In this document: positions 1-64,000 of the stretch, piece after piece
Position numbering within the stretch: position 1 is the stretch's first letter
How the letters are laid out: each line of letters opens with the position of its first letter
Assembly (NCBI GenBank): GCA_963613915.1
Contig: CAVEBK010000003.1
Span: 1,702-65,701 of the forward strand
Reading direction: 5' to 3'
Source: an uncultured Collinsella sp.
GTDB taxonomy: Bacteria > Spirochaetota > Spirochaetia > Treponematales > Treponemataceae
Length of the DNA: 64,000 nucleotides
Notes under the pieces: model-generated
Told to the model about the DNA's origin: nothing
Seen by the model: only the letters and a program-made list of their open reading frames with translations
Database searches by the model: none
Position numbers and translations under genes: made by a program

Positions 1-980
1 TTTCTGATTCTGCCAGTTCAATTATCCAGCTTTTAGGCTTTAAACTCGCCTCAAAAGAACCGGACAAAAACCATCCGTTCGGTCACGGCCGTCTCGAATA
101 CATTTCAGGCCTGTTAATCAGTTTTTTAATTCTTTTAATGGGATTTGAACTTTTAAAATCTTCTGTAATTTCAATTTTTGCTCCGCAGGAACTTTGTGCA
201 GGAACTTTTTCGATTGCAATAATGGCAGTTTCGATTGCAGTTAAATGCCTTATGTTTTTTTACAATCATTCAATGGCAAAAAAACTGAATTCAGTTTCCC
301 TCGAAGCAGTTGCAAAAGACAGCCTTACAGACTGCATTTCTACCCTTGCAGTAATAATTGCAGCCCTGGCCAGCCGCTTTGTAAATCTTCCGCTCGACGG
401 AATTGCAGGAACAATCGTTGCCCTTTTTATCATAAAAACCGGCTGGGAAAGCGCCAGCGACACAATTGCCCCGCTCTTAGGAAAGGCACCTACAAAAGAA
501 TTTGTAATGCAGATCCAGAACGAAGTTTTAAAGCATCAGCCAATCTGCGGAATGCACGACTTAATCGTTCACGACTACGGTCCTGGCCGGCTTCTTTTAA
601 GCCTGCATGCAGAAGTTCCGGGCGACAGGGATATTTTTGAACTCCACGAAATAATCGACGAAACAGAGCAGGCACTTTCCAAAAAGTTTAAATGCCTTGC
701 AGTAATCCACATGGATCCGATCGACACTAAAAACGAACGGCTCAACAACATAAAACTTTTTATGTTAAAGGAACTGCCAAAAATTGACGGGGATTTAAAG
801 TTCCACGATGTCCGCTTAGTTCCGGGCAAAAAGCACACAAACCTGATTTTTGACATTGTAAAGCCGTACAACTGCCCTTTTACAGACAAAACCTTAAAAT
901 CGCGGGTAAACAGACTTATAAAAGACAATTATTCCGACGTAAACTGCGTAATTACGATTGATTCGCCGTTTGTGCAATAA
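1..980 (+). CDS. cation diffusion facilitator (CDF) family metal-efflux transporter, 5' end outside window
   Basis: The frame of ORF 138..980 stays open back to the window edge (..KNHPFGHGRLEYISGLLISF..). It has CDF transmembrane and C-terminal cytoplasmic domain features (HAEVPGD, VIHMDP). Confidence 0.8.
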   Translation, partial: SDSASSIIQLLGFKLASKEPDKNHPFGHGRLEYISGLLISFLILLMGFELLKSSVISIFAPQELCAGTFSIAIMAVSIAVKCLMFFYNHSMAKKLNSVSLEAVAKDSLTDCISTLAVIIAALASRFVNLPLDGIAGTIVALFIIKTGWESASDTIAPLLGKAPTKEFVMQIQNEVLKHQPICGMHDLIVHDYGPGRLLLSLHAEVPGDRDIFELHEIIDETEQALSKKFKCLAVIHMDPIDTKNERLNNIKLFMLKELPKIDGDLKFHDVRLVPGKKHTNLIFDIVKPYNCPFTDKTLKSRVNRLIKDNYSDVNCVITIDSPFVQ

Positions 981-1027
981 GGTTCAATTTATTATAATCT
1001 TTCCTTGATTTTTTATTCGGGCGCATT

Positions 1028-1130
1028 TTTGTGGCAGGCCACAAAAACCGGGTCTTGCGTGGCTGCGGCGTCTTGCGCGCCTCCGGTGCCCTGCACCGCG
1101 CTGCGCGCGCCACTCCACCCCCTTGCGCAA
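1028..1130 (+). repeat. GC-rich structured intergenic element, copy R1 (orientation label arbitrary: + means hairpin H1-boxL-centre-boxR)
   Basis: Hairpin ttgtggc/gccacaa, then ccgggtcttgcgtggctgcggcg..gcgcctccggtgc..gcgcgccactcc. It shares boxes with the copies at 5272, 20972 and 59245. Confidence 0.75.
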
Positions 1131-1143
1131 AAAGGTAATTTTT

Positions 1144-1626
1144 ATGGACACAAAAGAACTTTACAGAGAAATATTAAACGACCATAACGTAAATCCGGCA
1201 CACAAAGAACAGATGCCTGACGCAACAATCCAGCTCCACGGAATAAACCCGAGCTGCGGCGACAATATTGTTCTTTTCTTAAAGACAAAAGACGGAATCA
1301 TTACAGACGGTTCGTACACTGGTTCCGGCTGTGCAATAAGCCAGGCAAGCGTAGACATGATGCTTGACCTTGTAATCGGTAAAAATCAGGAAGAAGCATT
1401 AAAACTTTACGACATCTTTACTTCAATGATCCACGGAACAGCAAAACCGCAAGACATTGAACAGTTAGACGAAGCTTCTTCGCTTGCAGATATTTCTCAT
1501 ATGCCGAGCCGTGTAAAATGTGCAGAACTCGGCTGGAGAACCCTGCACGAAATGCTTTCGGCACCTGTAAAAACAGAAGAACTGCACAAACAGGCTTTTC
1601 AAAACCACGAAAACTGTCCGGTTTAA
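1144..1626 (+). CDS. sufU: SUF-type NifU/IscU-like Fe-S cluster scaffold (SufU)
   Basis: Contains NPSCGDNI, GSGCAISQAS and a C-terminal RVKC Cys motif. I moved the start to ATG 1144, because the upstream TTG start lies inside repeat R1. Confidence 0.8.
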   Translation: MDTKELYREILNDHNVNPAHKEQMPDATIQLHGINPSCGDNIVLFLKTKDGIITDGSYTGSGCAISQASVDMMLDLVIGKNQEEALKLYDIFTSMIHGTAKPQDIEQLDEASSLADISHMPSRVKCAELGWRTLHEMLSAPVKTEELHKQAFQNHENCPV

Positions 1627-1759
1627 AAGGGCGCGGACGGTGCATTTTTAGTTTTTCTGTCCAAAACAGCCCGTGCTGGAGCAGCGCCGGAGGCGGTCCT
1701 GAAAGGACCGAGGGTTACCGAGCTGCGCAAGGACGGACGCGGGCAGAAAAATGTGCTCC

Positions 1760-2707
1760 TTAAATAACAGAAAACATATTTTTAATTTCTTCCTTCCATA
1801 ACGACACAAGTTCCGGAGGTTCGAGAGGACGGGCATTTGAACCGAATTTTAAAATATTCGACAGAACTTCTGTCAAATTTGCTGCAGGAAACGAAAGTTC
1901 AATAAAAGAAGAGCCGTTTGCCTGCCATTCGCGCACGCTTTGCTTTGGATGCCAGAGCTGACTCCGCACAATCTGCACTGCTTTTTTAGAAAATTCGATT
2001 TTTACTGTCTGTGTTTTTTCTCCAAGGAAAATTCCAAAACCGCTGTCGAGATAGGCGCTGACTTTTTTATTAAAATCAGGGCCGTGGTCTAAAAACTTTA
2101 TTTTAGTTGAAGTGAGTTTTTTTATGCGGGCAACGTTAAAAGTCCTGAGTTCGTTACGTTTGTGATCAAAGGCAATGACATACCAGTTTCCGCCGTAGTT
2201 TATTAAGTTGCACGGTTCAATTCTGCGCACTGATTCTTCGTTTTTGGAATTAACATAAGTTAATTCAAGGCAGTTTTTTTCTCTCAGGGCAGAACAGATT
2301 CCTGTAAAAAACTGCGGTTCAAGGCTTTCTGCTGCAGGAACCTGGTAGAGTATTTTGTCGCAGATTTCTAAATATTCTTTTGGAATCTGTGTTTTTAAGT
2401 TCTGCAGAAGTTCATTGCTTACGGCCGGAAAATAATTTGCATTTTTTAGCATTGACTGCATTACAAGATACGAAAGAATTAAATGCTGGTCTGCAAACTT
2501 TAACTGCTCAAAGCTTTTTGCATAAATGTAGGCGCGGCATTTTGCATTCCACTCGATCGGTGCTTCAAAACGGTCGCGCATGTATTCAATATCGCGCTTA
2601 ACCTGACGTTCGCTTACTTCAAATTCGTTTACGACATCTTTTAAGGTTAAACTGCCGGTATTACGAAGCCGGCGGTCAATAAATAAAATTCTTTCTGTCT
2701 GGCTCAT
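1760..2707 (-). CDS. HTH + WYL domain transcriptional regulator
   Basis: N-terminal DeoR-like HTH (LTLKDVVNEFEVSERQVKRDIEYM) and a central WYL-type motif (GGNWYVIAFDHKRNELRTFNVARI). Confidence 0.8.
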   Translation of the reverse strand: MSQTERILFIDRRLRNTGSLTLKDVVNEFEVSERQVKRDIEYMRDRFEAPIEWNAKCRAYIYAKSFEQLKFADQHLILSYLVMQSMLKNANYFPAVSNELLQNLKTQIPKEYLEICDKILYQVPAAESLEPQFFTGICSALREKNCLELTYVNSKNEESVRRIEPCNLINYGGNWYVIAFDHKRNELRTFNVARIKKLTSTKIKFLDHGPDFNKKVSAYLDSGFGIFLGEKTQTVKIEFSKKAVQIVRSQLWHPKQSVREWQANGSSFIELSFPAANLTEVLSNILKFGSNARPLEPPELVSLWKEEIKNMFSVI

Positions 2708-2822
2708 GCTTTTATTATAAGCAGAATTACGTTTTATAAAAACTGAATAAATTTTAAGAAAATCGCGACATCTGTTTTTCCTATTTTCTTAAAACTGCAA
2801 ATTCACTAAACTCTTGTGCATT

Positions 2823-3449
2823 ATGTTTAACGAAATCAAAAAATCAATTGTGTCAGGCATCCTTATTTCAATCGGCGGATGCGTTTACATGGCTAGTATT
2901 AGTGCCGGCTTAAGCTGGTTTGGTGCACTGCTTTTCTGCGGTGGTCTTTTTGCAATCTGCATCTACGGTTTTAACCTTTACACAGGAAAAGTCGGTTACA
3001 TTGCATACAATTTTAAAGACGGCAGATACTGGTTTCTTGTTGCTTTAATCTGCTTCTTTAACCTTCTTACAACTTTTTTAATCGGAATTGTCGTAGGAAA
3101 GTATTTTCCTGCTGTAAAAGAACCGGCTGTAAAAGCCTATGCTGCAAAACTTTCTGCTCCACTTGCAAAATCATTTATTTCTGCCCTTTTCTGCGGAATT
3201 TTAATGTTCCTTTCTGTTGATACCTGGAAAAAAGGTCATAAGCTCGGACTTTTTATCTATGTTCCTGTATTTATAATTGCAGGCTTTGACCACTCAATTG
3301 CAAATTCCTTCTACAACGGAGTTGCATTGAACGCCGACACTTTCACCCTCAAAAACTTTATTCTTGTAATGACAGTTGTTCTCGGCAACGGAATCGGCGG
3401 ATGGATTCTTCCGCTTTTAACAAAAAATCTCGACAGCAAAGAGTCATAA
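2823..3449 (+). CDS. formate/nitrite transporter (FNT) family membrane protein
   Basis: Polytopic membrane protein with the FNT-like signature GFDHSIANSF. ATG at 2823. Confidence 0.7.
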   Translation: MFNEIKKSIVSGILISIGGCVYMASISAGLSWFGALLFCGGLFAICIYGFNLYTGKVGYIAYNFKDGRYWFLVALICFFNLLTTFLIGIVVGKYFPAVKEPAVKAYAAKLSAPLAKSFISALFCGILMFLSVDTWKKGHKLGLFIYVPVFIIAGFDHSIANSFYNGVALNADTFTLKNFILVMTVVLGNGIGGWILPLLTKNLDSKES

Positions 3450-3464
3450 AGAAAAAGCCCTACT

Positions 3465-3491
3465 CCCGCCATCCGTGGCGGGCATTTTTTT
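3465..3491 (+). terminator. rho-independent terminator after the FNT gene
   Basis: cccgcc-atccgt-ggcggg stem-loop followed by caTTTTTTT. Confidence 0.7.
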
Positions 3492-3594
3492 AGAAAAATA
3501 AACTCGACATTCAGCAAAAGCCGGGAATCTGCCAGCAGGCCTGTCTGAAAAGACCTTTGCCCCTGCATTTTTTTTCATTCAATCCTGTTTTTAG

Positions 3595-3603
3595 TGATAT
3601 AAT
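3595..3603 (+). promoter_or_regulatory. extended -10 promoter element (TGaTATAAT) upstream of pgi
   Basis: tgatataat lies 64 nt upstream of the pgi ATG. The -35 is weak. Confidence 0.4.
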
Positions 3604-3666
3604 CTTTACAACACAATGACTGGTACACTCTGCCGGTCTTTATATTTTTTTTACTGGAGAACTTAT

Positions 3667-5253
3667 ATGTCTGTCTTATGGGAAAACTTAAACACACTTG
3701 AATCTTATAAAAAGCTTGAGTCGCTCAAAGGCGCCGTAAGCCTTGTAAACGAACTTGATGGAGAAAAAGGAGCAGAACGAGTAAAAAAATATTCTGTAAA
3801 AATGGGCGCCGGCCTCACTTACAACTACGCTGCAAAACAGGTAAACGAAAAAGTACTTAAAGTTCTTGAAGAACTTGCACAGGAAGCACAGCTTACTCAA
3901 AAGTTTGAAGAACTTTACAACGGAGCAGTCGTAAATACAGGAGAAAAACGTCTTGTCTTACATCATTTAACCCGCGGCCAGCTCGGCAAAGCAGTTATTG
4001 CAGACGGAACTGACAAGCGCGAATTCTACAAAAACGAGCAGAAAAGAATTGCAGACTTTGCAGAAAAAATCCATTCTGGAAAAATTGCTAACGCAAAAGG
4101 CGAAAAATTTTCAACAGTAGTACAGATTGGTATCGGAGGAAGCGATTTAGGTCCGCGCGCAATGTATCTTGCCCTCGAAAACTGGGCAAAAACAAACGGC
4201 ACATTCAAAATGGCAGCAAAATTCATTTCGAATGTAGATCCTGACGATGCAAGTGCAGTTTTAAAAGAAGTTGACCTTCCGCATTCACTTTTTATCCTTG
4301 TTTCAAAATCAGGAACGACCCTCGAAACCTTAACAAACGAAGCATTCGTAAAAGACGCACTCAAAAAGGCAGGATTAAATCCGGCAAACCACATGATTGC
4401 CGTAACTTCAGAAACTTCACCTTTAGCACACAATCCGGACTATCTCGAAGCCTTCTACATGGACGACTACATAGGCGGACGATATTCTTCAACTTCAGGA
4501 GTTGGCGGAGCTGTTCTTTCCCTTGCATTCGGCCCGAAAGTTTTTGCAGACTTTTTAGACGGAGCTGCACAGGAAGATAAACTTGCATGCAATCCTTCAA
4601 TCTACGAAAATCCTGCAATGCTCGACGCCTTAATCGGAATCTACGAGCGCAACGTTCAGGAATATCCGGCAACAGCAGTTCTTCCGTACAGCCAGGCACT
4701 GAGCCGTTTTCCTGCACACCTGCAGCAGCTCGACATGGAATCCAACGGAAAATCAGTAAACCGTTTCGGACAGAAAATCAATTATGTTACAGGTCCGGTA
4801 ATTTTTGGTGAACCGGGAACAAACGGCCAGCATTCTTTCTACCAGCTTTTACACCAGGGAACGACGATTGTTCCATTGCAGTTCATTGCATTTAAGAAAA
4901 ACCAGACAAAGGTTGACGTCGAAATAGAAGGTTCAGCAAGCCAGAAAAAACTCGATGCAAACGTAACCGCACAGATTATGGCGTTTGCCTGCGGAAAAGC
5001 AGACGAAGATCCAAATAAATCTTTTGCAGGAGAACGTCCTTCAAGCTTAATTTACGGCGAAGAACTTAATCCAGAAACACTCGGTGCCCTTCTTGCACAC
5101 TACGAAAATAAAGTTATGTTCCAGGGCTTTGTGTGGAACATCAACAGTTTTGACCAGGAAGGCGTACAGCTTGGAAAAAAACTTGCTAAAAAAGTCCTTG
5201 CCCACGACACGGCAGGAGCTTTAAAAGCATACGCAGACCTTTTAGAAATCTAA
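3667..5253 (+). CDS. pgi: glucose-6-phosphate isomerase
   Basis: Motifs GIGGSDLGP and SKSGTTLET. GGAGA Shine-Dalgarno before ATG 3667. Confidence 0.95.
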   Translation: MSVLWENLNTLESYKKLESLKGAVSLVNELDGEKGAERVKKYSVKMGAGLTYNYAAKQVNEKVLKVLEELAQEAQLTQKFEELYNGAVVNTGEKRLVLHHLTRGQLGKAVIADGTDKREFYKNEQKRIADFAEKIHSGKIANAKGEKFSTVVQIGIGGSDLGPRAMYLALENWAKTNGTFKMAAKFISNVDPDDASAVLKEVDLPHSLFILVSKSGTTLETLTNEAFVKDALKKAGLNPANHMIAVTSETSPLAHNPDYLEAFYMDDYIGGRYSSTSGVGGAVLSLAFGPKVFADFLDGAAQEDKLACNPSIYENPAMLDALIGIYERNVQEYPATAVLPYSQALSRFPAHLQQLDMESNGKSVNRFGQKINYVTGPVIFGEPGTNGQHSFYQLLHQGTTIVPLQFIAFKKNQTKVDVEIEGSASQKKLDANVTAQIMAFACGKADEDPNKSFAGERPSSLIYGEELNPETLGALLAHYENKVMFQGFVWNINSFDQEGVQLGKKLAKKVLAHDTAGALKAYADLLEI

Positions 5254-5271
5254 ATGAATAAAAAAGATTAA

Positions 5272-5385
5272 GAGGGCCTTCCCTTCCCTGCGGAAGGTCG
5301 CGCTTTTCATGGCTGCGGCTTTCGCCTCCGGTATTTTTGCCTTGCAAAAACACCCGCTTCGCGGCCATTACAATCGCTAAGGCAA
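5272..5385 (+). repeat. GC-rich structured intergenic element, copy R2
   Basis: Hairpin ccttcc/ggaagg, box tcgcgcttttcatggctgcggc, central gcctccggt plus tttttgc/gcaaaaa hairpin, box cttcgcggccattacaatcgc. Confidence 0.75.
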
Positions 5386-5392
5386 AACCAAA

Positions 5393-5431
5393 CATAAAAA
5401 AAAGGCTTCTGAAAACTTTCAGAAGCCTTTT
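5393..5431. terminator. bidirectional stem-loop terminator (strong for minus-strand tRNA-Leu, weaker for pgi)
   Basis: aaggcttctga..tcagaagcctt stem of about 11 bp. An A-run lies on the left (a T-run on the minus strand) and TTTT on the right. Confidence 0.65.
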
Positions 5432-5442
5432 GCATGCCTTAA

Positions 5443-5530
5443 TGCCGAGAACCAGAATCGAACTGGCACGGCCGTTTGAATTGCCGAGGGATTTTAAGTC
5501 CCTTGTGTCTACCTATTCCACCATCTCGGC
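5443..5530 (-). tRNA. tRNA-Leu (anticodon UAA)
   Basis: Reverse complement GCCGAGATGGTGGAATAGGTAGACACAAGGGACTTAAAATCCCT..GGTTCGATTCTGGTTCTCGGCA folds as a cloverleaf with a long variable arm. The anticodon loop is CTTAAAA. Confidence 0.9.
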
Positions 5531-5633
5531 ATTGTTGAATGAATATTTCAAACAACTCGAGTATATTAACAAAATTAAGGATTTTTTTCAAGTCTCTTGA
5601 AAATCAATTTTCATAATATTAAAATTGCCGACT

Positions 5634-6506
5634 ATGTTCAGCGATACACATTTTCATTTTCATCATCTTACAGAAGAACGCGCACTTAACGGTTCTGAAA
5701 TTTTACAGAAACTCTGCGAACGCGACACCTTTTTTGCCCTTGATATCGGAACACGCGCAGACGACCTTTTGCCGCGTCAAAATGCAATCAAAGAAGAAAT
5801 TTCAAAACTGCCGCAAGGCTTACAGAAACAGGCAGACAACTTTATTTTTTACGCTGCCGGAATCTGGCCCGACGTAGACGAAATAAAAGACAGAGACAAC
5901 GCCATAAAAACATTAAAAGCAAATATCCAGGAATTCTCTAAAACTTCTGATAAAAAGCTGGTTGCAATCGGAGAATGCGGAATTGACCACCACTGGAACC
6001 CTTCTGGAGCAGACGGCCGCGACGAAAACGACTTTAATGCAGACATTTTTAAAGGCGAAAAAGAACTTTTCTGCATGCAGCTTGAATACGCAAAAAGCTT
6101 AAATCTGCCGGTAATCGTGCATTCAAGAGATGCATTCGAAGACAGCGTAGACTACATAAAAGAAACAGGCTATAACAACGGAATAATTCACTGTTTCAGC
6201 TACGGAATTGAAGAAGCAAAAACTTTTCTGGATCTAGGCTGGTATCTGGCATTTGGCGGAGCAACAACTTACACAAAAAAGTCAAAAATGCAGGCAATGA
6301 CAGAACTCCTGCGCTACGTACCGGAAGACAGGCTTCTTTTAGAAACCGATTCTCCATATCTTGCCCCAGTTCCGTTCCGTGGACAGACAAACACCCCCGT
6401 TCTGATTGAATATGTTTACAATTTTATAGCACAGGCGCGCAATACAAGCCCTCAGGAACTAAGCGACCTTGTAGACACTAATATAAAAACACTTTTTAAG
6501 CTTTAA
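5634..6506 (+). CDS. TatD family metal-dependent hydrolase
   Basis: N-terminal DTHFHFHH, then GECGIDHH and HSRDA motifs. Confidence 0.85.
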   Translation: MFSDTHFHFHHLTEERALNGSEILQKLCERDTFFALDIGTRADDLLPRQNAIKEEISKLPQGLQKQADNFIFYAAGIWPDVDEIKDRDNAIKTLKANIQEFSKTSDKKLVAIGECGIDHHWNPSGADGRDENDFNADIFKGEKELFCMQLEYAKSLNLPVIVHSRDAFEDSVDYIKETGYNNGIIHCFSYGIEEAKTFLDLGWYLAFGGATTYTKKSKMQAMTELLRYVPEDRLLLETDSPYLAPVPFRGQTNTPVLIEYVYNFIAQARNTSPQELSDLVDTNIKTLFKL

Positions 6507-6513
6507 AGGCGTT

Positions 6514-7062
6514 TTATTTTACCTGGGAATATAAGCCTGCCATCGTATCCCGCCATTCTCCGCGTTTTGCGTCGCGGGCTTCCCATTCAATTTCTTTTAC
6601 GATTGAAAAATGGCGCATATCGTGTACGTTTTCAAAGTGAAGAATGGCAAATTTTCCGTTTCCAATATAAGTTACCTTATCATTTGGAGTTAAGGTTTCA
6701 CGCTCAGAAAGTTTTTTGATTACACAGTCAAAATGAACAGGACTTCCACTTTCCTGGTCATTTATTGCACTAGCAAGATCATTTATAGGCTCACCGCAAA
6801 ATTTGCAATTAACAACATTTGCTTTAAAAGCCTTGATTTCTTCATTCTGTTTTTGAATTTCTGCATTTGAAACAGCTCTGGATGGAACAAAATTTCTTGA
6901 TTTTTCGTGTCTAAAAGATTTATTTTGTGATGTTGAAAAAGAATTCTGACTGTTATTTGAATTTTCTGTATTTTTTGAATTCCAGCTACCGCGATTTTTT
7001 GCACGGTGATGATTATCTCGGCTCATTTCTTCTCCCATTGTACGGGCGTTCGTTTTCTTCAA
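6514..7062 (-). CDS. hypothetical protein with a Cys-x2-Cys..H-x2-C motif and a low-complexity basic N-terminus
   Basis: Long ORF with CKFCGEP...VHFDC. The start is uncertain (internal Met residues at 7038 and 7026). Confidence 0.55.
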   Translation of the reverse strand: MKKTNARTMGEEMSRDNHHRAKNRGSWNSKNTENSNNSQNSFSTSQNKSFRHEKSRNFVPSRAVSNAEIQKQNEEIKAFKANVVNCKFCGEPINDLASAINDQESGSPVHFDCVIKKLSERETLTPNDKVTYIGNGKFAILHFENVHDMRHFSIVKEIEWEARDAKRGEWRDTMAGLYSQVK

Positions 7063-7195
7063 CCAGTTTTCGACTTAAAACCTGGGCAATTCTCTGCACG
7101 GCAAAGTCTAAATATTCTGAATCATGAATTTTTCTTCTTAATTCCAGTACACGATCAGAATATTGATTGTCTAACGATTTTGAAATAGCAGTCAT
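7013..7195 (-). CDS. small hypothetical protein (60 aa)
   Basis: ORF in operon context between the YraN gene and the 6514 gene. It overlaps both neighbours slightly. No family recognised. Confidence 0.3.
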   Translation of the reverse strand: MTAISKSLDNQYSDRVLELRRKIHDSEYLDFAVQRIAQVLSRKLVEENERPYNGRRNEPR

Positions 7196-7629
7196 ACAAG
7201 CTCCGAGAAAGCATCCGCAATATGATAAACAGGTTCAAACTGTGGCATATCAACCACAAGAACGTCAAAACGGATTTTGCTGTTATTATATTGTCGATAT
7301 TTTGCAAGAAAGAATTTAGCAGTTTCTATTATCCTTTTTTGCTTTCTCTGATTAAGCTCGTGTGAAAGAACTTCAAGTCCGCCACTTGGCAAAGTTTTTA
7401 CTTCCGCAAAAACTAAAATATCTTTATACAACGCAATTATATCAATTTCCCCGCGTCGTGTCCGCCAGTTTCTGGCAATAATTTCGTAACCTTTAGACAA
7501 TAAAAAATCAGCGGCCTTGTTTTCGCCGCTGTTGCCTACACTTTTTGTAGATTGAAAATTCTGAAACTGTCCGTTTTTAGTTGAATCAGCTGACCTGCTC
7601 AACTTCTTCAAGTTCCTCCAGTTCTTCAA
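7192..7629 (-). CDS. YraN/UPF0102 family endonuclease-like protein
   Basis: GENKAADFLLSKGYEIIARNWRTRRGEIDIIA..FAEVKT. Confidence 0.8.
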   Translation of the reverse strand: MKNWRNLKKLSRSADSTKNGQFQNFQSTKSVGNSGENKAADFLLSKGYEIIARNWRTRRGEIDIIALYKDILVFAEVKTLPSGGLEVLSHELNQRKQKRIIETAKFFLAKYRQYNNSKIRFDVLVVDMPQFEPVYHIADAFSELV

Positions 7630-7876
7630 CTTCTTCTACATCATCAAAGTTTTCTGCCGAATCAACGGCATAATCATTAATCTTATGACCATAAGTAAGT
7701 AAAAACGGAATATTCCACCGTTTTAAAGCATCGATATGATATTTTTTTGCAGTTTTTCTTTCTGCAAGGAACATATTTACACCATCATCAAAAAAAACAG
7801 GAGCGGTAAACCTTACTCCAAGCTGAATTTCTGAACATGGAATCTTTACATAATCTTTTTTTACTTCTCCGCTCAT
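7586..7876 (-). CDS. hypothetical protein with an acidic C-terminal tail
   Basis: 96-aa ORF in the operon. No family recognised. Confidence 0.45.
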   Translation of the reverse strand: MSGEVKKDYVKIPCSEIQLGVRFTAPVFFDDGVNMFLAERKTAKKYHIDALKRWNIPFLLTYGHKINDYAVDSAENFDDVEEVEELEELEEVEQVS

Positions 7877-7915
7877 CTTCTAATTTTCTCCCAAAAATTT
7901 GAGTTTGAGTTTGTT

Positions 7916-8173
7916 TTAAGACTTCTCTTCTATTGCCTGAATAGCAGCAAAAACCTTTGCGACTGCTTCGTACAGTTCTTCAGGAATGCAGTGGCCTGCA
8001 GGACATAAAGAAAGAACATTCGTCAAATTTTCATTCTTTACGACCGGAATATGGTTTTCTTCTGCAATTTTTAGAATTTTCTTTGCAGAAAAATCTTTTC
8101 CACTGGCATTTATAAAAGGAGCCTGTGCTCCAGCCGGGTATCGAAGGGCGACAGCTTTTTTAACTTTAGTCAT
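7916..8173 (-). CDS. FlhB C-terminal-domain-like (EscU/YscU family, YlqH-like) protein
   Basis: KAVALRY..APFINASGKD..AEENHIPVVKNENL..L matches the FlhB C-terminal domain. Confidence 0.8.
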   Translation of the reverse strand: MTKVKKAVALRYPAGAQAPFINASGKDFSAKKILKIAEENHIPVVKNENLTNVLSLCPAGHCIPEELYEAVAKVFAAIQAIEEKS

Positions 8174-9273
8174 TAAGCTTCCCCGTCGAAGGTTCTGAGC
8201 GTAAAACTTTCTGTATCAAAACAGTCGGTTTCGGAAAACTGAACTAATTCAATCTGACAATCCGAAAATGTGTTTTGCAGCACATCCTTTAAAAAACTGA
8301 CCGTCTTGGAATCAAATGTATTTTTTACACCCATTTTTACCGAAGCTACTTTATTATCTTTTAAATATAACACAAACAAATAAGAATTAAGCCTATTTTT
8401 GCAATTTATAAGCATTTTTTGAAGATTTTTTCTATCTTCCGAAAGTAAAACTCTAATTACTCCAGCAAAATTTTTATAATTCCACTCAAAAGGAAGAACA
8501 ATCCAGTGTGCCCCGCCTTTTTTAACCGGTAAAACAGAATTAAATAAAGCTAATTCACCTGCCGGCCGTGTCAAAACTGCTTCTTCAACATTCTTAAAAT
8601 AATCCTGAACGTCGCCCTTTTTTAAAACTTCATTTTTTTGAAGGCTGTTTTTGTTTTGTGGATTTTTTTTATCTTCGTTTTTATCTTTATTTTTTCCGTA
8701 AAGTTCATCAGTAATTTTTTCTACAGCATTTTCTGTAACGCCCAGAGCTTTTTCTTCAAGTAAAATTGAAATTTCTGCCTTTTCAAGATTCCCACTCTCT
8801 TCCGCAGCCGCTTTTTTTATCAGTTTTTGCAATCTTTCAGGCTGAATTTTTATTCCAAGAGAAAGGGCAAACTGAACAAGCTTAAAACTTTCCGCGCAAA
8901 GTGGAAGCCCCAGTTTCAAAAGCATTTTAGAAATTCCAGCGTCCTGTGCATTAAAATCTGAATTAGCCAAACTGACACTTTCAGTCGTATTTGTAAGGCT
9001 TTCAAGAATTTTTAAGCGGACTGTGTTATTCTCCGTAAAAATCTGAGCCTTAAAAACAGAACCTTCTTTTAATGGAAGCTGAGAGAGGACATTTATTTTC
9101 TGTCCGCCGACACTCAGGACATAAGAAGAGGCTCCCTGATAAGAAATAACCCGCACATTAACAATATCTCCGGAACGGAGAAGCCTGTTTTGAGAAGTTA
9201 ACGCAATGTTTTGTGCATTGACAATACGAACGTTTGAATTCATAAAAAAAACCCGGAACATTAAAATATGCAC
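8173..9273 (-). CDS. hypothetical protein upstream of the FlhB-like gene (start 9273 or 9243 uncertain)
   Basis: 366-aa ORF whose stop overlaps the start of the FlhB-like gene. No family assigned from sequence alone. Confidence 0.5.
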   Translation of the reverse strand: MHILMFRVFFMNSNVRIVNAQNIALTSQNRLLRSGDIVNVRVISYQGASSYVLSVGGQKINVLSQLPLKEGSVFKAQIFTENNTVRLKILESLTNTTESVSLANSDFNAQDAGISKMLLKLGLPLCAESFKLVQFALSLGIKIQPERLQKLIKKAAAEESGNLEKAEISILLEEKALGVTENAVEKITDELYGKNKDKNEDKKNPQNKNSLQKNEVLKKGDVQDYFKNVEEAVLTRPAGELALFNSVLPVKKGGAHWIVLPFEWNYKNFAGVIRVLLSEDRKNLQKMLINCKNRLNSYLFVLYLKDNKVASVKMGVKNTFDSKTVSFLKDVLQNTFSDCQIELVQFSETDCFDTESFTLRTFDGEA

Positions 9274-9279
9274 CGGGTT
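9244..9279 (-). terminator. possible terminator after rplS
   Basis: aacccgg..ccgggtt 7-bp stem with a 16-nt loop, followed by a T-run on the minus strand. Confidence 0.4.
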
Positions 9280-9296
9280 CCATTTAAGCAGTTAAA

Positions 9297-9773
9297 CTAC
9301 TTTTTCTTTGATTTTGCAGCAGCTTCTGCAGCAGCATTTTCTGCCTTTGCTTCTGCATTGATTGATTCTTCTGCCTTATCAGCAGCTTTGTTAGCAGCCC
9401 GAGATGCTGCGATGCGTGCATTTGCTTTTGGTCCAAGGAGTTCCTTGATTCTTGCTCCCTTACCAACCTTGTCGCGCAAGTAGTAAAGTTTAGACTGACG
9501 AACTTTACCAGTCTTAACGATTTCTACTTTGATTACACGTGGGCTGAATACCGGGAATACACGTTCAACACCAACACCGTAAGATGTTTTGCGAACTGTA
9601 AAAGTCTTGCGAACGCCAGAACCTTTAATACAGATTACAACGCCTTCATATTTCTGAATACGTTTTACTTTACCTTCGATGATTTCGAAGTGAACTACAA
9701 CTGTGTCACCTACTTTGTAGAGCAAAGCGTTTTCTTTTTTCTGCTGTTCTTCAATAGTCTTAATAAGATCCAT
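9297..9773 (-). CDS. rplS: 50S ribosomal protein L19 with an Ala/Lys-rich C-terminal extension
   Basis: L19 core (FEGVVI-type, RKTSYGVGVERVFP) plus a tail of about 40 aa (AASRAANKAADKAEE..AAAKSKKK). Confidence 0.95.
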   Translation of the reverse strand: MDLIKTIEEQQKKENALLYKVGDTVVVHFEIIEGKVKRIQKYEGVVICIKGSGVRKTFTVRKTSYGVGVERVFPVFSPRVIKVEIVKTGKVRQSKLYYLRDKVGKGARIKELLGPKANARIAASRAANKAADKAEESINAEAKAENAAAEAAAKSKKK

Positions 9774-9775
9774 TG

Positions 9776-10573
9776 TTATTCTCCTGAATTATCCGTTGAC
9801 ATTCTTCTGCCACGGCGTTTTCTGTGTTCATGCTTTTGCAGGTGCATGTCCATCAGTTCCTCAATCATTTTTTCAGCTTCTGAAGTAAGTTCTCCCTTTA
9901 ACCTTGCCTGGACAATCAAGTCCGGTCTGTTTGCAAGCGTTTTTTGAATCTGCTTTTTCAGCCGCCACTTTCGGATCAGTTCATGGTTACCGCCAGTTAA
10001 AACATCTGGAACTTCCATGCCTTTGTATACTTTCGGGTGAGTATACTGAGGATACTCCAAAAGTCCGCCAGAATAACTTTCCTCTTCCAGTGATTCATGT
10101 GTAATAACATTGTCAACCAACCGATAAACAGCATCGATTATTACGGTTGCAGCTACTTCACCACTAGACATAACGTAATCCCCAATGGAAATTTCGTCAT
10201 CTACGTACTCATCAATTATACGCTGATCAATACCTTCGTATCTTCCGCATATAAGGACAATTTCGTCCTTCTGACTAAGTTCCTGCGCCTTAGATTGTGT
10301 AAACGGTTTTCCAGAAGGTGTAACATAAATTACATGCTTCTTATAAGCCTTTACGCTGTCTAATGCACGCCCGAGAGGTTCTGCCATCATTAATTGACCG
10401 GCTCCGCCTCCATACGGTTTGTCATCACAAGTCTTGTGTCTATCAAAGGCAAAATCCCTGATATTCACTAAATCGTAAGCAATAATTTCCTTTTCAACCG
10501 CCTTCGCCATGATTGAGGCTTCAAAAAAAGCGCGCGGAATTTCGGGAAATAAGGTCAGCACAGTAAATTTCAT
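9776..10573 (-). CDS. trmD: tRNA (guanine37-N1)-methyltransferase
   Basis: DDKPYGGGAGQLM and CGRYEGIDQR motifs. Sits in the rimM-trmD-rplS context. Confidence 0.95.
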   Translation of the reverse strand: MKFTVLTLFPEIPRAFFEASIMAKAVEKEIIAYDLVNIRDFAFDRHKTCDDKPYGGGAGQLMMAEPLGRALDSVKAYKKHVIYVTPSGKPFTQSKAQELSQKDEIVLICGRYEGIDQRIIDEYVDDEISIGDYVMSSGEVAATVIIDAVYRLVDNVITHESLEEESYSGGLLEYPQYTHPKVYKGMEVPDVLTGGNHELIRKWRLKKQIQKTLANRPDLIVQARLKGELTSEAEKMIEELMDMHLQKHEHRKRRGRRMSTDNSGE

Positions 10574-10577
10574 GGAA

Positions 10578-11201
10578 TTACTCCAGAATCCAGAGGTGCA
10601 TCAACTGGATTGTCTTGTTTTTAATATCAACATTTCTTACAAACTGAGGATTAAAAGGAACATAAACCGTCCTTACAGTCTTTCCGTCTGCAAGATATTT
10701 AATATTATCTGCAAGCAAATCGCAATTCTCGGCCAGCAAAATCTCAAGGAGATTTCCAGAACCGCCTTCTATTACGTCTGTGATCGTTCCCACTGTAACA
10801 CTTCTGCCAACAGCAGGCGCAGTCCAAACTGCCAATCCGTCATTGCCCTGTTCAGGATAAAAGTTAAGGGCACATTTTTTAAGGTCTTCGATATACCACT
10901 CGTTTTTGCCGAGTTTTTTGGCATATTTCCGTGGTACAACAATCTGCCATCCGTTGAGCTTACGAACATCTTCGGGTGAATTGATTCCCACAAGTTTTAA
11001 ATACAAGGTTCCGGCACCTTCACTAACCGACTCAACCTTACAAAGTTTTGAGTCTCCTGTTTTACCGTTCCTCAAAGTTACTTCTTTCATTGAATAAAAA
11101 TGTTCAAATTCACCAGAAGCACTTTCTACTTTCATATTACCCGACACGCCGTGAGAGCCACGGATAAAACCAACAATAAACTGTTCGGTCTGTTCTGCCA
11201 T
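10578..11201 (-). CDS. rimM: 16S rRNA processing protein RimM
   Basis: N-terminal G..RGSHGVSGNMKV motif and conserved position between the KH protein and trmD. Confidence 0.85.
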   Translation of the reverse strand: MAEQTEQFIVGFIRGSHGVSGNMKVESASGEFEHFYSMKEVTLRNGKTGDSKLCKVESVSEGAGTLYLKLVGINSPEDVRKLNGWQIVVPRKYAKKLGKNEWYIEDLKKCALNFYPEQGNDGLAVWTAPAVGRSVTVGTITDVIEGGSGNLLEILLAENCDLLADNIKYLADGKTVRTVYVPFNPQFVRNVDIKNKTIQLMHLWILE

Positions 11202-11204
11202 TTA

Positions 11205-11438
11205 CTAGTCCAAGATTTCGAGACTGTAACGTCTTCCGTCTTTTGATGCAGACGCACTCAAAACAGTACGCAAAGCTTTTGCAATACGGCCGTATTTACC
11301 GATCACCTTACCAATATCACCCTGGGCAACACGAAGTTCCAGAACCGGACCACGTTCACCCTCGGTTTCTGTCACCGAGACTGCACTGGGATCATCGACC
11401 AATGATTTTGCAATATATTCAATCAGGTCTTTTTCCAT
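11205..11438 (-). CDS. KH domain RNA-binding protein (YlqC-like)
   Basis: VAQGDIGKVIGKYGRIAKALRTV (GxxG KH motif). Confidence 0.85.
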   Translation of the reverse strand: MEKDLIEYIAKSLVDDPSAVSVTETEGERGPVLELRVAQGDIGKVIGKYGRIAKALRTVLSASASKDGRRYSLEILD

Positions 11439-11458
11439 TCCCCGTCACTCCAGTTCAG

Positions 11459-11701
11459 TTATTTGTTAAGGCCTTTTGTGCTGAAAAGCTTGCGAACAAC
11501 ATCAGTTGGCTGAGCACCAACACCAAGCCAGTACTTAGCGCGATCTTCTTTTACAGAAAACTGTTCACCTGCTGCGATTGGATCGTAAGTTCCAATTTCT
11601 TCGATTGTTGTGCCGTCACGTGGTTTGCGTGAATCCTGCACTACGATACGGTAAGCTGGACGCTTTTTTGTACCGAATTTCTTGAGTCTGATTTTGACCA
11701 C
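11459..11701 (-). CDS. rpsP: 30S ribosomal protein S16
   Basis: GTG start at 11701 preceded by GGAGGA. Product begins (M)VKIRLKKFGTKKRPAYRIVV. Confidence 0.9.
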   Translation of the reverse strand: MVKIRLKKFGTKKRPAYRIVVQDSRKPRDGTTIEEIGTYDPIAAGEQFSVKEDRAKYWLGVGAQPTDVVRKLFSTKGLNK

Positions 11702-11884
11702 TTTATCCTCCAAGGGCTTGTTTCCAAGTCCTAAAATTGAATGATTATTCACCGTGCATAAAAACACTAGTGTAGAATGTTGAATATCTTATTCTTTTAC
11801 AAAGATTTAATCAACTATGAAAAAATCATTTTCATTTATTTTAACAAATTAAAAAATACATTTTAAAGTCGAAGTTTGACACTT

Positions 11885-11923
11885 TTTGTATTTTTATACA
11901 TAATTTATGCATAAAAATTACAT
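11885..11923 (+). promoter_or_regulatory. putative tandem ARG boxes (ArgR operator) in front of argR
   Basis: Cores TGTATttttATACA (11887-11900) and TGCATaaaaATTAC (11908-11921) start 21 bp apart. They resemble the TGAAT-w4-ATTCA ARG box. Confidence 0.45.
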
Positions 11924-11935
11924 ACAGGCATATTT

Positions 11936-12406
11936 GTGAAAGAAAGAACAACCAGGCTTAAAGCCATAAAAAAACTTATAAAAAACAACAGAATAAAAAG
12001 CCAGGAAGAACTTCTCGGTCATCTTTTAACTGAAGGTTTTGAAGTAACCCAGGCAACGCTTTCGAGGGATTTAAAACTTTTAAAAGTCGGAAAACTCAGC
12101 GACGGCCACGCAGGTTATGTATATACCTTACCGGGCGAAGACGAAAAAGGCGAAAATGAAGAACTTTTTGTTCAGGATTTTCTGCGCGGATACGTAAGCA
12201 TTGAATGGAATGCGACAACGGTTGTAATAAAAACCTTTAGCGGACAGGCAAATTCCGTTGCAAATGCACTGGACAGCCTTAATTTAGAAGAAATTTTAGG
12301 AACTGTTGCCGGCGACAACTGCATTTTTGCAAGCCTAAGGGAAGGAATTTCTGGCGAGCAGTTTATAAAAGTATTAAAAAAACATATTCCTAATCTTGAT
12401 GAGTAG
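11936..12406 (+). CDS. argR: arginine repressor
   Basis: Winged-helix N-terminus (SQEELLGHLLTEGFEVTQATLSRDLK) and C-terminal GTVAGDN motif. GTG start. Confidence 0.9.
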   Translation: MKERTTRLKAIKKLIKNNRIKSQEELLGHLLTEGFEVTQATLSRDLKLLKVGKLSDGHAGYVYTLPGEDEKGENEELFVQDFLRGYVSIEWNATTVVIKTFSGQANSVANALDSLNLEEILGTVAGDNCIFASLREGISGEQFIKVLKKHIPNLDE

Positions 12407-12612
12407 GTGCGACCTCCTGTCGCGACAAGAAATGCAGTTGCATTTCTTGCGGCCACTCGTCTTTGTGCGCCCTCCCTGGCGCAGTACGGCGTCAGCTGCG
12501 TGAGCGGGTGTAAAGGTGCGCAAAGCGCAATGTTTGCGACAGCAAACATCGGAGGCGCGTCAGACGCCGCAGCCTTGGAACACGCGACGGCTGAAAGCCG
12601 GCACGCCCATAA
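12407..12612 (-). repeat. GC-rich structured intergenic element, composite copy R6
   Basis: Starts right after the argR stop. Hairpins gcgac-ctcct-gtcgc, caagaaatgca/tgcatttcttg and tgcgcc-ctccct-ggcgca, then cggaggcgcgtcagacgccgcagcc (reverse of the box seen at 21001-21030). Confidence 0.75.
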
Positions 12613-12678
12613 AAATCTCAAACACTTTTTTATTTTTTATTTTTTGTAATCCGTAAAGCACTAAGATATAATGAATCT

Positions 12679-14319
12679 ATGCTTACTTTAAAAATTGATG
12701 ACAAAAAAATTGAATTTCCATTTACAGTTCCTGGAACACAGGTTGTCCCGTTCTTAAAAAAAGGTTCGTCGCCGGTTGTGGCTCTGCGTTTTAACAATGA
12801 AATTTATTCACTTACGCGCCACATTCTTACTAACGGCACGGTTGAACCAGTTTATTTAAATTCGCGGGAAGGAATGTATATTTACCGCCGTTCGCTTTCA
12901 TTTATTCTTTCGGCAGCGGCTCACAAACTTTTTCCAGGCAAAAGGCTTGTTATTGGTCACAGTCTTGGCGCAAGTTATTATTACACTTTTGACGATTCTC
13001 CGGTTACACAGGAACAGGTGCAGGCTTTAAAGCAGGAAATGCAGGCTCTGGTTAAAAAAAATGAAGAAATTACGATGCATTTTATGTCTTACCAGGATGC
13101 ATGTGAACTTTTTGAAAAATACGGATTAAAGGATTCAAGACAGCAGCTTGAATACACCTGCCCTCCGATGATTATGTTCAACATGCTCGGCAATTATTTT
13201 GACATTTACCAGGGTCCGTGCCTTGAAAAAACCGGGCTTGCTGAAAGTTTTGATCTTACGCCTTATGACGAAGGTTTTCTGCTGATTTTTCCTGCCAGTC
13301 CGCAAAGCATGGAATTGAATTCTTTTACGGATTCTCCAAAGATTTTTGAAATTTATAAAAAATATAAGGAATGGGGAAAACAGGTAAACGTAAAAACTTC
13401 TGCCGACTTAAATAAATTGATTTTAACAAGGCAGATTAATGATTTTATTGATATTACAGAAACGTTTCAGTCACAGAATTATGCTTCGGTTGCAATGCAG
13501 ATAAAACAGAAAAAGAACGTAAAGGTTGTTTTAATTGCCGGCCCTTCTTCTTCTGGGAAAACGACTTCTGCAAAAAAACTTGCCCTGCATTTAAAGGCAG
13601 TCGGATATACACCAAAGGTAATTTCGCTCGACAATTATTATGTTGGACGCGAAAAAAATCCAAAGGACGAAAACGGCAACTACGACTATGAATGCTTAGA
13701 AGCCTTAGATATTCCCTTGCTGAATCAGAATTTAAACGATTTGTTTGAAGGCAAGGAAGTTGAAATTCCTTCTTACAATTTTGACCTTGGTCAGCCTTAT
13801 TACACCGGCGAAAAAATGTCGCTAGGAGAACACGATATTTTAATAATGGAAGGAATCCACGCCTTAAATGAAAAACTTACTCCAAAAGTAAAGAGTGAAT
13901 ACAAGTTTAAGATTTATCTTTCTGCCCTGACACAGCTGAATGTAAACGACCACACGAGAATTGCTTCGAGCGATAACCGCCTGCTGCGCCGTATTGTGCG
14001 TGACTCAAAATTCAGGGGAAAGAGTGCTGCAGCAACAATCGGAATGTGGGAAAACGTACAGAAAGGCGAAAAACTGCATATTTTTCCGTTTCAGAACAAT
14101 GCAGATGCAGTCTTAAACACAGCCCTGGATTATGAAATTCCGGTTTTAAAGGTTTATGCAAGCCCGCTTTTAATGGCCGTAAAACCAGACTGCCCAGAAT
14201 ACAGCGAAGCCATAAGGCTTTTATGCTTTCTGTCTAACTTTGACCAGATTCCGGAAACATATGTTCCAAAACAGTCGATCGTAAGGGAATTTATAGGCGG
14301 TTCAAGCTTCCATTACTAA
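12679..14319 (+). CDS. uridine/nucleoside kinase family protein with a long N-terminal (TGS-like) extension
   Basis: P-loop GPSSSGKTT and ISLDNYY, with a uridine-kinase-like C-terminal half. Confidence 0.75.
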   Translation: MLTLKIDDKKIEFPFTVPGTQVVPFLKKGSSPVVALRFNNEIYSLTRHILTNGTVEPVYLNSREGMYIYRRSLSFILSAAAHKLFPGKRLVIGHSLGASYYYTFDDSPVTQEQVQALKQEMQALVKKNEEITMHFMSYQDACELFEKYGLKDSRQQLEYTCPPMIMFNMLGNYFDIYQGPCLEKTGLAESFDLTPYDEGFLLIFPASPQSMELNSFTDSPKIFEIYKKYKEWGKQVNVKTSADLNKLILTRQINDFIDITETFQSQNYASVAMQIKQKKNVKVVLIAGPSSSGKTTSAKKLALHLKAVGYTPKVISLDNYYVGREKNPKDENGNYDYECLEALDIPLLNQNLNDLFEGKEVEIPSYNFDLGQPYYTGEKMSLGEHDILIMEGIHALNEKLTPKVKSEYKFKIYLSALTQLNVNDHTRIASSDNRLLRRIVRDSKFRGKSAAATIGMWENVQKGEKLHIFPFQNNADAVLNTALDYEIPVLKVYASPLLMAVKPDCPEYSEAIRLLCFLSNFDQIPETYVPKQSIVREFIGGSSFHY

Positions 14320-14321
14320 GC

Positions 14322-14532
14322 GCGCGAAGAATGCATGCTTTTTTGTCTGTGCCTTATAGCCCCGATTGTAACGGCGCCGTAAGGCGTTGTACGACATCCT
14401 GTCGTGCAACAAATTGCAAAGCAATTTGTTCGGGTCTATCGTCTTTAGTGCCGTCCGTGGCACCATTTTACCGTGTAAAAACAAAGTACAATGAAGCGGT
14501 AGCGCAACCGTGAAAAGCGGGCGCGGGCTGTA
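14322..14532 (-). repeat. GC-rich structured intergenic element, copy R7 (between convergent gene ends)
   Basis: cgattgtaacggcgccgtaagg (reverse boxR), hairpins acgac-atcct-gtcgt, caacaaattgc/gcaatttgttg and gtgcc-gtccgt-ggcac, then caaccgtgaaaagcggg (reverse boxL). Confidence 0.75.
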
Positions 14533-14553
14533 AATACGCTCCAGAAAAAAAAG

Positions 14554-14982
14554 CTACTTTCTTGCCTGCCTTGAGTTTACAATGTCGTCGAGTTCAACTG
14601 CTTCGCGGCGTGCGTTTTCCAGCTTCCAGTCATTCTGCCGGCTTTCCTTTAATTTTTCGAGGGCTTTTACTTTTAGCATTGCTTCCTTCATTTTCTGCCG
14701 TTTTTCTTCCGTTTCTAAATGCGCGGCCGTAAGTTCCTGCAGAAGTTTTTCTTTGCGCTGGTCAAGGAGAGCAAGGTAATTGTTAAGGTTGTAAAGTTCA
14801 AAGGCGTTTTTTATGTTATCCGCAGTTTTTACTGTCTGCACACGCTGCTCTGCAACCATATCCAGAGTTGACTGAATCTGTGCTTCTTTTGTAACGGCTT
14901 TTCCGAGTTCCGCCTGTGCCTGTTTTTCTTCAAACTGGCGGAGATTCAGGATTTTCTGCATTGAAAAAACAAATTTTTTCAT
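14554..14982 (-). CDS. fliJ: flagellar export chaperone FliJ
   Basis: 142-aa coiled-coil protein immediately downstream of fliI. Confidence 0.75.
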   Translation of the reverse strand: MKKFVFSMQKILNLRQFEEKQAQAELGKAVTKEAQIQSTLDMVAEQRVQTVKTADNIKNAFELYNLNNYLALLDQRKEKLLQELTAAHLETEEKRQKMKEAMLKVKALEKLKESRQNDWKLENARREAVELDDIVNSRQARK

Positions 14983-15003
14983 TTAAGGTGCCTGTTTTTA
15001 TTA

Positions 15004-16518
15004 TTAAGAAGCGGAAGTTGAATTAATTGCCTTTGCAGTCTTTGCAAGAATGTTATCAACTGCGTTCAACGGCTGATTTTCTACAGAATGTTCATTTGAA
15101 GAAGCAACATCGTCGATTTTGCGTTCCTGAACAAGCTCTGCCGTTGATTTTTTACCAGAACCAGCAAGCTCGTCAGCTTCATCTTCTGGAATTTCAATTC
15201 CAGCAACTGCACTTAAAATCTGCAGAGTATTTTCAATTGAACAATGGTCTGTTTTTGACTGGGTTAAAAGTTCTTCGATTGCCGCGTGCTTATCGATTGC
15301 TTCGTCGATTTCCGGGCTGTTGCCTTTTGCGTAAACTCCGGCAGTTATCATGTCCCTGTTTTCTTCGTAGATTGAAATTAACCGGCTTACCTTGTTTACT
15401 GCTTTTTGAGTCTGAGGACCTGTAACGTCGTCCCAGAGACGGCTGATTGAAGTTGTAATATCGATTGCAGGAAAATGTCTTTCCTTAAAAAGTTTTTTGC
15501 TTAAAACAATGTGTCCGTCGAGGGTTCCGCGGACTTTATCGCTTACAGGCTCATTTAAGTCGTCGCCGTCAACAAGAACCGTGTAAAAAGCTGTGATTGA
15601 ACCCTTGTCGTTTGTTCCTGTGCGTTCAAGAAGTTTTGGAAGCATGTCCCAGACGCTTGCAGGATAGCCGCTTTGTGTCGGAGGTTCACCGTTCGCTGTT
15701 CCTATTTCCCTCTGGGCATGACAGAATCTGGTTACGCTGTCCATCATCAGCATAACGTCTTTTCCCTGGTCCCTGAAATATTCAGCAATCGCCGTAGTTG
15801 TGTAAGCTGCCCGGAGGCGCGAAATTGAACTCTGGTCTCCGGTTGCAACAACAACGACAGACCTTTTCATTCCTTCGGGGCCTAAATCGTGTTCAATAAA
15901 ATCCATAACTTCACGGCCACGTTCGCCGATAAGCCCGATAACGTTAATATCTGCGTTTGTATTGCGAGCTATCATGGAAAGCAGTGTTGACTTTCCAACT
16001 CCGGAACCGGCAAAAATACCGATACGCTGTCCTTTTCCGCATGTTAAAAGAGAATCGATTGCACGCACACCTGTAACAATGCGTCTGTTAATGTCTTTTC
16101 TTGTATATGGATTTGGAGCAGGTGCAATTGCAGGATAAAAATCGTCATTTTGCAAAGGACCCTTGCCGTCGTAGGGACGGCCAAGAGCATCGATTACCCT
16201 TCCAAGAAGTCTGTTTCCAACAGGAACCCTGAGTTCCCTGCCACTTGCAACGACTTCGCTGCCGGCAACAATTCCTTTTGTGTCACCGTATGCCATTAAG
16301 TTAACGACATTTTCTTCTGTATCAAAGCCGACAACCTCTGCAGTAAGTTCAGAGCCGTCAGCATTTTTTATCGTGCACAGCTCGCCAATCTTTGCATACG
16401 GCCCGGAACTTCTGATCATAAGCCCCTTAATTGCAGTTACGCGACCTGTATACAAAATAGTTTCTGTGTCTATGACAGTCTTTAAATATTTACTGAAGAA
16501 TTGTTCCATGCTTTCCAC
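15004..16518 (-). CDS. fliI: flagellum-specific ATPase FliI
   Basis: Walker A GSGVGKST in a T3SS/F1-type ATPase core. It carries an extra C-terminal tail of about 60 aa. Confidence 0.95.
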   Translation of the reverse strand: MESMEQFFSKYLKTVIDTETILYTGRVTAIKGLMIRSSGPYAKIGELCTIKNADGSELTAEVVGFDTEENVVNLMAYGDTKGIVAGSEVVASGRELRVPVGNRLLGRVIDALGRPYDGKGPLQNDDFYPAIAPAPNPYTRKDINRRIVTGVRAIDSLLTCGKGQRIGIFAGSGVGKSTLLSMIARNTNADINVIGLIGERGREVMDFIEHDLGPEGMKRSVVVVATGDQSSISRLRAAYTTTAIAEYFRDQGKDVMLMMDSVTRFCHAQREIGTANGEPPTQSGYPASVWDMLPKLLERTGTNDKGSITAFYTVLVDGDDLNEPVSDKVRGTLDGHIVLSKKLFKERHFPAIDITTSISRLWDDVTGPQTQKAVNKVSRLISIYEENRDMITAGVYAKGNSPEIDEAIDKHAAIEELLTQSKTDHCSIENTLQILSAVAGIEIPEDEADELAGSGKKSTAELVQERKIDDVASSNEHSVENQPLNAVDNILAKTAKAINSTSAS

Positions 16519-16543
16519 CCCAAAGCGATTGTGTCAAAAAAAA

Positions 16544-17476
16544 TTACTGCTGTTTTAAAACTTCTTTCTTTTGAACAGTTTTGAGTGGTGAAAGTTCAAG
16601 AATCTTGCTTTCAAGTTCAGACAGCTGGCTTGAAATTCTTGCATCAATTGCACCAAAATCCGTTTCTACGATACAGCCGCCCTTATCAACAGAACTGTCT
16701 TCTACAAGAGTTATGCCGGAAACATTTTCTACCTGGGCAGTAAAATCCTTTATGTGCTCTGTCAAAAGCTTTACGTCTTCGAGATTTACACGGATTGTAA
16801 CGTTTCCACGGGTTTTTACTTTTTTCAGCGCAGAAAGAACATTTGCCATTACAACCTGTTTCTGGTTTTCAGACATGATTTTTACAACTTTTTTGGAAAT
16901 CAGCAGTACAAGCTGAACTACCTGCTCTTCAGTTTCGCTCAGGATTTCTTCACGGCGATTTAAAACCGTTTCAAGGATTTTGTGAGAACGTTCAATCAGG
17001 CGGTTAACTTCAGCCTTTCCGCTTTCAAAACCTGCTTCCTGACCAGATTTAAAACCTTCGTCATAGGCAGAGCGTTTTAGGTCATCGCGTTCAATCTGTG
17101 CTTTTGCTGCAATGTCATCCGCCTGAACTTTAGCGTCGCTTACAATTTTCTGAGCTTCGTTTTCCGCATTTGCCTTTATTGTCTGAGCTTCGTCACTCTG
17201 TCTTTTTACTTCTGCAAAGGCAGCATCTTTTGCATCTTCAATAATTTTGTCAGCCTGAGACTGGGCTTCGTCGAGCAGCTGCTGTTTTTCTGTTTCCCAC
17301 TGGGTTTTAAAAGCTTCAGCTTCCCTTCTTAAATCGTCAGCCGTAGGTCCCGTGTACTGCGGAACTTCTTCAACTTCAACTTCTTCAACCGGTTCTTCAA
17401 AAGTGTGCACAAGACCGAGCTTGAACTCTCCGGATTTTGTTTTTACTTCGCCTGGCTGAAACAAGTTTTTATTCAT
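16544..17476 (-). CDS. fliH: flagellar assembly protein FliH
   Basis: Coiled Glu/Ala/Lys-rich region plus a FliH-like C-terminal domain. Lies between fliG and fliI. Confidence 0.85.
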   Translation of the reverse strand: MNKNLFQPGEVKTKSGEFKLGLVHTFEEPVEEVEVEEVPQYTGPTADDLRREAEAFKTQWETEKQQLLDEAQSQADKIIEDAKDAAFAEVKRQSDEAQTIKANAENEAQKIVSDAKVQADDIAAKAQIERDDLKRSAYDEGFKSGQEAGFESGKAEVNRLIERSHKILETVLNRREEILSETEEQVVQLVLLISKKVVKIMSENQKQVVMANVLSALKKVKTRGNVTIRVNLEDVKLLTEHIKDFTAQVENVSGITLVEDSSVDKGGCIVETDFGAIDARISSQLSELESKILELSPLKTVQKKEVLKQQ

Positions 17477-17530
17477 CTCTTTTCCTTTTTTTTACTATCT
17501 GGGTGGCTTTTTGCTCTGCAAAAATAAATT

Positions 17531-18613
17531 CTAAACAACAAGTTCGTCTTCGCCTGAACGGGCAATAACGATTTCTCCACCGTCTTCAAGGCGTCTGATT
17601 GTAGAAACAATCTTCTGCTGAGCTTCTTCAACATCCTTTAAGCGGACAGGTCCCATAAATTCCATATCTTCTTTTAACATGCTTGCAGCACGTTTTGACA
17701 TATTACGGAAAATCTTGTCCTGAACTTCAGTATCAACCGACTTGAGGGCTTTTGCAAGTTCCTGGGTATCGACTTCGCGCAGAACTTTCTGGATTGCACG
17801 GTCGTCGAGCATAACAATATCTTCGAATACGAACATTCGCTTCTTGATTTCTTCTGCCAGGTCCGGATCGTCTTCTTCGAGGGATTCAATAATCTGTTTT
17901 TCAGAAGAACGGTCAACAAGGTTGAGGATTTCAACGATGGATTCAACACCACCTGCAGCAGTGTAGTCTTCGCTGGACAATGTAGAAAGTTTCTTTTCAA
18001 GAACGCGTTCAACTTCGCGCAGAACGTCAGGAGAAGTACGGTCCATTGTTGCAAGACGGCGCGAAACTTCCGGCTGAATCTCTGCAGGCAGGTTCTGCAA
18101 AATGATTGCAGCCTTGCTTGGTTCAAGATAAGCCAGGATCAGGGCAATTGTCTGCGGATATTCAGTCTGAATAAAGTTCAAAAGGTGCGAAGGATCCGTA
18201 CGGCGGATAAAATCAAACGGGCGAACCTGCAGGCTCGAAGTTAAACGGTTAATAATATCGATTGCTTTTTGAGAACCAAGCGACTTTTCAAGAAGTTCGC
18301 GGGCATAATCAATACCACCAGTCGAAATAAAATTCTGTGCCTGCATCAGATCCTGGAATTCTTCAAGAACCTGATCCTTAAAATCTGCATCAACAGTTTC
18401 GAGACGGGCAATTTCAAAAGTCAATGTTTCTACTTCATCTTCGCGCAAGTGCTTCATAATTTCCGAAGAAACATCGCTTCCAAGCGAAACAAGGAAAATT
18501 GCAGCCTTCTGGCGGCCTGTCAGACTTTTATAATCTTTTGCACCGGATTTTTTTCCACCGGCTGGTTTTACATTAGATGGCTTTGAAGCAGCCTTTGCTT
18601 TTTCATCTGCCAT
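17531..18613 (-). CDS. fliG: flagellar motor switch protein FliG
   Basis: FliG domains (..EDIVMLDDRAIQKVLREVD..MLKEDME..) with a spirochaete-type basic N-terminal extension. Confidence 0.95.
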   Translation of the reverse strand: MADEKAKAASKPSNVKPAGGKKSGAKDYKSLTGRQKAAIFLVSLGSDVSSEIMKHLREDEVETLTFEIARLETVDADFKDQVLEEFQDLMQAQNFISTGGIDYARELLEKSLGSQKAIDIINRLTSSLQVRPFDFIRRTDPSHLLNFIQTEYPQTIALILAYLEPSKAAIILQNLPAEIQPEVSRRLATMDRTSPDVLREVERVLEKKLSTLSSEDYTAAGGVESIVEILNLVDRSSEKQIIESLEEDDPDLAEEIKKRMFVFEDIVMLDDRAIQKVLREVDTQELAKALKSVDTEVQDKIFRNMSKRAASMLKEDMEFMGPVRLKDVEEAQQKIVSTIRRLEDGGEIVIARSGEDELVV

Positions 18614-18616
18614 AGA

Positions 18617-20398
18617 CTATTCCTCCATAAGCCAGGTTCTTATTAACATTGCAACATCTTCAGGATGTTCTTTTGCCATTGCAATTGCATTTTCCTGCAA
18701 TTCGGCACGCTTACGCTCTTCGACAGACATTGTAACGTCCTGCATTCCATCCTGTTTTGCTTCCCACAGTGCCTTTTCGCGTTCTGCCTGCTGTCTGCGT
18801 AAAATTTCTTCTTCGCGCAGCCTTCTTCTGCGCTCCATTTCGCGGCTTACAAAGCGGAAAATTATAAAAGTAACAAGGACAACGGCAACTGCAGCTAAAG
18901 ACAGAAGAATTGTCTTTCTTGTTTCTTCTTTCTTAAAATACTTTTCTTCTTCTATTTCCCAGTCTTTATCACGAGGAATACCAAAACTTGTAGCCGATAC
19001 GGAATCCCCGCGGGCCTTAGAGAATGCAATTGCATTTTTTATAAGGTTCGTAATGTCTTCCAGTACGCTCTGGCTGACCGGATGATAAACCCTAAAGAAC
19101 CGTCCGATTGCAATGCGGGCGTTATCAAGGTCAATTCCATTTGTCTGGCAGTATTCTTTCCATGCAGCAATGTTTTCGTCCGTAATAACGATTGGTTTTC
19201 TGTTTTTATCGAGAATTGTTTCCCAGTAACCGTCAATGTTTACAGAAGCTGTAATTCTTAAAAGCTTGCTGTTCTGGATTGTATGTCTCTGCTCTGTATT
19301 AACAACGTTATTCTGAGTAACGCCGGTTTCTACAGACTTTCCGATTGTATTCGACATATCAGAATAAACAGGCGGATTCTGACCTTCAACTCCGGCAGGT
19401 CCTTCCGGATTGTAACCTGTTCCAGTCCATTCCTTTGTTACTGTCTGCTGAGAAATAGGCAGAAAGTCTCTTGTTTCTGTCGTATCATAAGGCTTATCAG
19501 GATCCTGTCCCTTAATTTCGATCGGGGTATGAATTGTCTGTTCCCGGGTTACAAGGCTCATGTCCTTTTCTATTTTTATGTTAAGGTCGCGGACACGGTC
19601 ATAACCGTTAAAGTTTTTCTGAAGCATTTCAAGAACTTTTTTCTTTAATTCTGCTTCTTCCTTGGAAATTATTTTTGATTCTTTCTGAATATTGTCCAGG
19701 CGGTCACTTTCTGCAAGGCTTTCAAAATCGTTTAAAACGTTGCCGTAATTATCCTGCAAGGTTAAATTTTCAGCAGTAAGGCCAACAACTGAACGAAGGA
19801 TTAAATCCTGCAAGCCTTTTAACTGCTTGCGGTTTTCCGGCATTGTGCTGTTCGGCTTAAAAGTAACGGTAACAGAAGCTGTTACTGGTTTCTGGTCGCT
19901 GCTGAAAAGTTCTTTTTCAGGAGAAGTAATTACGACATCAGCATTTGCAATATCATCGAGTGAAAGAATATGATTTTTAAGCTGCTTTTGAAGGGCATTC
20001 TTAAGTTTTACATTGCGTTCAAAATCGGTATCTGACCAGCTGCTCTGATTAAAAATATCAAAAGGGTCAATATAAGACGGAACTACGCCATCGCGGATAA
20101 GGCTGCTCTTTATTTTTTCAGCAGTCTTGCTGTCGCTTACAATAATAAGACCGTTTTCTACCCTGTAGTCAACATTATCGAGATCTAAGTGCTGAGTAAC
20201 GGCATCAAGATCTGTTTCATCGCGAAACGGAGTTTTAAAAAGCGCAACCCCCGTCGGAGCACTGCTGACTCTGAACATTGCAACAACGGCAATAATTACA
20301 AGGACTACAATTCCGGCAAAAATTCCTTTCTGAACAGGTTTCCATTTTGCCCAAAGTTCCTTTATTTTAGACGGCATCTGTTTAAGCCATTCGATCAT
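18617..20398 (-). CDS. fliF: flagellar M-ring protein FliF
   Basis: 593 aa with N- and C-terminal TM segments and a YscJ/FliF domain. Sits upstream of fliG. Confidence 0.95.
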   Translation of the reverse strand: MIEWLKQMPSKIKELWAKWKPVQKGIFAGIVVLVIIAVVAMFRVSSAPTGVALFKTPFRDETDLDAVTQHLDLDNVDYRVENGLIIVSDSKTAEKIKSSLIRDGVVPSYIDPFDIFNQSSWSDTDFERNVKLKNALQKQLKNHILSLDDIANADVVITSPEKELFSSDQKPVTASVTVTFKPNSTMPENRKQLKGLQDLILRSVVGLTAENLTLQDNYGNVLNDFESLAESDRLDNIQKESKIISKEEAELKKKVLEMLQKNFNGYDRVRDLNIKIEKDMSLVTREQTIHTPIEIKGQDPDKPYDTTETRDFLPISQQTVTKEWTGTGYNPEGPAGVEGQNPPVYSDMSNTIGKSVETGVTQNNVVNTEQRHTIQNSKLLRITASVNIDGYWETILDKNRKPIVITDENIAAWKEYCQTNGIDLDNARIAIGRFFRVYHPVSQSVLEDITNLIKNAIAFSKARGDSVSATSFGIPRDKDWEIEEEKYFKKEETRKTILLSLAAVAVVLVTFIIFRFVSREMERRRRLREEEILRRQQAEREKALWEAKQDGMQDVTMSVEERKRAELQENAIAMAKEHPEDVAMLIRTWLMEE

Positions 20399-20471
20399 CT
20401 GACCCCTCCCGTGACCGAAATCCTAAAAAAATTCATTTTTATAATAACATTTTTATTTTTCAAAGAAAAGC

Positions 20472-20819
20472 CTAGCGGGTTGTCTGCAATTCTGACCAGC
20501 CGGTAACCAAGCGGTCAATAACAGTCTGAGCAAGAGTCAAAGACATCTGGGCCTTTGCCATTGCAGTTGTAACGTCGTGAATATCAACAGAATCAGGATC
20601 CGTAATCAGTTTATCCTGAATTTTAGAAACATTGAGCTGCTGTTCGTTCACGCCGTTTACAGCTTCGAGAATAAAAGATTCAAAAGTTCCAGTTTTTTTA
20701 TTTTCTGTTTTAATCTGTGAATTTTGTTCTGTAAAAAGATTTGAAAGCGGAGCTGTGCCCGAATGAGCTGCGTGTGTACGAGTCATTTCCGGTGCACTCA
20801 TAATCTGCATAACGTTCAT
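20472..20819 (-). CDS. fliE: flagellar hook-basal body complex protein FliE
   Basis: 115 aa, C-terminal ..AMAKAQMSLTLAQTVIDRLVTGWSELQ. Position before fliF. Confidence 0.85.
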   Translation of the reverse strand: MNVMQIMSAPEMTRTHAAHSGTAPLSNLFTEQNSQIKTENKKTGTFESFILEAVNGVNEQQLNVSKIQDKLITDPDSVDIHDVTTAMAKAQMSLTLAQTVIDRLVTGWSELQTTR

Positions 20820-20853
20820 CTAAATTATCCCCCTTGTAAATTCCCACATAAAA

Positions 20854-20882
20854 ATTTTAACCTAATTGAATTTTCTTGTCTA
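20854..20882 (-). promoter_or_regulatory. sigma70-like promoter candidate upstream of fliE (TAGACA-17-TAAAAT)
   Basis: Read on the minus strand: tagaca-agaaaattcaattaggt-taaaat. An AGGGGGA Shine-Dalgarno follows before the fliE ATG. Confidence 0.35.
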
Positions 20883-20971
20883 TAAAAAACAGATTCTAAA
20901 AAAACACTTACGTTAAATTTTGTCTGGAATATAAAAGTAAAGTTCAAATTTTATGATTTTTATGGGCGTAT

Positions 20972-21071
20972 CTTTGCACAGGTGCAAAGACCACGCTTTT
21001 CGTGGCTGCGGCGTCAACGCGCCTCCGGTGCTGCGCACCCGCTTACGCGGCCACTACAATCGTTTACGCAG
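20972..21071 (+). repeat. GC-rich structured intergenic element, copy R3, inserted between flgC and fliE
   Basis: Hairpin tttgcac/gtgcaaa, accacgcttttcgtggctgcggc, gcgcctccggtgc, cttacgcggccactacaatcg. Confidence 0.8.
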
Positions 21072-21085
21072 TAAAAAAATTAAGC

Positions 21086-21547
21086 TCAGGCTCTGCCGAT
21101 TTCCAGTGCAGCAGAAAACATATCTTTTGAGCCCTGGATTACAGTAGAATTTGCTTCGTAAGCACGGCTGGCAGAAATTAAATCAACCATTTCGTTTACG
21201 ATATTTACATTAGGATATTCAACATAGCCTTTATTAGGTCCCGACTGAATTGCATCGGCATTTGTAGGATCCCAGACCATACGTCCCTGGCTTGTATCTT
21301 TTACGATTTCCTTTACGCGCACGCCAAGTCCAGGTCCATTGTCCTGGTCAGCACTTACAAAAGGACTTCTCCAGGTCGGATGTTTAGAAGAAACTGCTTC
21401 GAGAACAACAGAAGATTTTTTAAAGGCACCGCCTTCCGGAGTGCGGGTTGTAGAAACATTCGCAATGTTATTGGAAATAACATCTGTGCGTAAGCGTTCT
21501 GCGCTCATTCCAGTTGCTGCAATATTTATTGAAGTAAACATTCCCAT
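21086..21547 (-). CDS. flgC: flagellar basal-body rod protein FlgC
   Basis: N-terminal ..SGMSAERLRTDVISNNIANV.. and C-terminal rod-family motifs. Confidence 0.95.
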   Translation of the reverse strand: MGMFTSINIAATGMSAERLRTDVISNNIANVSTTRTPEGGAFKKSSVVLEAVSSKHPTWRSPFVSADQDNGPGLGVRVKEIVKDTSQGRMVWDPTNADAIQSGPNKGYVEYPNVNIVNEMVDLISASRAYEANSTVIQGSKDMFSAALEIGRA

Positions 21548-21571
21548 AATTAAACTCCTGCTAAAAAATCA

Positions 21572-21988
21572 CTACTTGCGCATTGCAAGTTTTACCTGAC
21601 TGAATTCAAAATTCTGCATCTGGGTTAAAAGTCTGTAGTTCATTTGAATTTTAAGGATATTCATTGCTTCGTATTCTGCATCAACATTGTTGCCGTTTGC
21701 TTTTGCAGTTGTCTGATAATCTGTTACACGGCGAGGTTCAACTTCTTTCCAGTCGTAAGGTTCGTTTAAAGCAATATGACGTTCGTCTGTGCGGGTAAGT
21801 TCCATGCGGTGGGCCGTATCATTTTCGCTTTCAAAAGCGCGCTTTAATTCACTTTCGAAATTTACAGTCTGCCGCTTGAAATTCGGAACTTCAGCCATTG
21901 CGATATTGTTTGCTGTAACCTGATAGCGCAGTGAACTTACATCCATTGCGCGCTGTAAAAGTTCAACCGAACGTGTAAAAGTATTCAT
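21572..21988 (-). CDS. flgB: flagellar basal-body rod protein FlgB
   Basis: Rod-protein N-terminal motif (LRYQVTANNIAMAEVPNFKRQ). First gene of the cluster. Confidence 0.9.
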   Translation of the reverse strand: MNTFTRSVELLQRAMDVSSLRYQVTANNIAMAEVPNFKRQTVNFESELKRAFESENDTAHRMELTRTDERHIALNEPYDWKEVEPRRVTDYQTTAKANGNNVDAEYEAMNILKIQMNYRLLTQMQNFEFSQVKLAMRK

Positions 21989-21995
21989 ACTTAAA

Positions 21996-22021
21996 TTATC
22001 GGATTACAAAAATTGAATTTA
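21996..22021 (-). promoter_or_regulatory. sigma28-like promoter candidate (TAAA-N14-TCCGATAA) 7 nt upstream of the flgB ATG
   Basis: Minus strand reads TAAAttcaatttttgtaaTCCGATAAtttaagtATG. The consensus I compare with is TAAA-N15-GCCGATAA. Confidence 0.35.
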
Positions 22022-22054
22022 AGGATTTTTTTGAATAAAATTAATTTCAAGGAA

Positions 22055-22197
22055 ATGTCGAATTTCACTAAAACACTTCAAATAGCCTCTCGTCGAGAAC
22101 CTGCCAGCAAGCCGCATGCTTCGCTTCGCTCAGAATGCGTTTGTGTCAGAACCTCTCCTACGGCTATTTGACATTCTTCATAAAACAAATTCGACAT
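22055..22197 (+). repeat. MITE-like palindromic element, copy A1 (143 bp)
   Basis: Termini ATGTCGAATTT..AAATTCGACAT. Arms AAATAGCCTCTCGTCGAGAACCTGCCAGCAAGCCGCA..TGCGTTTGTGTCAGAACCTCTCCTACGGCTATTT. Confidence 0.8.
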
Positions 22198-22246
22198 TCA
22201 TTCATATTATTTAGTTTATAAAAACTTCAATATTTCACAAATTCAC

Positions 22247-22996
22247 TTAATTCGAGTTGAATCTTTTTAAAAATTCCTTCATACGGTCTGTTTTCGGGTT
22301 GTTTATGATTTCTTTTGGTTCGCCCTGCTCTACGATTGCACCGTTATCGAGAAAAATCAGTTTATCGCTAATGTCGCGGGCAAAGGCCATTTCGTGAGTT
22401 ACGACAATCATCGTCATTTTTTCGCTGGCAAGGTCGCGGATAATTTTTAGGATTTCGCCTGTAAGTTCAGGGTCTAAGGCACTTGTCGGTTCGTCAAAAA
22501 GCATGATTTCAGGTTTTAACGCAAGTGAACGGGCAATGCTTACGCGCTGCTGCTGACCGCCGGAAAGTTCACACGGATAATGAGATTCTTTTCCGCTGAG
22601 GCCGATGCGTTTTATCAAAGCCATGGCGTTTTGAGCTGCTTCGTCTTTTGAAATTTTTAAAACAGAAACCTGAGGATCTACAATATTTTTTAAAACTGAA
22701 TAATGAGGAAAAAGATTAAAATTCTGAAAGACAAAACCAAGGTTAAGGGCAATTTTCTGTCTTGTGTTCCTGTCTGCATAAACTCCGTCAGCTACAAGTC
22801 TTTGACCGCAGATTTCAATAGTTCCGCCCTGGACTGTCTCAAGCTGTGCAATGGAACGCAAAAGAGTTGACTTTCCGGAACCTGAAGGTCCGATAATGCC
22901 CAGGACTTCACCTTTTTCTATTTCAAAAGAAATATCATTAAAAACATTTACGTCGTCAAAACTTTTTTTCAGATTTTTTACGGAAATTATAGACAT
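22247..22996 (-). CDS. amino acid ABC transporter ATP-binding protein
   Basis: GPSGSGKST, LSGGQQQR and a polar amino acid transporter-type ATPase. Confidence 0.9.
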   Translation of the reverse strand: MSIISVKNLKKSFDDVNVFNDISFEIEKGEVLGIIGPSGSGKSTLLRSIAQLETVQGGTIEICGQRLVADGVYADRNTRQKIALNLGFVFQNFNLFPHYSVLKNIVDPQVSVLKISKDEAAQNAMALIKRIGLSGKESHYPCELSGGQQQRVSIARSLALKPEIMLFDEPTSALDPELTGEILKIIRDLASEKMTMIVVTHEMAFARDISDKLIFLDNGAIVEQGEPKEIINNPKTDRMKEFLKRFNSN

Positions 22997-23017
22997 CTTG
23001 CAGTTCCTTAAAGTTTT

Positions 23018-23653
23018 TTAGCGGTAATAATCTAATTTTTTTTCTAACTGAATAAAAAAGACTGTAACAAGCCAGTTCATTACAAAGTAAAAAATTCCTG
23101 CAATAAAAATCGGAGTTGTGCTGAAGAGACGGCTTGAATGAGTCTGGGCTGTCCTTAAAAGTTCTACAACTCCAATAACGCTTACAAGGGCAGTGTCTTT
23201 TACAAGGGTAATTACTTCGTTACCGATCGGTGGAACTATTTTTTTTACAACCTGGGGAAGGACTATCTTAAAAAATGTCTGAACCTTTGTGTAGCCTAAA
23301 ACTTTTGCAGCTTCGTACTGTCCTGCAGGAATTGACTGCAGGCCGCCACGATAGATTTCTGCAAAATAGCAGGCATAATTTACGGAAAGTGCAACGATTG
23401 CAGCTGTAAAACGGTTCCAGGAAAGCCTGAAAAGGTAGAAAGGACCAAAATAAACTACAATCAATTGCAGCATGAGCGGAGTTCCGCGGATTATGAGCAA
23501 AAATGCATTAGCCAGCATTGACAGCGGTTTTATTTTTGACATGCGCGCCATTGTAATCGGCAGGGCAAGAGGAATTGAAAAAATCAGTGTCAGAAAAAAA
23601 ACTTCAATCGTAACTACGCTCGACTGAAGCATTGTTAAAATCATTTTTGCCAT
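23018..23653 (-). CDS. amino acid ABC transporter permease
   Basis: His/Glu/Gln/Arg-type permease with an EAA-like motif (EAAKVLGYTKVQTFFKIVLPQ). Confidence 0.9.
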   Translation of the reverse strand: MAKMILTMLQSSVVTIEVFFLTLIFSIPLALPITMARMSKIKPLSMLANAFLLIIRGTPLMLQLIVVYFGPFYLFRLSWNRFTAAIVALSVNYACYFAEIYRGGLQSIPAGQYEAAKVLGYTKVQTFFKIVLPQVVKKIVPPIGNEVITLVKDTALVSVIGVVELLRTAQTHSSRLFSTTPIFIAGIFYFVMNWLVTVFFIQLEKKLDYYR

Positions 23654-23674
23654 AATCTTTTTATAAAAAAATCA

Positions 23675-23881
23675 ATGGAATTTTAATTTCCTGAAAAAAA
23701 ATCAAACAGCCTCTCGCAGGGAACCTTGATAAAGAAAATGCCTTCCTGTCATTTTCTTTATCGCAAAAACTTTTTAAGTTTTTGCCCGTCTGTATCCGCC
23801 ATCCGTGGCGGTCATTACTGCAGTTTTTGGAACAGAACCCCGGCTACGGCTATTTGACAATTTTTATAAACTAAATTCCAT
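23675..23881 (+). repeat. MITE-like element, expanded copy A4, inside the ABC transporter operon
   Basis: Termini ATGGAATTT..AAATTCCAT and arms aaacagcctctcgc..ccggctacggctatttgaca. The core carries three hairpins: a 13-bp stem gataaagaaaatg/cattttctttatc, gcaaaaactt/aagtttttgc, and ccgcc-atccgt-ggcgg. Confidence 0.75.
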
Positions 23882-23908
23882 ATGTAATTATTAAAAACTC
23901 AAAATCCG

Positions 23909-24715
23909 TTAGTTTTTACCAATTGAAGTAATGTCAGAACCGAACCATTTTGCAGAAATCTTTTCTACTGTTCCGTCTTTGTACATTGCTTCAAGTGTCT
24001 GCTGAACTGCATCTGTAAGTTTTACGTCGTTCTTGCGGAATGCAATTCCATATTCTTCCGGAGAAAGCTGTTCTTCGAGGACAACGAACGGTTTATCAGA
24101 TGTTGCAATTGCATAGTTTGCAACGATGAGATCCATTACAACGCCGTCAACTCCGCCAACTTCAAGGTCGTTAAGAGCCATAATGTTGTCTTTAAACTCA
24201 ATTACAGATTTTACAGAACTCTTAAACTCCGTTGCAGCTTCAAGGGCATCTGCCGCAGAAGAACCGGCCTGCAGACCAATGTTCTTGCCGGCAAGGCCTG
24301 CAAGATTTTTAATACCGGAATTCTGGCGGACAACTAAAACCTGGGCATTCTTTAAATAAGGCTTGGAAAAAGAAAGTGCATTTTTTCTTTCTTCTGTGAT
24401 TGTAAGGCCGTTCCAGATGCAGTCAACGTTTCCGGTTGCAAGTTCCTGCTCTTTTGAATCCCAGTTAATCGGCTGGGCACGGAATTTTACGCCAAGACGC
24501 AAAGCAACTTCTTTTGCAAGGTCAATGTCAAAACCTACGATTTCGTTTGAATCATCTCTAAAGCCCATTGGCGGGAAAGAATCATCGAGACCAAGGATAA
24601 ATTCTCCACGGCTTTTTAAAGCTTCGAGGGAATTATCTTCTGCTGTTTTTTTTGAACAGCCTGAGAGCATTGCAACAGCTAAGGCAAATGCAAGAACAAC
24701 AAACGTTTTTTTCAT
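23909..24715 (-). CDS. amino acid ABC transporter substrate-binding lipoprotein
   Basis: Start moved to ATG 24715 (MKKTFVVLAFALAVAMLSGCSKK, signal peptide plus lipobox). Family 3 solute-binding fold. Confidence 0.9.
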   Translation of the reverse strand: MKKTFVVLAFALAVAMLSGCSKKTAEDNSLEALKSRGEFILGLDDSFPPMGFRDDSNEIVGFDIDLAKEVALRLGVKFRAQPINWDSKEQELATGNVDCIWNGLTITEERKNALSFSKPYLKNAQVLVVRQNSGIKNLAGLAGKNIGLQAGSSAADALEAATEFKSSVKSVIEFKDNIMALNDLEVGGVDGVVMDLIVANYAIATSDKPFVVLEEQLSPEEYGIAFRKNDVKLTDAVQQTLEAMYKDGTVEKISAKWFGSDITSIGKN

Positions 24716-24747
24716 ATTTTTACTCCAAAATAAAAATTTATACTTTG

Positions 24748-24852
24748 TACGCGTTAGGGGGTGGAGCACCGGCAACGCCGTTCGCGTAAGCGAATGAAGC
24801 GGATAGCGCAAGTGCGGAACACCCGACGGCAGTTTACTGCCGGAACGCCCGT
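24748..24852 (-). repeat. GC-rich structured intergenic element, copy R12
   Basis: The reverse complement reads cgggcgttccggcag-taaa-ctgccgtcgggtgttccgc..ccgcttcattcgc, matching the copies at 33583 and 46866. Confidence 0.7.
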
Positions 24853-24855
24853 AAA

Positions 24856-26283
24856 TTAACACTTTCCATTACAAAAGGAAAGAAGTTTTTTAATCTGTGC
24901 TTCTGTCTGTTCAGGGCTCGGACCGCCTGTCGTTTTTCTTGCACGCATGCAGGCTTCGGGCGTAATTTTTTCAAAAAGATCGGCTTCAAAAAGCGGACTT
25001 ATTGCCTTTACTTCTGCAAGCGTAAGTTCTTCGATAGCATTTCGGCCTGTATCAATTGCAAGACGAACACACTGAGCTGCAAGAGAATGAGCCGTTCTGA
25101 AAGGAATTCCCTTACAGACAAGATAGTCGGCAACATCGGTAGCATTGGCAAAACCACCTTCGCAGCTTGCTGCCATCTTTTCTTTATTCCATTTTGCACT
25201 GGCAATCATTGCTTCAAAAACAATTATGTTTCCCTGAACACAGTCTAAAGCGTCAAAAAGAGGAGCCTTATCTTCCTGCATGTCGCGGTCATAGCTCATT
25301 GGAAGGGCTTTCATCATTGTAAGAAGGTTTACAAGGTCGCCATAAACCTTGCCTGTGCGTCCGCGGATAAGTTCTGCAAAATCAGGATTTTTTTTCTGAG
25401 GCATGATTGAAGAGCCTGTTGACCATTTTTCGCTCAAATCAATAAAGGCAAACTCTGTAGTTGACCAGTAAACTACTTCTTCACACATGCGGCTTAGGTG
25501 CATTTGAATCAGGGCAAAATCGCCCGTAAATTCAATGCAATAGTCGCGGTCTGCAACGCTGTCCAAAGAATTTTGAGTAACTCCGTCAAAGCCCAAGAGT
25601 TCTGCAACCTTTTCGCGGTTTAACGGAAGGTCAGAACCGGCAAGTGCGCCGCTGCCAAGTGGAGAAAGGGAAACTCTCTTTAAGCTGTCACCAAGACGTT
25701 CATAGTCGCGGACAAGCATCCAAGCCCAGGAACAAAGATGCTGAGCTAGGGTCCCGGGCTGAGCGTGCTGCATGTGGGTGTAGCCTGTTAAAAGCGAAGT
25801 TGTGTGTTTGCTGGCAATATCTGCTAAAGTTTTTATTAAGGAAGCAAGCTGTTTCTGCAGCTCTGGAATTACGCGTCTTAAATAAAGGCGTTCGTCCAGG
25901 GCAATCTGATCATTACGGCTGCGGCCTGTGTGAAGTTTTCTTCCGCTTTCGCCGATTCTGTCTGTCAAAGTTGCTTCGATGAATGAATGAATATCTTCTG
26001 CAGAGTAGTCAATCTGGAGTGCACCAGACTTTAAGTCAGACTCAATTGAATCAAGCCCGGACTGAATCTCGTTATTTTCTTTTTCTGAAATGATTTTCTG
26101 AGAACAAAGCATTGAAGCATGAGCCTTAGAGCCATGAATATCGTCTAAGGCCATGCGTTCATCCACGTGAATGGAAGTCTCAAATTCAACTGCAGCTGCA
26201 TCAGGACCTTCTGCAAAACGTCCGTGCCACAAAGCTGCATGATTATCTTTAGTCATTGTTCCGTGCGATGTATTTTTCTGCAT
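24856..26283 (-). CDS. argH: argininosuccinate lyase
   Basis: Fumarate-lyase signature GSSIMPQKKNPD and N-terminal LWHGRF. The start could instead be Met10 at 26256. Confidence 0.95.
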   Translation of the reverse strand: MQKNTSHGTMTKDNHAALWHGRFAEGPDAAAVEFETSIHVDERMALDDIHGSKAHASMLCSQKIISEKENNEIQSGLDSIESDLKSGALQIDYSAEDIHSFIEATLTDRIGESGRKLHTGRSRNDQIALDERLYLRRVIPELQKQLASLIKTLADIASKHTTSLLTGYTHMQHAQPGTLAQHLCSWAWMLVRDYERLGDSLKRVSLSPLGSGALAGSDLPLNREKVAELLGFDGVTQNSLDSVADRDYCIEFTGDFALIQMHLSRMCEEVVYWSTTEFAFIDLSEKWSTGSSIMPQKKNPDFAELIRGRTGKVYGDLVNLLTMMKALPMSYDRDMQEDKAPLFDALDCVQGNIIVFEAMIASAKWNKEKMAASCEGGFANATDVADYLVCKGIPFRTAHSLAAQCVRLAIDTGRNAIEELTLAEVKAISPLFEADLFEKITPEACMRARKTTGGPSPEQTEAQIKKLLSFCNGKC

Positions 26284-26291
26284 AATCAGCG

Positions 26292-26320
26292 ATTATAATG
26301 ATTTTGCTGTTTATGCTCAA
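26292..26320 (-). promoter_or_regulatory. sigma70-like promoter candidate for argH (TTGAGC-17-TATAAT)
   Basis: Minus strand reads ttgagc-ataaacagcaaaatcat-tataat-cgctgatt-ATG. Only 8 nt separate the -10 from the first ATG. Confidence 0.4.
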
Positions 26321-26347
26321 CGAGGATTTTTTTTTTGCAGACTGCTT

Positions 26348-28069
26348 TTAATTTCCCCAGGACATCATCTGTTCGTCGATTGGTTTTCCAGGAATTGCCA
26401 TCGGGAAAATCATTTCGTCAATATCAACAATCGTATCTACAATGAACGGCTTTTTCTGATCAAAGGCTTCTTTAAAGACTTTTTCAAATTCAGCATTGTT
26501 ACTGGCTTTTAAATAGCCGATTCCGTAAGCGTCGGCAAGTTTGCGCCAGTCTGGTCCAAAATCAAGAGTTGTGTGGCTGTAGCGTTTTTCGTAAAAGAGT
26601 TTCTGCCATACACGAACATTGCCTAAAGTGCCGTTATTAACAAGAACAATAACAATCGGCAGGTTGTAGCGGGCAATCGTACAAAGTTCGTTGCAGTTCA
26701 TGCGGAATGAACCGTCTCCTGCAATATGAACAACGCGTCCGGAAGGATTTGCAATCTGAGCTCCCATTGCAGCCCCGGTTCCGTAGCCCATTGTTCCAAG
26801 TCCGCCGGAAGTAAGGAAGGTTCTCGGCTTTTTAAACGGATAGAACTGAGCTGTCCACATCTGATGTTCACCGACTTCTGTTGTAATAAAAGCGTCGTCG
26901 CCTGCATATTTATTTACAGTTTCGAGCATAAACTTTGGATTTACAGAATCTGCTTTTACAGTATTGTAACTTGCAGGAATTTCTTTTTTCCAGCCTTCAA
27001 TTTTTTCAATCCATTCCGGTCTTTCTTTTTTTTCAATCAGCGGAATAAGTCTTGTAAGGATTGATTTTAAATCACCGACAAGTTCAGCACCAGCAGGAAT
27101 GTTTTTATTGATTTCTGCCGGATCAATGTCAATATGGAATACAGTTGCGTGCTCTGCAAATTTTTTAGGATCTCCGATTACGCGGTCAGAAAAGCGTGAA
27201 CCGAGGGCTAAAACAAGGTCGCTTTCTGTAACTGCCATATTGCTTGCCCTGGTTCCGTGCATTCCAACCATCCAAGTACAAAGAGGATGATCAGCCGGGA
27301 ACACATCGCGGCCCATAAGGCTTTCTGAAACCGGAATCTGTGCTTTTTCTGCAAATTCAAGAAGTTCTTTTTCTGCACCAGAAATTTTAATTCCACCGCC
27401 GGCATAGATTACAGGGCGGACAGATTTATTGATTATTTCTGCTGCTTTTTTAATTTCTTCATCAGAAGGAACTTTTACGGTTACAACGCGCTTAAAGTTT
27501 GAATTTTCTTTTATAAGGGAATCAAGACCACTGTCGCCCTTCTTTAAAGGTTCAAATTCACAGAAAGCGGCAGTAATGTCTTTTGGAATATCGATTAAAA
27601 CAGGGCCTGGTCTTCCTGACTTTGCAATTATAAATGCCTGACGGATTATATCAGCAAGGTCTTCAACCTTTTTTACCATAAAGTTATGTTTTGTAATTGG
27701 AAGGGTAACGCCTGTAATGTCAATTTCCTGGAAGGTATCTTTACCAAGAAGTGGAGTTCCAACATTGCAGGTAATTGCTACGACTGGAACAGAATCCATG
27801 TAAGCGGTTGCAATTCCTGTAACAAGGTTTGTAGCTCCAGGACCTGAAGTTGCCATACAAACGCCTACGCGTCCTGTAGAACGTGCATAACCGTCAGCAG
27901 CGTGGGCTGCGGCCTGTTCGTGTGCAGTAAGAATGTGATTAATGCGGTCAGAATTCCTGTAAAGAGCGTCATAAATATTAAGGATATTTCCACCAGGATA
28001 ACCAAAAACAGTGTCTACACCCTGCTCTACTAAACATTCAATTACAATCTGCGAACCATTAATTTTCAT
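26348..28069 (-). CDS. ilvB: acetolactate synthase large subunit (biosynthetic type)
   Basis: TPP enzyme with N-terminal GVDTVFGYPGG and a GDGSFRMN TPP-binding motif. Confidence 0.9.
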   Translation of the reverse strand: MKINGSQIVIECLVEQGVDTVFGYPGGNILNIYDALYRNSDRINHILTAHEQAAAHAADGYARSTGRVGVCMATSGPGATNLVTGIATAYMDSVPVVAITCNVGTPLLGKDTFQEIDITGVTLPITKHNFMVKKVEDLADIIRQAFIIAKSGRPGPVLIDIPKDITAAFCEFEPLKKGDSGLDSLIKENSNFKRVVTVKVPSDEEIKKAAEIINKSVRPVIYAGGGIKISGAEKELLEFAEKAQIPVSESLMGRDVFPADHPLCTWMVGMHGTRASNMAVTESDLVLALGSRFSDRVIGDPKKFAEHATVFHIDIDPAEINKNIPAGAELVGDLKSILTRLIPLIEKKERPEWIEKIEGWKKEIPASYNTVKADSVNPKFMLETVNKYAGDDAFITTEVGEHQMWTAQFYPFKKPRTFLTSGGLGTMGYGTGAAMGAQIANPSGRVVHIAGDGSFRMNCNELCTIARYNLPIVIVLVNNGTLGNVRVWQKLFYEKRYSHTTLDFGPDWRKLADAYGIGYLKASNNAEFEKVFKEAFDQKKPFIVDTIVDIDEMIFPMAIPGKPIDEQMMSWGN

Positions 28070-28230
28070 ACTGCGTCCAAACCACCACTATTTAAATTTT
28101 ATTGAATAATAAACAACAGAATAATTATCTGCTTATAAAAAAAGAATAAAAAAGTTGATTTTCATAAAAAGAATATTGTGAAAAACGCCTTGATTATAAT
28201 ATTTATTTATTCATTGCTCAATAAGCCGTG

Positions 28231-28285
28231 ATTTTCCGTATTTTGCATATTTTGAATATTTTGCATTTACTGTCATATCTTGCAT
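28231..28285. repeat. 9-bp tandem array (ATTTTGCAT-like, 4 good plus 2 degenerate units)
   Basis: attttccgt attttgcat attttgaat attttgcat ttactgtcat atcttgcat, in the divergent ilvB / yhhQ-like intergenic region. Confidence 0.7.
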
Positions 28286-28400
28286 TTTTTCTTTTAAGAA
28301 TATAGATTCTTTTCTGCGCAGTTTATGATTCCTCATAATTCTCCTGCGCATTATAAATCAAAATTCTTATGGAGGCGGGCGTTATTGCGTCCACACAGTT

Positions 28401-29159
28401 ATGAAAAAACTTTTTAACTTTTTCCGTTCTGAACTCGAAGACTACAAGGTTCTTTTGAGAAACATTCCTTCCCTTACAGTTGCATTTTTTATTATGTCGG
28501 TTGTCTGTGCAAACCTTCTTGCAAACAAGGAACTGGTCAGCTATAAATACCTGGCTCTCGACTGCGGTTTTACATTCAGCTGGATCATGTTTTTGTGCAT
28601 GGATGTTATCTGCAAGCGCTGGGGAACCAAGGCTTCGATCAAAGTTTCGTTTCTGGCTCTTTTTGTAAATCTCTGCCTTACGCTGATTTTTGCACTGCTT
28701 TCTAAAGCTCCTGGAATGTGGGGAGAATTCTACGCAACAGAAAACCCGGAAGTAAACAGAGCCTTAAATGCAACTTTTGGCGGTTCCTGGTATGTTGTTT
28801 TGGGTTCAGCTCTGGCTTCGATTACTTCGTCGGTTGTCAATTCAGTTTTAAACGGAGCAATCGGCAGGATTCAAAAAGGCAACGGATTTCTGGCATTTGC
28901 TGCACGTTCGTACATTTCAACTGCGGTAGGACAGTTTGTAGACAATTTTATCTTTGCTACGGTTGTTTCGAAAATCTTCTTTGGCTGGTCATGGACACAG
29001 GTTGTAATCTGTTCTGCCGTAGGAGCATTTTTTGAACTTTTATGCGAAGTTATTTTCTCCGGCCTGGGCTATAAAATTGTCCGCCAGTGGGAAAAAGAAA
29101 ACGTAGGCAAAGATTATTTTGAATATAAAGCATCTCTAAAGAAAACAGGAACAAGATAA
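28401..29159 (+). CDS. YhhQ/VUT (DUF165) family queuosine-precursor transporter-like membrane protein
   Basis: Polytopic protein. N-terminal ..LTVAFFIMSVVCANLLANK.. and ..GQFVDNFIF.. are typical of YhhQ. Confidence 0.7.
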   Translation: MKKLFNFFRSELEDYKVLLRNIPSLTVAFFIMSVVCANLLANKELVSYKYLALDCGFTFSWIMFLCMDVICKRWGTKASIKVSFLALFVNLCLTLIFALLSKAPGMWGEFYATENPEVNRALNATFGGSWYVVLGSALASITSSVVNSVLNGAIGRIQKGNGFLAFAARSYISTAVGQFVDNFIFATVVSKIFFGWSWTQVVICSAVGAFFELLCEVIFSGLGYKIVRQWEKENVGKDYFEYKASLKKTGTR

Positions 29160-29191
29160 CAAATATATAATCTTATTACTGAATAAAATCT

Positions 29192-29338
29192 GAATTTCAA
29201 TAACCCGCATAAAAAAAACAGCCTCTCGCCAAGAACCTTCTCCAATCCGCACGGTTGCGACAAGCGCAAAGTGCGTTTGGAGAGAGAACCTTGGCTACGG
29301 CTGTTTTTATATTTTTTTGTAAAATAAAATCAAAGTTC
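29192..29338 (+). repeat. MITE-like element, diverged copy A3
   Basis: aaacagcctctcgccaagaacct..ccgcacggttgcgacaagcgcaaagtgcg..gagaaccttggctacggctgttt. Its apical loop is the same as in copy A2. Confidence 0.7.
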
Positions 29339-29378
29339 ATCTGCTTTTTATAAAAATTACATAGAAGGAAAGGTCAAA

Positions 29379-30077
29379 ATGAAAGTTTTAATAACAGGAA
29401 CAAGCCGTGGCATAGGAAGAGCCTGCGCTACTAAATTCCTTGCAGAAAATCACGAAGTTTACGGGCTCGACATTCAGGGCGACACAATTTCTGCAGCAAA
29501 TGACATTCCGGATTCAAAAAATTACACTCATTTTACTGCCGATATTTCAAAAAACTCTTCTTTGCCAGACATTAGCGGAATCGAAATTCTCATAAACAAT
29601 GCAGGAATTCAAACTGCCAGCCTTGAATGCAGCGAAGGCGAAAAAGACATAAACACGAATCTTCTGGGAACAATGAATGTAACAGCAAAATATGCATTCC
29701 AGCCCAAGATAAAATCCGTACTTTTTAACGCTTCTGTTTCTGCCCTCAACGGCAATGAATTTCCTTTCTATGTTGCTTCAAAAGCAGGAATTGTCGGTTA
29801 CATGAAAAACGTTGCCATAAGGCTTGCAAACGAATACAGGGCAACAGCAAATGCAGTGTGCTTTGGCGGCGTTATTACAGAATTAAACGCTCAAGTAATG
29901 GAAGATAAAAAACTGTGGAAAAAAATAATGGACGTTACCCCGTTAAAACGCTGGGCAACAGCTCAGGAAGCCGCAGAATGGATTTACTTTTTAACTGCTG
30001 TAAACAAATTCTGTACAGGACAGGCAATCGATATTTCAGGCGGAGAGAGGAACTGCGCCGATTTATTCGTCTGGTAA
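29379..30077 (+). CDS. SDR family oxidoreductase
   Basis: TGTSRGIG Rossmann motif, NNAG, and catalytic YVASK. Confidence 0.85.
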   Translation: MKVLITGTSRGIGRACATKFLAENHEVYGLDIQGDTISAANDIPDSKNYTHFTADISKNSSLPDISGIEILINNAGIQTASLECSEGEKDINTNLLGTMNVTAKYAFQPKIKSVLFNASVSALNGNEFPFYVASKAGIVGYMKNVAIRLANEYRATANAVCFGGVITELNAQVMEDKKLWKKIMDVTPLKRWATAQEAAEWIYFLTAVNKFCTGQAIDISGGERNCADLFVW

Positions 30078-30114
30078 AAAAACAGAACAGAAATGCAAAG
30101 CCACCAAAGACAAA

Positions 30115-30166
30115 AAGCACCGGTTAAAGAAATTGAATTTTCTGAAAAACCAGTGCTTTTTTTTTG
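30115..30166 (+). terminator. terminator after the SDR gene
   Basis: gcaccggtt..aaccagtgc imperfect stem followed by T9. Confidence 0.5.
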
Positions 30167-30218
30167 TTTTTTGAATTTTTTAACCGCTGCGACAGGGACA
30201 GCGCAAATTCAGTATTTT

Positions 30219-31100
30219 TTATTGTGTTACAGTAATGTAAGAAATTTCATATCCCGTAACGGAATCATTAAATGAAATTTTTGAGATTTTTCCAGTAATA
30301 TCAACCATAGATTCTTCTTTGTACTCAATAACTTCATCATTGTTTGTATATACAACAATTGTAACAGGTTTTAAATCAGTATCTTTTGGGCTGAAAAGAC
30401 AGCTCAATTTATATGAATATCCTTCAACCTTGCTTTCATCAATGTTAACTACAAGTGCCTTTGTATTAATATCAGAACCTTCAACCGGGTGTTTTTTAAA
30501 CCAGAGTTTAGCTTTTAATTTATTTGCAGAATTCATTGCAACAGCCTGAAGAACAGTCAAATCAGTATAAGCTTTTTTTGCAAAAACTTCGTATTCAGCA
30601 TCAGAAAGTGCAAGAGTTTTTTCGATATCTTCTCCAATCATTTTATTTAATTTGTTTCTGGAAGATACCATAGATTCTGTACGTTCACCAGTTTCAGCTC
30701 CGGAACCGTTTACAGAAACGCTATAAATACTCTTTGCATTAACAGAATAAGTTCCATCTTTTTCAGAAATTTCAATATCCTGAACCTGTTTCTGCATACC
30801 TCCGAGAATCTTCATAAAAAGAATGGATTTTATAGCGTAAACACCACCATCAACATCTGCTTTATAAAGATAAGTGTAACCACTTGTTTTATCATCCGAA
30901 CCATTTCCATTATCAATGATCGCAAAAACAGCAGGAAGCAGTTCTCTTCCCTCAGGAATTGTTCCTGTAACAGCAGTTGAATCACCTGCAAGCTTAGAAA
31001 GATTTTTAGAAAGCGATCCCAATCCCATTGATTTAGCAGAAGCTAAACTAAAACAAGACATAAAAGCAATAGCAGCCATTAAGCCAGCAATTTTTTTCAT
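30219..31100 (-). CDS. secreted protein or lipoprotein of unknown function
   Basis: Signal peptide MKKIAGLMAAIAFMSCFSLASA (possible lipobox Cys16). AGGAG lies 7 nt before the ATG. No family recognised. Confidence 0.7.
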   Translation of the reverse strand: MKKIAGLMAAIAFMSCFSLASAKSMGLGSLSKNLSKLAGDSTAVTGTIPEGRELLPAVFAIIDNGNGSDDKTSGYTYLYKADVDGGVYAIKSILFMKILGGMQKQVQDIEISEKDGTYSVNAKSIYSVSVNGSGAETGERTESMVSSRNKLNKMIGEDIEKTLALSDAEYEVFAKKAYTDLTVLQAVAMNSANKLKAKLWFKKHPVEGSDINTKALVVNIDESKVEGYSYKLSCLFSPKDTDLKPVTIVVYTNNDEVIEYKEESMVDITGKISKISFNDSVTGYEISYITVTQ

Positions 31101-31133
31101 ACAAAACTCCTATGTAAAAAAAATATGGAAGAA

Positions 31134-31162
31134 AGCATACCCCCCCCCCCGTATTATGTCAA
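31134..31162 (-). promoter_or_regulatory. sigma70-type promoter TTGACA-17-TATGCT whose spacer contains a G11 tract
   Basis: Minus strand reads TTGACA taatacGGGGGGGGGGG TATGCT. It sits 33 nt upstream of the ATG of the 30219..31100 gene. Confidence 0.6.
31140..31150 (-). repeat. homopolymeric G11 (C11 on the plus strand)
   Basis: Direct read: ..catac cccccccccc g.. This is the only long G/C homopolymer I noticed in the window. Confidence 0.95.
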
Positions 31163-31242
31163 GAGTTTTGATTTTTTTGTTATTTTTACACTGTTATGTC
31201 TTTTATAATCTTAAAGCAGTCGTCAGAGTGTTTTTACTGCAT

Positions 31243-31274
31243 AAAAAAAAGACCGGAACACCCCGGTCTTTTTT
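31243..31274. terminator. bidirectional terminator downstream of the MsmX-like ATPase gene
   Basis: A8-gaccgg-aacacc-ccggtc-T6. Confidence 0.7.
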
Positions 31275-31295
31275 CTTACATTCTATTATGCAAAA

Positions 31296-32414
31296 TTACC
31301 ATTCTTTTTTGATTTCTGGTTCACAGATGTTAACTTCTGTATCCAGATCAAAGAATTTTGAACGATCCATTTTTGGAGTAAGGTTGATAGTGTCTCCAAG
31401 CTGTGGATTTACAACAGGGTCACACTTTGCAACGATGCTTACATTCTGAACCTGTACAAATACGTGAGTTTCTGCACCAAGTGGTTCTTTGTTTGTAACT
31501 TTTACAGCCATGTTGTTCTGTGCTGCCGGAGATTCATGATATTCAAGATCTTCTGGGCGAACACCAAACCAAACCTGTTTTCCAACATAAGCCTTAAGAT
31601 GTTTCTGCTGTTCTGCAGTTGGAACAAGTGTAAATGAACCTTCGTTAGCAATAACGCCTTCACCGCTGGCTTCGATTGTTACTTTAAAGAAGTTCATTGG
31701 AGGAGTTCCGATAAATCCGGCAACAAATTTGTTGATCGGGTGATTGTAAAGATACAGAGGTTCTCCAATCTGCTGAATGCGTTTTTCTGACATTACAACG
31801 ATTTTTGTACCCATTGTCATGGCTTCGATCTGGTCGTGTGTAACGTAGATCATTGTAGCCTTAAGACGATGATGAAGGTCAGAAATTTCTGCACGCATTG
31901 AAACGCGGAGTTTAGCGTCAAGGTTAGAAAGAGGTTCATCGAAAAGGAATACTTTTGGAGAACGAACAATAGCACGGCCAACTGCAACGCGCTGTCTCTG
32001 TCCACCGGAAAGAGCCTTTGGCTTACGTGTAAGATAGTTATCAAGGTCAAGGATTCTTGAAGCTTCGCGAACGCGGCGATCAATTTCTGCCTTGTCAGTT
32101 TTACGGATTTTAAGACCAAATGCCATGTTATCGTAAACAGTCATGTGCGGATACAAAGCATAGTTCTGGAATACCATTGCAATATTGCGGTCTTTTGGCG
32201 GAATGTCGTTCATAAGTTCACCGTCAATGTAAAGTTCACCGCCGGTAATGTCTTCGAGACCTGCAATCATACGAAGTGTTGTAGATTTACCACAACCAGA
32301 TGGTCCTACAAATACACAGAATTCTCCGTGTTCAATTGTTACATTTGATTTTTCAACAGCGAGAACATCACCGTCGTAAACCTTTGTAACCTCTTTAAGT
32401 TCAACCTTTGCCAT
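31296..32414 (-). CDS. sugar ABC transporter ATP-binding protein (MalK/MsmX/UgpC type), stand-alone
   Basis: GPSGCGKST, LSGGQRQR and a C-terminal TOBE-like regulatory domain. No permease genes are adjacent. Confidence 0.9.
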   Translation of the reverse strand: MAKVELKEVTKVYDGDVLAVEKSNVTIEHGEFCVFVGPSGCGKSTTLRMIAGLEDITGGELYIDGELMNDIPPKDRNIAMVFQNYALYPHMTVYDNMAFGLKIRKTDKAEIDRRVREASRILDLDNYLTRKPKALSGGQRQRVAVGRAIVRSPKVFLFDEPLSNLDAKLRVSMRAEISDLHHRLKATMIYVTHDQIEAMTMGTKIVVMSEKRIQQIGEPLYLYNHPINKFVAGFIGTPPMNFFKVTIEASGEGVIANEGSFTLVPTAEQQKHLKAYVGKQVWFGVRPEDLEYHESPAAQNNMAVKVTNKEPLGAETHVFVQVQNVSIVAKCDPVVNPQLGDTINLTPKMDRSKFFDLDTEVNICEPEIKKEW

Positions 32415-32605
32415 TTAGTTTTCCTCCTCGTGGCGAATAAGGGATTAGATTATGCGCTCTATATTAAAAAAAAAACAGATTGAATTCAATTATGTATTTT
32501 TATTTTTTTAAGATTTTACGCTATGGAAGATTGAAATTAGGGCATCTCTAAAAAATCATTTTCAATGCTTTTTTAAGGATGCCTACGGGATAAAACAAAA
32601 CCTAC

Positions 32606-32770
32606 GCCGGATTGCGTGCGACCTCCTGTCGCGCCAAGAAATGCATTTGCATTTCTTGCGGTCAACTGTCTTTATGCGCCATCCGTGGAGTCCTTTAGAA
32701 CATTCTGATTGTTTCTCCACGCAAATGCCCCGTAAACAAAGCACAGCGCCTTACGGACAAATGCCGTCCA
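32606..32770 (-). repeat. GC-rich structured intergenic element, copy R8
   Basis: gcgac-ctcct-gtcgc, caagaaatgca/tgcatttcttg, gcgccatccgtggag, and cgtggag..ctccacg. It is near-identical to the start of copy R6. Confidence 0.75.
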
Positions 32771-32779
32771 GAAAAAAAA

Positions 32780-33568
32780 CTAAAACAGCGATTTTACAAA
32801 AGGTTCGGCTTCTACAAAAAGAGCCGTAAAAAGCACCGCAGGAAGATAATTTGCTGTCTTTATTTTTTTAATTGCCATAATATTAAGGCCGATAAAAACG
32901 ATTAAAAGTCCGCCACTGCCTGTAATTTCGTCTAAAAGCTGATCTGTAACAAAAGGAGCAATCCAGTAAGACAAAACTGTAAGTGCGCCCTGGTAAATAA
33001 AAATTGAAAGCGCACTGAAAGCAGTTCCAACACCCATTGCAACCGCCATTCCAATCGCAATAAAACCGTCGAGAATTGATTTTAAAAGAATAATTGAATA
33101 ATCGTGTTCGATTCCGGCCTTAAACGAACCAATAATCGCCATTGCACCGACACAAAACAGCACGGAAGAATTTAAAAAAGCGTAGGCAAAATTCTTTTTT
33201 GGTTTTCCGCTCGAAAACTGAGCCGTTCCGGTGTTTATTTCTGCTGCAGTTTTTACGCCGGAAGAATCAAAACTTTTTTCTTCTTCCTGAACGTCCTGCT
33301 TAAACAAGCGCGCAAGTGCTTTTCCAGCCTTTAAAACCGCACCGTCAATATCGAGGGCAGTTCCAGTAATTCCACCTAAAATAATGGCAAGGGCAAGATA
33401 GACAACATTGTGATATTTTAATGCCATTTGGATTCCCATAATAAAAGTAACTCCGCCACAGGCAAAAGTAATTGAATCCGTCATTTTCTGAGGAATTTTT
33501 TTTGCAAAAAAAACTCCGATTAAAGAACCTGCAACAATCGCAAAACAGTTTATTAAAACAGCAAGCAT
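32780..33568 (-). CDS. DUF554 family membrane protein
   Basis: MLAVLINCFAIVAGSLIGVFF.. is typical of DUF554 (YdfK/YqgA-like). Start moved to 33568, because the upstream part of the ORF lies in repeat R11. Confidence 0.7.
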   Translation of the reverse strand: MLAVLINCFAIVAGSLIGVFFAKKIPQKMTDSITFACGGVTFIMGIQMALKYHNVVYLALAIILGGITGTALDIDGAVLKAGKALARLFKQDVQEEEKSFDSSGVKTAAEINTGTAQFSSGKPKKNFAYAFLNSSVLFCVGAMAIIGSFKAGIEHDYSIILLKSILDGFIAIGMAVAMGVGTAFSALSIFIYQGALTVLSYWIAPFVTDQLLDEITGSGGLLIVFIGLNIMAIKKIKTANYLPAVLFTALFVEAEPFVKSLF

Positions 33569-33582
33569 AATTTTTCCTTTTA

Positions 33583-33692
33583 TCGGGCGTTCCGGCACTT
33601 TGTGCCGTCGGGCTATCCAGGGTTCCGCGCCTTACGCGCTGCATGGGGCTGTTCAGCCCCACACCTTCGGTGCCCTTACTATCCCTAACGCA
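33583..33692 (+). repeat. GC-rich structured intergenic element, copy R11
   Basis: cggcac-tttg-tgccg, tcgggctatccagggttccgc, ggggct-gttc-agcccc, cttcggtgcccttactatccc. Confidence 0.75.
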
Positions 33693-33716
33693 TAAGTCCA
33701 AAGTTCTGCATAAAAT

Positions 33717-33747
33717 AAAAAAGGACTGCTCTAATCGAACAGTCCTT
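33717..33747 (-). terminator. terminator downstream of tRNA-Leu(GAG)
   Basis: aaggactg..cagtcctt 8-bp stem followed by T6 on the minus strand. Confidence 0.6.
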
Positions 33748-33753
33748 TAACTC

Positions 33754-33835
33754 TGCGGAGAAGCTGACTTGAACAGCCACGACTTGCGTCACCAGCACCT
33801 CAAGCTGGCGTGTCTACCAATTCCACCATCCCCGC
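33754..33835 (-). tRNA. tRNA-Leu (anticodon GAG)
   Basis: Reverse complement GCGGGGATGGTGGAATTGGTAGACACGCCAGCTTGAGGTGCTGG..GTTCAAGTCAGCTTCTCCGCA. It has a long variable arm and anticodon loop TTGAGGT. Confidence 0.9.
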
Positions 33836-33933
33836 GGAACGAGTATTATATTATCTAAAAGTGATTTTTTAGTCAACAGCAATTTTGCAAATTTCTTAAA
33901 AAAAAATCACTTTTTTTTTAAGATCTCAGATAA

Positions 33934-34078
33934 ACGTCGAACACCTCCTAAAAAATATTCAAATAGCCTCCCGTCGAGAACCTGCCAGCAAGCCGCACGG
34001 TTGCGACAAGCGCAAGGTGCGTTTGTGTCAGAACCTCTCCTACGGCTATTTGACATTTTCCGTAACAAAGTTCGACAT
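33934..34078 (+). repeat. MITE-like palindromic element, copy A2 (145 bp)
   Basis: By eye the arms are near-identical to copy A1. The apical 20 nt differ (cggttgcgacaagcgcaagg). Confidence 0.8.
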
Positions 34079-34107
34079 TTGCTTTATTTAAAGCTCAATT
34101 TTTACTT

Positions 34108-36171
34108 TTAAAGTCCGGCGTTGTCCAGGCCGCCCTGTTTTACCTGGAAGTGTGCAAATTCCATGCTGAAACTTGCCCTGCCCTGGGTTACTGAACGAAG
34201 GTTTGTAGAAAATCCGAACATTTTTGCCATTGGAGCTGTACAGTGGATAATTTCGCCGGTAGATTTTGAATCCTGACCGCTGATAATTCCTCCGCGCTGG
34301 GTAATCTGGCTGATTGCTTCGCCTACAAATTCAACCGGGCAGGTAATATCAACGTTCATTACCGGCTCAAGAATTACTGGCTGAGCCTTTCCTGCAGCTT
34401 CGTCAAAAGCCTGGGCAGCACAGGCCGTAAATGCAAACGGAGTTGCCGTAAGTTCGTTGTAGTCAATTTTTGTAACGGTTACGCCAACATCTGCACAAGG
34501 ATAGCCGTATTGAATTCCTGAAGCAAATGAGTTTTCGATTCCTGCTTTTACAGCATCGTAAATTTCATCCGGAATTTCGCCGCCATGAACAAGGCAGGTA
34601 TAAGTATTTCCTTTTCCCTGTTCATTCTTCTGCAGTTTGATTGAAAGACCTGCATAATTGTCTTTTCCTGCAAGGTTTTTCTCCCAGGTGCAGGATTCTT
34701 CTGCTTCCGTGCTTACAGATTCGCGGTAAGTTACGCGAGGAGCACCAACGTTTGCTTTTACTCCAAAATCGTCCTTCATTCTCGTAACAAGAACATCGAG
34801 ATGTAGTTCGCCCATTCCGCTGATAATAAGCTGACCTGTTTCTGCGTCTTCGTGGCTTGTAAATGTAGGATCTTCGCGGCTCATAACGGCAAGAGTTTCT
34901 ACAAGCTTGTCTTTGTCAGAAAGTGTTTCAGGTTCAATTGCAACGGAAATTACAGGTTCAGGGAACTTTAAGCTTTCGAGCATTACCGGCATTCCTTCTG
35001 AACCAAGAGTGTCTCCAGTTGAAGCAAGTTTTAAGCCGACAAAAACAGCAATATCGCCGGCACTTACGCTGTCCATCTGTTCCATGCGGTTTGCATTTAC
35101 GCGAAGGATTCTGTTTACGCGTTCACGCTTCTTTTTACCGACATTTAAATACTGGCTTCCTGCAGTAAATTTTCCTGAATAAACACGGACAAAGCAGAGC
35201 GCACCCATATCCTTGTCCTGCTGAATCTTAAACACAAGTCCGAGAGGCATTTTTTTTTCGTCGCATGGAACTTCAACTTCTTCTTCCTTATCTTTTTTAA
35301 TGTGAATTCCCTTTGCAGGCGGAACGTCTGTCGGGCATGGAAGATAGTCAATTACAGCATCAATCAATGGCTGAACGCCCTTGTCACGGCGGGCAGAACC
35401 TAAGACACACGGAACTGCAGTGCGGGCAATTGTACAGCGGCGCAGGGCCTGTTTTATCATTTCGTCTGTAATTTCGCCGCCTTCAAGATAAATCATTCCA
35501 AGTTCATCATCTGCAGAAGCAACATCGTCGATCAGTTTATTGCGCCATTTCTGAGCTTCTTCCATTCTTTGTGGAGCAATGTCAGATTCTGTAAAGGTTT
35601 CGCCTTCATCTTCTTCATTCCATCGGATTTCCTTCATTTTGATTAAATCAATAAGGCCTTCAAAATCTTCACCCTGACCAATAGGAATCTGCAGGGCAAT
35701 CGTATTTGCACCGAATTTTTCTTTTACATCGTTAATTGAATAGAAAAAATCTGCCCCGATTCTGTCCATTTTGTTTACAAAACAAAGACGTGGAACATTA
35801 AAACTGTCAGCCTGTCTCCAGACTGTTTCTGTCTGCGGCTGAACTCCGTCAACTGCACAGATTACGGCAACAGCTCCGTCAAGGACACGAAGTGAACGTT
35901 CAACTTCCGCAGTAAAATCTACGTGTCCCGGAGTGTCGATTATATTGATTGTGTATCCGTTCCACTGAGTTGTAATTGCTGCCGAAGCGATTGTAATTCC
36001 GCGTTCCTGTTCCTGCTTCATAAAATCCATTGTTGCAGCGCCGTCGTCGATTTCGCCGATTTTATGAATTTTTCCGGTATAAAAAAGAATGCGTTCTGTA
36101 GTTGTAGTTTTTCCAGCATCAATATGCGCCATAATTCCAATGTTGCGCATTTTCGAAAAATCAATAGCCAT
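34108..36171 (-). CDS. fusA: elongation factor G (stand-alone copy, not in an rpsL-rpsG-fusA context)
   Basis: [21 protein letters not shown]. 687 aa. Confidence 0.9.
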
Positions 36172-36342
36172 TTTTGTTTCCTGATAAAAAATAAAAAATT
36201 TCAGACGCGATTATATCAAAATCAAAAATCACTAACAATAAGAACTCGAATGTCAGCTTACATAGTTTTACGCTGGTTTCGACTTGGCTCAACCGGCGTA
36301 AAAGTACGCCTGCCACCCGCCCACCAATTCAATTTCTTTTTA

Positions 36343-37002
36343 TTACGGTTCAAGTTCGTCCAGAGAAGTTAAAACTGCCGTGCACATTTTTTTTATTTCG
36401 TCAGTCGGTTGTATCTGATCTGGAACCATTATAACTTTTAAGCCGGCCCTGTATGCAGAAATTACACCGTTCGGGCTGTCTTCGACAGCTGCACAATCCT
36501 GCGGCAGCACACCAACAGAAGCACAGGCCTTCGTATAAATTTCAGGATCCGGCTTAGAGTGTTTTACGCTGTCGCCGCAGGTAAGTGTCTTAAAATATTT
36601 TATAAGCCCGGCCCTTGTAAGCTGGCGTTCCACACTCGTGCGCCTTGTAGAGCTTGCCAGTGCCAGAATACAGCCTTTTTCAGAAAGACGCTTTAAACAT
36701 TCTTCTGCGCCCTTCATTTTTTCTAATCCCTGGGATTCTTCAACCTTATAAAAAAAGGATTTTGCGTATTCATACCATTCTTCTGCTACAAAATTTTTAT
36801 CCTGCTTTTCAAAAAAATCCTGCAGGTTGCGCAGTGTATCCTGGCTTGCCTGCCCTACGCATTTATAATAAACCTCGTCTACATTTTTCAGGCCGCGTTC
36901 TTCTGCCGCAAGTCTCCAGCATTTTTTACAAAGACTTTCCGTATCCAAAAGAACTCCGTCCATATCAAAAATAAATGTTTTTATGTTTTCAATTTCTTTC
37001 AT
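36343..37002 (-). CDS. HAD family hydrolase (beta-phosphoglucomutase/phosphatase-like)
   Basis: FDMDGVLLDTE motif I and a C-terminal ED motif. Confidence 0.85.
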   Translation of the reverse strand: MKEIENIKTFIFDMDGVLLDTESLCKKCWRLAAEERGLKNVDEVYYKCVGQASQDTLRNLQDFFEKQDKNFVAEEWYEYAKSFFYKVEESQGLEKMKGAEECLKRLSEKGCILALASSTRRTSVERQLTRAGLIKYFKTLTCGDSVKHSKPDPEIYTKACASVGVLPQDCAAVEDSPNGVISAYRAGLKVIMVPDQIQPTDEIKKMCTAVLTSLDELEP

Positions 37003-37092
37003 AAAACAAAGTTTAAAAAAAAGATATTTTCAATGCAACCAATGCAAATTAAAAAAAAAATTAATTTTTTTTAATTTTTTATAAAATCGCTA

Positions 37093-37121
37093 TTGACACT
37101 TTTTTTTGATTCGTATAGATT
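37093..37121 (+). promoter_or_regulatory. sigma70-like promoter candidate for the tRNA-Gln/tRNA-Glu unit
   Basis: TTGACA (37093-37098), then TAGATT after a 17-nt spacer (or TATAGA after 15). tRNA-Gln starts at 37138. Confidence 0.45.
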
Positions 37122-37137
37122 ATTGGAACATTCACTT

Positions 37138-37208
37138 TCCCCGATTGTGTAATGGTAGCACTTCAGATTCTGGTTCTGACTGTGGGGGTTCGAATCCTCC
37201 TTGGGGAA
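37138..37208 (+). tRNA. tRNA-Gln (anticodon CUG)
   Basis: Hand-folded cloverleaf: acceptor TCCCCGA/TTGGGGA, anticodon arm TCAGA-TTCTGGT-TCTGA, T-arm GGGGG-TTCGAAT-CCTCC. Confidence 0.85.
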
Positions 37209-37215
37209 TAAAAAG

Positions 37216-37239
37216 AGCTGACTTAAGGTCAGCTTTTTT
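37216..37239 (+). terminator. stem-loop plus T-run between the two tRNAs
   Basis: agctgac-ttaag-gtcagc followed by TTTTTT. Confidence 0.55.
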
Positions 37240-37245
37240 ATTTAT

Positions 37246-37318
37246 GGCTCCATCGAATATCGGTTCAGTTCATCGCCCTCTCAAGGCGGAGAGACGGGTT
37301 CGACTCCCGTTGGAGCTA
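37246..37318 (+). tRNA. tRNA-Glu (anticodon CUC)
   Basis: Acceptor GGCTCCA/TGGAGCT, D-arm GAAT..GTTC, anticodon arm TCGCC-CTCTCAA-GGCGG, T-arm ACGGG-TTCGACT-CCCGT. The anticodon arm resembles the canonical tRNA-Glu sequence CGCCCTTTCACGGCG. Confidence 0.8.
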
Positions 37319-37411
37319 AAAAACAAAAAATCGAGACAGAAAGACATCCATTGGGGTGTCTTTTTTTTATGCGAGACAGAAAAACGGAGTCGAACCGCGG
37401 AGCGAGCGCGC
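37299..37411 (+). repeat. 113-bp direct repeat, copy 1 (starts in the T-loop of tRNA-Glu)
   Basis: Identical by eye to 37500..37612. The offset is 201 bp. Confidence 0.9.
37343..37368 (+). terminator. rho-independent terminator after tRNA-Glu (duplicated at 37544..37569)
   Basis: gacatcc-attg-gggtgtc followed by T8. Confidence 0.7.
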
Positions 37412-37499
37412 CGGCGAGGCGAAAAGGTGCCAAGGATGGCACCGCCAGCGAGCGTAGACGGCCCGGTGGGAGCAGACACGACGTCTGCGACCAGAGGGC

Positions 37500-37612
37500 T
37501 TCGACTCCCGTTGGAGCTAAAAAACAAAAAATCGAGACAGAAAGACATCCATTGGGGTGTCTTTTTTTTATGCGAGACAGAAAAACGGAGTCGAACCGCG
37601 GAGCGAGCGCGC
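37500..37612 (+). repeat. 113-bp direct repeat, copy 2 (tRNA-Glu 3' fragment plus terminator plus downstream sequence)
   Basis: ttcgactcccgttggagcta..gagcgagcgcgc repeated exactly. No matching 5' acceptor strand lies upstream, so this is a tRNA fragment and not a gene. Confidence 0.9.
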
Positions 37613-37631
37613 ACAATGCAAAGCTCTTACC

Positions 37632-37660
37632 TTGAAAAACCTTTCAATCTTCCGTAAAAT
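37632..37660 (+). promoter_or_regulatory. sigma70-like promoter candidate for rsgA (TTGAAA-17-TAAAAT)
   Basis: The -10 ends 7 nt before the rsgA ATG (37668). No Shine-Dalgarno is visible. Confidence 0.45.
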
Positions 37661-37667
37661 CAACTTT

Positions 37668-38654
37668 ATGAATCATCTGACAGGAACCGTCCTTAGCGGC
37701 TCAAACAACGTTTTTGATGTTGAATCAGTTTCCGACGAAGACGGAAGTTTTATAGTACGCTCATGCGCCCTCAAAAGTAAAAGATTAAAATCAGACAAAA
37801 AATACTACAATCCGCTCGCTCCGGGCGACATTGTCGAAATTGAAGTAGCCAGTCTTGAAGAAAAAAAAGGTCAGATAACGGCTTTAGTTCCACGCAAAAA
37901 TGAATTTGTACGCTGGAACGTAAAGGGGCGTTCTCCACAGCTTCTTGCAGCAAACCTCGACTACATAATTCTTGTAACAACCCCGGGTGAACCGGACTTC
38001 CGCCCGCGCTTTATAGACCGCGAACTTGTGCAGGCAGAACGTCAGGGAATCGAACCTGTAATCCTTATAAATAAATGTGATCTTCCTTCTGCCCAGGATC
38101 CGGACTTTTTAAACCAGGTAAGCATATGGGAAGGTCTTGGCTATAAAGTCATGAAGATTTCTGCAAAAACAGGCGAAGGCCTGGTTGAATTTGCCAGCCT
38201 TATTCACAATAAACTCAGTGCCCTTGTCGGACAGTCTGGAGTTGGAAAATCTTCCCTCGTAAACGTTCTTGACGACACCGTTGTCTTAAAAACAGGAAGC
38301 CTTTCCAAAAAATACGGAAAAGGAAGCCACACGACAACAAAGGGAACTCTTTTACATATAAAGCTAAACGAATCCTTAACAGGCGGAATCCACGGACCAG
38401 TTGCTTCAATCATCGACACTCCGGGAGTCAGAAGATTTGTCCTGCACGGAATAGAAGCCGACGACCTTGCACTTTATTTCAGGGAAATGGCACCTTTAAT
38501 CGGAAAATGCAATTTTGGCTTAAGCTGCACGCACACGACAGAGCCGGGCTGCAAAATCCAGGAAGCCGTGTATTCCGGCGTTATAAGCGAAGAACGGTTT
38601 GAAAGCTGGAAAAGAATCAGCGAAGAAATAAAAAGCGGCAACTGGACAGACTAA
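37668..38654 (+). CDS. rsgA: ribosome small-subunit-dependent GTPase A
   Basis: NKCDL, GQSGVGKSSL and a C-terminal Zn motif CNFGLSCTHTTEPGC. Start moved to 37668, because the upstream part of the ORF lies in the duplicated tRNA region. Confidence 0.9.
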   Translation: MNHLTGTVLSGSNNVFDVESVSDEDGSFIVRSCALKSKRLKSDKKYYNPLAPGDIVEIEVASLEEKKGQITALVPRKNEFVRWNVKGRSPQLLAANLDYIILVTTPGEPDFRPRFIDRELVQAERQGIEPVILINKCDLPSAQDPDFLNQVSIWEGLGYKVMKISAKTGEGLVEFASLIHNKLSALVGQSGVGKSSLVNVLDDTVVLKTGSLSKKYGKGSHTTTKGTLLHIKLNESLTGGIHGPVASIIDTPGVRRFVLHGIEADDLALYFREMAPLIGKCNFGLSCTHTTEPGCKIQEAVYSGVISEERFESWKRISEEIKSGNWTD

Positions 38655-38658
38655 AAAA

Positions 38659-41268
38659 ATGTGGCATCAAAAAACACTCGAAGATCTTGCATATTTCAGA
38701 ATCCGCGACACAATTGCCGGATTTTGTGCAGGCGAAGAATCTTCACAATTATTAAAAACAAAACTTCCACTCACTCAGACAGACAAAATTGAAGAATTAA
38801 AAAATTTAAGCCGTGAATGGGAAAGAATTTTAAACACAAAAACAAATGCAGGAATAAAAAGCTGGGGACCGATTCACTCTTTCTTAAAATTTTTAAAAGT
38901 TGAAGGAACAACTCTTGAACAGAGCCAGATTTTTGCAATCCTGCAGTTTGCAGCTTCTGCCCTGGAAGCAGAAAATTCAATAAACTTAGCTTCAAAAACT
39001 TTAAGCGTAAAAAAACTTCTTTCTCTTGCTCAAAGCCTTAATTTACAGGAACTTTCTGCCGTTAAAAACGAAATTTCAAGGGTTTTAGACAAAGACGGGC
39101 AGTTAAAAGATCTTCCTGTCTTAAGGGAAATCCGTTCAAACATTGCACGCCTCCACACGGAAATTGCAAGTGCACTGAAAAAATACACAAGCGATTCAAG
39201 TTTAGCACCCGCCCTTGCAAGTAACGTTCCGGCATTCCGTGCAGACCGCCAGGTTCTTGCTGTAAAAGCAAATATGAGAACACGCATCAGCGGAATTGTG
39301 CACGAAGTAAGTTCCTCAGGGCAGACAATCTTTGTTGAACCAGACGAGGTTGTAAGAAAGAACAACGAACTTATTCAGGAAGAATTCCACCTGCAAAGCG
39401 AAACCCGAAAGATTTTTACAGAACTTACGGCAAAACTTTCGCCATACACAGAAAGCCTGCGCCTTTCCTTAAAAGTTTTAATAAAGCTCGACCAGACATG
39501 CGCAGCAGCCCGCTGGGGAATTGCAAACAACTGCACTTATGCACTTTTGTGCCGGCAGGAAGACGGCTCTTTTATTCCTCCTGCATTAAACGCAGCACGG
39601 CATCCTTTACTTGGAGAAAAGGCAGTTCCAATAGACATGAAATTTCTTCCGGAAAAAAGAGTCTTAATAATTACAGGTCCAAACACCGGCGGAAAAACAG
39701 TAAGCTTAAAAACATTCGCCCTTTTTGCATTATTAAACCAGACTGGATTCCCGCTTCCGGCAAAAGACGGAACAAGACTGCCTGTATTTAATTCACTTTT
39801 TGCAGACATTGGCGACGAACAGTCAATTGACCAGAGTCTTTCAACTTTTTCTGCCCACATGAAAAACATTGCAGCAGCCGTAAAGCATGCAGACGAAAAA
39901 AGCCTTGTTCTTCTCGACGAATTAGGCAGCGGAACCGACCCTCAGGAAGGAGGAGCAATCGGAATGGCAGTCTTAGACCAGCTCATAAAGGCAAAAGCCT
40001 TTGTTCTGGTTACAACTCACCACGGAATCCTGAAAAACTACGGCTACACAAACTCGTACTGCATCAACGCAAGCGTAGATTTTGACAGCGACACCTTAAG
40101 CCCGAATTACCGTCTTTTAATGGGAATTCCGGGAGAAAGCCACGCCCTCGACATTGCAAAGCGTTCAGGGCTTCCGGCAGCAACAGTAGAAAAGGCAAAA
40201 GAATACATTCAAAGCGAGCAGGCCGACGTAAGCACCCTCATAAAAGGTCTTACAGAAAAACACGTCCAGGTTGCAAAACTCGAAAAAGAAGCAAAGGCAC
40301 GAGAAAGACAGCTGGCAGAAAAAGAATTAAAATTCCAGCAGAAAATGCAGAAACTCCAGGAACGCGAACTTGAATTAAAAGAAAGGGAACAGCTTGAATC
40401 CGGCATTTTCGTAAGCGAAACCCGCAGAAAGCTGGAAAACCTCGTACGCACACTGCGCGAAGGAGAAATCAACCGCGAAAAAACACTCAGCGTAAAAACT
40501 TTCTTAAACGAGCTTACGCACAAAGTTGAACAAAACGAAGAGCAGATCGAAGCAGAAAAACTCCGCCTCGAAAAACAAAAAGAAGAACTCGAACAAAAAC
40601 TCCGCAACGCACCAGTCAGGGCAGAAAACGGAATGCTCATAACTCAGGGTTCTCTGGACAAAAAAAATTCAAGCAAGAAAACAAAGAAAAAGCTGAGTAA
40701 CTCAGAAGCACTCGCACTTGCAAAAAGCACGTATTCACAGGACGAAGCCGACAAACTAAGCGCACAGGCTTCTTCAGCCTTTGTAACAAAGGTTCTGCCA
40801 GAGCAGGATATTCCTCTGGAGTTTAAGGCAGGAGCTGAAGTATTGCACCGTCTTACAAAAAGAAGGGGAAACTTAATTTCTCAGACAAAAAAAGGCGTGT
40901 GGTCGGTTCAGCTGGGTTCAATCCGCATGGAATTAAAGGAAAAAGATCTTGAACTCGTAAAACCGTCTGTTGTGCGTGCAACCGTAAGCATAGAACTTTC
41001 AGAAGACGCCAGCGGTCAGGCAAAACCTGTTTTTGAACTCCGCCTTTTAGGAATGCGAGAAGAAGAAGCAATAAAGGCATTGGCCCGCCAGTTAGATCTC
41101 TGTCAGATTCACAATTTTAAAAACTTTTCGATTATTCACGGAAAAGGAAACGGCATTTTGCAGCAGTCAGTTCAGAATTATCTGTCGCAGTATCCTGCCG
41201 TAAAGGATTTTCATTATGCAGAACCTGAAGACGGGGGCTTTGGAAAAACCTACGTTGAATTAAGTTAG
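38659..41268 (+). CDS. mutS2: endonuclease MutS2
   Basis: GPNTGGKT Walker A, a long coiled-coil segment, and a C-terminal Smr domain (IIHGKGNGILQ). Confidence 0.9.
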   Translation: MWHQKTLEDLAYFRIRDTIAGFCAGEESSQLLKTKLPLTQTDKIEELKNLSREWERILNTKTNAGIKSWGPIHSFLKFLKVEGTTLEQSQIFAILQFAASALEAENSINLASKTLSVKKLLSLAQSLNLQELSAVKNEISRVLDKDGQLKDLPVLREIRSNIARLHTEIASALKKYTSDSSLAPALASNVPAFRADRQVLAVKANMRTRISGIVHEVSSSGQTIFVEPDEVVRKNNELIQEEFHLQSETRKIFTELTAKLSPYTESLRLSLKVLIKLDQTCAAARWGIANNCTYALLCRQEDGSFIPPALNAARHPLLGEKAVPIDMKFLPEKRVLIITGPNTGGKTVSLKTFALFALLNQTGFPLPAKDGTRLPVFNSLFADIGDEQSIDQSLSTFSAHMKNIAAAVKHADEKSLVLLDELGSGTDPQEGGAIGMAVLDQLIKAKAFVLVTTHHGILKNYGYTNSYCINASVDFDSDTLSPNYRLLMGIPGESHALDIAKRSGLPAATVEKAKEYIQSEQADVSTLIKGLTEKHVQVAKLEKEAKARERQLAEKELKFQQKMQKLQERELELKEREQLESGIFVSETRRKLENLVRTLREGEINREKTLSVKTFLNELTHKVEQNEEQIEAEKLRLEKQKEELEQKLRNAPVRAENGMLITQGSLDKKNSSKKTKKKLSNSEALALAKSTYSQDEADKLSAQASSAFVTKVLPEQDIPLEFKAGAEVLHRLTKRRGNLISQTKKGVWSVQLGSIRMELKEKDLELVKPSVVRATVSIELSEDASGQAKPVFELRLLGMREEEAIKALARQLDLCQIHNFKNFSIIHGKGNGILQQSVQNYLSQYPAVKDFHYAEPEDGGFGKTYVELS

Positions 41269-41270
41269 GG

Positions 41271-41440
41271 AGGGGAAAGCCTTCCCCTGCGCGCAAAAAG
41301 AACAGTTTCCACAACCCAAACTTTTCTGCAATATTGCGCCAAGGACGGCGCGTAAGTTTTAGTTGACCGCAAGAAACAACGTTTCTTGACACAACACGAA
41401 GTTGTGACCCTTCGCCTAGGGGCTTACGCCCCTAAAACCC
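41271..41440 (+). repeat. GC-rich structured intergenic element, copy R9 (between convergent mutS2 and thrA ends)
   Basis: aggggaa-agcc-ttcccct, gcgcc-aaggac-ggcgc, caagaaac/gtttcttg, cacaac-acgaa-gttgtg, aggggc-ttac-gcccct. Confidence 0.7.
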
Positions 41441-41445
41441 CAGTT

Positions 41446-43941
41446 TTATTTACTGAGATTAAAGCTTACAGTCCTTAAAACATCGCCAAAGACACCGGCT
41501 GCAGTAACCCCGGCTCCTGCACCGTAACCGCGTACAGTCAGAGGAATTGGTGTGTAGCGTGCAGTTTCAAAGACGAATGCATTTTCTCCGCCTTTTACGC
41601 CGTACAGAGGATCATTCACGCCGACTTCGAGCATTCCGACAGAAACCTTGCCTTCTCTAATCGAAGCCCCCATTCTAAGAACCTTGCCTTCTTTTTTAAG
41701 TGCAGCCATTTTTTCTTCAAAGTAAGAATCAACTTCACTTAAGCGTGCCATAAATTCATCAACACTTCCTTCGATCGAAAAATCTTCCGGGAAGATTGAA
41801 TTCATCTTTATGTCAGAAAGTTCAATTTCAATTCCAGATTCGCGGGCAATGATCATTGCCTTGCGGGCAACGTCTGTGCCCTTTAAGTCGTCGCGTGGAT
41901 CCGGTTCAGTAAAGCGCATTTCTTTAGCTTCTTTTACGGCTTCGCTAAACTTTTTGCCTTCATCGAGTTTTCCAAAAATATAGGAAAGAGAGCCCGACAT
42001 AATTCCACTAAAGCCGACAAGTCTGTCACCGGATTTAAACAGATTCTGCAGGGTATCGATTATCGGAAGTCCTGCACCAACGTTTGTTTCGTAAAGGAAG
42101 CGCACATGATTTTTATTTGCAGTTTCGCGGAGCTTTTTGTAATAATCCATGCTCATTGAATTTGCGCGTTTGTTTGGAGTTGCAATGTTCATTCCTGCGT
42201 TAAGGATATCAAGATAACGTTCAGGCAGATCATAGCTTGCAGTACAGTCAACAAAAATCGGATTTAAAGGCTTTGTTTCCTTTACAAACTTTAAGATTTC
42301 ATCAAGATTTGTTTTCTTTCCGGATGCAGCAACTTTCTGTCTCCAGTCGGTTAAATCAAGGCCGTTTCCGTCGAGCAGCATTCCGCTCAATGTAGAAATA
42401 CAGCAGACCTTTATATCAATATTCTGTTCCTTAAGTTTTTTCTGCTGTTCAAAAATCTGATCAAGCAGTGCTCCGCCAATTGTTCCAGCTCCAAAAGCAA
42501 AAACTTCAACAGGCTGAGTCGTATTAAAGAAAAAGCGGTGTGTCGTCTTTACTGCAATGTCGCCATATTCACCGGCAATTACAGTAGAAATTGAGCGTTC
42601 GCTTGAGCCCTGGGCAATTGCAAGAATGTTTATGCTGCGGCTTGAAAGTGCATTAAAGAATTTTCCTGCAACCCCGCGGTTTTCCTTCATTCCGTCTCCG
42701 ACGATCGAAACGATTGCACAGTTTTCAATTACGCTTACAGGATTGATTACTCCTTCGCGGATTTCAAAGGCAAATTCTGCTTCAAGAACATCTTTTACCA
42801 AAACCGCCTGAGCCTGTCTTACACAAAACGAAATCGTATATTCAGAAGAAGACTGAGTAATTAAAAGCATGCTGATTCCGGCACGGCTTACGGCTGCAAA
42901 AATCCGGCTTGCAATACCTGTCTTTCCTTTCATTCCGCCGCCGCTTACAGAAACAAGGGCAGTATTTTTTAAGCAGGAAATTCCACAGACAGGACCAACA
43001 TTTTTTTCTGACTCAAACGGGCCACGGCCGATTCTTGTTCCGCGTGCAGAAGGATTATGAGAATTTAAGCTCCACGCTTCTATTCCTTTTGCAACGAGGG
43101 GAGCCAGGGTTTTTGGATGAAGGACTTTTGAACCAAAGAAAGAAAGTTCCATTGCTTCTTCGTAAGTCATGTCATCAACTAAAATTGCATCGCTTACAAC
43201 GCGCGGGTCTGCTGTATAGATTCCGTCAACGTCCGTCCAGAATTCAACCTTAGTGGCAGAAAGGCTCGAACCGATTATTGCAGCAGAAAAGTCAGAACCA
43301 TTACGTCCTAAAAGACCCATTTTCGGTTCATCTTCCGCATGAGCTGTCCAAGCACACACAAAACCTGGAAAAAGAAGGATCTGTGCCTGGCCTGCTTCTG
43401 CTCCGTCGCGGTAAGATCCCAGGGCATCGCTTGTGCGGGCATAGTCCGGGTCACATTCTTTCTGGTTTCCTGTTCCAAAGATAAATTTGCGGCTGTCTAA
43501 AACAAGAACGTTCTGTTTTTTAGCAAGAAGAATTGCATTTACGATTGGAACACAGCACAATTCTCCCATTCCCATAATGCGGCAATGAATTGATTCAGGG
43601 CATTCTCCAAAAGAAGCAACGCCTGCAAGAAGCTTTTCAAGTTCTGTAAAGTTTGGTTCAATTTTTGCCATTGTTGAAGCGGCATCAAAGCCTTCAACTG
43701 CTGACTGGAGTTCAGCACAGATTTCTTCGTGAGTTTTCTTTATGTTATTAACAAAATTTGACGGCTGAGCACCCTGAATACACCCGTCAATTGCAGCCTG
43801 CAGGGCATTAGAAACCCCGGCAACAGCAGAAACGACAACGCTGATTCTGCCGGTCTTTGCACGACCAGTCATAATATCCACAGAATCAAGCATTCTGCGG
43901 GCTGAACCCATAGATGTACCACCAAATTTTAACGTAAGCAT
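41446..43941 (-). CDS. thrA: bifunctional aspartokinase / homoserine dehydrogenase
   Basis: 831 aa. N-terminal KFGGTSMG aspartokinase, ACT region, C-terminal homoserine dehydrogenase. Confidence 0.9.
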   Translation of the reverse strand: MLTLKFGGTSMGSARRMLDSVDIMTGRAKTGRISVVVSAVAGVSNALQAAIDGCIQGAQPSNFVNNIKKTHEEICAELQSAVEGFDAASTMAKIEPNFTELEKLLAGVASFGECPESIHCRIMGMGELCCVPIVNAILLAKKQNVLVLDSRKFIFGTGNQKECDPDYARTSDALGSYRDGAEAGQAQILLFPGFVCAWTAHAEDEPKMGLLGRNGSDFSAAIIGSSLSATKVEFWTDVDGIYTADPRVVSDAILVDDMTYEEAMELSFFGSKVLHPKTLAPLVAKGIEAWSLNSHNPSARGTRIGRGPFESEKNVGPVCGISCLKNTALVSVSGGGMKGKTGIASRIFAAVSRAGISMLLITQSSSEYTISFCVRQAQAVLVKDVLEAEFAFEIREGVINPVSVIENCAIVSIVGDGMKENRGVAGKFFNALSSRSINILAIAQGSSERSISTVIAGEYGDIAVKTTHRFFFNTTQPVEVFAFGAGTIGGALLDQIFEQQKKLKEQNIDIKVCCISTLSGMLLDGNGLDLTDWRQKVAASGKKTNLDEILKFVKETKPLNPIFVDCTASYDLPERYLDILNAGMNIATPNKRANSMSMDYYKKLRETANKNHVRFLYETNVGAGLPIIDTLQNLFKSGDRLVGFSGIMSGSLSYIFGKLDEGKKFSEAVKEAKEMRFTEPDPRDDLKGTDVARKAMIIARESGIEIELSDIKMNSIFPEDFSIEGSVDEFMARLSEVDSYFEEKMAALKKEGKVLRMGASIREGKVSVGMLEVGVNDPLYGVKGGENAFVFETARYTPIPLTVRGYGAGAGVTAAGVFGDVLRTVSFNLSK

Positions 43942-44070
43942 ACAAACCTCAAACAGCGGAAAAGAAAGTTCGCTTAAAAAATAATTTCCGTAAAGTATAA
44001 TGAAATAAAAAATCAGTTACAACAAAGAGTTTTTTACTGGTTGAATGCCAGGCTTCAATAAAAATAAATC

Positions 44071-44135
44071 AAATATTCTCTCGTCGAGCCACTGCCAGCA
44101 AGCCGCACGCGACAGGATGTCGCATCGTTTGATAA
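44071..44135 (+). repeat. MITE-like element, truncated copy A5 (left arm only) fused to a gcgac-aggat-gtcgc hairpin
   Basis: aaatattctctcgtcgagccactgccagcaagccgcac followed by gcgacaggatgtcgc. Confidence 0.6.
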
Positions 44136-44282
44136 AAGATTTTTAAAGTGGTAAACTTTTTAGCGTTTTATCACAAAAAGGCTGTACGACACGGTTCTAA
44201 CGACTGCAGATTTTACAGGCAGGTCACTTATTCAACCGTGCACAATTATCACCAGCCCAATATTTTTTTTCTGGAGTTTACT

Positions 44283-45212
44283 ATGAAACCAACCTTACTT
44301 GTACTTGCAGCAGGAATGGGAAGCCGCTACGGCGGAATTAAACAGATTGATACAGTAGGAAAAAACGGCGAATGTCTTTTAGACTACGCAGCTTACGATG
44401 CAAAAAAATGCGGTTTTGGAAAAGTAGTTTACATAATCCGCAAGGACATTGAAAAAGACTTCCGCGAACGTCTCTTTGACAGAATCGCAAAAAACATGGA
44501 CGCAGAATACGTTTTCCAGTCGCCGGAAATGCTTTTAACTTCTGAAGAATACGCAAAAGCACAGAAAGCAGACCGCAAAAAACCATGGGGAACTTTACAC
44601 GCAGTCCTCTGCGCAAAACAGGCTTTAAGCACACCGTACGCAGTAATCAACGCAGATGACTATTACGGCCGTTCTGCATTCGAAACACTCGGCAGCTACC
44701 TTTCTTCAGTCAGCAACGACAGCACAGAACACGCAATGGTAGGCTACATCTTAGGAAAAACAATGAGCCGCAACGGTTCAGTAAGCCGCGGAATCTGCCA
44801 GACAAAAGACGGTTACCTTGAATCAATCACAGAAAACACAAAAATCTACTACACCGGAGAAAATTTCAGCGGAGACAAAATTGAATCTGACCTCAACGGC
44901 AAAGTTTATTCACTTACCGGAAACGAAACTGTAAGCATGAACTTATTCGGCTTTACACCGGCAGCTTTTGACGAATTTGAAAGTTACTGGGACTCTTTCA
45001 GAAAAGAAAACCTCGAAAGTCCAAAAGCAGAAGCACTTCTTCCAGTGGCAGCAAGCCAGATTATCAAAGACAGCAAAGGCAAAATCAGGGTATTTACATC
45101 AGAAGAAAGCTGGTTCGGCATGACTTATGCCCAGGACAAACAGGTTGTAAAAGATGCAATTGCAGACAAGATTGCAACTGGATACTATCCTGAAAAACTC
45201 TGGGAAAACTAA
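44283..45212 (+). CDS. sugar-phosphate nucleotidyltransferase
   Basis: N-terminal LAAGMGSRYGGIKQ motif. ATG 44283 preceded by GGAG. Confidence 0.8.
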   Translation: MKPTLLVLAAGMGSRYGGIKQIDTVGKNGECLLDYAAYDAKKCGFGKVVYIIRKDIEKDFRERLFDRIAKNMDAEYVFQSPEMLLTSEEYAKAQKADRKKPWGTLHAVLCAKQALSTPYAVINADDYYGRSAFETLGSYLSSVSNDSTEHAMVGYILGKTMSRNGSVSRGICQTKDGYLESITENTKIYYTGENFSGDKIESDLNGKVYSLTGNETVSMNLFGFTPAAFDEFESYWDSFRKENLESPKAEALLPVAASQIIKDSKGKIRVFTSEESWFGMTYAQDKQVVKDAIADKIATGYYPEKLWEN

Positions 45213-46058
45213 TTGAAACTCTTAACTCCAATCCGCTCACAAAAAGTCTGGGGGTATGAAGACTGGATTGCTTCTACCCACAAAGACGGTTCTCAAAAAG
45301 AATTTGCCGATCTCGTAAAAGATTATCCTCTTCTCGTAAAGATCATTCAGGCGAACGACACCCTTTCTGTGCAGGTTCACCCGGATGATAAAACAGCAGT
45401 TGAATTAGAAGGAAGCAGCGCAAGGGGCAAAACAGAGTGCTGGTTTGTCCTGGAGGCTGCTCCGGGCGCAAAACTGATTTCAGGCTTAAAAAAAGAATAT
45501 TCAACAGACGAACTTGAAAAAGCAATAAAAGAAAACACCCTGCAGAATCTTCTCAACAGCGTAGAAGTAAAAAAAGGTGACTTTATCTTTATTCCTTCCG
45601 GAACAGTCCACGCGATTGGCGGAGGATTAAGGCTTTTAGAAGTTCAGCAGAGCTGCAACATTACATACCGTCTCTACGACTGGGGACGTCCGCGCGAGCT
45701 TCACATAGAAAAAGGCTTAAAATCAATAAAATACGAAAAATACACAAAAGCAAAGGCAGACGGACAGGAGTTTGACGCTTCTAAAGTTCAGGTTCTGCCG
45801 TCGGTTTTTAACTGTCCGTATTTTGAACTTGTAAAAAAAGAATTTTCAGGCGGATATTCATACCTCTGCCCTGCTTCTTCAAACTATGAGCTTTTGTTCT
45901 GCGTAAATGCACAAAACTTAAAAGCATCTTCAACAATGAGCGACGGACAGAAAACAAAAACAGAAAAAATTCTTTCCGAACAGATTTTCGTCATAAGCCC
46001 GGGCGAAAAAGTTACTCTGGAAGGCAAAGGTGAAGTAATAAGAATAAAGGCCAGATAA
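45213..46058 (+). CDS. manA: class I mannose-6-phosphate isomerase (cupin)
   Basis: VQVHPDD, ECWFVL, GTVHAIG. TTG start abutting the upstream stop codon. Confidence 0.8.
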   Translation: MKLLTPIRSQKVWGYEDWIASTHKDGSQKEFADLVKDYPLLVKIIQANDTLSVQVHPDDKTAVELEGSSARGKTECWFVLEAAPGAKLISGLKKEYSTDELEKAIKENTLQNLLNSVEVKKGDFIFIPSGTVHAIGGGLRLLEVQQSCNITYRLYDWGRPRELHIEKGLKSIKYEKYTKAKADGQEFDASKVQVLPSVFNCPYFELVKKEFSGGYSYLCPASSNYELLFCVNAQNLKASSTMSDGQKTKTEKILSEQIFVISPGEKVTLEGKGEVIRIKAR

Positions 46059-46128
46059 ACAGGACCAGCAGGTCATGCTGAATTCAGTTCAGCATCTCTT
46101 TTACAGTAAGATTCTTTCCAGCCACTTC

Positions 46129-46839
46129 CTACTTATTCACCTGAACAATTGTTTCCAGCGCAATTTTCATCATATTGGTAAAGGTTGTCTGCCTTTCTTC
46201 TGCTGTAGTTTCGCCGCCTTTTAAAATGTGGTCACTTACAGTCATGATTGCCATTGCATGGCGTTTATATTGAGCAGCGAGCGTAAAAAGTTCTGCACTC
46301 TCCATTTCAATTCCCTTTACGCCGTATTCCTTCCATTTTTTCCAGTTTGCATTAATGTCATAAAAAAAATCAGAAGAAACAACAGAACCAACGCTGTAGC
46401 GGATATTCATTCCTTCAGCAATTTTATCAGCAGTCTTTACAAGATTAAAATCTGCAGTCGGAGCAAAATGAAGGTTTCCAAAACGCTGATTCAGCAGACA
46501 CGAATCCGAACATGCCGAATTAACAAGAATCGTGTCGCGCAATTCCAAATCTTCCTGAATTGCACCGCAGGTTCCGACACGGATTGCATTTTCAACACCG
46601 TAATCCTTAAAAAGTTCCGTTACATAAATCGAAAGCGAAGGCTGTCCCATTCCAGTTCCCTGAACGCTTACCGGCACGCCCTTATAAGTTCCCGTAAAAC
46701 CGTACATTCCGCGGACTTCGTTATAAAGTTTTGCATTTTCAAGAAAATTTTCTGCAATAAATTTTGCACGAAGCGGGTCTCCAGGCAAAAGAATGTTTTT
46801 TGCAATTGCGCCTTCTGTGGCATTAATGTGTGTACTCAT
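46129..46839 (-). CDS. deoD: purine-nucleoside phosphorylase, DeoD type
   Basis: GMGQPSLSIYVTEL and EMESA motifs. ATG 46839 preceded by GGAGAAAAA. Confidence 0.9.
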   Translation of the reverse strand: MSTHINATEGAIAKNILLPGDPLRAKFIAENFLENAKLYNEVRGMYGFTGTYKGVPVSVQGTGMGQPSLSIYVTELFKDYGVENAIRVGTCGAIQEDLELRDTILVNSACSDSCLLNQRFGNLHFAPTADFNLVKTADKIAEGMNIRYSVGSVVSSDFFYDINANWKKWKEYGVKGIEMESAELFTLAAQYKRHAMAIMTVSDHILKGGETTAEERQTTFTNMMKIALETIVQVNK

Positions 46840-46865
46840 TTTTTCTCCGTAATCTTTATTTTTGG

Positions 46866-46990
46866 GGCACATCCTGCCCTTCCGGGCAGGACCGGGCTAT
46901 CCGGGGTTCCGCTGTCCGCTTCATTCTGCTGCCATTCTGTCAGCAGAACGCTTCGCGCCCCTGCTATCCCATTGTGCGTTTAGCACAAGG
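46866..46990 (+). repeat. GC-rich structured intergenic element, copy R10
   Basis: cctgccc-ttcc-gggcagg, accgggctatccggggttccgc, ttctgctg-ccattctgt-cagcagaa, cttcgcgcccctgctatccc. Confidence 0.75.
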
Positions 46991-46998
46991 TCGGACGT

Positions 46999-47628
46999 TT
47001 AGCAGAAAAAGGCTCCGTAAACGCCGCCTGCAAGAACTATAAAAACAGGATGCAGTTTTGTCGTAAACAGAACTGCCAGACAGATTAAATAAAAGGCTGC
47101 GTTAATTGCACTGATTGTAATTCCACCCTGCCAGGTTGTAATGTCAGCTGCAACAAAGCTGGAAGTAACTGTAATCAATGCAAGAATAATGATTTTTGCA
47201 GCTGCAACAGCAATTACTCCGGAAACAGCAGGACGCAGTGTAGAAAAAGCTGCCTGAACGCCTTTCTTTTCTGAAAATTTGCCAAAGTAGCGGGCAATTA
47301 AAATAATCGTAATCAGCGAAGGCAAAACCTGACCAATAGTCGTAATAAATCCGCCGAAAACTCCGTAAAGTTCAGTTCCAACATAGGTAGCAAGGTTTAT
47401 TCCGATCGGACCTGGAGTAGATTCAGAAATTGCGACCATGTTGTAAAACTTATCAAGGCTTAAAAGATGCAAGTTTTCAACAACAATCTGCTGAATAATC
47501 GTAATTCCAACCTGACCGCCGCCAATTGTAATAAGACCGATATAAAAGAAAACGGCAACAAGAATAAAAAGTCCAGGAACCGTCTGTCCCAGAATTTCGT
47601 TACTGATAAAATTATTCAAGGCTTCCAT
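46999..47628 (-). CDS. chromate transporter (CHR) family protein, short form, second of a pair
   Basis: Polytopic protein with a GGGQVGITII.. CHR motif. Its start overlaps the upstream partner's stop. Confidence 0.8.
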   Translation of the reverse strand: MEALNNFISNEILGQTVPGLFILVAVFFYIGLITIGGGQVGITIIQQIVVENLHLLSLDKFYNMVAISESTPGPIGINLATYVGTELYGVFGGFITTIGQVLPSLITIILIARYFGKFSEKKGVQAAFSTLRPAVSGVIAVAAAKIIILALITVTSSFVAADITTWQGGITISAINAAFYLICLAVLFTTKLHPVFIVLAGGVYGAFFC

Positions 47629-48230
47629 TATTTTGCCTCCCTGTCATCTTTTTTTGCATCGCCTTCACCGGCAGTCTTTTTAAAATCTCCACGGAATCCG
47701 GCAATAATAACACCGAGTGCGCAGCTTCCAAGAATAATCCAGATTGTTCCAACGTTTAATACAAAAATCAAAAGGAATGACAGAACAAGAAGAACAAATC
47801 CAAAAATATTTTTTACGGATTTTTTTGAAAATTTATAGACTGCACTTGTAAGGATTGCAGCAACAGCAACGTTAATTCCGCGCAAAGCACGCTGCACCCA
47901 CGGAATTTCTGCAAAATTGTTAATAAAGAGAGCGATTATCGTAATAATAATCAGCGAAGGCAAAACCATTCCAAAGGTAGAAACACAGGCACCAATAACA
48001 CCTAGTTTTTTGTAACCTGTAAAAGTTGCAACATTTACGGCAATAATTCCCGGTGTAGACTGACCGATTGCAAACCAGTCCAGAAGTTCTTCGCTTGTTG
48101 TCCAGTTACGTTTTTCTACAAGCTCAAGTTCAAGAATCGGAAGCATTGCAATTCCACCACCAAAGGTGCACAGTCCAACCTTAAACATTACAGAAAACAA
48201 CTCCCACAGAATTTTTAGTTTTTCTTTCAT
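47628..48230 (-). CDS. chromate transporter (CHR) family protein, short form, first of a pair
   Basis: FGGGIAMLPILE.. CHR motif. Start taken as ATG 48230. Confidence 0.8.
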   Translation of the reverse strand: MKEKLKILWELFSVMFKVGLCTFGGGIAMLPILELELVEKRNWTTSEELLDWFAIGQSTPGIIAVNVATFTGYKKLGVIGACVSTFGMVLPSLIIITIIALFINNFAEIPWVQRALRGINVAVAAILTSAVYKFSKKSVKNIFGFVLLVLSFLLIFVLNVGTIWIILGSCALGVIIAGFRGDFKKTAGEGDAKKDDREAK

Positions 48231-48310
48231 TTTTTTTCTATCCCCGCCTTGACGGCTCAAGTTTTTGAATTATGATTGGTATAATATCAATTCTTGGAGA
48301 AATGTTGAAT

Positions 48311-48535
48311 ATGGCTAAAAAAGGAAAAACTAAGGATTACTTCGGACTACCATGGCTCGTAAGCGTTATTCTTGCGCTGTTTCTCGGCCCGATCATGGGA
48401 ATTCTGACAAGATTTTCAGAAGGAAAAATCGTCGCAGGAATTTTAAGGCTTTTCTTCGGCTGGAACTTAGTCTGGCTAATCGACTTTATTCTGGTACTGT
48501 TCGGAAAACCAATCCTCAGAATCATAAACTGCTAG
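48311..48535 (+). CDS. small membrane protein (about 74 aa, two predicted TM segments)
   Basis: MAKKGKTKDYFGLPWLVSVILALFLGP... No family assigned. Confidence 0.5.
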   Translation: MAKKGKTKDYFGLPWLVSVILALFLGPIMGILTRFSEGKIVAGILRLFFGWNLVWLIDFILVLFGKPILRIINC

Positions 48536-48590
48536 AATAAAATCCGACATTAAAAAAAAGCACCGGGGGTGTAAAACCCGGTGCTTTTTT

Positions 48591-50165
48591 TTATCTTGCG
48601 TAAAGGCAGTTCAACTCTTTAAGCCATGCGCATTTTTCTTTTGCGATTTCCCCGTAAAGCATGTCGCTTCTCATCCTCCATGCCCAGTTTGCACAGGCAG
48701 AGCCCGGCGTATTCATTCTGCAGTCTGAACCAAATCCGTATAAATCCTGCATCGGAACAATTGCAAAAGATGCAGTGCTTTTAAAGCAAAGTGCAACTAA
48801 TTTTCTGCACAAACTTCCATTTGAACGCATTTCGTTTGCTTCTCCAAAGCCTACTCTTCTTCCTTCAATATAAGAAGCTACAAGGCAGAGAGTTTCTTCG
48901 TTCATAGCATTAAGAGAACCCTGGGTTGTGTCGTTGTCGTGAGTTCCCGTATAGGCTGCGCAGTTTGTGTCCTCAAAATTATGAGGCAGAAAGACATTTA
49001 CAAGTGCACCTTTTTTTTCTTCCGCACAGTCAAAACCAAACTGTAAAATCTTCATTCCAGGAAGCCCGGTTTTATTTTTTAACGTAAGCACAGACGAAGA
49101 AAGTTCACCCAGATCTTCTGCAATTAAAGGAAGATCTCCAAGTTCATTTTTTACGGCTTTAAAGAAAGCAAAGCCCGGACCTTTAAGCCACTTTCCTTTT
49201 TCTGCAGTGAGTGAACCGTTTTTTACAGCCCAGTAAGTGTCAAATCCCCTGAAATGGTCAAGACGGATATAGTCAACAAGTTTTAAAGTCTGCTTAATCC
49301 GCAAAATCCACCAGCTGTAATTGTCCTGGGCAAGGGCTTTCCAGTCGTAAAGAGGATTTCCCCAGAGCTGACCCGTAGGACTAAAATAATCCGGCGGAAC
49401 ACCGGCAACAACGAGCGGCACGCCTTCCTTATCCAGCTGAAAATATTTTTGATTTGCCCAGACATCTGCGCTGTCGCCGCTTACAAAAATCGGAATATCC
49501 CCGATAATTTCCACATTTTTGGACTTTGCATATTCGTGCAGGTTCTTCCACTGATAAAAAGCAAAAAACTGAATTACTTTTATCGAAAGAATTTCATCTG
49601 AATGTTCTTTTTTCCACTGCAAAAGTGCTTTTTCGCTGCGTTTTTTTAATTCTTCAGGCCAGGCAATATTCCACATTCCTTCCTTATCGTAAAAAGATTT
49701 TATGCTCATAAAAAGAGCATAATCTTCGAGCCAGAAATCATTTTCAGCGCAGAATTCCTTAAAACTCTTTTTTAAACCTGAATCCGCATTTTTGTACGCC
49801 TTAACAGAAACTGTTTTTAGTGCTGCACTTTTCCAGTAAACGACGCTTCCAAAATCAACATTGCCTTCTGTTTTTATGTATTCTGGAGGAATAATATCCT
49901 CTTCTTCTGCCCATCCTTCTGCTAAAAGCTCATTAAAATCAATTAAAAGAGGATTAAGGGCAAAGGCAGAAAAAGGCTGATATGGAGAATCTCCGTATCC
50001 TGTAGGCCCAAGAGGCAGAACCTGCCACAGTTTTATTCCTGACAGAGAAAGATAGTCGATAAAGTCAAAGGCAACTTTACCAAGAGTTCCGATTCCTGCT
50101 GCAGAAGGCAGAGATGTCGGATGAAGTAATATTCCGGATTTTCTTTTTAGATTCATAAAACTCAC
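48591..50165 (-). CDS. malQ: 4-alpha-glucanotransferase (amylomaltase, GH77)
   Basis: GILLHPTSLP, DSPYQ, RLDHFRGF, IAEDLG motifs. Confidence 0.95.
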   Translation of the reverse strand: MSFMNLKRKSGILLHPTSLPSAAGIGTLGKVAFDFIDYLSLSGIKLWQVLPLGPTGYGDSPYQPFSAFALNPLLIDFNELLAEGWAEEEDIIPPEYIKTEGNVDFGSVVYWKSAALKTVSVKAYKNADSGLKKSFKEFCAENDFWLEDYALFMSIKSFYDKEGMWNIAWPEELKKRSEKALLQWKKEHSDEILSIKVIQFFAFYQWKNLHEYAKSKNVEIIGDIPIFVSGDSADVWANQKYFQLDKEGVPLVVAGVPPDYFSPTGQLWGNPLYDWKALAQDNYSWWILRIKQTLKLVDYIRLDHFRGFDTYWAVKNGSLTAEKGKWLKGPGFAFFKAVKNELGDLPLIAEDLGELSSSVLTLKNKTGLPGMKILQFGFDCAEEKKGALVNVFLPHNFEDTNCAAYTGTHDNDTTQGSLNAMNEETLCLVASYIEGRRVGFGEANEMRSNGSLCRKLVALCFKSTASFAIVPMQDLYGFGSDCRMNTPGSACANWAWRMRSDMLYGEIAKEKCAWLKELNCLYAR

Positions 50166-51109
50166 CTTTCCTTTTTAAGCTGAACTAACTGACTTAAAAT
50201 AATCGCTGCAAACATGATTGCGCAGCCTGCAATTTCGCGTCCGGAAAGAACTTTCCCGCCAAAGCCAAACCATGCAGAACAGGCAGCTTCGCACAAAACT
50301 GCAAAAACACTTTCCATGCACATCAAAAGAGAAGCAATTGTTTCTTCACAGAATTTCTGTCCGATAACCTGCAAAGTATAGGCAACTCCGCAGCTTAAAA
50401 TTCCAGAATACAGAATCGGAAGTTTAGCTTCAAAAATTGAATTCATGGAAGGTTTTTCAAAAATGAACATCATTACAAGGCTCAAAATTCCGCAGACAAA
50501 AAACTGAACGCAGCTCAATTTTATTCCATCAACGTCGGGAGCAAAGCGTGCAATCAGAAGAATGTGAACAGCAAAGAAAAACGCACAGCAGAAAGCAAGA
50601 ATGTTTCCAAAGGTGATTGAACCAAAACCGCGGCTGTCAATGCACAGAAAATAAAGTCCGGCAAAACCAAGCAGAACGCAGATCCATGTTAAGGCAGGAA
50701 CTTTCTTTTTAAGAAAAAGTCCGAGCAAAGGCACGATAAACATATACATTGCAGTAATAAATGCAATTTTACCGGCAGAGTGTTCAGGTTCTTCAAAAGC
50801 AAACTGCTGAAAGTTTGAAGCAACGCACAGGGCACAGCCCATTAAAATTCCATATTTTAGAATCTTTCTGTCATCTTTTTTGCGCTGTTCAATCTGTTCA
50901 CGCGAAAGAGAAGCTGAACCGGCCTTATCTCTTATAAGAATTACGGGAATAAGGGAAAGCGAGCCGATTAACATTCTTACGGCATTAAAAGTAAAAGGTT
51001 TTACAAAACCAATGCTTTCACTCTGAGCAATAAAAGAACTTCCCCAGATTAACGCAGTAAGCAAAAGAAGAAGAACACCAGTAAACGAAGTTTTTGTTTT
51101 TCCAGACAT
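50162..51109 (-). CDS. DMT superfamily (EamA) transporter
   Basis: Ten TM segments in a duplicated EamA pattern. Confidence 0.8.
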   Translation of the reverse strand: MSGKTKTSFTGVLLLLLTALIWGSSFIAQSESIGFVKPFTFNAVRMLIGSLSLIPVILIRDKAGSASLSREQIEQRKKDDRKILKYGILMGCALCVASNFQQFAFEEPEHSAGKIAFITAMYMFIVPLLGLFLKKKVPALTWICVLLGFAGLYFLCIDSRGFGSITFGNILAFCCAFFFAVHILLIARFAPDVDGIKLSCVQFFVCGILSLVMMFIFEKPSMNSIFEAKLPILYSGILSCGVAYTLQVIGQKFCEETIASLLMCMESVFAVLCEAACSAWFGFGGKVLSGREIAGCAIMFAAIILSQLVQLKKER

Positions 51110-51252
51110 TTTTTTTCACCAATTTTTTTTTAACGATGCCCACAATTATAAAAAGGTGAATAGTCTGCTACAAGTGCAGACAAAGGACATTCTGCTTCCG
51201 GCAAAAGCCACCTATTTTCTAAATCAAGGTTTTTATATATAATCTTGCCACT

Positions 51253-51993
51253 ATGGACAATTTATTACAGATTAACGATTTATCAGTAAATATAGACAGT
51301 AAAAAGGTTTTAAATGGAATTGATTTAACGGTCAATGCAGGCGAAACCCACGTTCTTATGGGACCAAACGGAGCCGGAAAATCAACACTCGGCTACACAA
51401 TCATGGGAAATCCCCGCTACAGCGTTTGCGGCGGAAAAATCATTTTTAACGGAGAAGACATTACAAATCTTTCTCCAGACAAAAGGGCTGCAAAAGGGCT
51501 TTTTTTAAGTTTTCAGTCCCCGCTCGAAGTTCCTGGAATTTCGCTTGAAAGCTTTATCAGAAACGCACTGCAGGCAACGACAGGTCAGCGTGTAAAACTC
51601 TTTCAGTTCCAGAAAGAATTAAAAGAAAAAATGGCACTTTTAAACATGGACGAAAGCTACGCAAAGCGCGACTTAAACGTAGGTTTTTCTGGCGGAGAAC
51701 GCAAAAAGAGCGAAATCTTACAGCTTTTAATGCTTAAGCCAAAACTTGCAATCCTTGACGAAACAGATTCGGGGCTCGACGTAGACGCAGTACGCACGGT
51801 TTCCAAAGGAATTGAAGAATATCAGAAGTCAGTAAACGGCGCACTTTTAATCATTACACATTCAGCAAAAATTCTCGAAAGCCTGAAAATCGATAAAACC
51901 CACGTTCTCGTAAAAGGAAAAATCGTAAAAGACAGTGGGCCTGAACTTGTTCAGGAAATCAGCGAAAAAGGTTTTGAACAGTTCGAAAAATAA
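51253..51993 (+). CDS. sufC: Fe-S cluster assembly ATPase SufC
   Basis: GPNGAGKST, FSGGERKK, LDETDSGLD. Confidence 0.95.
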   Translation: MDNLLQINDLSVNIDSKKVLNGIDLTVNAGETHVLMGPNGAGKSTLGYTIMGNPRYSVCGGKIIFNGEDITNLSPDKRAAKGLFLSFQSPLEVPGISLESFIRNALQATTGQRVKLFQFQKELKEKMALLNMDESYAKRDLNVGFSGGERKKSEILQLLMLKPKLAILDETDSGLDVDAVRTVSKGIEEYQKSVNGALLIITHSAKILESLKIDKTHVLVKGKIVKDSGPELVQEISEKGFEQFEK

Positions 51994-52020
51994 CGTTCAC
52001 CCTTTTTAAGGAAAGCAAAA

Positions 52021-53421
52021 ATGTCACAGCAAAACACAACAGACCTTTCTTCTTCTCCTTACGATTTTAAATACGAAGAAAAAGGTTTTTACCGCAATAA
52101 ACAGGGACTTACAAAAGAAATTGTCGAAAAACTTTCACAGGACAAAGATGACCCTGACTGGATGAAGGAATTCCGCCTGAAAGCCCTCGAAACTTACAAC
52201 GAACTCAAAGTTCCTGAATGGGGACCTGACATTTCAGGCCTTAACATTGACGAAATTGCAACATATGTTCGCCCGAACACAAAAATGCAGACAAAGTGGG
52301 AAGACGTTCCTGCTGACATAAAGGAAACTTTCGAAAAACTCGGAATTCCGGAAGCAGAACGAACTTCTCTTGCAGGCGTCGGCGCACAGTACGATTCAGA
52401 ACTCGTTTACCACAACTTACAGGACGAAGTAGCAAAACTCGGCGTAATCTACACGGATTTTGAAAGTTCTCTCAAAGGTCCTTATGCAAACATGGTAAAA
52501 GAGCATTTTATGCAGCTCGTAAAACCATCTGATCACAAATTTGCAGCCCTGCACGGAGCAGTCTGGTCCGGCGGAAGTTTTGTCTACGTTCCAAAAGGCG
52601 TAAAAGTAGAAGTTCCGCTTCAAAGTTATTTCAGACTGAATGCAAAAGGCGCAGGTCAGTTTGAACACACACTCATAATCGTTGACGAAGGAGCAGACGT
52701 TCACTTTATAGAAGGCTGTTCCGCTCCAAAATACAATGTTGCAAACCTGCACGCAGGCTGTGTTGAACTCTACGTTAAAAAGAATGCACATCTGCGCTAT
52801 TCAACAGTAGAAAACTGGTCAAAAAACATGTACAACCTGAACACAAAGCGCGCACGTGTAGAAGAAGGCGGTTCAATTGAATGGATTTCAGGCTCTTTCG
52901 GAAGCCACATTTCATACCTTTACCCGGAAAGCGACCTTGCAGGCTACGGTGCCCGCGCAGAATTTACAGGCGTTACCTTTGCCGGCGAAGGCCAGGAACT
53001 CGACACCGGCGCAAAAATGGTTCACCTTGCTCCAAAAACAACTTCTTTAATTACTTCAAAATCGCTTTCAAAAGGCGGCGGCTCTTCAATTTACCGCAGC
53101 GCAGTTTACATTGGTCCGCAGGCTCAGGGCTCAAAGGCAAGTGTAAGCTGTGACGGTCTTATGCTCGACAACCAGAGTCGCTCAGACACAATTCCTGCAA
53201 TGGAACTTCATACAGACGACTGCGACGTAGGCCACGAAGCAAAAATCGGGCGTATTTCAAACGATGCGATTTTCTATCTCATGAGCCGCGGAATCAGCGA
53301 AGAAGAAGCACGGACAATGATTGTTTCAGGCTTTGCAAATCCGGTTTCAAAAGAACTTCCGCTTGAATACGCAGTAGAAATGAACAACCTTATCCGTCTG
53401 GAAATGAAAGGAAATATGTAA
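52021..53421 (+). CDS. sufB: Fe-S cluster assembly protein SufB
   Basis: 466 aa with the conserved SufB C-terminal region (..HEAKIGRISNDAIFYLMSRGISEEEA..). Confidence 0.95.
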   Translation: MSQQNTTDLSSSPYDFKYEEKGFYRNKQGLTKEIVEKLSQDKDDPDWMKEFRLKALETYNELKVPEWGPDISGLNIDEIATYVRPNTKMQTKWEDVPADIKETFEKLGIPEAERTSLAGVGAQYDSELVYHNLQDEVAKLGVIYTDFESSLKGPYANMVKEHFMQLVKPSDHKFAALHGAVWSGGSFVYVPKGVKVEVPLQSYFRLNAKGAGQFEHTLIIVDEGADVHFIEGCSAPKYNVANLHAGCVELYVKKNAHLRYSTVENWSKNMYNLNTKRARVEEGGSIEWISGSFGSHISYLYPESDLAGYGARAEFTGVTFAGEGQELDTGAKMVHLAPKTTSLITSKSLSKGGGSSIYRSAVYIGPQAQGSKASVSCDGLMLDNQSRSDTIPAMELHTDDCDVGHEAKIGRISNDAIFYLMSRGISEEEARTMIVSGFANPVSKELPLEYAVEMNNLIRLEMKGNM

Positions 53422-53431
53422 AGGAAACATT

Positions 53432-54532
53432 ATGACAAAAACACTTTCATATCATAACGTAAATAAAACGCCATACCTTACATGGAACTGGTTAAAAATG
53501 AATCGCGGAACTCTCGAAACAACGATTGACGACAAAATCACTGTCTGTTCAAAAATCCGCGGTTCAAACGAAGGTCTTTTAGTTTACAAAGATGACGGAT
53601 CTTCCTGTGCAGAAATTGCAGAACTTGAACGTTCCATGCCTTTTATGGCACAAAGTTCAAGCACAGATACGACAGACATTATCAATTCACTCAATACAAT
53701 AAAATTCGCCCTTGTTGCACAGAAAAAATGCCCGGAAAATATCGTAATTGATTTTGACTTAAAAGACGGACAGTCTTATTCAGGCTCCCAGCTCATAATT
53801 GCAGAACCAGGCTCAGAACTGACAGTTATAATGAATTACACTTCCCTGCCCTTTGACGGAGGCTTCTGTGCAATCCAGACAAAAATCTGGGCAAAAGAAT
53901 ATTCAAAGGTGCATATCGTAAAAGTTCAGCTTTTGGGACAAAAATACATTCACCTTGACGACACACAGACACTTGCAGACGACAACGCAAAAATCGAAGT
54001 TACACAGATTGAACTCGGTTCAAGACAGGCCTTTGCAAACGTTACCTGTAACCTTACAGGCTATAAATCTTCTTTTACAAGCAGCACGGCTTATACAGCA
54101 AAAGATGAACAGGACTTCGACATGAACTACTGCACGGTTCACACAGGAAAAGAATCTGTTTCTAAAATGACTGTAAAGGGAACTGTAACAGGAAACGCAA
54201 AAAAACTTTACCGCGGAACAATTGATTTTAAGCGTGGCTGCGAAGGAGCAAAAGGAGACGAACAGGAAGAAACTCTTTTAGCATCTCCAGCTGCAGTAAA
54301 CCGTTCCATTCCAATGATTTTGTGTGGTGAAGAAAACGTAGAAGGTGCTCACGGCGGAAACTTAGGACATTTAGGTGCCGAAGAACTGTTTTATTTTCAG
54401 TCGCGTGGAATTGATGAAGAAAAAGCAAAATCAATAATGACACGTGCAAAAATAATGGAAACCGCCCAGAAAATTCCAGACGAACAGACCGTAAATAAGA
54501 TCAAGGATTTTATCGGTGAAGCTGATGACTGA
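53432..54532 (+). CDS. sufD: SufB/SufD family protein (SufD-like)
   Basis: Beta-helix SufBD domain (..EGAHGGNLGHLGAEELFYFQSRGIDEEKA..). Follows sufB. Confidence 0.8.
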   Translation: MTKTLSYHNVNKTPYLTWNWLKMNRGTLETTIDDKITVCSKIRGSNEGLLVYKDDGSSCAEIAELERSMPFMAQSSSTDTTDIINSLNTIKFALVAQKKCPENIVIDFDLKDGQSYSGSQLIIAEPGSELTVIMNYTSLPFDGGFCAIQTKIWAKEYSKVHIVKVQLLGQKYIHLDDTQTLADDNAKIEVTQIELGSRQAFANVTCNLTGYKSSFTSSTAYTAKDEQDFDMNYCTVHTGKESVSKMTVKGTVTGNAKKLYRGTIDFKRGCEGAKGDEQEETLLASPAAVNRSIPMILCGEENVEGAHGGNLGHLGAEELFYFQSRGIDEEKAKSIMTRAKIMETAQKIPDEQTVNKIKDFIGEADD

Positions 54533-54585
54533 TAAACTACATTCCTGTAATTTATCAGTCGTAAGAATTAAAACATCAATCTGTA

Positions 54586-54745
54586 TACGCGCAGCCGTGC
54601 GCTCATTTAATGCGCAAGGGATTGCAGTGGCGCCGTAGGCGTTCAAAAACGGGGGTTCGACAAGCTCAACCGCCGTTTTTGAATGGAGCGCGCAAGTCGC
54701 GGAACCACGAAAAGCCCGGTCTGCCACTTGTGGCAGATGTGCCCA
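54586..54745 (-). repeat. GC-rich structured intergenic element, copy R5 (inverted partner of R4)
   Basis: aagggattgcagtggcgccgtaggcg, ttcaaaaacgg..ccgtttttgaa, gcgcgcaagtcgcggaaccacgaaaagcccggtctgccacttgtggcagatg. The last roughly 52 bp equal the reverse complement of 59251-59302. Confidence 0.85.
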
Positions 54746-54749
54746 AATT

Positions 54750-55445
54750 CTACTTTAAAAGATATTCAACTGTTGTAACTACACGGACATTCTTTTTGTC
54801 TTCAAGTCCCTGAGCTGCATTGTCAATCGAAAAAAGTCCCTGTGTTGCTTTCTTGATTTTTCCAACCTTACTGTTTGAATCATGTGCAAACTGCTCAGCT
54901 GCTGTGCGGGCATTCTGTGTTGCCTGGGCAATCATTTCAGGTTTAATGTCGTTTAATTTTGTAAAATCATAGGAAATAAGACCGTCATATTCGCGGCTTA
55001 CTGTAACTCCGCTGGAAACAAGATCAAAAGAATCTGCATATGCAGACTTTACAGCCGGCACTTTTGAAGAACGAACAAGAATCGTCTGCCGTCCAATGTA
55101 AGTGTAGCGGATATTGTTCTGATCCATGTAAGTGTTCAGCGAGTTATCAGTAATTGCAGCCGGCAGAACCGAATAATCTTCTTCCGACAGACCATGGTCG
55201 CTAAGATATTTTTTTACGATTTCTGTCTTGGAAATAATTGTTTTCTGTAAATCCGTAAGTGAATTGTTTCCGACAGAAAAAATAAGGTTCCATACTGCAA
55301 GGTCTGCATCAACTTCTTTTTCAGCAAGTCCACGAACGCTTACGCTTCGCTCCGGCGTAATAATGTGTGCAAGTCCAAAAGAAATAATCACTGATGCAAT
55401 GATTACTGACAAACTAAACAGAATTCCGTTTTTTGATTTTTCCAT
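54750..55445 (-). CDS. SIMPL (DUF541) domain protein
   Basis: N-terminal TM segment, then the ..RSVSVRGLAEKEVDADLA.. motif typical of SIMPL. Confidence 0.75.
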   Translation of the reverse strand: MEKSKNGILFSLSVIIASVIISFGLAHIITPERSVSVRGLAEKEVDADLAVWNLIFSVGNNSLTDLQKTIISKTEIVKKYLSDHGLSEEDYSVLPAAITDNSLNTYMDQNNIRYTYIGRQTILVRSSKVPAVKSAYADSFDLVSSGVTVSREYDGLISYDFTKLNDIKPEMIAQATQNARTAAEQFAHDSNSKVGKIKKATQGLFSIDNAAQGLEDKKNVRVVTTVEYLLK

Positions 55446-55496
55446 AAAATCCTCCTTATAAAACTCCGCGTTAGCGGTGAGCCATGGATGGCGAAA

Positions 55497-55565
55497 ATCA
55501 CAGTTTGTGAAAGCATCGCTTGAACAAACTGTGATGATAAAAATTGCACGGATGCAATTTTTATC
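55497..55565 (-). other. two abutting perfect hairpins (11-bp and 13-bp stems); possible terminator or RNA element after the TIGR03905 gene
   Basis: atcacagtttg..caaactgtgat and gataaaaattgca-cgga-tgcaatttttatc. Only a 4-T run follows on the minus strand. Confidence 0.4.
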
Positions 55566-55583
55566 ATGCCTCCTATAAAAAAA

Positions 55584-55829
55584 TTAAGCCTGCATTACAG
55601 CCTTTGCCAGCTGGTCTGCACAGCTTGTATTTTTTGTTCCGCATAAATTTCCGGCAAGCTTTGCAGAAATTTCCTGAGCACTCATTCCTTCGCACAGTTT
55701 AGAAATTGCCTTTAAATTTCCGTTACAGCCGCCTTCAAAACAGATATTAAAGATTCTGCCATTTTCATCTTTTTCAAAATTTATTTTTTTAGCGCAGGTT
55801 CCGCTTGTTACATAAGATTTTTTTTCCAT
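55584..55829 (-). CDS. TIGR03905-like TSCPD domain protein
   Basis: 81 aa: GTCAKKINFE..FEGGCNGNLKAISKL..GTKNTSCADQLA. Confidence 0.75.
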   Translation of the reverse strand: MEKKSYVTSGTCAKKINFEKDENGRIFNICFEGGCNGNLKAISKLCEGMSAQEISAKLAGNLCGTKNTSCADQLAKAVMQA

Positions 55830-55879
55830 AAGTGTCCCCGATAAATTATCTTAACGATTTTTTTTAACTTTTTAAAGTT

Positions 55880-56611
55880 TTACAGCTTACGTCCCAAAAC
55901 CTTTAACAGATCAGGAACTATTTCTTCTCCGCGGAGTTTCCTGGCTTCTTCATACACTTTTAAAATATCCTGTGGCAATGTTTCTTTTTCGCCTTTTAAT
56001 GTCTGATACGGAGAATCTGTTTCAAAAAGAATTCTCTCTCTTTTAAGGCGTTTTACACACTCAATTGCAGATTTTTTTCCGTTAATTACAGGCTTTCCAA
56101 ACGAAAAATACGCATTCACGCCTTTCTGTAACATTGAGGCAGCTTCTAGAAAAGTGCCCGCCCAGGAATGAAAAATAACCGCCGGAACTTTTTTGAGTAT
56201 TTTTATGTCGCGAAAAAACAGATGAGTACATTTTCTGCCATGAACAACAAGCGGTTTTTCGTATTTTACTGCACATTCAAGCTGCAAAGACCAGGCTTTT
56301 TCCTGATTTTCAATATTCGCTTTAAAATCGTCAGTAAAAAGGTCAAAACCACATTCACCGATTGCGTCAATTTTATTGTTTTCTAAAAGTTCAATTAAAA
56401 AGTCTTTCTGGCTAAGGTCGGGATTTTGAGGATGAATTCCAAAGGTAGTAAAAAAATGAAGGTTTGAGCCCGCAGGAATTGAAGAAATTATCTTCTGCTG
56501 CTGTAAATATTCTTCTTTTGAAAGCACACAATCAAGGGCACAGTATTCTGTATTTTGCGGAAACTGAGGGAACTTAGAATGAACAAGGTGCAGGTGACAA
56601 TCAAAAATCAT
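55880..56611 (-). CDS. TatD family hydrolase (second paralog)
   Basis: FDCHLHL, GECGFD, HSW motifs. Start taken at Met6. Confidence 0.8.
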   Translation of the reverse strand: MIFDCHLHLVHSKFPQFPQNTEYCALDCVLSKEEYLQQQKIISSIPAGSNLHFFTTFGIHPQNPDLSQKDFLIELLENNKIDAIGECGFDLFTDDFKANIENQEKAWSLQLECAVKYEKPLVVHGRKCTHLFFRDIKILKKVPAVIFHSWAGTFLEAASMLQKGVNAYFSFGKPVINGKKSAIECVKRLKRERILFETDSPYQTLKGEKETLPQDILKVYEEARKLRGEEIVPDLLKVLGRKL

Positions 56612-56725
56612 AATAAGCCTTAACAAAGTAAAAAATAAAAAACGCTTAACCTTTTTTTTATTATACCGAAAATTTTAATGTACGGAACATTTAATTTTGC
56701 GGTAACTCCGCGGGAGGAAAAACAA

Positions 56726-56938
56726 ATGGGCACATACACTTTAAAAAGCATTGGAAAATCAACAGATTACATGACTGTAGTCCGCGAAATGGACGACGGC
56801 TACATTGTACGCATTGTACGCGACGAAGACGGCTACGAAGACGTTACAACTGATTTTATAAGCAAGGCACTGTTCGACTCATGCATCAGAACAGGCTACC
56901 TTACAAAGGTTGCAGCAGCTGTAGAAGCTTCTGCTTAA
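56726..56938 (+). CDS. small hypothetical protein (70 aa)
   Basis: GGGAGGAAAAACAA precedes ATG 56726. No family recognised. Confidence 0.5.
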   Translation: MGTYTLKSIGKSTDYMTVVREMDDGYIVRIVRDEDGYEDVTTDFISKALFDSCIRTGYLTKVAAAVEASA

Positions 56939-56942
56939 TTTA

Positions 56943-57941
56943 TTACAGATTATTCTCGGCTAATTCCAGGGCTGCCTTAAAACGTGTCTCGACAGACATT
57001 TCCTGAGGCAGCCAGTTTATTTTTATTCCTTTTTTTTCCATTCCACGGAACCACGTTTCCTGTCTTTTTGCAAACTGACCGATTGCAAGATTTAAAAGTT
57101 CAAACAGTTTTTCTTTAGATTCAATTCTGCCTTCAAGATATTCACTTACAAAACGATACTCAAGCCCAAGGCTTTCAAGACGCTGCCAGGCTGCTCCGTT
57201 TTTATGCAGACCTTCAACTTCTTCAATCAAACCTTCGTTTAAGCGGGAGCGCAGACGATCTGCAATCCGCTGTCGGACTAAAGAACGTTCAAGAGTTGTG
57301 CACATTACAAGCGGCTTTACGACCGGCCGCTCAGAAAGAATTTTTTCTTTTAAGACCTTATATTCATCAGATTTATTAAAACGGTTCAGTAAAATTGCCT
57401 TTACGATTCTTTCTTTGTCACCAAATTCGCTTGTATTATGAAGTTTTTGTTTTTCACTGATTAAAATTGACTTTAATTCTTCATACGAGAGTTCAAGAAG
57501 TTTCTGTTTTTCTTCTTCATTTTCGCTAAAAGGAATCATGTCATAGTTATGCAGGATTGAATCCACATACATTCCAGTTCCTCCGACAACAATCGGAAGA
57601 ACACTGCGTTTTAAGCAGTCCGCAAAAGAATTATAAAAATCACGCGTAAAATCAAAAAGACTGTATTCATAGGAAAGGTCAGTAACGTCAATAATGTGGT
57701 AGGGAACATTGTAAACGCCGTCAGTAATTTTTGTTTTTAAGCCTGGATTTAAAGAAAGGGCAGAAGATTCTTCCATTTTAAAATCTGCCAGATCTTTCCC
57801 GCTTCCAATATCAAGTCCGCGGTAAACCTGGCGGCTGTCCGCACTTAAAATTTCACCGTTTAAGCTTGCTGCAAGACGCACGCCGATTGCTGTTTTTCCG
57901 ACAGCGGTCGGTCCCATCAAAAAAATACAGTTATAAGACAT
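56943..57941 (-). CDS. miaA: tRNA dimethylallyltransferase
   Basis: P-loop GPTAVGKT, ..SADSRQVYRGLDIGS.., VGGTGMY. Confidence 0.9.
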   Translation of the reverse strand: MSYNCIFLMGPTAVGKTAIGVRLAASLNGEILSADSRQVYRGLDIGSGKDLADFKMEESSALSLNPGLKTKITDGVYNVPYHIIDVTDLSYEYSLFDFTRDFYNSFADCLKRSVLPIVVGGTGMYVDSILHNYDMIPFSENEEEKQKLLELSYEELKSILISEKQKLHNTSEFGDKERIVKAILLNRFNKSDEYKVLKEKILSERPVVKPLVMCTTLERSLVRQRIADRLRSRLNEGLIEEVEGLHKNGAAWQRLESLGLEYRFVSEYLEGRIESKEKLFELLNLAIGQFAKRQETWFRGMEKKGIKINWLPQEMSVETRFKAALELAENNL

Positions 57942-57973
57942 TAAATTTCCTTAAAACGCGTTCAGGCACAATT

Positions 57974-59218
57974 CTACAGAACACGGCAGACAGCGCATTT
58001 TAAATATTCAGACTTTGGATAACCTGCAAGAACAGGATGGTCAGGGCCTGCCCCATATTTTGCAAGAATCTGTACACGTTTTTTAGAATCTTCGGCAGCC
58101 TTCATAATCATTCCGTAAAAATGTTCAGAATCAAAAAAGTATGAACATGAACAGGTTACTAAAATTCCATTTTCCGTTAAAAGCCGCATTGCACGAAGGT
58201 TTATTTCTTTGTAACCGCCATAAGCCTTCTGAATGTTTTTTGCATTTTTTGTAAAAGCAGGAGGATCAAGAATAATCAAATCGAATTTTTCGCCCTTTGC
58301 TTCGTAATCTTTTAAAGCATCAAAAATATCAGCACAAACAGTCTTCATTTTTGTTCCGGCCTTATTAAGTTCAATATTTCTGTTTATCATTTCAACAGCT
58401 TCAGGACTTAAATCTATGCTGGTAATTTCTTTTGCTCCGCCCTTAAAACAGTTAAGCCCGAATGAACCTGTGTGACTGCACGCATCAAGAACTTTTTTGC
58501 CTGCTGCAAGTTTTGAAACCTGTTTTCTGTTGAATTTCTGGTCAAGAAAGTAACCGGTCTTCTGTCCGTGAGCAATATCAACTTCTAAAAGAACATCATT
58601 TTCGCGGATCGTTATTTTTTCTTCCCTGACTTCGCCAAGCCAGCATGCTTTTTCTTCTAAGCCTTCTTTTTCGCGCACGGCTGCGTCATCACGTTCAAAA
58701 ATTCCATAAGGACGGATAATCTTTTTTAATGCTTCAAGAATTTCTTTCCTGAAAACTTCTGCACTCAGCGACAAAAACTGAACGACAAGATAAATATTCT
58801 TTTTTACATCAAAATAACGTTCAACAATAAGCCCCGGAATTAAATCTGCTTCTGCATAAACGAGGCGGTAACTGTCTTTCATGTCATAATAGAGCTTTCT
58901 TAAATCGTAGGCATCCTGAATTTTCTTTGTGTAATAGCCCTGAACATCTTTCATAATCTGGTCGGCATGGTCTTTTCCGATAATGCGTACTGTAATCTTT
59001 GATTTTCTATTGATTACGCCTGTTCCCAGAAATCCGCCGGCATTTGCAAAGACTTCTACAACTTCACCGTCTTTTACCATGCATTCTTCAAGGCTAGTCT
59101 GTTTTACTCCGCTTTTTGAATCAAACTTTACATGGTCAATTTCATTATCAAAAACCCATGGGAATCCCTGGGCAACTTCAATTTCTTCTCCTGGTTTTAA
59201 AAACACTCTTGCAAACAT
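57974..59218 (-). CDS. class I SAM-dependent rRNA methyltransferase (RlmI-like, PUA plus MTase)
   Basis: N-terminal PUA-like domain, VLDACSHTGSFG, ILDPPAF. Confidence 0.8.
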   Translation of the reverse strand: MFARVFLKPGEEIEVAQGFPWVFDNEIDHVKFDSKSGVKQTSLEECMVKDGEVVEVFANAGGFLGTGVINRKSKITVRIIGKDHADQIMKDVQGYYTKKIQDAYDLRKLYYDMKDSYRLVYAEADLIPGLIVERYFDVKKNIYLVVQFLSLSAEVFRKEILEALKKIIRPYGIFERDDAAVREKEGLEEKACWLGEVREEKITIRENDVLLEVDIAHGQKTGYFLDQKFNRKQVSKLAAGKKVLDACSHTGSFGLNCFKGGAKEITSIDLSPEAVEMINRNIELNKAGTKMKTVCADIFDALKDYEAKGEKFDLIILDPPAFTKNAKNIQKAYGGYKEINLRAMRLLTENGILVTCSCSYFFDSEHFYGMIMKAAEDSKKRVQILAKYGAGPDHPVLAGYPKSEYLKCAVCRVL

Positions 59219-59244
59219 ATTTTTTTTCCTTTTTTTTCTCTTCT

Positions 59245-59389
59245 GGGCGCATCTGCCACAAGTGGCAGACCGGGCTTTTCGTGGTTCCGCGACTTGCGCG
59301 CTTCATTCAAAAACGGGGTTTCACCGCCGTTTTTGAACGCCTTCGGCGCCACTACAATCCCTTGCGCGAACTGCACCTGGCCGCGCGCA
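59245..59389 (+). repeat. GC-rich structured intergenic element, copy R4 (inverted partner of R5)
   Basis: ctgccac-aa-gtggcag, accgggcttttcgtggttccgcgacttgcgcgcttcattc, ttcaaaaacgg..ccgtttttgaa, cttcggcgccactacaatccc. Confidence 0.85.
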
Positions 59390-62065
59390 TTAAAATCCGT
59401 AATCAGATTCTTCTTTCTGCTTCTTTGCAGGCTGAAAGACTTTAGTAAATACTTCCATTGCCCTGCAGACAGGAACAAAGTTTATTCCGTTCTTGACAAT
59501 CTCTGGAATTTCTTCCAGGTCGCGTTCATTTGCCTTTGGAATAAAAATGGTCTTTATTCCATTGCGTTTTGCAGCAACAGTTTTTTCCCTCAAACCACCA
59601 ATCGGCATTACGCTGCCGGTTAAATCAAGTTCGCCTGTCATTGCAACATGAGGCTTTACAATTCTTCCCGTCAAAAGCGACATAAAGGTTGTTGCCATTG
59701 TAATTCCTGCGCTTGGGCCGTCTTTTGGCGTTGCTCCTTCAGGAATATGCAGATGAATTACATTCTGTTCAAACCAGTTCTGCGGCTTTATTTTATGTTC
59801 AATTGCATACTGTTTTACAAAATTAAAGGCAATCTGAGAGCTTTCCTTCATAACGTCGCCCATCTGACCTGTTAAAACAAGTCCGCCCTTATTGTCAGGG
59901 AAGCTTATTGCTTCAATTAAAAGAGTGTCGCCACCCATGCTGGTCCATGCAAGCCCGATACAGGTTCCAGGAACTTCAGCCTTTTTAATTTCGCTTTCGT
60001 CAAAAACAGGCTTTCCAAGATAACGGTCAAGGTCTTTTGCGTCAATCGTAAAAGTTTTTTCGCTTAAAGTTTTTGTTTCGTTATTTTGAATTTCTTCTAA
60101 ATCGCTCAGTTTTTTTATGTCTGCAGGAATTCCAGAAAGTCCTTCCGTAACGATTTTGCGGTGAATGCGGTCAATGCATTTTTCATAATTGCGCACCCCG
60201 GCTTCGCGGGCATATTCCTCTGCAATTCTCGAAAGTGCTGACTTTGTATATTTTACCTGAGATTTTGCAAGTCCGTTTTTTTCAAGATTTTTTGGAATCA
60301 AATATTTGCGCGCAATTTCAAGCTTTTCCTGATCAATGTAACCTGCAAGCTGAATTATTTCTGCACGATCAAGTAAAGGCCCCGGAATTGAGTCAAGAGT
60401 ATTTGCAGTAAGAATAAAAAATACATTGCTTACGTCAAACGGAAGATCAAGGTAACTGTCGCGGAAAGAAACATTCTGCTCAGGATCAAGAACTTCCAGC
60501 AATGCACTTGCAGGATCTCCCTGAACGCTTGAACCCATTTTATCAATTTCGTCAATCATAAAGACAGGCGACTTTGTTTTTGTAATTTTTAAGCCCTGCA
60601 GGATTTTTCCAGGCATGGCACCAATATAAGTTCTGCGGTGACCTTTAATTTCTGCTTCGTCGCGCATTCCTCCAACGCTGAAGCGGTAAAAAGGTTTGTT
60701 CATTGCTTCTGCAATCGAGTGTCCGATCGAAGTTTTTCCAACTCCAGGAGGGCCGACAAGAATCAGTATTGAACCCTTGCTGTCGTTTTTCATTTTGCGG
60801 ACTGCAAGATATTCAAGGATTCGTTTTTTTACGTCGTCCAGGCCGTAATGGTCTTTTTCGAGAATCTTATAGGCTTTTGCAAGATCAAGGTTTTCCTGTT
60901 TTTCTTCGTTCCAAGGAAGAGAGCAGACAAGTTCAAGATAGTTGCGGCTTACAAAATATTCAGAAGAAGCAGGATCCATAAGCTTGAATTTTTCAAGTTC
61001 ACTTTCAACGCTTTCCTTTACTTCGCCTTCAAATTTAAAGCTTTCAATTTTTGCCTTAAATTTTGAATAATCATTGCCTTCGCCGTCAGCACCTACTCCA
61101 AGTTCATCCTGGATTGCCTTCATTTCTTCACGCAAAAAGTATTCGCGCTGATTTTTTTCGATTTTTTCGTTCAGTTCATTCTGAACTTTTTTCTGCATTC
61201 TGAGCAGTTCCTGCTCTTTTTTAATGAATACTAAAACCTGCTCAAGGCGGGAGCGGATATTTGTTTCTTCAAGAACCTTCTGCTGTTCAAGTTTGTCAAC
61301 ATTCAAAATGGAAGCAACAAAATCTGCAATTTTTCCCGGATTATCGATATTCACCATATTTAACCGCATTTCTTCGGAAAAAAGAGGATTATTGTCACTT
61401 ATTTCTTTCATTTCGCTGATAAGAGCGCGGGTCAAAGCCTTGGTTTCAAAAGTGTCGCTTTCTTCGTCTTCAAGATAGGAAACAACAGCTACAACCGGAT
61501 TTTTTGCCGACAAGGTGCGTTTAATCGAAAACCGCTTTATCGTTGAAACAAAAATATTTACTCCACCATCAGGCAGATTGATTTTTTTAATGATGCGGGC
61601 AGCAGTTCCGATTGAATACAGATCGCTTACACATGGAGTTTCAGATTCATTTTTTGAAAGGACAAGTCCGATAAAACCGTTGTCTGCAAATGCGTCTTCA
61701 ACAGTTTTTACGTCGTCTGAATTAGAAATCATTAAAGGCGTAAAAATTCCAGGGAAAATCGGTCTGCCGTTAAGGGCCAGCAGCGGAAGTTTTACAGGCA
61801 ACGTCTGGTCAATCGAAATAATTGAACCGAAGGAACCGTCTTTACCTTCCTTTTTTTTGCCTGAAATTTTCTTCTTTTTAGAATCTTTTTTTTCAGTTTT
61901 TTTGCCCTGATCGTCTTTTTCCAATGTTACTTCAATATCAACAGGAACTTCTTCTTCGCCTTTATTTTTATTGATTAAATCATTTAATGCGTTTTTAAAT
62001 TGCTCGGCAGCTTCTTCAATCGTACTGTCAAAATCTTTGTTATCGTCGTTATTATCTTTTGCCAT
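59390..62065 (-). CDS. lon: ATP-dependent protease La (Lon) with a low-complexity N-terminal extension
   Basis: GPPGVGKTS Walker A and the catalytic PKDGPSAG motif. Confidence 0.95.
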   Translation of the reverse strand: MAKDNNDDNKDFDSTIEEAAEQFKNALNDLINKNKGEEEVPVDIEVTLEKDDQGKKTEKKDSKKKKISGKKKEGKDGSFGSIISIDQTLPVKLPLLALNGRPIFPGIFTPLMISNSDDVKTVEDAFADNGFIGLVLSKNESETPCVSDLYSIGTAARIIKKINLPDGGVNIFVSTIKRFSIKRTLSAKNPVVAVVSYLEDEESDTFETKALTRALISEMKEISDNNPLFSEEMRLNMVNIDNPGKIADFVASILNVDKLEQQKVLEETNIRSRLEQVLVFIKKEQELLRMQKKVQNELNEKIEKNQREYFLREEMKAIQDELGVGADGEGNDYSKFKAKIESFKFEGEVKESVESELEKFKLMDPASSEYFVSRNYLELVCSLPWNEEKQENLDLAKAYKILEKDHYGLDDVKKRILEYLAVRKMKNDSKGSILILVGPPGVGKTSIGHSIAEAMNKPFYRFSVGGMRDEAEIKGHRRTYIGAMPGKILQGLKITKTKSPVFMIDEIDKMGSSVQGDPASALLEVLDPEQNVSFRDSYLDLPFDVSNVFFILTANTLDSIPGPLLDRAEIIQLAGYIDQEKLEIARKYLIPKNLEKNGLAKSQVKYTKSALSRIAEEYAREAGVRNYEKCIDRIHRKIVTEGLSGIPADIKKLSDLEEIQNNETKTLSEKTFTIDAKDLDRYLGKPVFDESEIKKAEVPGTCIGLAWTSMGGDTLLIEAISFPDNKGGLVLTGQMGDVMKESSQIAFNFVKQYAIEHKIKPQNWFEQNVIHLHIPEGATPKDGPSAGITMATTFMSLLTGRIVKPHVAMTGELDLTGSVMPIGGLREKTVAAKRNGIKTIFIPKANERDLEEIPEIVKNGINFVPVCRAMEVFTKVFQPAKKQKEESDYGF

Positions 62066-62108
62066 ATTAATAATTTACTAACAAAACCTTTGCTCGACAA
62101 TATAAAAA

Positions 62109-63728
62109 TCATTTTACGGAGCGTTCAAGGCCGGCAGTTAAAAAAAGTTCATCCTGATACCAGTCAAGAATAAGCGAATAAAAAGCGTCTTCGTATCCAT
62201 TGCTTCTTGCAAGAATTTTGTAAACAGTTCCAGTTTTTAATTCTCCGGCAGGAATTTCGTCCAGCAGAACCCACTTTCCACGATAGGAAAGATAGAATTT
62301 TGTAGATTTTGTAAGGTCTTTTCCGCTTTCGCGGTCGTAGCTCTGTGCATGAACTTTTATAGGGCGGGCTACCTTTTCAAGATTTTTAATATTTAAATTT
62401 ATTTTTTCGTTCTTTACTTCCAGAGTCTGCCACATTATATAAGGACCGACTGCGATTTTTATGCGGTACTTTCCGGGACGAAGATAAACAGGATAAGTTT
62501 CGTAAATTTCTGATTTTTTCTGGGTAAAAACGCGGCGGCTGTTATTTACTTCCGGAATGTCTTTTCCGTCATCAACAAAGAAAAATGCCCTTACCGGTAA
62601 ATCGCTTGCTGCAGAAGAAGTAGAAGGAAGAGTCATATTTAAGACAACGCTTTTATACCAGTGGCTCAAAACAGTTTTATGAACAAATCCTTTGTTCCAC
62701 ACCCAGCCGCATAAAGAACAAAAGAGGACACCAAGAATAATTCCGACAGTTATTTTTTTGCCGCGTTCACTTTTGCGCTCAAATGCAGGAATTGCGAACT
62801 GTCTTTTTGTAAGGACAGTCTGTGCAAGAGCAATGCGGATTTTGTGAGTATCGTAATGAGAAAGATATTTTTTTAAGATTTTTATAACGCTTTCAATTGA
62901 CTGAAACCGTCTGTCAGGATTTGCCTTAAGCATTTTCTTTATCATCCGGCAGATTACCTTTGGAATTGACCTGTCAATTTTGCGCGGATTTACATAGCGG
63001 CCCTTTTTTATTTTTTCGAGGGTTTCTTCGTTTAATGCAGAAGGAAAAGGTTTTGTTCCAGTGAGCATTTCGTAAAGCATAACGCCCATTGAATAAATGT
63101 CTGCCCTCTTGTCTACGCTTCGGCTGTCTGTAATCTGCTCAGGCGACATGTAAGCTGGAGTTCCGAGGGTAACACCGTGCTGGGTAAGTCCGTCGCTTAC
63201 CTTTGTTGAATCTGTATTTGTCTGTGTAGTTGAATCAGAAAGTTCTTCTTCGCTTTCTGAAGAAGCAATTCCAAAGTCTGCAAGTTTTACTTCGGCGCGT
63301 CTGGAAATTAAAATGTTCCCTGGTTTTATGTCTCTGTGGACAATTCCACGAGCATGAGCAAATTTTAATGCCATGCAGGCATCTAAAAAAATCAAAAGTG
63401 CAAGTTCAGTTTCAAGGGCAATCTGCTTGTCTAAAATCTGGGCAAGCGAAAGTCCTTCTACAAATTCTTCAACAATATAATGGCTCTGCCCTTCAATAAA
63501 ATAGTCAAACAGATGAACGATAAAAGGGCTCTGCATATCAAGGAGAATCTGAGCTTCCCGCTTAAAACGCTCTTTTACAATCTTATTGTTGCGGATTGTA
63601 AGTTTTTTAATGATTACCATGCGTTTCAGCGAAGGATGAACTGCCTTGTAAACAGCTCCCATTCCACCTTTTGCGACGAGGCCCATGATTTTGTATTTAC
63701 CAATCATTTCAGGAATTTTTTCTGCCAT
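62109..63728 (-). CDS. Ser/Thr protein kinase with one TM segment and an extracytoplasmic C-terminal domain
   Basis: GGMGAVYKA, HRDIKPGNIL, DFG, SPEQ. TM segment ITVGIILGVLFCSLCGWVW. Confidence 0.9.
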   Translation of the reverse strand: MAEKIPEMIGKYKIMGLVAKGGMGAVYKAVHPSLKRMVIIKKLTIRNNKIVKERFKREAQILLDMQSPFIVHLFDYFIEGQSHYIVEEFVEGLSLAQILDKQIALETELALLIFLDACMALKFAHARGIVHRDIKPGNILISRRAEVKLADFGIASSESEEELSDSTTQTNTDSTKVSDGLTQHGVTLGTPAYMSPEQITDSRSVDKRADIYSMGVMLYEMLTGTKPFPSALNEETLEKIKKGRYVNPRKIDRSIPKVICRMIKKMLKANPDRRFQSIESVIKILKKYLSHYDTHKIRIALAQTVLTKRQFAIPAFERKSERGKKITVGIILGVLFCSLCGWVWNKGFVHKTVLSHWYKSVVLNMTLPSTSSAASDLPVRAFFFVDDGKDIPEVNNSRRVFTQKKSEIYETYPVYLRPGKYRIKIAVGPYIMWQTLEVKNEKINLNIKNLEKVARPIKVHAQSYDRESGKDLTKSTKFYLSYRGKWVLLDEIPAGELKTGTVYKILARSNGYEDAFYSLILDWYQDELFLTAGLERSVK

Positions 63729-63737
63729 ACTGCTTCC

Positions 63738-64000
63738 TTATTCACACGCAACACAAATTATGTCGGTTTCCGGGTTGAATTTTCTTTTCGGGCTGACGAG
63801 TGCTATGTTTTCTTTTTCAGGATTGTGGATCTGAATATACTTTCCTCTCTGCCTTAATTCAACAGTTTCCCGCACCGGTCTGTGGCCGCCAATCCATACT
63901 ACATTTTTTAAATTCTTTCCGACAAGATTTTTTATTGTTTTAGAAACGCTTCCTTTCTGAGCTTCGTCATTTGCTGTCCAGGTTAAAGCGTAGACCGCTT
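63738..64000 (-). CDS. 3' end of an unidentified gene (5' end outside window)
   Basis: 87 stop-free codons on the minus strand ending in TAA at 63738-63740 (..VWIGGHRPVRETVELRQRGKYIQIHNPEKENIALVSPKRKFNPETDIICVACE*). It is absent from the ORF track because no start codon lies in the window. Confidence 0.45.
   Translation of the reverse strand, partial: AVYALTWTANDEAQKGSVSKTIKNLVGKNLKNVVWIGGHRPVRETVELRQRGKYIQIHNPEKENIALVSPKRKFNPETDIICVACE

Follow-up and report, generated by a model that had tools for sequence, protein, structure and literature searches.

The spacers of the DNA analysed here, a 64-kb stretch referred to as the window, carry GC-rich hairpin elements, and the question is what these elements are and why their shape is kept. 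An earlier note on the window listed twelve of them and described a single family with one plan: a terminal hairpin H1, box L, central hairpins and box R. A covariance model (CM R1) trained on 76 copies of the main repeat, family 1, was used to search the window and the loci of its relatives.

Family 1 copies in the window

All twelve listed intervals are intergenic and GC-rich (GC 0.50-0.70 vs 0.41 for the window). The covariance model search with filters off found 11 family 1 members (Table 1), a density of one per 6 kb across a housekeeping region. Ten are among the twelve listed elements and, by their membership in the model, share the plan that the note had described. The eleventh, at 1664-1761, is a weak, degenerate copy absent from the earlier list. 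The box-L pattern GCTWTYCRKGGYTSCG, allowing at most one mismatch, occurs 7 times in the window against 0.04 expected. Apart from elements of other families, the GC-rich spacers thus hold real copies of one repeat of about 100-140 bases.

Table 1. Repeat modules of the window, with the evidence for each and its genetic setting
Feature	Position	Strand	Evidence	Setting
Family 1 copy	1017-1130	+	CM R1 52.9 bits, E 1.3e-10	Between -10-like TATAAT and ATG of NifU-like gene; sense (Pfam for neighbours)
Degenerate family 1 copy	1664-1761	-	CM R1 22.8 bits, E 0.0021; weak	Convergent spacer, NifU-like gene / WYL-domain gene
Family 1 copy	5272-5385	+	CM 75.1 bits; filled/empty alignment	Inserted between phosphoglucose isomerase (PGI) stop codon and PGI terminator hairpin
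Family 2 module	12407-12489	+	nhmmer E 8.6e-23; direct repeat D9	
Family 1 copy	12496-12610	-	CM 56.3 bits	Between argR and PRK/uridine-kinase-like gene; antisense to both (Pfam)
Family 1 copy	14356-14544	-	CM 38 bits; P1/H1 unclear; P2 variant CCCG...CGGG	Convergent spacer, PRK-like gene / fliJ
Family 1 copy	20962-21071	+	CM 64.5 bits	Flagellar operon, flgC-fliE spacer; antisense to operon (Pfam FliE, Flg_bb_rod)
Family 1 copy	24749-24852	-	CM 79.3 bits	Between argH and solute-binding protein gene; sense
Family 2 module, core of listed 32606-32770 element	32616-32699	+	nhmmer E 2.7e-24	
Family 1 copy, top score of the window	33583-33693	+	CM 89.7 bits	Between DUF554 gene and tRNA-Leu(gag); antisense to both
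Solo mini-hairpin module (third family)	36283-36312	+	GCTGGTT-TCGACTTGGCTCA-ACCGGC; sequence, family survey	
Diverged family 2 module within listed 41271-41440 element	41328-41403	-	nhmmer E 2e-06	
Family 1 copy	46863-46979	+	CM 71 bits	Between phosphorylase gene and chromate-transporter gene; antisense
Family 1 copy	54610-54746	-	CM 82.1 bits	Convergent spacer, sufD / SIMPL gene
Family 1 copy	59243-59369	+	CM 86.7 bits	Between lon and RlmI-like methyltransferase gene; antisense (Pfam)

The copies of this genome are strongly diverged (45-69% identity) and still keep their pairing. The copies at 54610 and 59243, 4.5 kb apart, are 93% identical (inverted repeats I1 and I2, 95% and 93%); the full mini-hairpin loop, TTCGACAAGCTCAA, occupies 54656-54669 in hp3 of the 54610 copy. 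An optional 3' tail hairpin extends the 46863-46979 copy (TTGTGC/GCACAA) to about 46990 and the 59243-59369 copy to about 59389.

A conserved branched fold

Family 1 is defined by a conserved branched fold, not by terminal inverted repeats. A closing stem P1 of 5 bp joins both ends and encloses the 5' hairpin H1. A two-part stem, P2-P3 (GGG.TT/AA.CCC, then GGGG/CCCC), surrounds a conserved internal loop and leads into a junction that carries the hairpins hp2, hp3 and hp4. The junction has the conserved bases GGTTCCGC, CGCTCCATT and AAC. What is conserved lies inside the element, in P2/P3 and the junction, rather than at its ends; unpaired junction and loop bases show >90% conservation over about 75 species.

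RNAalifold on an unbiased MAFFT alignment gave 25 pairs, with compensatory changes in 21. In 130 copies 97.3% of cells are paired, against 74.7% in shuffled and about 46% in slid alignments, which supports the view in the note that structure rather than sequence is maintained. Double changes occur in 24 of the 25 pairs (598 cells), a value reached in 0 of 500 shuffles. They are nearly always from Watson-Crick to Watson-Crick, and one-side changes amount to <1% of cells; the fold is kept by strictly Watson-Crick exchanges. The pairing of box L with box R and its compensatory changes, noted before, are borne out and now extend to the outer P1, P2, P3 and hp2-hp4. The sequence of H1 is indeed variable, with 95 distinct 5' arms among 129 copies, and P1 also varies freely (GCGTT, GCGCA, GCGTA, GCACA, GCCTT, GCGTG and others). 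Each DNA strand of two window copies folds to the branched shape. For the 24749-24852 copy both the RNA and the DNA minimum-free-energy folds are the consensus fold, and the 33583-33693 copy has the branched structure in the DNA folds of both strands (z -3.7 and -4.4).

Other module families and nesting

The GC-rich elements are several families, at least three of modules and a fourth that is MITE-like. By nhmmer the elements at 32606-32770 and 41271-41440 and the left part of 12407-12612 belong to family 2, a three-hairpin family, so the single family proposed earlier has to be divided; the CM R1 search gave no family 1 match at the first two. The hairpins of the 12407-12489 module are GCGAC-CTCCT-GTCGC, CAAGAAATGCA/TGCATTTCTTG and GCGCC-CTCCCT-GGCGC, and the module adjoins the 3' end of the 12496-12610 family 1 copy. 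Another family 2 module, 14389-14470, is nested in hp3 of the 14356-14544 copy (nhmmer).

Two intervals had been taken for related fragments. The one at 36270-36330 is the solo mini-hairpin of the third family, of the same type as the module that nests in family 1 hp3; the other, 37400-37499, is part of a 201-nt tandem duplication adjoining tRNA-Glu. The MITE-like family of the window has true terminal inverted repeats, TCAAATAGCC...GGCTATTTGA, and shares hairpin cassettes with family 1, as the note had observed. H1 and hp3 are permissive positions that house other, nested small hairpin modules. The elements are modular, and they occur in both orientations, again as described.

Distribution

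The box-L pattern was found in at least 114 stretches from about 75 species-level assemblies. The carriers are nearly all Treponema, Treponemataceae or Spirochaetaceae, including T. ruminis, T. parvum, T. pectinovorum, T. bryantii and T. porcinum, and many Treponema species of the gut, the rumen and the mouth have the repeat. The covariance model has 130 matches in the window and the loci L002-L100 (E 1e-4 to 1e-22), and further matches in L101-L195, which supports the homology of the copies. Viral contigs had no family 1 match. The comparison with Rfam that the note had called for returned no matching family in Rfam 15, and by that comparison family 1 corresponds to no catalogued family.

Gain and loss of copies

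Orthologous spacers gain and lose copies. In alignments of filled and empty sites, the 5272 site is empty in L117, L119, L123 and L124, and the 1017 site is empty in L117 and L119. L117 and L119 have a copy downstream of tRNA-Leu, where the window has none. After PGI, a copy in the opposite orientation lies 13 nt past the stop codon in L145 and L146, and L157, L140, L137 and L172 are empty there. The PGI-anchored relatives have about 10 copies in about 700 kb against 11 in the window's 64 kb, and density among relatives ranges from that of the window down to about 1 per 70 kb. The phosphoglycerate mutase gene (iPGM) has a retained copy upstream in 4-5 species. Orthologous copies have different hp3 cassettes, a hint that copies exchange them.

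Over about 15 nt the 5' flank is rich in T. No target-site duplication was found: the longest shared flank word is 3.85 vs 3.70 in controls, and direct repeats in the flanks (27 vs 18 +/- 5) have no fixed offset. The ends of family 1 have no long terminal inverted repeats, and complementarity there is limited to the variable P1. The exact ends are left approximate since the occupied and vacant sites compared belong to species that share only about 80% identity. In 70 cases vs 33 (p 3e-4) the sense strand of a copy is the one locally richer in C, a bias that holds across thresholds and masking; in the window alone, orientation relative to GC skew is 6 vs 5.

RNA function or DNA function

Copies occupy any kind of spacer in either orientation. 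In co-directional spacers both neighbours run along the element in 27 cases and opposite to it in 25, and 18 convergent and 16 divergent spacers also hold copies; element orientation is independent of the neighbouring genes. In the core pairs G:T and A:C are about equally frequent (32 vs 28). The counts are 0 vs 11 in H1 and 7 vs 12 in hp3, together 7 vs 23. Because G:T is no commoner than A:C and orientation ignores the genes, the data favour folded DNA over an RNA function. The two copies scanned have no promoter-like or terminator-like sites, and copies have neither a fixed -10/-35 signal upstream nor a T-tract downstream. The RNA roles suggested earlier (small RNA, mRNA 3'-end stabiliser, attenuator) are therefore disfavoured as the reason for fold upkeep.

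Discussion

Functional RNAs are classically recognised by strong covariation together with conserved unpaired nucleotides in loops and junctions, and family 1 could be a multi-copy structured RNA that depends on its fold, either a cis-acting mRNA element (stabiliser, attenuator or processing site) or separately transcribed small RNAs. Many copies lie in transcribed spacers (nifU 5' UTR, PGI 3' UTR, flgC-fliE), the iPGM-upstream site is retained, and Treponema already has the multi-copy candidate RNA motifs TD-1 and TD-2 (PMC1950547). However, the lack of a G:U excess on either strand, the gene-independent orientation, the missing -10/-35 and T-tract signals, the patchy occupancy with its roughly 10-fold density differences and the absence from Rfam make this quite unlikely. 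Unlikely too, if a shade less so, is that folded or cruciform DNA binds a chromosomal protein, such as a nucleoid protein, topoisomerase or recombinase, and that host selection keeps the copies, as with the E. coli BIMEs that bind gyrase and IHF. Such host sites would fit the Watson-Crick-only pairing, equivalent on either strand, the intact folds of highly diverged copies, the retained orthologous sites and the spacing along the housekeeping region. Against them, close relatives are without copies in matching spacers and have a density about 10-fold lower, position and orientation differ within one spacer and there is no known candidate for the protein; five short helices at a junction would, in our judgement, be an unusual protein-binding site.

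Covariation would say nothing of function if template switching in quasi-palindromes, or gene conversion between copies, transferred changes from arm to arm. Quasi-palindrome correction is a known bacterial process; the scarcity of single-step intermediates and the hp3 differences between orthologues would agree with it. P1, P2 and P3, however, bridge 60-130 nt with other hairpins in between, which suits local template switching poorly, and close orthologues have uncorrected single mismatches (L145 vs L146, L053 vs L089). The conserved unpaired bases need selection, and this explanation is very improbable. Least credible, and hardly to be expected, is a conventional MITE that a DDE transposase mobilises by recognising its terminal inverted repeats. 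Size, intergenic position, AT-rich targets and both orientations fit, a family with true terminal inverted repeats coexists in the window, and a census found high counts of conserved MITEs in Spirochaetes including Treponema (PMC11602168). In family 1, however, terminal complementarity is confined to the freely varying P1, target-site duplication is lacking and the conserved part is internal.

Family 1 is best read as resembling a small mobile DNA element more than an RNA gene in its behaviour. The chances are slightly better than even that it is a non-autonomous interspersed element of host-associated Treponema whose structure serves for its recognition, probably in single-stranded DNA. The comparison with REP/BIME elements in the note is reasonable for interspersed repeats in general, but the defining REP/REPIN features, a short palindrome with a GTAG-type head and inverted doublets, are not present. 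The end hairpins of IS200/IS605 are sequence-specific, whereas H1 and hp4, nearest the ends of family 1, are free in sequence. Of the roles proposed before, the best fit is a substrate for a transposase whose gene lies elsewhere, but the search for such an enzyme gave none: no transposase, HUH, recombinase or reverse-transcriptase domain occurs in the 54 larger ORFs of the window, an IS200 TnpA probe had no match in 1.6 Mb of loci, and the gene families recurring beside copies are housekeeping genes only. Other observations also count against the mobile-element reading. In the window itself orientation shows hardly any bias relative to GC skew (6 vs 5). Pairing is kept despite the divergence within one genome, which is not expected from simple neutral decay of dead copies, and the iPGM-upstream retention could reflect a host function.

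If family 1 is such a mobile element, the fold would be read on single-stranded or extruded DNA by a structure-specific enzyme whose gene lies elsewhere in the genome, much as HUH/Y1 transposases act on IS200/IS605 ends and REPs and integron integrases on attC. The enzyme would cut and paste, or copy, the element into T-rich intergenic DNA, with a preference tied to the replication strand. Inserted copies would be carried along passively in transcripts, within 5' and 3' UTRs and operon spacers, where they may alter mRNA structure, as a side effect and not as the cause of fold conservation.

Repeat families in the window

The window has a G+C content of 41% and a housekeeping gene content, including phosphoglucose isomerase (PGI), EF-G, MutS2, Lon, ThrA, ArgH, ArgR, the SUF system, L19/TrmD/RimM, a flagellar operon and four tRNAs. 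All twelve GC-rich intervals reported in the earlier note are intergenic (12/12), with a G+C content of 50-70%. A degenerate pattern of box L, which with box R had been named there as a conserved box, matched seven times in the window against 0.04 expected. Thus the repeats are not chance GC-rich palindromes, a doubt that the earlier note had itself raised.

The window copies were oriented and aligned and relatives were gathered by nhmmer, giving an alignment (A1) of 76 full-length copies from many genomes. A covariance model (R1) made from A1 and run on the window with filters off found 11 copies of a branched repeat of ~100-140 nt, family 1, or one per 5.8 kb. The copies are single, with a spacing of 0.5-13 kb. 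The only inverted pair, 54610-54746 and 59243-59369, is separated by 4.5 kb and is 93% identical; the main difference is in the loop of hairpin hp3, which holds a full TTCGACAAGCTCAA mini-hairpin in the 54610 copy and a shortened form of it in the 59243 copy.

Coordinates of repeat copies, by family
Feature	Position	Strand	Found by
Family 1 copy	1017-1130	+	R1
Family 1 copy, weak, additional to the twelve intervals	1664-1761	-	R1
Family 1 copy	5272-5385	+	R1
Family 1 copy	12496-12610	-	R1
Family 1 copy	14356-14544	-	R1
Family 1 copy	20962-21071	+	R1
Family 1 copy	24749-24852	-	R1
Family 1 copy	33583-33693	+	R1
Family 1 copy	46863-46979	+	R1
Family 1 copy	54610-54746	-	R1
Family 1 copy	59243-59369	+	R1
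Mini-hairpin, solo	36283-36312		
Mini-hairpin	54656-54669		
Mini-hairpin	29256-29269		
Mini-hairpin	34002-34015		
Mini-hairpin	many fetched loci of other genomes, e.g. L167, L036, L049, L106, L137, L143		
MITE-like family	22080-22177		
MITE-like family	33961-34059		
MITE-like family	23702-23865		
MITE-like family	29217-29310		
MITE-like family	44066-44112		

The earlier picture of a single family is wrong; it merges at least three module families. The intervals 32606-32770 and 41271-41440 and the left part of 12407-12612 were rejected as family 1 and belong to a second, three-hairpin family (family 2) with four copies in the window and more in other genomes. Its hairpins are GCGAC-CTCCT-GTCGC, CAAGAAATGCA/TGCATTTCTTG and GCGCC-ATCCGT-GGCGC, and their stems also covary. 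A third module is a mini-hairpin with a conserved 12-nt loop, TCGACARGCTCA, and variable covarying stems (GGTGGTT/AACCACC, GGTGATT/AATCACC, GGCCC/GGGAC). It occurs solo in spacers, nested in hp3 or hairpin H1 of family 1, and nested in a fourth, MITE-like family. This fourth family ends in true terminal inverted repeats of 10 bp, TCAAATAGCC...GGCTATTTGA, and is distinct from family 1. Its centre carries family 2 cassettes (CCGCCATCCGTGGCGG; GCGAC-AGGAT-GTCGC) and the mini-hairpin (GGTTGCGACAAGCGCAA), so the remark that cassettes are common to several families was correct. Mosaics are also formed where family 2 adjoins family 1 at 12407-12610 and where family 2 or mini-hairpins are nested in hp3; the modules are nested or adjacent, unlike a BIME, in which REPs alternate in orientation with defined linker motifs between them.

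Two fragments had been listed as related copies. The one near 36270-36330 is not family 1 but does contain the solo mini-hairpin, a module that is also nested in family 1. The other, near 37400-37499, lies inside a 201-nt tandem duplication at 37292-37612 (120 nt repeated at 98%) consisting of the 3' end of tRNA-Glu(ctc) and its downstream terminator. The GC-rich stretch 37400-37492 falls within one duplication unit and has its own hairpins, GGTGCC-AAGGAT-GGCACC.

A branched fold maintained by covariation

RNAalifold predicted 25 pairs on a MAFFT alignment that was not fitted to any structure, with compensatory changes in 21 of them. In a second alignment, of 130 copies fitted to R1, standard pairs fill 97.3% of cells compared with 74.7% in column shuffles and ~46% when the partners are slid by 1-3 columns. 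Both sides have changed in 24 of the 25 pairs (598 cells), and none of 500 shuffles reached the observed values. The model-fitted result agrees with the independent MAFFT result.

The consensus of the 130 copies is branched and has 108 positions, starting with GGGCG followed by variable bases. The two ends are joined by a 5-bp closing stem, P1, of which there are at least eight sequence variants (including GCGTT/AACGC, GCGCA/TGCGC, GCGTA/TACGC, GCACA/TGTGC, GCCTT/AAGGC, GCGTG/CACGC and GCGTC/GACGC); UA, AU, CG and GC pairs all occur at its inner two positions. The H1 stem is 6 bp at the median, and its 5' arm takes 95 different sequences in 129 copies. H1 and hp4 (29 distinct arms) are the most variable parts, and the conserved bases are central. 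Stem P2, GGG.TT/AA.CCC, has one pair that is T-A in 93 copies and A-T in 31. A conserved internal loop comes next and then P3, GGGG/CCCC, with counts of 99/28 for G-C/A-U at one pair and 83/26/13 for G-C/U-A/C-G at another. P3 leads into a junction with hp2, hp3 and hp4, of which hp3 varies in length and is a nesting slot for other modules; H1 hosts them as well. Conservation of the unpaired bases GGTTCCGC, CGCTCCATT, AAC and TACAAT ranges from 60% to >90%.

Pairing of box L with box R, illustrated earlier with two copies, is confirmed together with its compensatory changes and corresponds to P2 and P3. Likewise the high pairing and the free sequence of H1 bear out the view that structure is kept rather than sequence. 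The finding is real and is stronger than could be seen at first reading: a homologous family is held by a closing stem and five further helices with hundreds of compensatory changes across ~75 species. Folding with DNA parameters gave the same branched shape for either strand of two window copies (z -3.2 to -4.4), and a high-scoring copy of another genome was energetically unremarkable.

Some copies have a 3' tail. In these the P1 5' strand is repeated downstream and offers the 3' strand of P1 an alternative partner, for example CCTAACGC-GATA-GCGTTAGG; this pairing and P1 are mutually exclusive. Such tails are found in fetched loci of other genomes (L064:~40-62, L047:~5216-5260, L071, L041, L052) and at window positions 46972-46990, 59363-59389 and 54586-54612. 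One genome has a further hairpin, CGTGCGC/GCGCACG, after the tail.

Evidence for a DNA rather than an RNA constraint

Functional RNAs are normally far richer in G:U than in A:C mismatches. The core pairs of family 1 have 32 G:T versus 28 A:C, with one T:G column pair (118 of 130 copies) set aside as perhaps no real pair. The counts are 0 versus 11 in H1 and 7 versus 12 in hp3 (7 versus 23 for the two hairpins together), and one-sided changes make up <1% of cells in the 130 copies. The pairing is of the Watson-Crick type only. Orientation is independent of the genes: by heuristic ORF calls both flanking genes run in the direction of the element in 27 cases and opposed to it in 25, and the flanks are convergent in 18 and divergent in 16. 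Within the window, the copies in the nifU 5' UTR and the PGI 3' UTR are in sense; the copy in the flgC-fliE spacer is antisense, as are those upstream of several other genes.

No fixed -10/-35 was found upstream and no T-tract downstream of family 1 copies, and a promoter/terminator scan at the copies near 54.6 and 59.3 kb found nothing. A -10-like promoter seen by eye in the T-rich 5' flank was rejected, as the position profile is a diffuse T-rich tract with no fixed -10/-35. The lack of a wobble excess, of a constant orientation and of such signals argues against an RNA origin of the pairing constraint. The RNA roles suggested in the earlier note are thus disfavoured, and the evidence points towards a structure-specified mobile DNA element. 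GGA motifs of the CsrA type on the reverse strand of family 1 were also considered and rejected, one of the two candidate triplets being variable (CTCCA or CTTCA). The 20962-21071 copy, antisense in the core flagellar operon, must be part of the polycistronic mRNA.

Gain, loss and persistence of copies

A set of 80 metagenome loci with PGI orthologues (72-84% identity) was searched with R1. Only ~10 family 1 copies were found in ~700 kb, versus 11 in the 64-kb window. The 5272 copy is absent from four loci (L117, L119, L123, L124), where the PGI stop runs directly into a conserved terminator and tRNA-Leu (alignment A3). L117 and L119 also lack the 1017 copy between the upstream gene and nifU, and they have a copy downstream of tRNA-Leu where the window has none. 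L145 and L146 have a copy 13 nt 3' of the PGI stop in the opposite orientation, at a site where the spacer of L157, L140, L137 and L172 is only 9-56 nt. In L104 a copy lies ~280 nt downstream of PGI. Thus the same spacer has been filled independently, at different positions and in both orientations, and orthologous sites both acquire and lose copies. For the 54610 copy there is no empty site for comparison, because the fetched relatives do not share the synteny of its surroundings.

Just upstream of the start codon of phosphoglycerate mutase (iPGM), a site is filled in four to five species in a uniform orientation and with different hp2 and hp3. Some copies therefore outlast speciation. The PGI-downstream spacer of L162 (6640-6730) holds another GC-rich, hairpin-rich element (GGGGGCGTTGCGGGGGCTCTCCCCCGC...) that R1 does not recognize; related Treponema carry further such families.

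Insertion sites and the search for an enzyme

No target-site duplication was detected. The longest word common to the two flanks is 3.85, versus 3.70 in shuffled pairs, and in a survey of 152 copies direct repeats with at least 8 matches occur in 27, versus 18.3 +/- 4.9, with no constant offset. A duplication of 8-9 bp (ATAAAAAAG, ATTTTTAT), set back from the core in two filled/empty comparisons, was rejected since that survey showed no significant excess. Nor was any complementarity found in the flanks beyond P1, and long terminal inverted repeats are lacking.

In the 5' flank a T-rich tract extends over ~15 nt (T 0.68 at -1; ~0.45-0.55 over the tract) with no fixed word, and on the 3' side background composition is regained within ~4 nt. 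In the filled/empty pair L126 and L125 the T-run is already present in the empty site; it thus belongs to the target and not to the element. Of 103 informative cases, 70 have the sense strand of the element on the strand that is locally richer in C (70 versus 33, p 3e-4), and the ratio remains at 2:1 to 3:1 when thresholds are tightened and masking is widened; within the window it is 6 versus 5.

The larger ORFs of the window have no transposase, HUH, recombinase or reverse-transcriptase domain. Clustering of the ORFs that flank copies gave only housekeeping families, such as ABC ATPases, phosphoglycerate mutase and response regulators. A tblastn probe with an IS200 TnpA query found nothing in the 1.6 Mb of fetched loci, which is a weak negative. 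An autonomous partner was also rejected: every half-match is completed within 300 nt, so there is no copy with a gene-sized insert.

Distribution

A 21-nt degenerate box-L pattern was searched against a one-genome-per-species collection, with assemblies counted by accession prefix. It matched at least 114 stretches, with about 75 assemblies among the matches listed, and nearly all of these listed matches are labelled Treponema, Treponemataceae or Spirochaetaceae. Isolates with matches include T. ruminis, T. parvum, T. pectinovorum, T. bryantii, T. porcinum and Treponema sp. C6A8 and JC4. The same pattern had no match in the IMG/VR viral contigs. The window MutS2 protein has an exact match in one Logan assembly only.

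A few positive bins are labelled otherwise (Parabacteroides distasonis, Lachnospiraceae, Prevotella and others). Two of them, CAVJSA and CAVKVK, labelled 'Lachnospiraceae bacterium' and 'Parabacteroides distasonis', each have many family 1 copies, and the DNA flanking their copies (L064/L068 and L032/L071) is 85-96% identical. Judged from these flanks, the non-Treponema labels look like binning or labelling errors. The distribution accordingly places the window in a Treponema of the gut or rumen. Family 1 could mark mis-binned Treponema contigs in metagenome bins, and its covariance model, used in annotation, would keep such spacers from being mistaken for novel riboswitches or small RNAs.

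Comparison with known systems

REP/REPIN/BIME elements are high-copy, GC-rich intergenic hairpins that persist long in a lineage and are mobilised by RAYT Y1 transposases (PMC3116915, PMC2817692, PMC3479197). The REPs are single imperfect palindromes of 20-40 nt with a conserved GTAG- or CGTC-type head (PMC3733652), and are often paired as inverted doublets that make one long hairpin (REPIN). Family 1 is similar in being intergenic, GC-rich, hairpin-forming, present in both orientations and in mosaics with other motifs, and free of a target duplication, and REPs are thought to be read as folded ssDNA by an enzyme encoded elsewhere. It differs in being a 100-140-nt multi-helix junction with conserved internal loops and free hairpin sequences in a spirochaete host. 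The 130-copy consensus has no conserved tetranucleotide head and the window copies form no inverted doublets. Thus the REP/BIME resemblance proposed earlier stands for several general traits and fails for the GTAG-type head, the short palindrome and the doublets. REP genomes also have a single-copy RAYT gene, usually with the repeats on its flanks; no such domain is encoded by the window ORFs.

IS200/IS605 elements have no terminal inverted repeats or target duplication, are recognized by structure, insert beside a short AT-rich target on one side and have an orientation linked to the replication strand, with a bias towards the lagging-strand template. Family 1 likewise has neither repeats nor duplication, and has a T-rich 5' flank and a 2:1 GC-skew bias. 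The IS200/IS605 ends, however, are two similar, sequence-specific subterminal hairpins bound by TnpA, and insertion is 3' of a defined 4-5-nt target, whereas in family 1 the end-proximal hairpins vary freely and the centre is conserved, the target is a T-rich tract only, the bias is modest and no TnpA was seen.

Integron attC sites are recombination substrates defined by the fold of one strand, with paired boxes flanking a variable centre and diverse copies folding alike. Few genera outside the proteobacteria have integrons, and Treponema is one of them. Family 1 is also defined by its fold, with paired boxes around a variable centre. The attC crossover, however, lies in R boxes (AAC/GTT, in RYYYAAC/GTTRRRY), and the sites form arrays between cassettes beside intI. 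Family 1 is branched and dispersed singly among housekeeping genes, and since the inner pairs of P1 vary it has no fixed AAC/GTT.

MITEs of the DDE type differ by their terminal inverted repeats of at least ~10 bp, the only such complementarity in family 1 being the 5-bp P1, and by a target duplication of fixed length, which family 1 lacks. ERIC, Correia, BOX and RUP are 100-200-nt intergenic repeats that fold when co-transcribed and can alter mRNA stability or processing, and BOX is modular. They differ in keeping conserved boxes or long terminal inverted repeats, and Correia elements also in making a TA duplication; none is known to form a multi-branch junction that covaries and has stems of free sequence.

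The nearest precedent in the genus is the pair TD-1 and TD-2 (Rfam clan CL00124), multi-copy covarying structured motifs. In Treponema denticola there are 28 and 36 copies, with modular, variable-length stems, and the motifs are restricted to Treponema (PMC1950547). Family 1 differs in sequence and architecture; the best TD-2 score on it (59243 copy) is 19.3 bits versus a gathering score of 48.7, and whole-window Rfam scans gave no TD-1 or TD-2 match on any family 1 or family 2 copy. Rfam searches of the window at the gathering threshold and at E up to 10, and of single copies with permissive filters, gave chance-level scores only (TD-2 19 bits, Twister-sister 16 bits). Family 1 therefore matches no catalogued Rfam family. 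Elsewhere in the window, a TD-2-like RNA is present at 55478-55569 (+), scoring 31.4 bits with RF03162, below the gathering score, with a local E of 0.0076. It has two hairpins with loops AUGGAU and ACGGAU, whose GGA motifs resemble, as sequence, CsrA binding sites. A 125-nt copy, 91% identical, is in another context, upstream of PGI at L117:4735-4858.

A census of MITEs reported high conserved-MITE counts in Spirochaetes including Treponema (PMC11602168); its text holds no description matching family 1. In the openly accessible literature no description of the family was found, the only related items being TD-1/TD-2 and the remark in the MITE census. Family 1 thus fails the defining features of REP/REPIN, IS200/IS605, attC, MITE and TD-1/TD-2, and belongs with the structured interspersed repeats.

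Mechanism and competing readings

Family 1 is probably a mobile, non-autonomous DNA element. HUH/Y1 transposases act on IS200/IS605 ends and REPs, and IntI acts on attC; by analogy the fold may be the recognition unit of a structure-specific DNA enzyme acting in trans. As orientation is biased with skew and no target is duplicated, such an enzyme would most plausibly act on ssDNA exposed at replication forks. We lean slightly towards this combined statement, a mobile non-autonomous element whose fold is read in trans, probably on ssDNA. Movement by a specific single-strand, HUH-like route is conceivable, though doubtful. More speculative, and rather unlikely, is an undescribed class of structure-specified mobile DNA whose ends are joined by the closing stem and read as a folded ssDNA junction, within a layered ecosystem of hairpin parasites. 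The candidate enzyme would then be a spirochaete HUH/Y1 protein or tyrosine recombinase not yet tied to any repeat family, or family 1 might be used, outside integrons, as a substrate of the attC kind; other mini-elements would dock in the free-sequence hairpins.

The family 1 copies of the window genome, of which only ~2% were sampled, are 45-69% identical, yet nearly all pair, which no reading fully explains, the favoured one included. Low identity with intact pairing needs either an active pool so diverse that it continually replaces copies with different ones or selection acting on every copy where it stands, and at this sampling the window data cannot separate the two; for the same reason a comparison of copy similarity within and between genomes was uninformative. 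Pairing kept without function, by template-switch correction or gene conversion, seems very improbable. For a protein-binding or cruciform site recruited by the host, the persistence at iPGM has to be set beside the gains and losses at PGI and nifU, and this reading is unlikely. A structured RNA is quite improbable: the covariation of a generic functional RNA is present, and its G:U tolerance and constant orientation to transcription are absent. An ordinary DDE-type MITE, with neither its long terminal repeats nor its duplication seen, is hardly credible.

Implications

If the favoured reading of a mobile element with a fold read in trans is true, the small elements in host-associated Treponema make up a population that is large, old and diverse, with a branched DNA fold as its sole heritable constant. 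With hundreds of copies per genome in at least ~75 species, family 1 would be a natural data set on how structure-specific DNA enzymes read their substrates, and it would point to a spirochaete mobilising enzyme. Since copies lie in 5' UTRs (nifU, phosphoglycerate mutase), in the PGI 3' UTR and between flgC and fliE, they would likely shape mRNA structure and expression differences among close gut and rumen Treponema.

Follow-up and report, generated by a model that had tools for sequence, protein, structure and literature searches.

A poly-G promoter spacer of variable length, a candidate phase-variation switch, ahead of an orphan secreted-protein gene family of gut treponemes

What could a run of eleven G residues be doing in front of a single gene in the AT-rich DNA of a gut treponeme? 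Homopolymer contingency loci are textbook material for pathogens of mucosal surfaces, among them Neisseria, Campylobacter, Helicobacter and Treponema pallidum; to our knowledge they are little documented in commensal gut spirochetes. The window (by which we mean the whole stretch of 64,000 nucleotides analysed here, 41% G+C) carries a C11 run on the plus strand at 31140-31150, which the sequence-only reading had picked out as its only long G/C homopolymer. It proved to be the only run of G or C of at least six bases in the 64,000. Base composition leads one to expect about 8 G/C runs of at least six bases in 64 kb, and 0.003 runs of at least eleven; by this simple measure, the G11 tract is thus far beyond chance.

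On the minus strand (31162..31134), the tract is part of a predicted promoter, TTGACA-taatac-G11-TATGCT. The -35 hexamer, TTGACA (31157..31162), matches the consensus perfectly and is invariant in all 4 of the tract-bearing lineages described below. It is followed by a short non-repeat part of the spacer, taatac (31151..31156), which varies by lineage (aattgcc, aaacact and aaagttcgat elsewhere), and then by the G11 homopolymer (31140..31150), the variable element in the comparison within the species, which directly abuts the -10 hexamer, TATGCT (31134..31139). The latter agrees with the consensus at 4 of 6 positions and has the form TAnnnT in all lineages. Hexamers, the 17-nt spacer and the G11 within it are all as the sequence-only reading had given them. 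This site ranks first in a consensus promoter scan of the region, with 10 of 12 matches; the sole other upstream candidate overlaps the start codon, and the scan found nothing promoter-like between the upstream terminator and the G tract. Judging from these features, the predicted sigma-70 promoter with its poly-G spacer would be the only plausible one for the gene, and it is presumably the one used.

From the geometry of the promoter, transcription would start at about 31125..31129, some 7 nt past the -10 hexamer. A Shine-Dalgarno sequence, AGGAG (31107..31111, minus strand), conserved in clades 1-3, stands 6 nt ahead of the ATG at 31100; the motif had been recognised before, with a gap of 7 nt that has to be corrected. 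The open reading frame runs from this ATG to 30219 on the minus strand; its product is a secreted protein of 293 aa, the length originally read, from a Treponema family that is uncharacterised. A bidirectional intrinsic terminator at 31243..31274 (A6, GACCGG-ggtgtt-CCGGTC, T8; dG -21.5 kcal/mol, z -6.1) ends the upstream ABC-ATPase gene (31296..32414, minus strand) and, in agreement with the first description of the locus, insulates the 293-aa gene from it. Past the gene, folding identifies another terminator hairpin (30112..30161), common to the convergent SDR gene. As terminators stand on both sides, the 293-aa gene is a self-contained, monocistronic transcription unit.

If the tract is a switch, its length should not be the same in all strains. 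We compared contigs of the same species, defined as those whose protein is identical or 98% identical to that of the window (98-100%), with aligned stretches 96-100% identical (L001, L002 and so on are labels of compared loci, and P0004, P0008 and so on of homologous proteins). Tract lengths, here and in the lineages below, are those of the assembly consensus, to which Illumina error at G8-G11 could add plus or minus one base, chiefly at low coverage (L008 and L028, about 4x); read in this way, the lengths in the species are G11 in the window and in L005 (spacer 17 nt), G10 in L002, L003 and L006 (16 nt), G9 in L007 (15 nt) and A+G8 in L039 (15 nt), with at least G10 in L004, whose contig begins inside the tract. 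The same-species tracts are thus G8-G11 with spacers of 15-17 nt, aside from L001, which has GGA+G10 and a spacer of 19 nt, unlike the 15-17 nt series. L005 is identical to the window across 2,248 bp. L006, over 1,404 bp, departs from it by 3 substitutions and one indel, and the indel is the tract. Length therefore differs between strains with the flanks kept, as it does in promoters of the porA/TP0126 type. Invariance across strains had been named beforehand as evidence against a switch; instead, the tract ranges from G8 to G11 both in this species and in T. succinifaciens.

One contig of the same 90% cluster stands apart. L038 1-60, at the start of a contig of GCA_963629635.1, has a wholly different sequence upstream of AGGAG, with only a G5 and with neither TTGACA nor poly-G. 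This contig begins 60 nt ahead of the ATG, and the difference could reflect a promoter replacement or a chimeric contig end. Other polymorphism was seen farther off in the window at 29210-29295, between a Vut_1-family gene (28401-29159, plus strand) and the SDR gene (29379-30077, plus strand), where the window has about 54 extra bases that are missing in the near-identical L002, L003 and L004. At this spot, which is polymorphic for indels, L001 is without a 19-nt piece, and the gene calls of some MAGs include a 41-aa ORF. On the other side of the Vut_1 transporter gene (28401, plus strand), in the divergent intergenic region that it shares with the acetolactate synthase large-subunit gene (26348-28069, minus strand), about 6.6 imperfect tandem copies of the 9-mer ATTTTGCAT occupy 28231-28290 and may be a candidate regulator-binding array.

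The arrangement extends well beyond the species. TTGACA, then 6-10 nt, then a poly-G abutting TAnnnT, stands ahead of homologues 33-49% identical in three other lineages. The promoter of T. succinifaciens (about 48% protein identity) reads TTGACA-(a)a(t)ttgcc-Gn-TAGTGT, with G8 in 9 loci, G9 in 6, G10 in 1 and G11 in 1, and spacers of 15-18 nt. That of the P0008 lineage (42% identity) is TTGACA-aaacact-G9-TAAAGT, with a spacer of 16 nt, and that of the P0014 lineage (33% identity) is TTGACA-aaagttcgat-Gn-TATAAT, with G9 in 4 loci and G10 in 2, and spacers of 19-20 nt. From lineage to lineage, the neighbour genes, the -10 sequence and the non-repeat bases of the spacer change (the T. succinifaciens homologue occupies another locus, with a tRNA and an S66 peptidase gene for neighbours), whereas TTGACA and the poly-G abutting TAnnnT stay; the distance from the -10 to the ATG is 33-34 nt in three lineages. 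The homopolymer thus lies in the spacer between -35 and -10, as in the porA/TP0126 type, the hexamers being predicted ones and the layout being the same in the homologous promoters. G/C runs of at least six bases in the Treponema loci examined were the homologous promoter tracts and nothing else, bar the four G/C 6-mers of the Gallitreponema locus L012, the only other such runs among these loci; the loci of the P0014 lineage agree with this. Occupation of the same promoter position in four lineages at 33-49% identity would be hard to explain otherwise, and therefore suggests that the tract itself is selected.

Pairs of near-identical T. succinifaciens haplotypes were compared over about 1.7 kb: L008 (G10) and L009 (G9) are separated by 0 substitutions, L033 (G9) and L037 (G8) by 4, and L036 (G8) and L015 (G9) by 6. 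The pairs that differ in length fall in two sublineages about 120 substitutions apart, so the tract must have changed in length repeatedly and on short time scales. L036 and L015 are moreover deep assemblies (183x and 29x, respectively), and their disagreement argues against pure consensus noise. Assemblies also tend to stop at the tract. Long contigs of 7-9 kb (L002, L003 and L010) end within about 50 nt of it, L002 and L003 at 9-38 nt, and the shorter contigs L004 and L045 begin in the tract or 11 nt ahead of it; such breaks are expected if reads disagree in length there.

Not all relatives have the tract. The P0009-P0011/P0013 lineage (about 36% identity) is without it and has upstream, in L023 1572-2000 and L026 825-1511, a divergent Xre-type HTH gene and CTCTAAATTTAGAG, a perfect palindrome. 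The neighbours in this tract-less lineage include TrbI, BrnA antitoxin, Cas2-like and SocA genes, a mobile-element-like context. This suggests that regulator-based control on a mobile element may take the place of the homopolymer switch in this lineage. The more distant relatives (27-37% identity, partial matches) are likewise without a tract.

Other peculiarities were met among loci of the T. succinifaciens type. In L025 1560-2520 (MAG GCA_030540405.1), the gene has in-frame stops or a frameshift, its -10 is deleted, and the tract is interrupted (GCAGGCGAGGGGGA); the copy may be a pseudogene in decay whose switch is dead, or else the assembly may be an error-prone one. The ORFs of P0004 and P0006 were extended upstream by gene callers, and P0006 begins with MLDKLPGGGSVL.., a read-through of the promoter poly-G. 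The tract is thus a cause of false N-terminal extensions in public protein sets. The tRNA-adjoining locus is also a variable region (L008 4319-6882 versus L028 3270-4912): downstream of the gene, some strains have an inserted block of a ParA/CbiA-like ATPase gene and three unknown genes, and other strains have Xre-HTH, HU, S6 and SSB genes at that spot.

What is the protein whose expression would be switched? Its N-terminus consists of MKK, a hydrophobic stretch and ..SA|KS, resembling a signal peptidase I substrate; the signal peptide comprises residues 1-22, with predicted cleavage at ASA|KS, and an SPase-I-like ..[SF]A|K[SG] site is conserved among homologues. A signal peptide had been read from the start, together with a possible lipobox cysteine. 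The former stands, and the lipoprotein reading was rejected, as Cys16 is absent or displaced in homologues and no lipobox is conserved. From these sequence features, the product is probably a secreted, periplasmic or surface protein, and we assign it no function.

That the protein belongs to no recognisable family had also been stated, and this held in every collection searched. Neither Pfam nor NCBIfam gave a match for the 293-aa protein, nor did Pfam give a domain, or NCBIfam a match, in any of the 55 relatives scanned; PHROGs gave matches for the protein only at E > 0.04, and sequence-profile comparison with the PDB gave no significant match (E > 0.1). A structure prediction, as the sequence-only reading had proposed, yielded a confident AlphaFold model (pLDDT 82, pTM 0.77), in which the N-terminal 37 residues are disordered and sheet-helix-sheet elements follow; when the PDB was searched with it by Foldseek, the helix-grip domains of DUF4468, BamC and a TBP-like protein were matched weakly and in part only (E >= 2e-3, query TM <= 0.28), with DUF4468 4e6f at the top (E = 2e-3, TM 0.28/0.44). 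It is because the fold matches are only weak and partial that no function is assigned. A word-indexed homology search returned 12 relatives by single sequence and 15 by profile, all gut-metagenomic and labelled uncultured Treponema or Spirochaetales. The biggest cluster, of 420 members, stands at about 48% identity to the protein of the window, and some of its RefSeq entries bear the name Treponema succinifaciens. When 1.84 billion cluster representatives were searched exhaustively by profile, 112 relatives came up at E < 1e-3, of which 39 reached E < 1e-30; most have 260-310 aa. A scan of a genome collection gave only two distant relatives, both without the tract, and the viral contigs of IMG/VR, searched as a check on phage origin, held no relatives.

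We consider it likely that the poly-G is a phase-variable promoter switch of the slipped-strand contingency type, acting on transcription. Such a switch had been offered as a candidate by the sequence-only reading; length polymorphism among strains and conserved placement in the promoter now support it, and its functional steps are proposed as follows. The poly-G would take up the larger part of the spacer that separates the two boxes of the sigma-70 promoter, and slipped-strand mispairing during replication would add or remove one G. Gain or loss of a G would set the spacer to 15, 16 or 17 nt and so on, and would alter the rotational register of the two boxes, so that RNA polymerase binding and transcription of the secreted-protein gene would go up or down. 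It is well established that a one-base change in the -35/-10 spacer alters the strength of a sigma-70 promoter, whatever else binds. The G11 allele of the window, whose 17 nt are the canonical optimum, is predicted to be the high-expression state. The effect of length on expression, the use of the promoter and a fast, reversible switching within populations are the parts of this model that we infer. Most of the observed spacers miss the optimum: two lineages have 15-16 nt, and the P0014 lineage has 19-20 nt. Either expression of the gene is low or off most of the time, or else the optimum or the box assignment departs from the E. coli rule; a majority in the low or off state is common for contingency genes.

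Could the tract be conserved for another reason than switching? It might be a static promoter element, either a regulator site or a rigid G-rich spacer, whose lengths reflect neutral drift and noise. Conservation over 33-49% protein identity would fit a binding site as well, and the T. pallidum tpr promoters do pair poly-G with a CRP-like regulator (PMC7864442); the length data, besides, come from consensus sequences. However, the effect of spacer length on sigma-70 strength would persist with a bound regulator too, as porA and TP0126 illustrate, and haplotypes 0-6 substitutions apart differ in length in several lineages, with high-coverage assemblies (L036 and L015, above) among those that disagree. 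These genomes, moreover, otherwise purge G/C runs, and the keeping of a mutable one suggests that mutability is tolerated or selected. A static element thus seems to us rather unlikely. We find it more improbable that the gene is phase-variable by a route other than -35/-10 spacing, that is, with different true boxes and a tract acting as in opc, tprL or Bordetella pertussis fim, through box overlap, a changed distance to an activator site or an effect on the open complex. Such a route would accommodate spacers that are not centred on 17 nt, such as the 15-16 nt of T. succinifaciens and the 19-20 nt that separate perfect boxes in the P0014 lineage. It does not account well for the presence, in each of the four lineages, of a perfect TTGACA on one side of the tract and of a TAnnnT immediately next to it on the other, nor for the interval of 33-34 nt between the -10 and the ATG in three of them.

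The tract may also be imagined to act in the RNA. If transcription began farther upstream, the transcript would include G11, which would base-pair with the CU-rich CUUUCUUCC, followed by U8, in an attenuator- or terminator-like leader hairpin. This we hold to be very unlikely, even though a terminator scan flags 31150..31127 with its T run and the fold reaches -11.4 kcal/mol (z = -2.1): the hairpin depends on G-U pairs, has no counterpart in the other lineages (z = -0.1, +0.7 and +1.4) and no match in Rfam, and the stretch from which it would have to be transcribed is the one in which the promoter scan finds no site. An artefact of sequencing or assembly, such as the poly-G of two-colour chemistry, had also been named as something that would refute the original proposal. 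Contigs often break at the tract, and homopolymer lengths are error-prone; yet the tract recurs, with the same flanks on both sides, in over 30 independent assemblies made by different projects and assemblers, its position is conserved across lineages, and contigs of up to 466 kb, with coverage of up to 183x, have it in their interior. An artefact is hence barely credible and, as to the existence of the tract, which recurs inside long and deep contigs of many projects, it is refuted.

The promoter switch that we favour has close counterparts. For porA, van der Ende et al. reportedly observed in 1995 that G11, G10 and G9, corresponding to 17, 16 and 15 nt, go with high, medium and no expression; this series is the same as in the species of the window. 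The porA system differs in belonging to another phylum and in that PorA, a pathogen's porin and antigen, is well characterised, whereas the protein studied here is uncharacterised. In the meningococcus, gain or loss of a G in the poly-G spacer between the -35 and -10 of porA changes transcription (PMC3899988; PMC7864442). Within the genus Treponema itself, the -35 and -10 of the gene for the OmpW homologue TP0126 of T. pallidum are separated by a poly-G spacer, and expression is best when this spacer has 17 nt (Giacani et al. 2015, as summarised in PMC7864442). TP0126 is like our locus in having the poly-G between sigma-70 boxes upstream of a gene for an envelope protein with a signal peptide, and in a tract length that varies within and between strains. 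The two also differ: T. pallidum has 52.8% G+C and many poly-G tracts, as opposed to 41% and a single G/C run in 64 kb, and the gut protein is unrelated, without known fold family, with a putative switch that is conserved over several species and lineages. Homopolymer-dependent promoter modulation of envelope protein genes is a feature shared with tprE/G/J and tprL of T. pallidum and with the poly-C of N. meningitidis opc as well. The tracts of tprE/G/J are inside the promoters of these genes and allow transcription at 8 G's or fewer, and in tprL and opc the mechanism is other than spacing between boxes.

The putative mechanism, being of the porA/TP0126 type, is thus already known. What is new is the host group, commensal AT-rich gut treponemes, the orphan protein family, and the retention of the arrangement in four lineages down to 33% identity; new too is the regulator-linked alternative arrangement in a fifth lineage. 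In the literature, we found no paper linking T. succinifaciens, a 'vanishing' species of the human gut, with a phase-variable locus of its own. For metagenomics, the tract explains the recurrent contig breaks and the mis-called N-terminal extensions at this locus. T. pallidum has been described as not genetically alterable (PMC7864442, 2021), and the gut treponemes would offer a cultivable organism in which to study treponemal poly-G switching, in place of that experimentally difficult species.

Conservation of the switch on one orphan secreted protein points to fluctuating selection, by immunity, phage or niche. One might speculate further that the poly-G switch is an ancient and actively maintained feature of the whole treponemal secreted-protein family, retained with the gene down to 33% identity and through relocation to different genomic sites, and replaced in one lineage by an Xre-type regulator. 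We put this wider reading forward tentatively, as possible rather than probable. If it is true, the protein, on the envelope or secreted, would be one of the main targets that host IgA or phage meet in commensal gut treponemes, T. succinifaciens included, and its expression would be stochastic.
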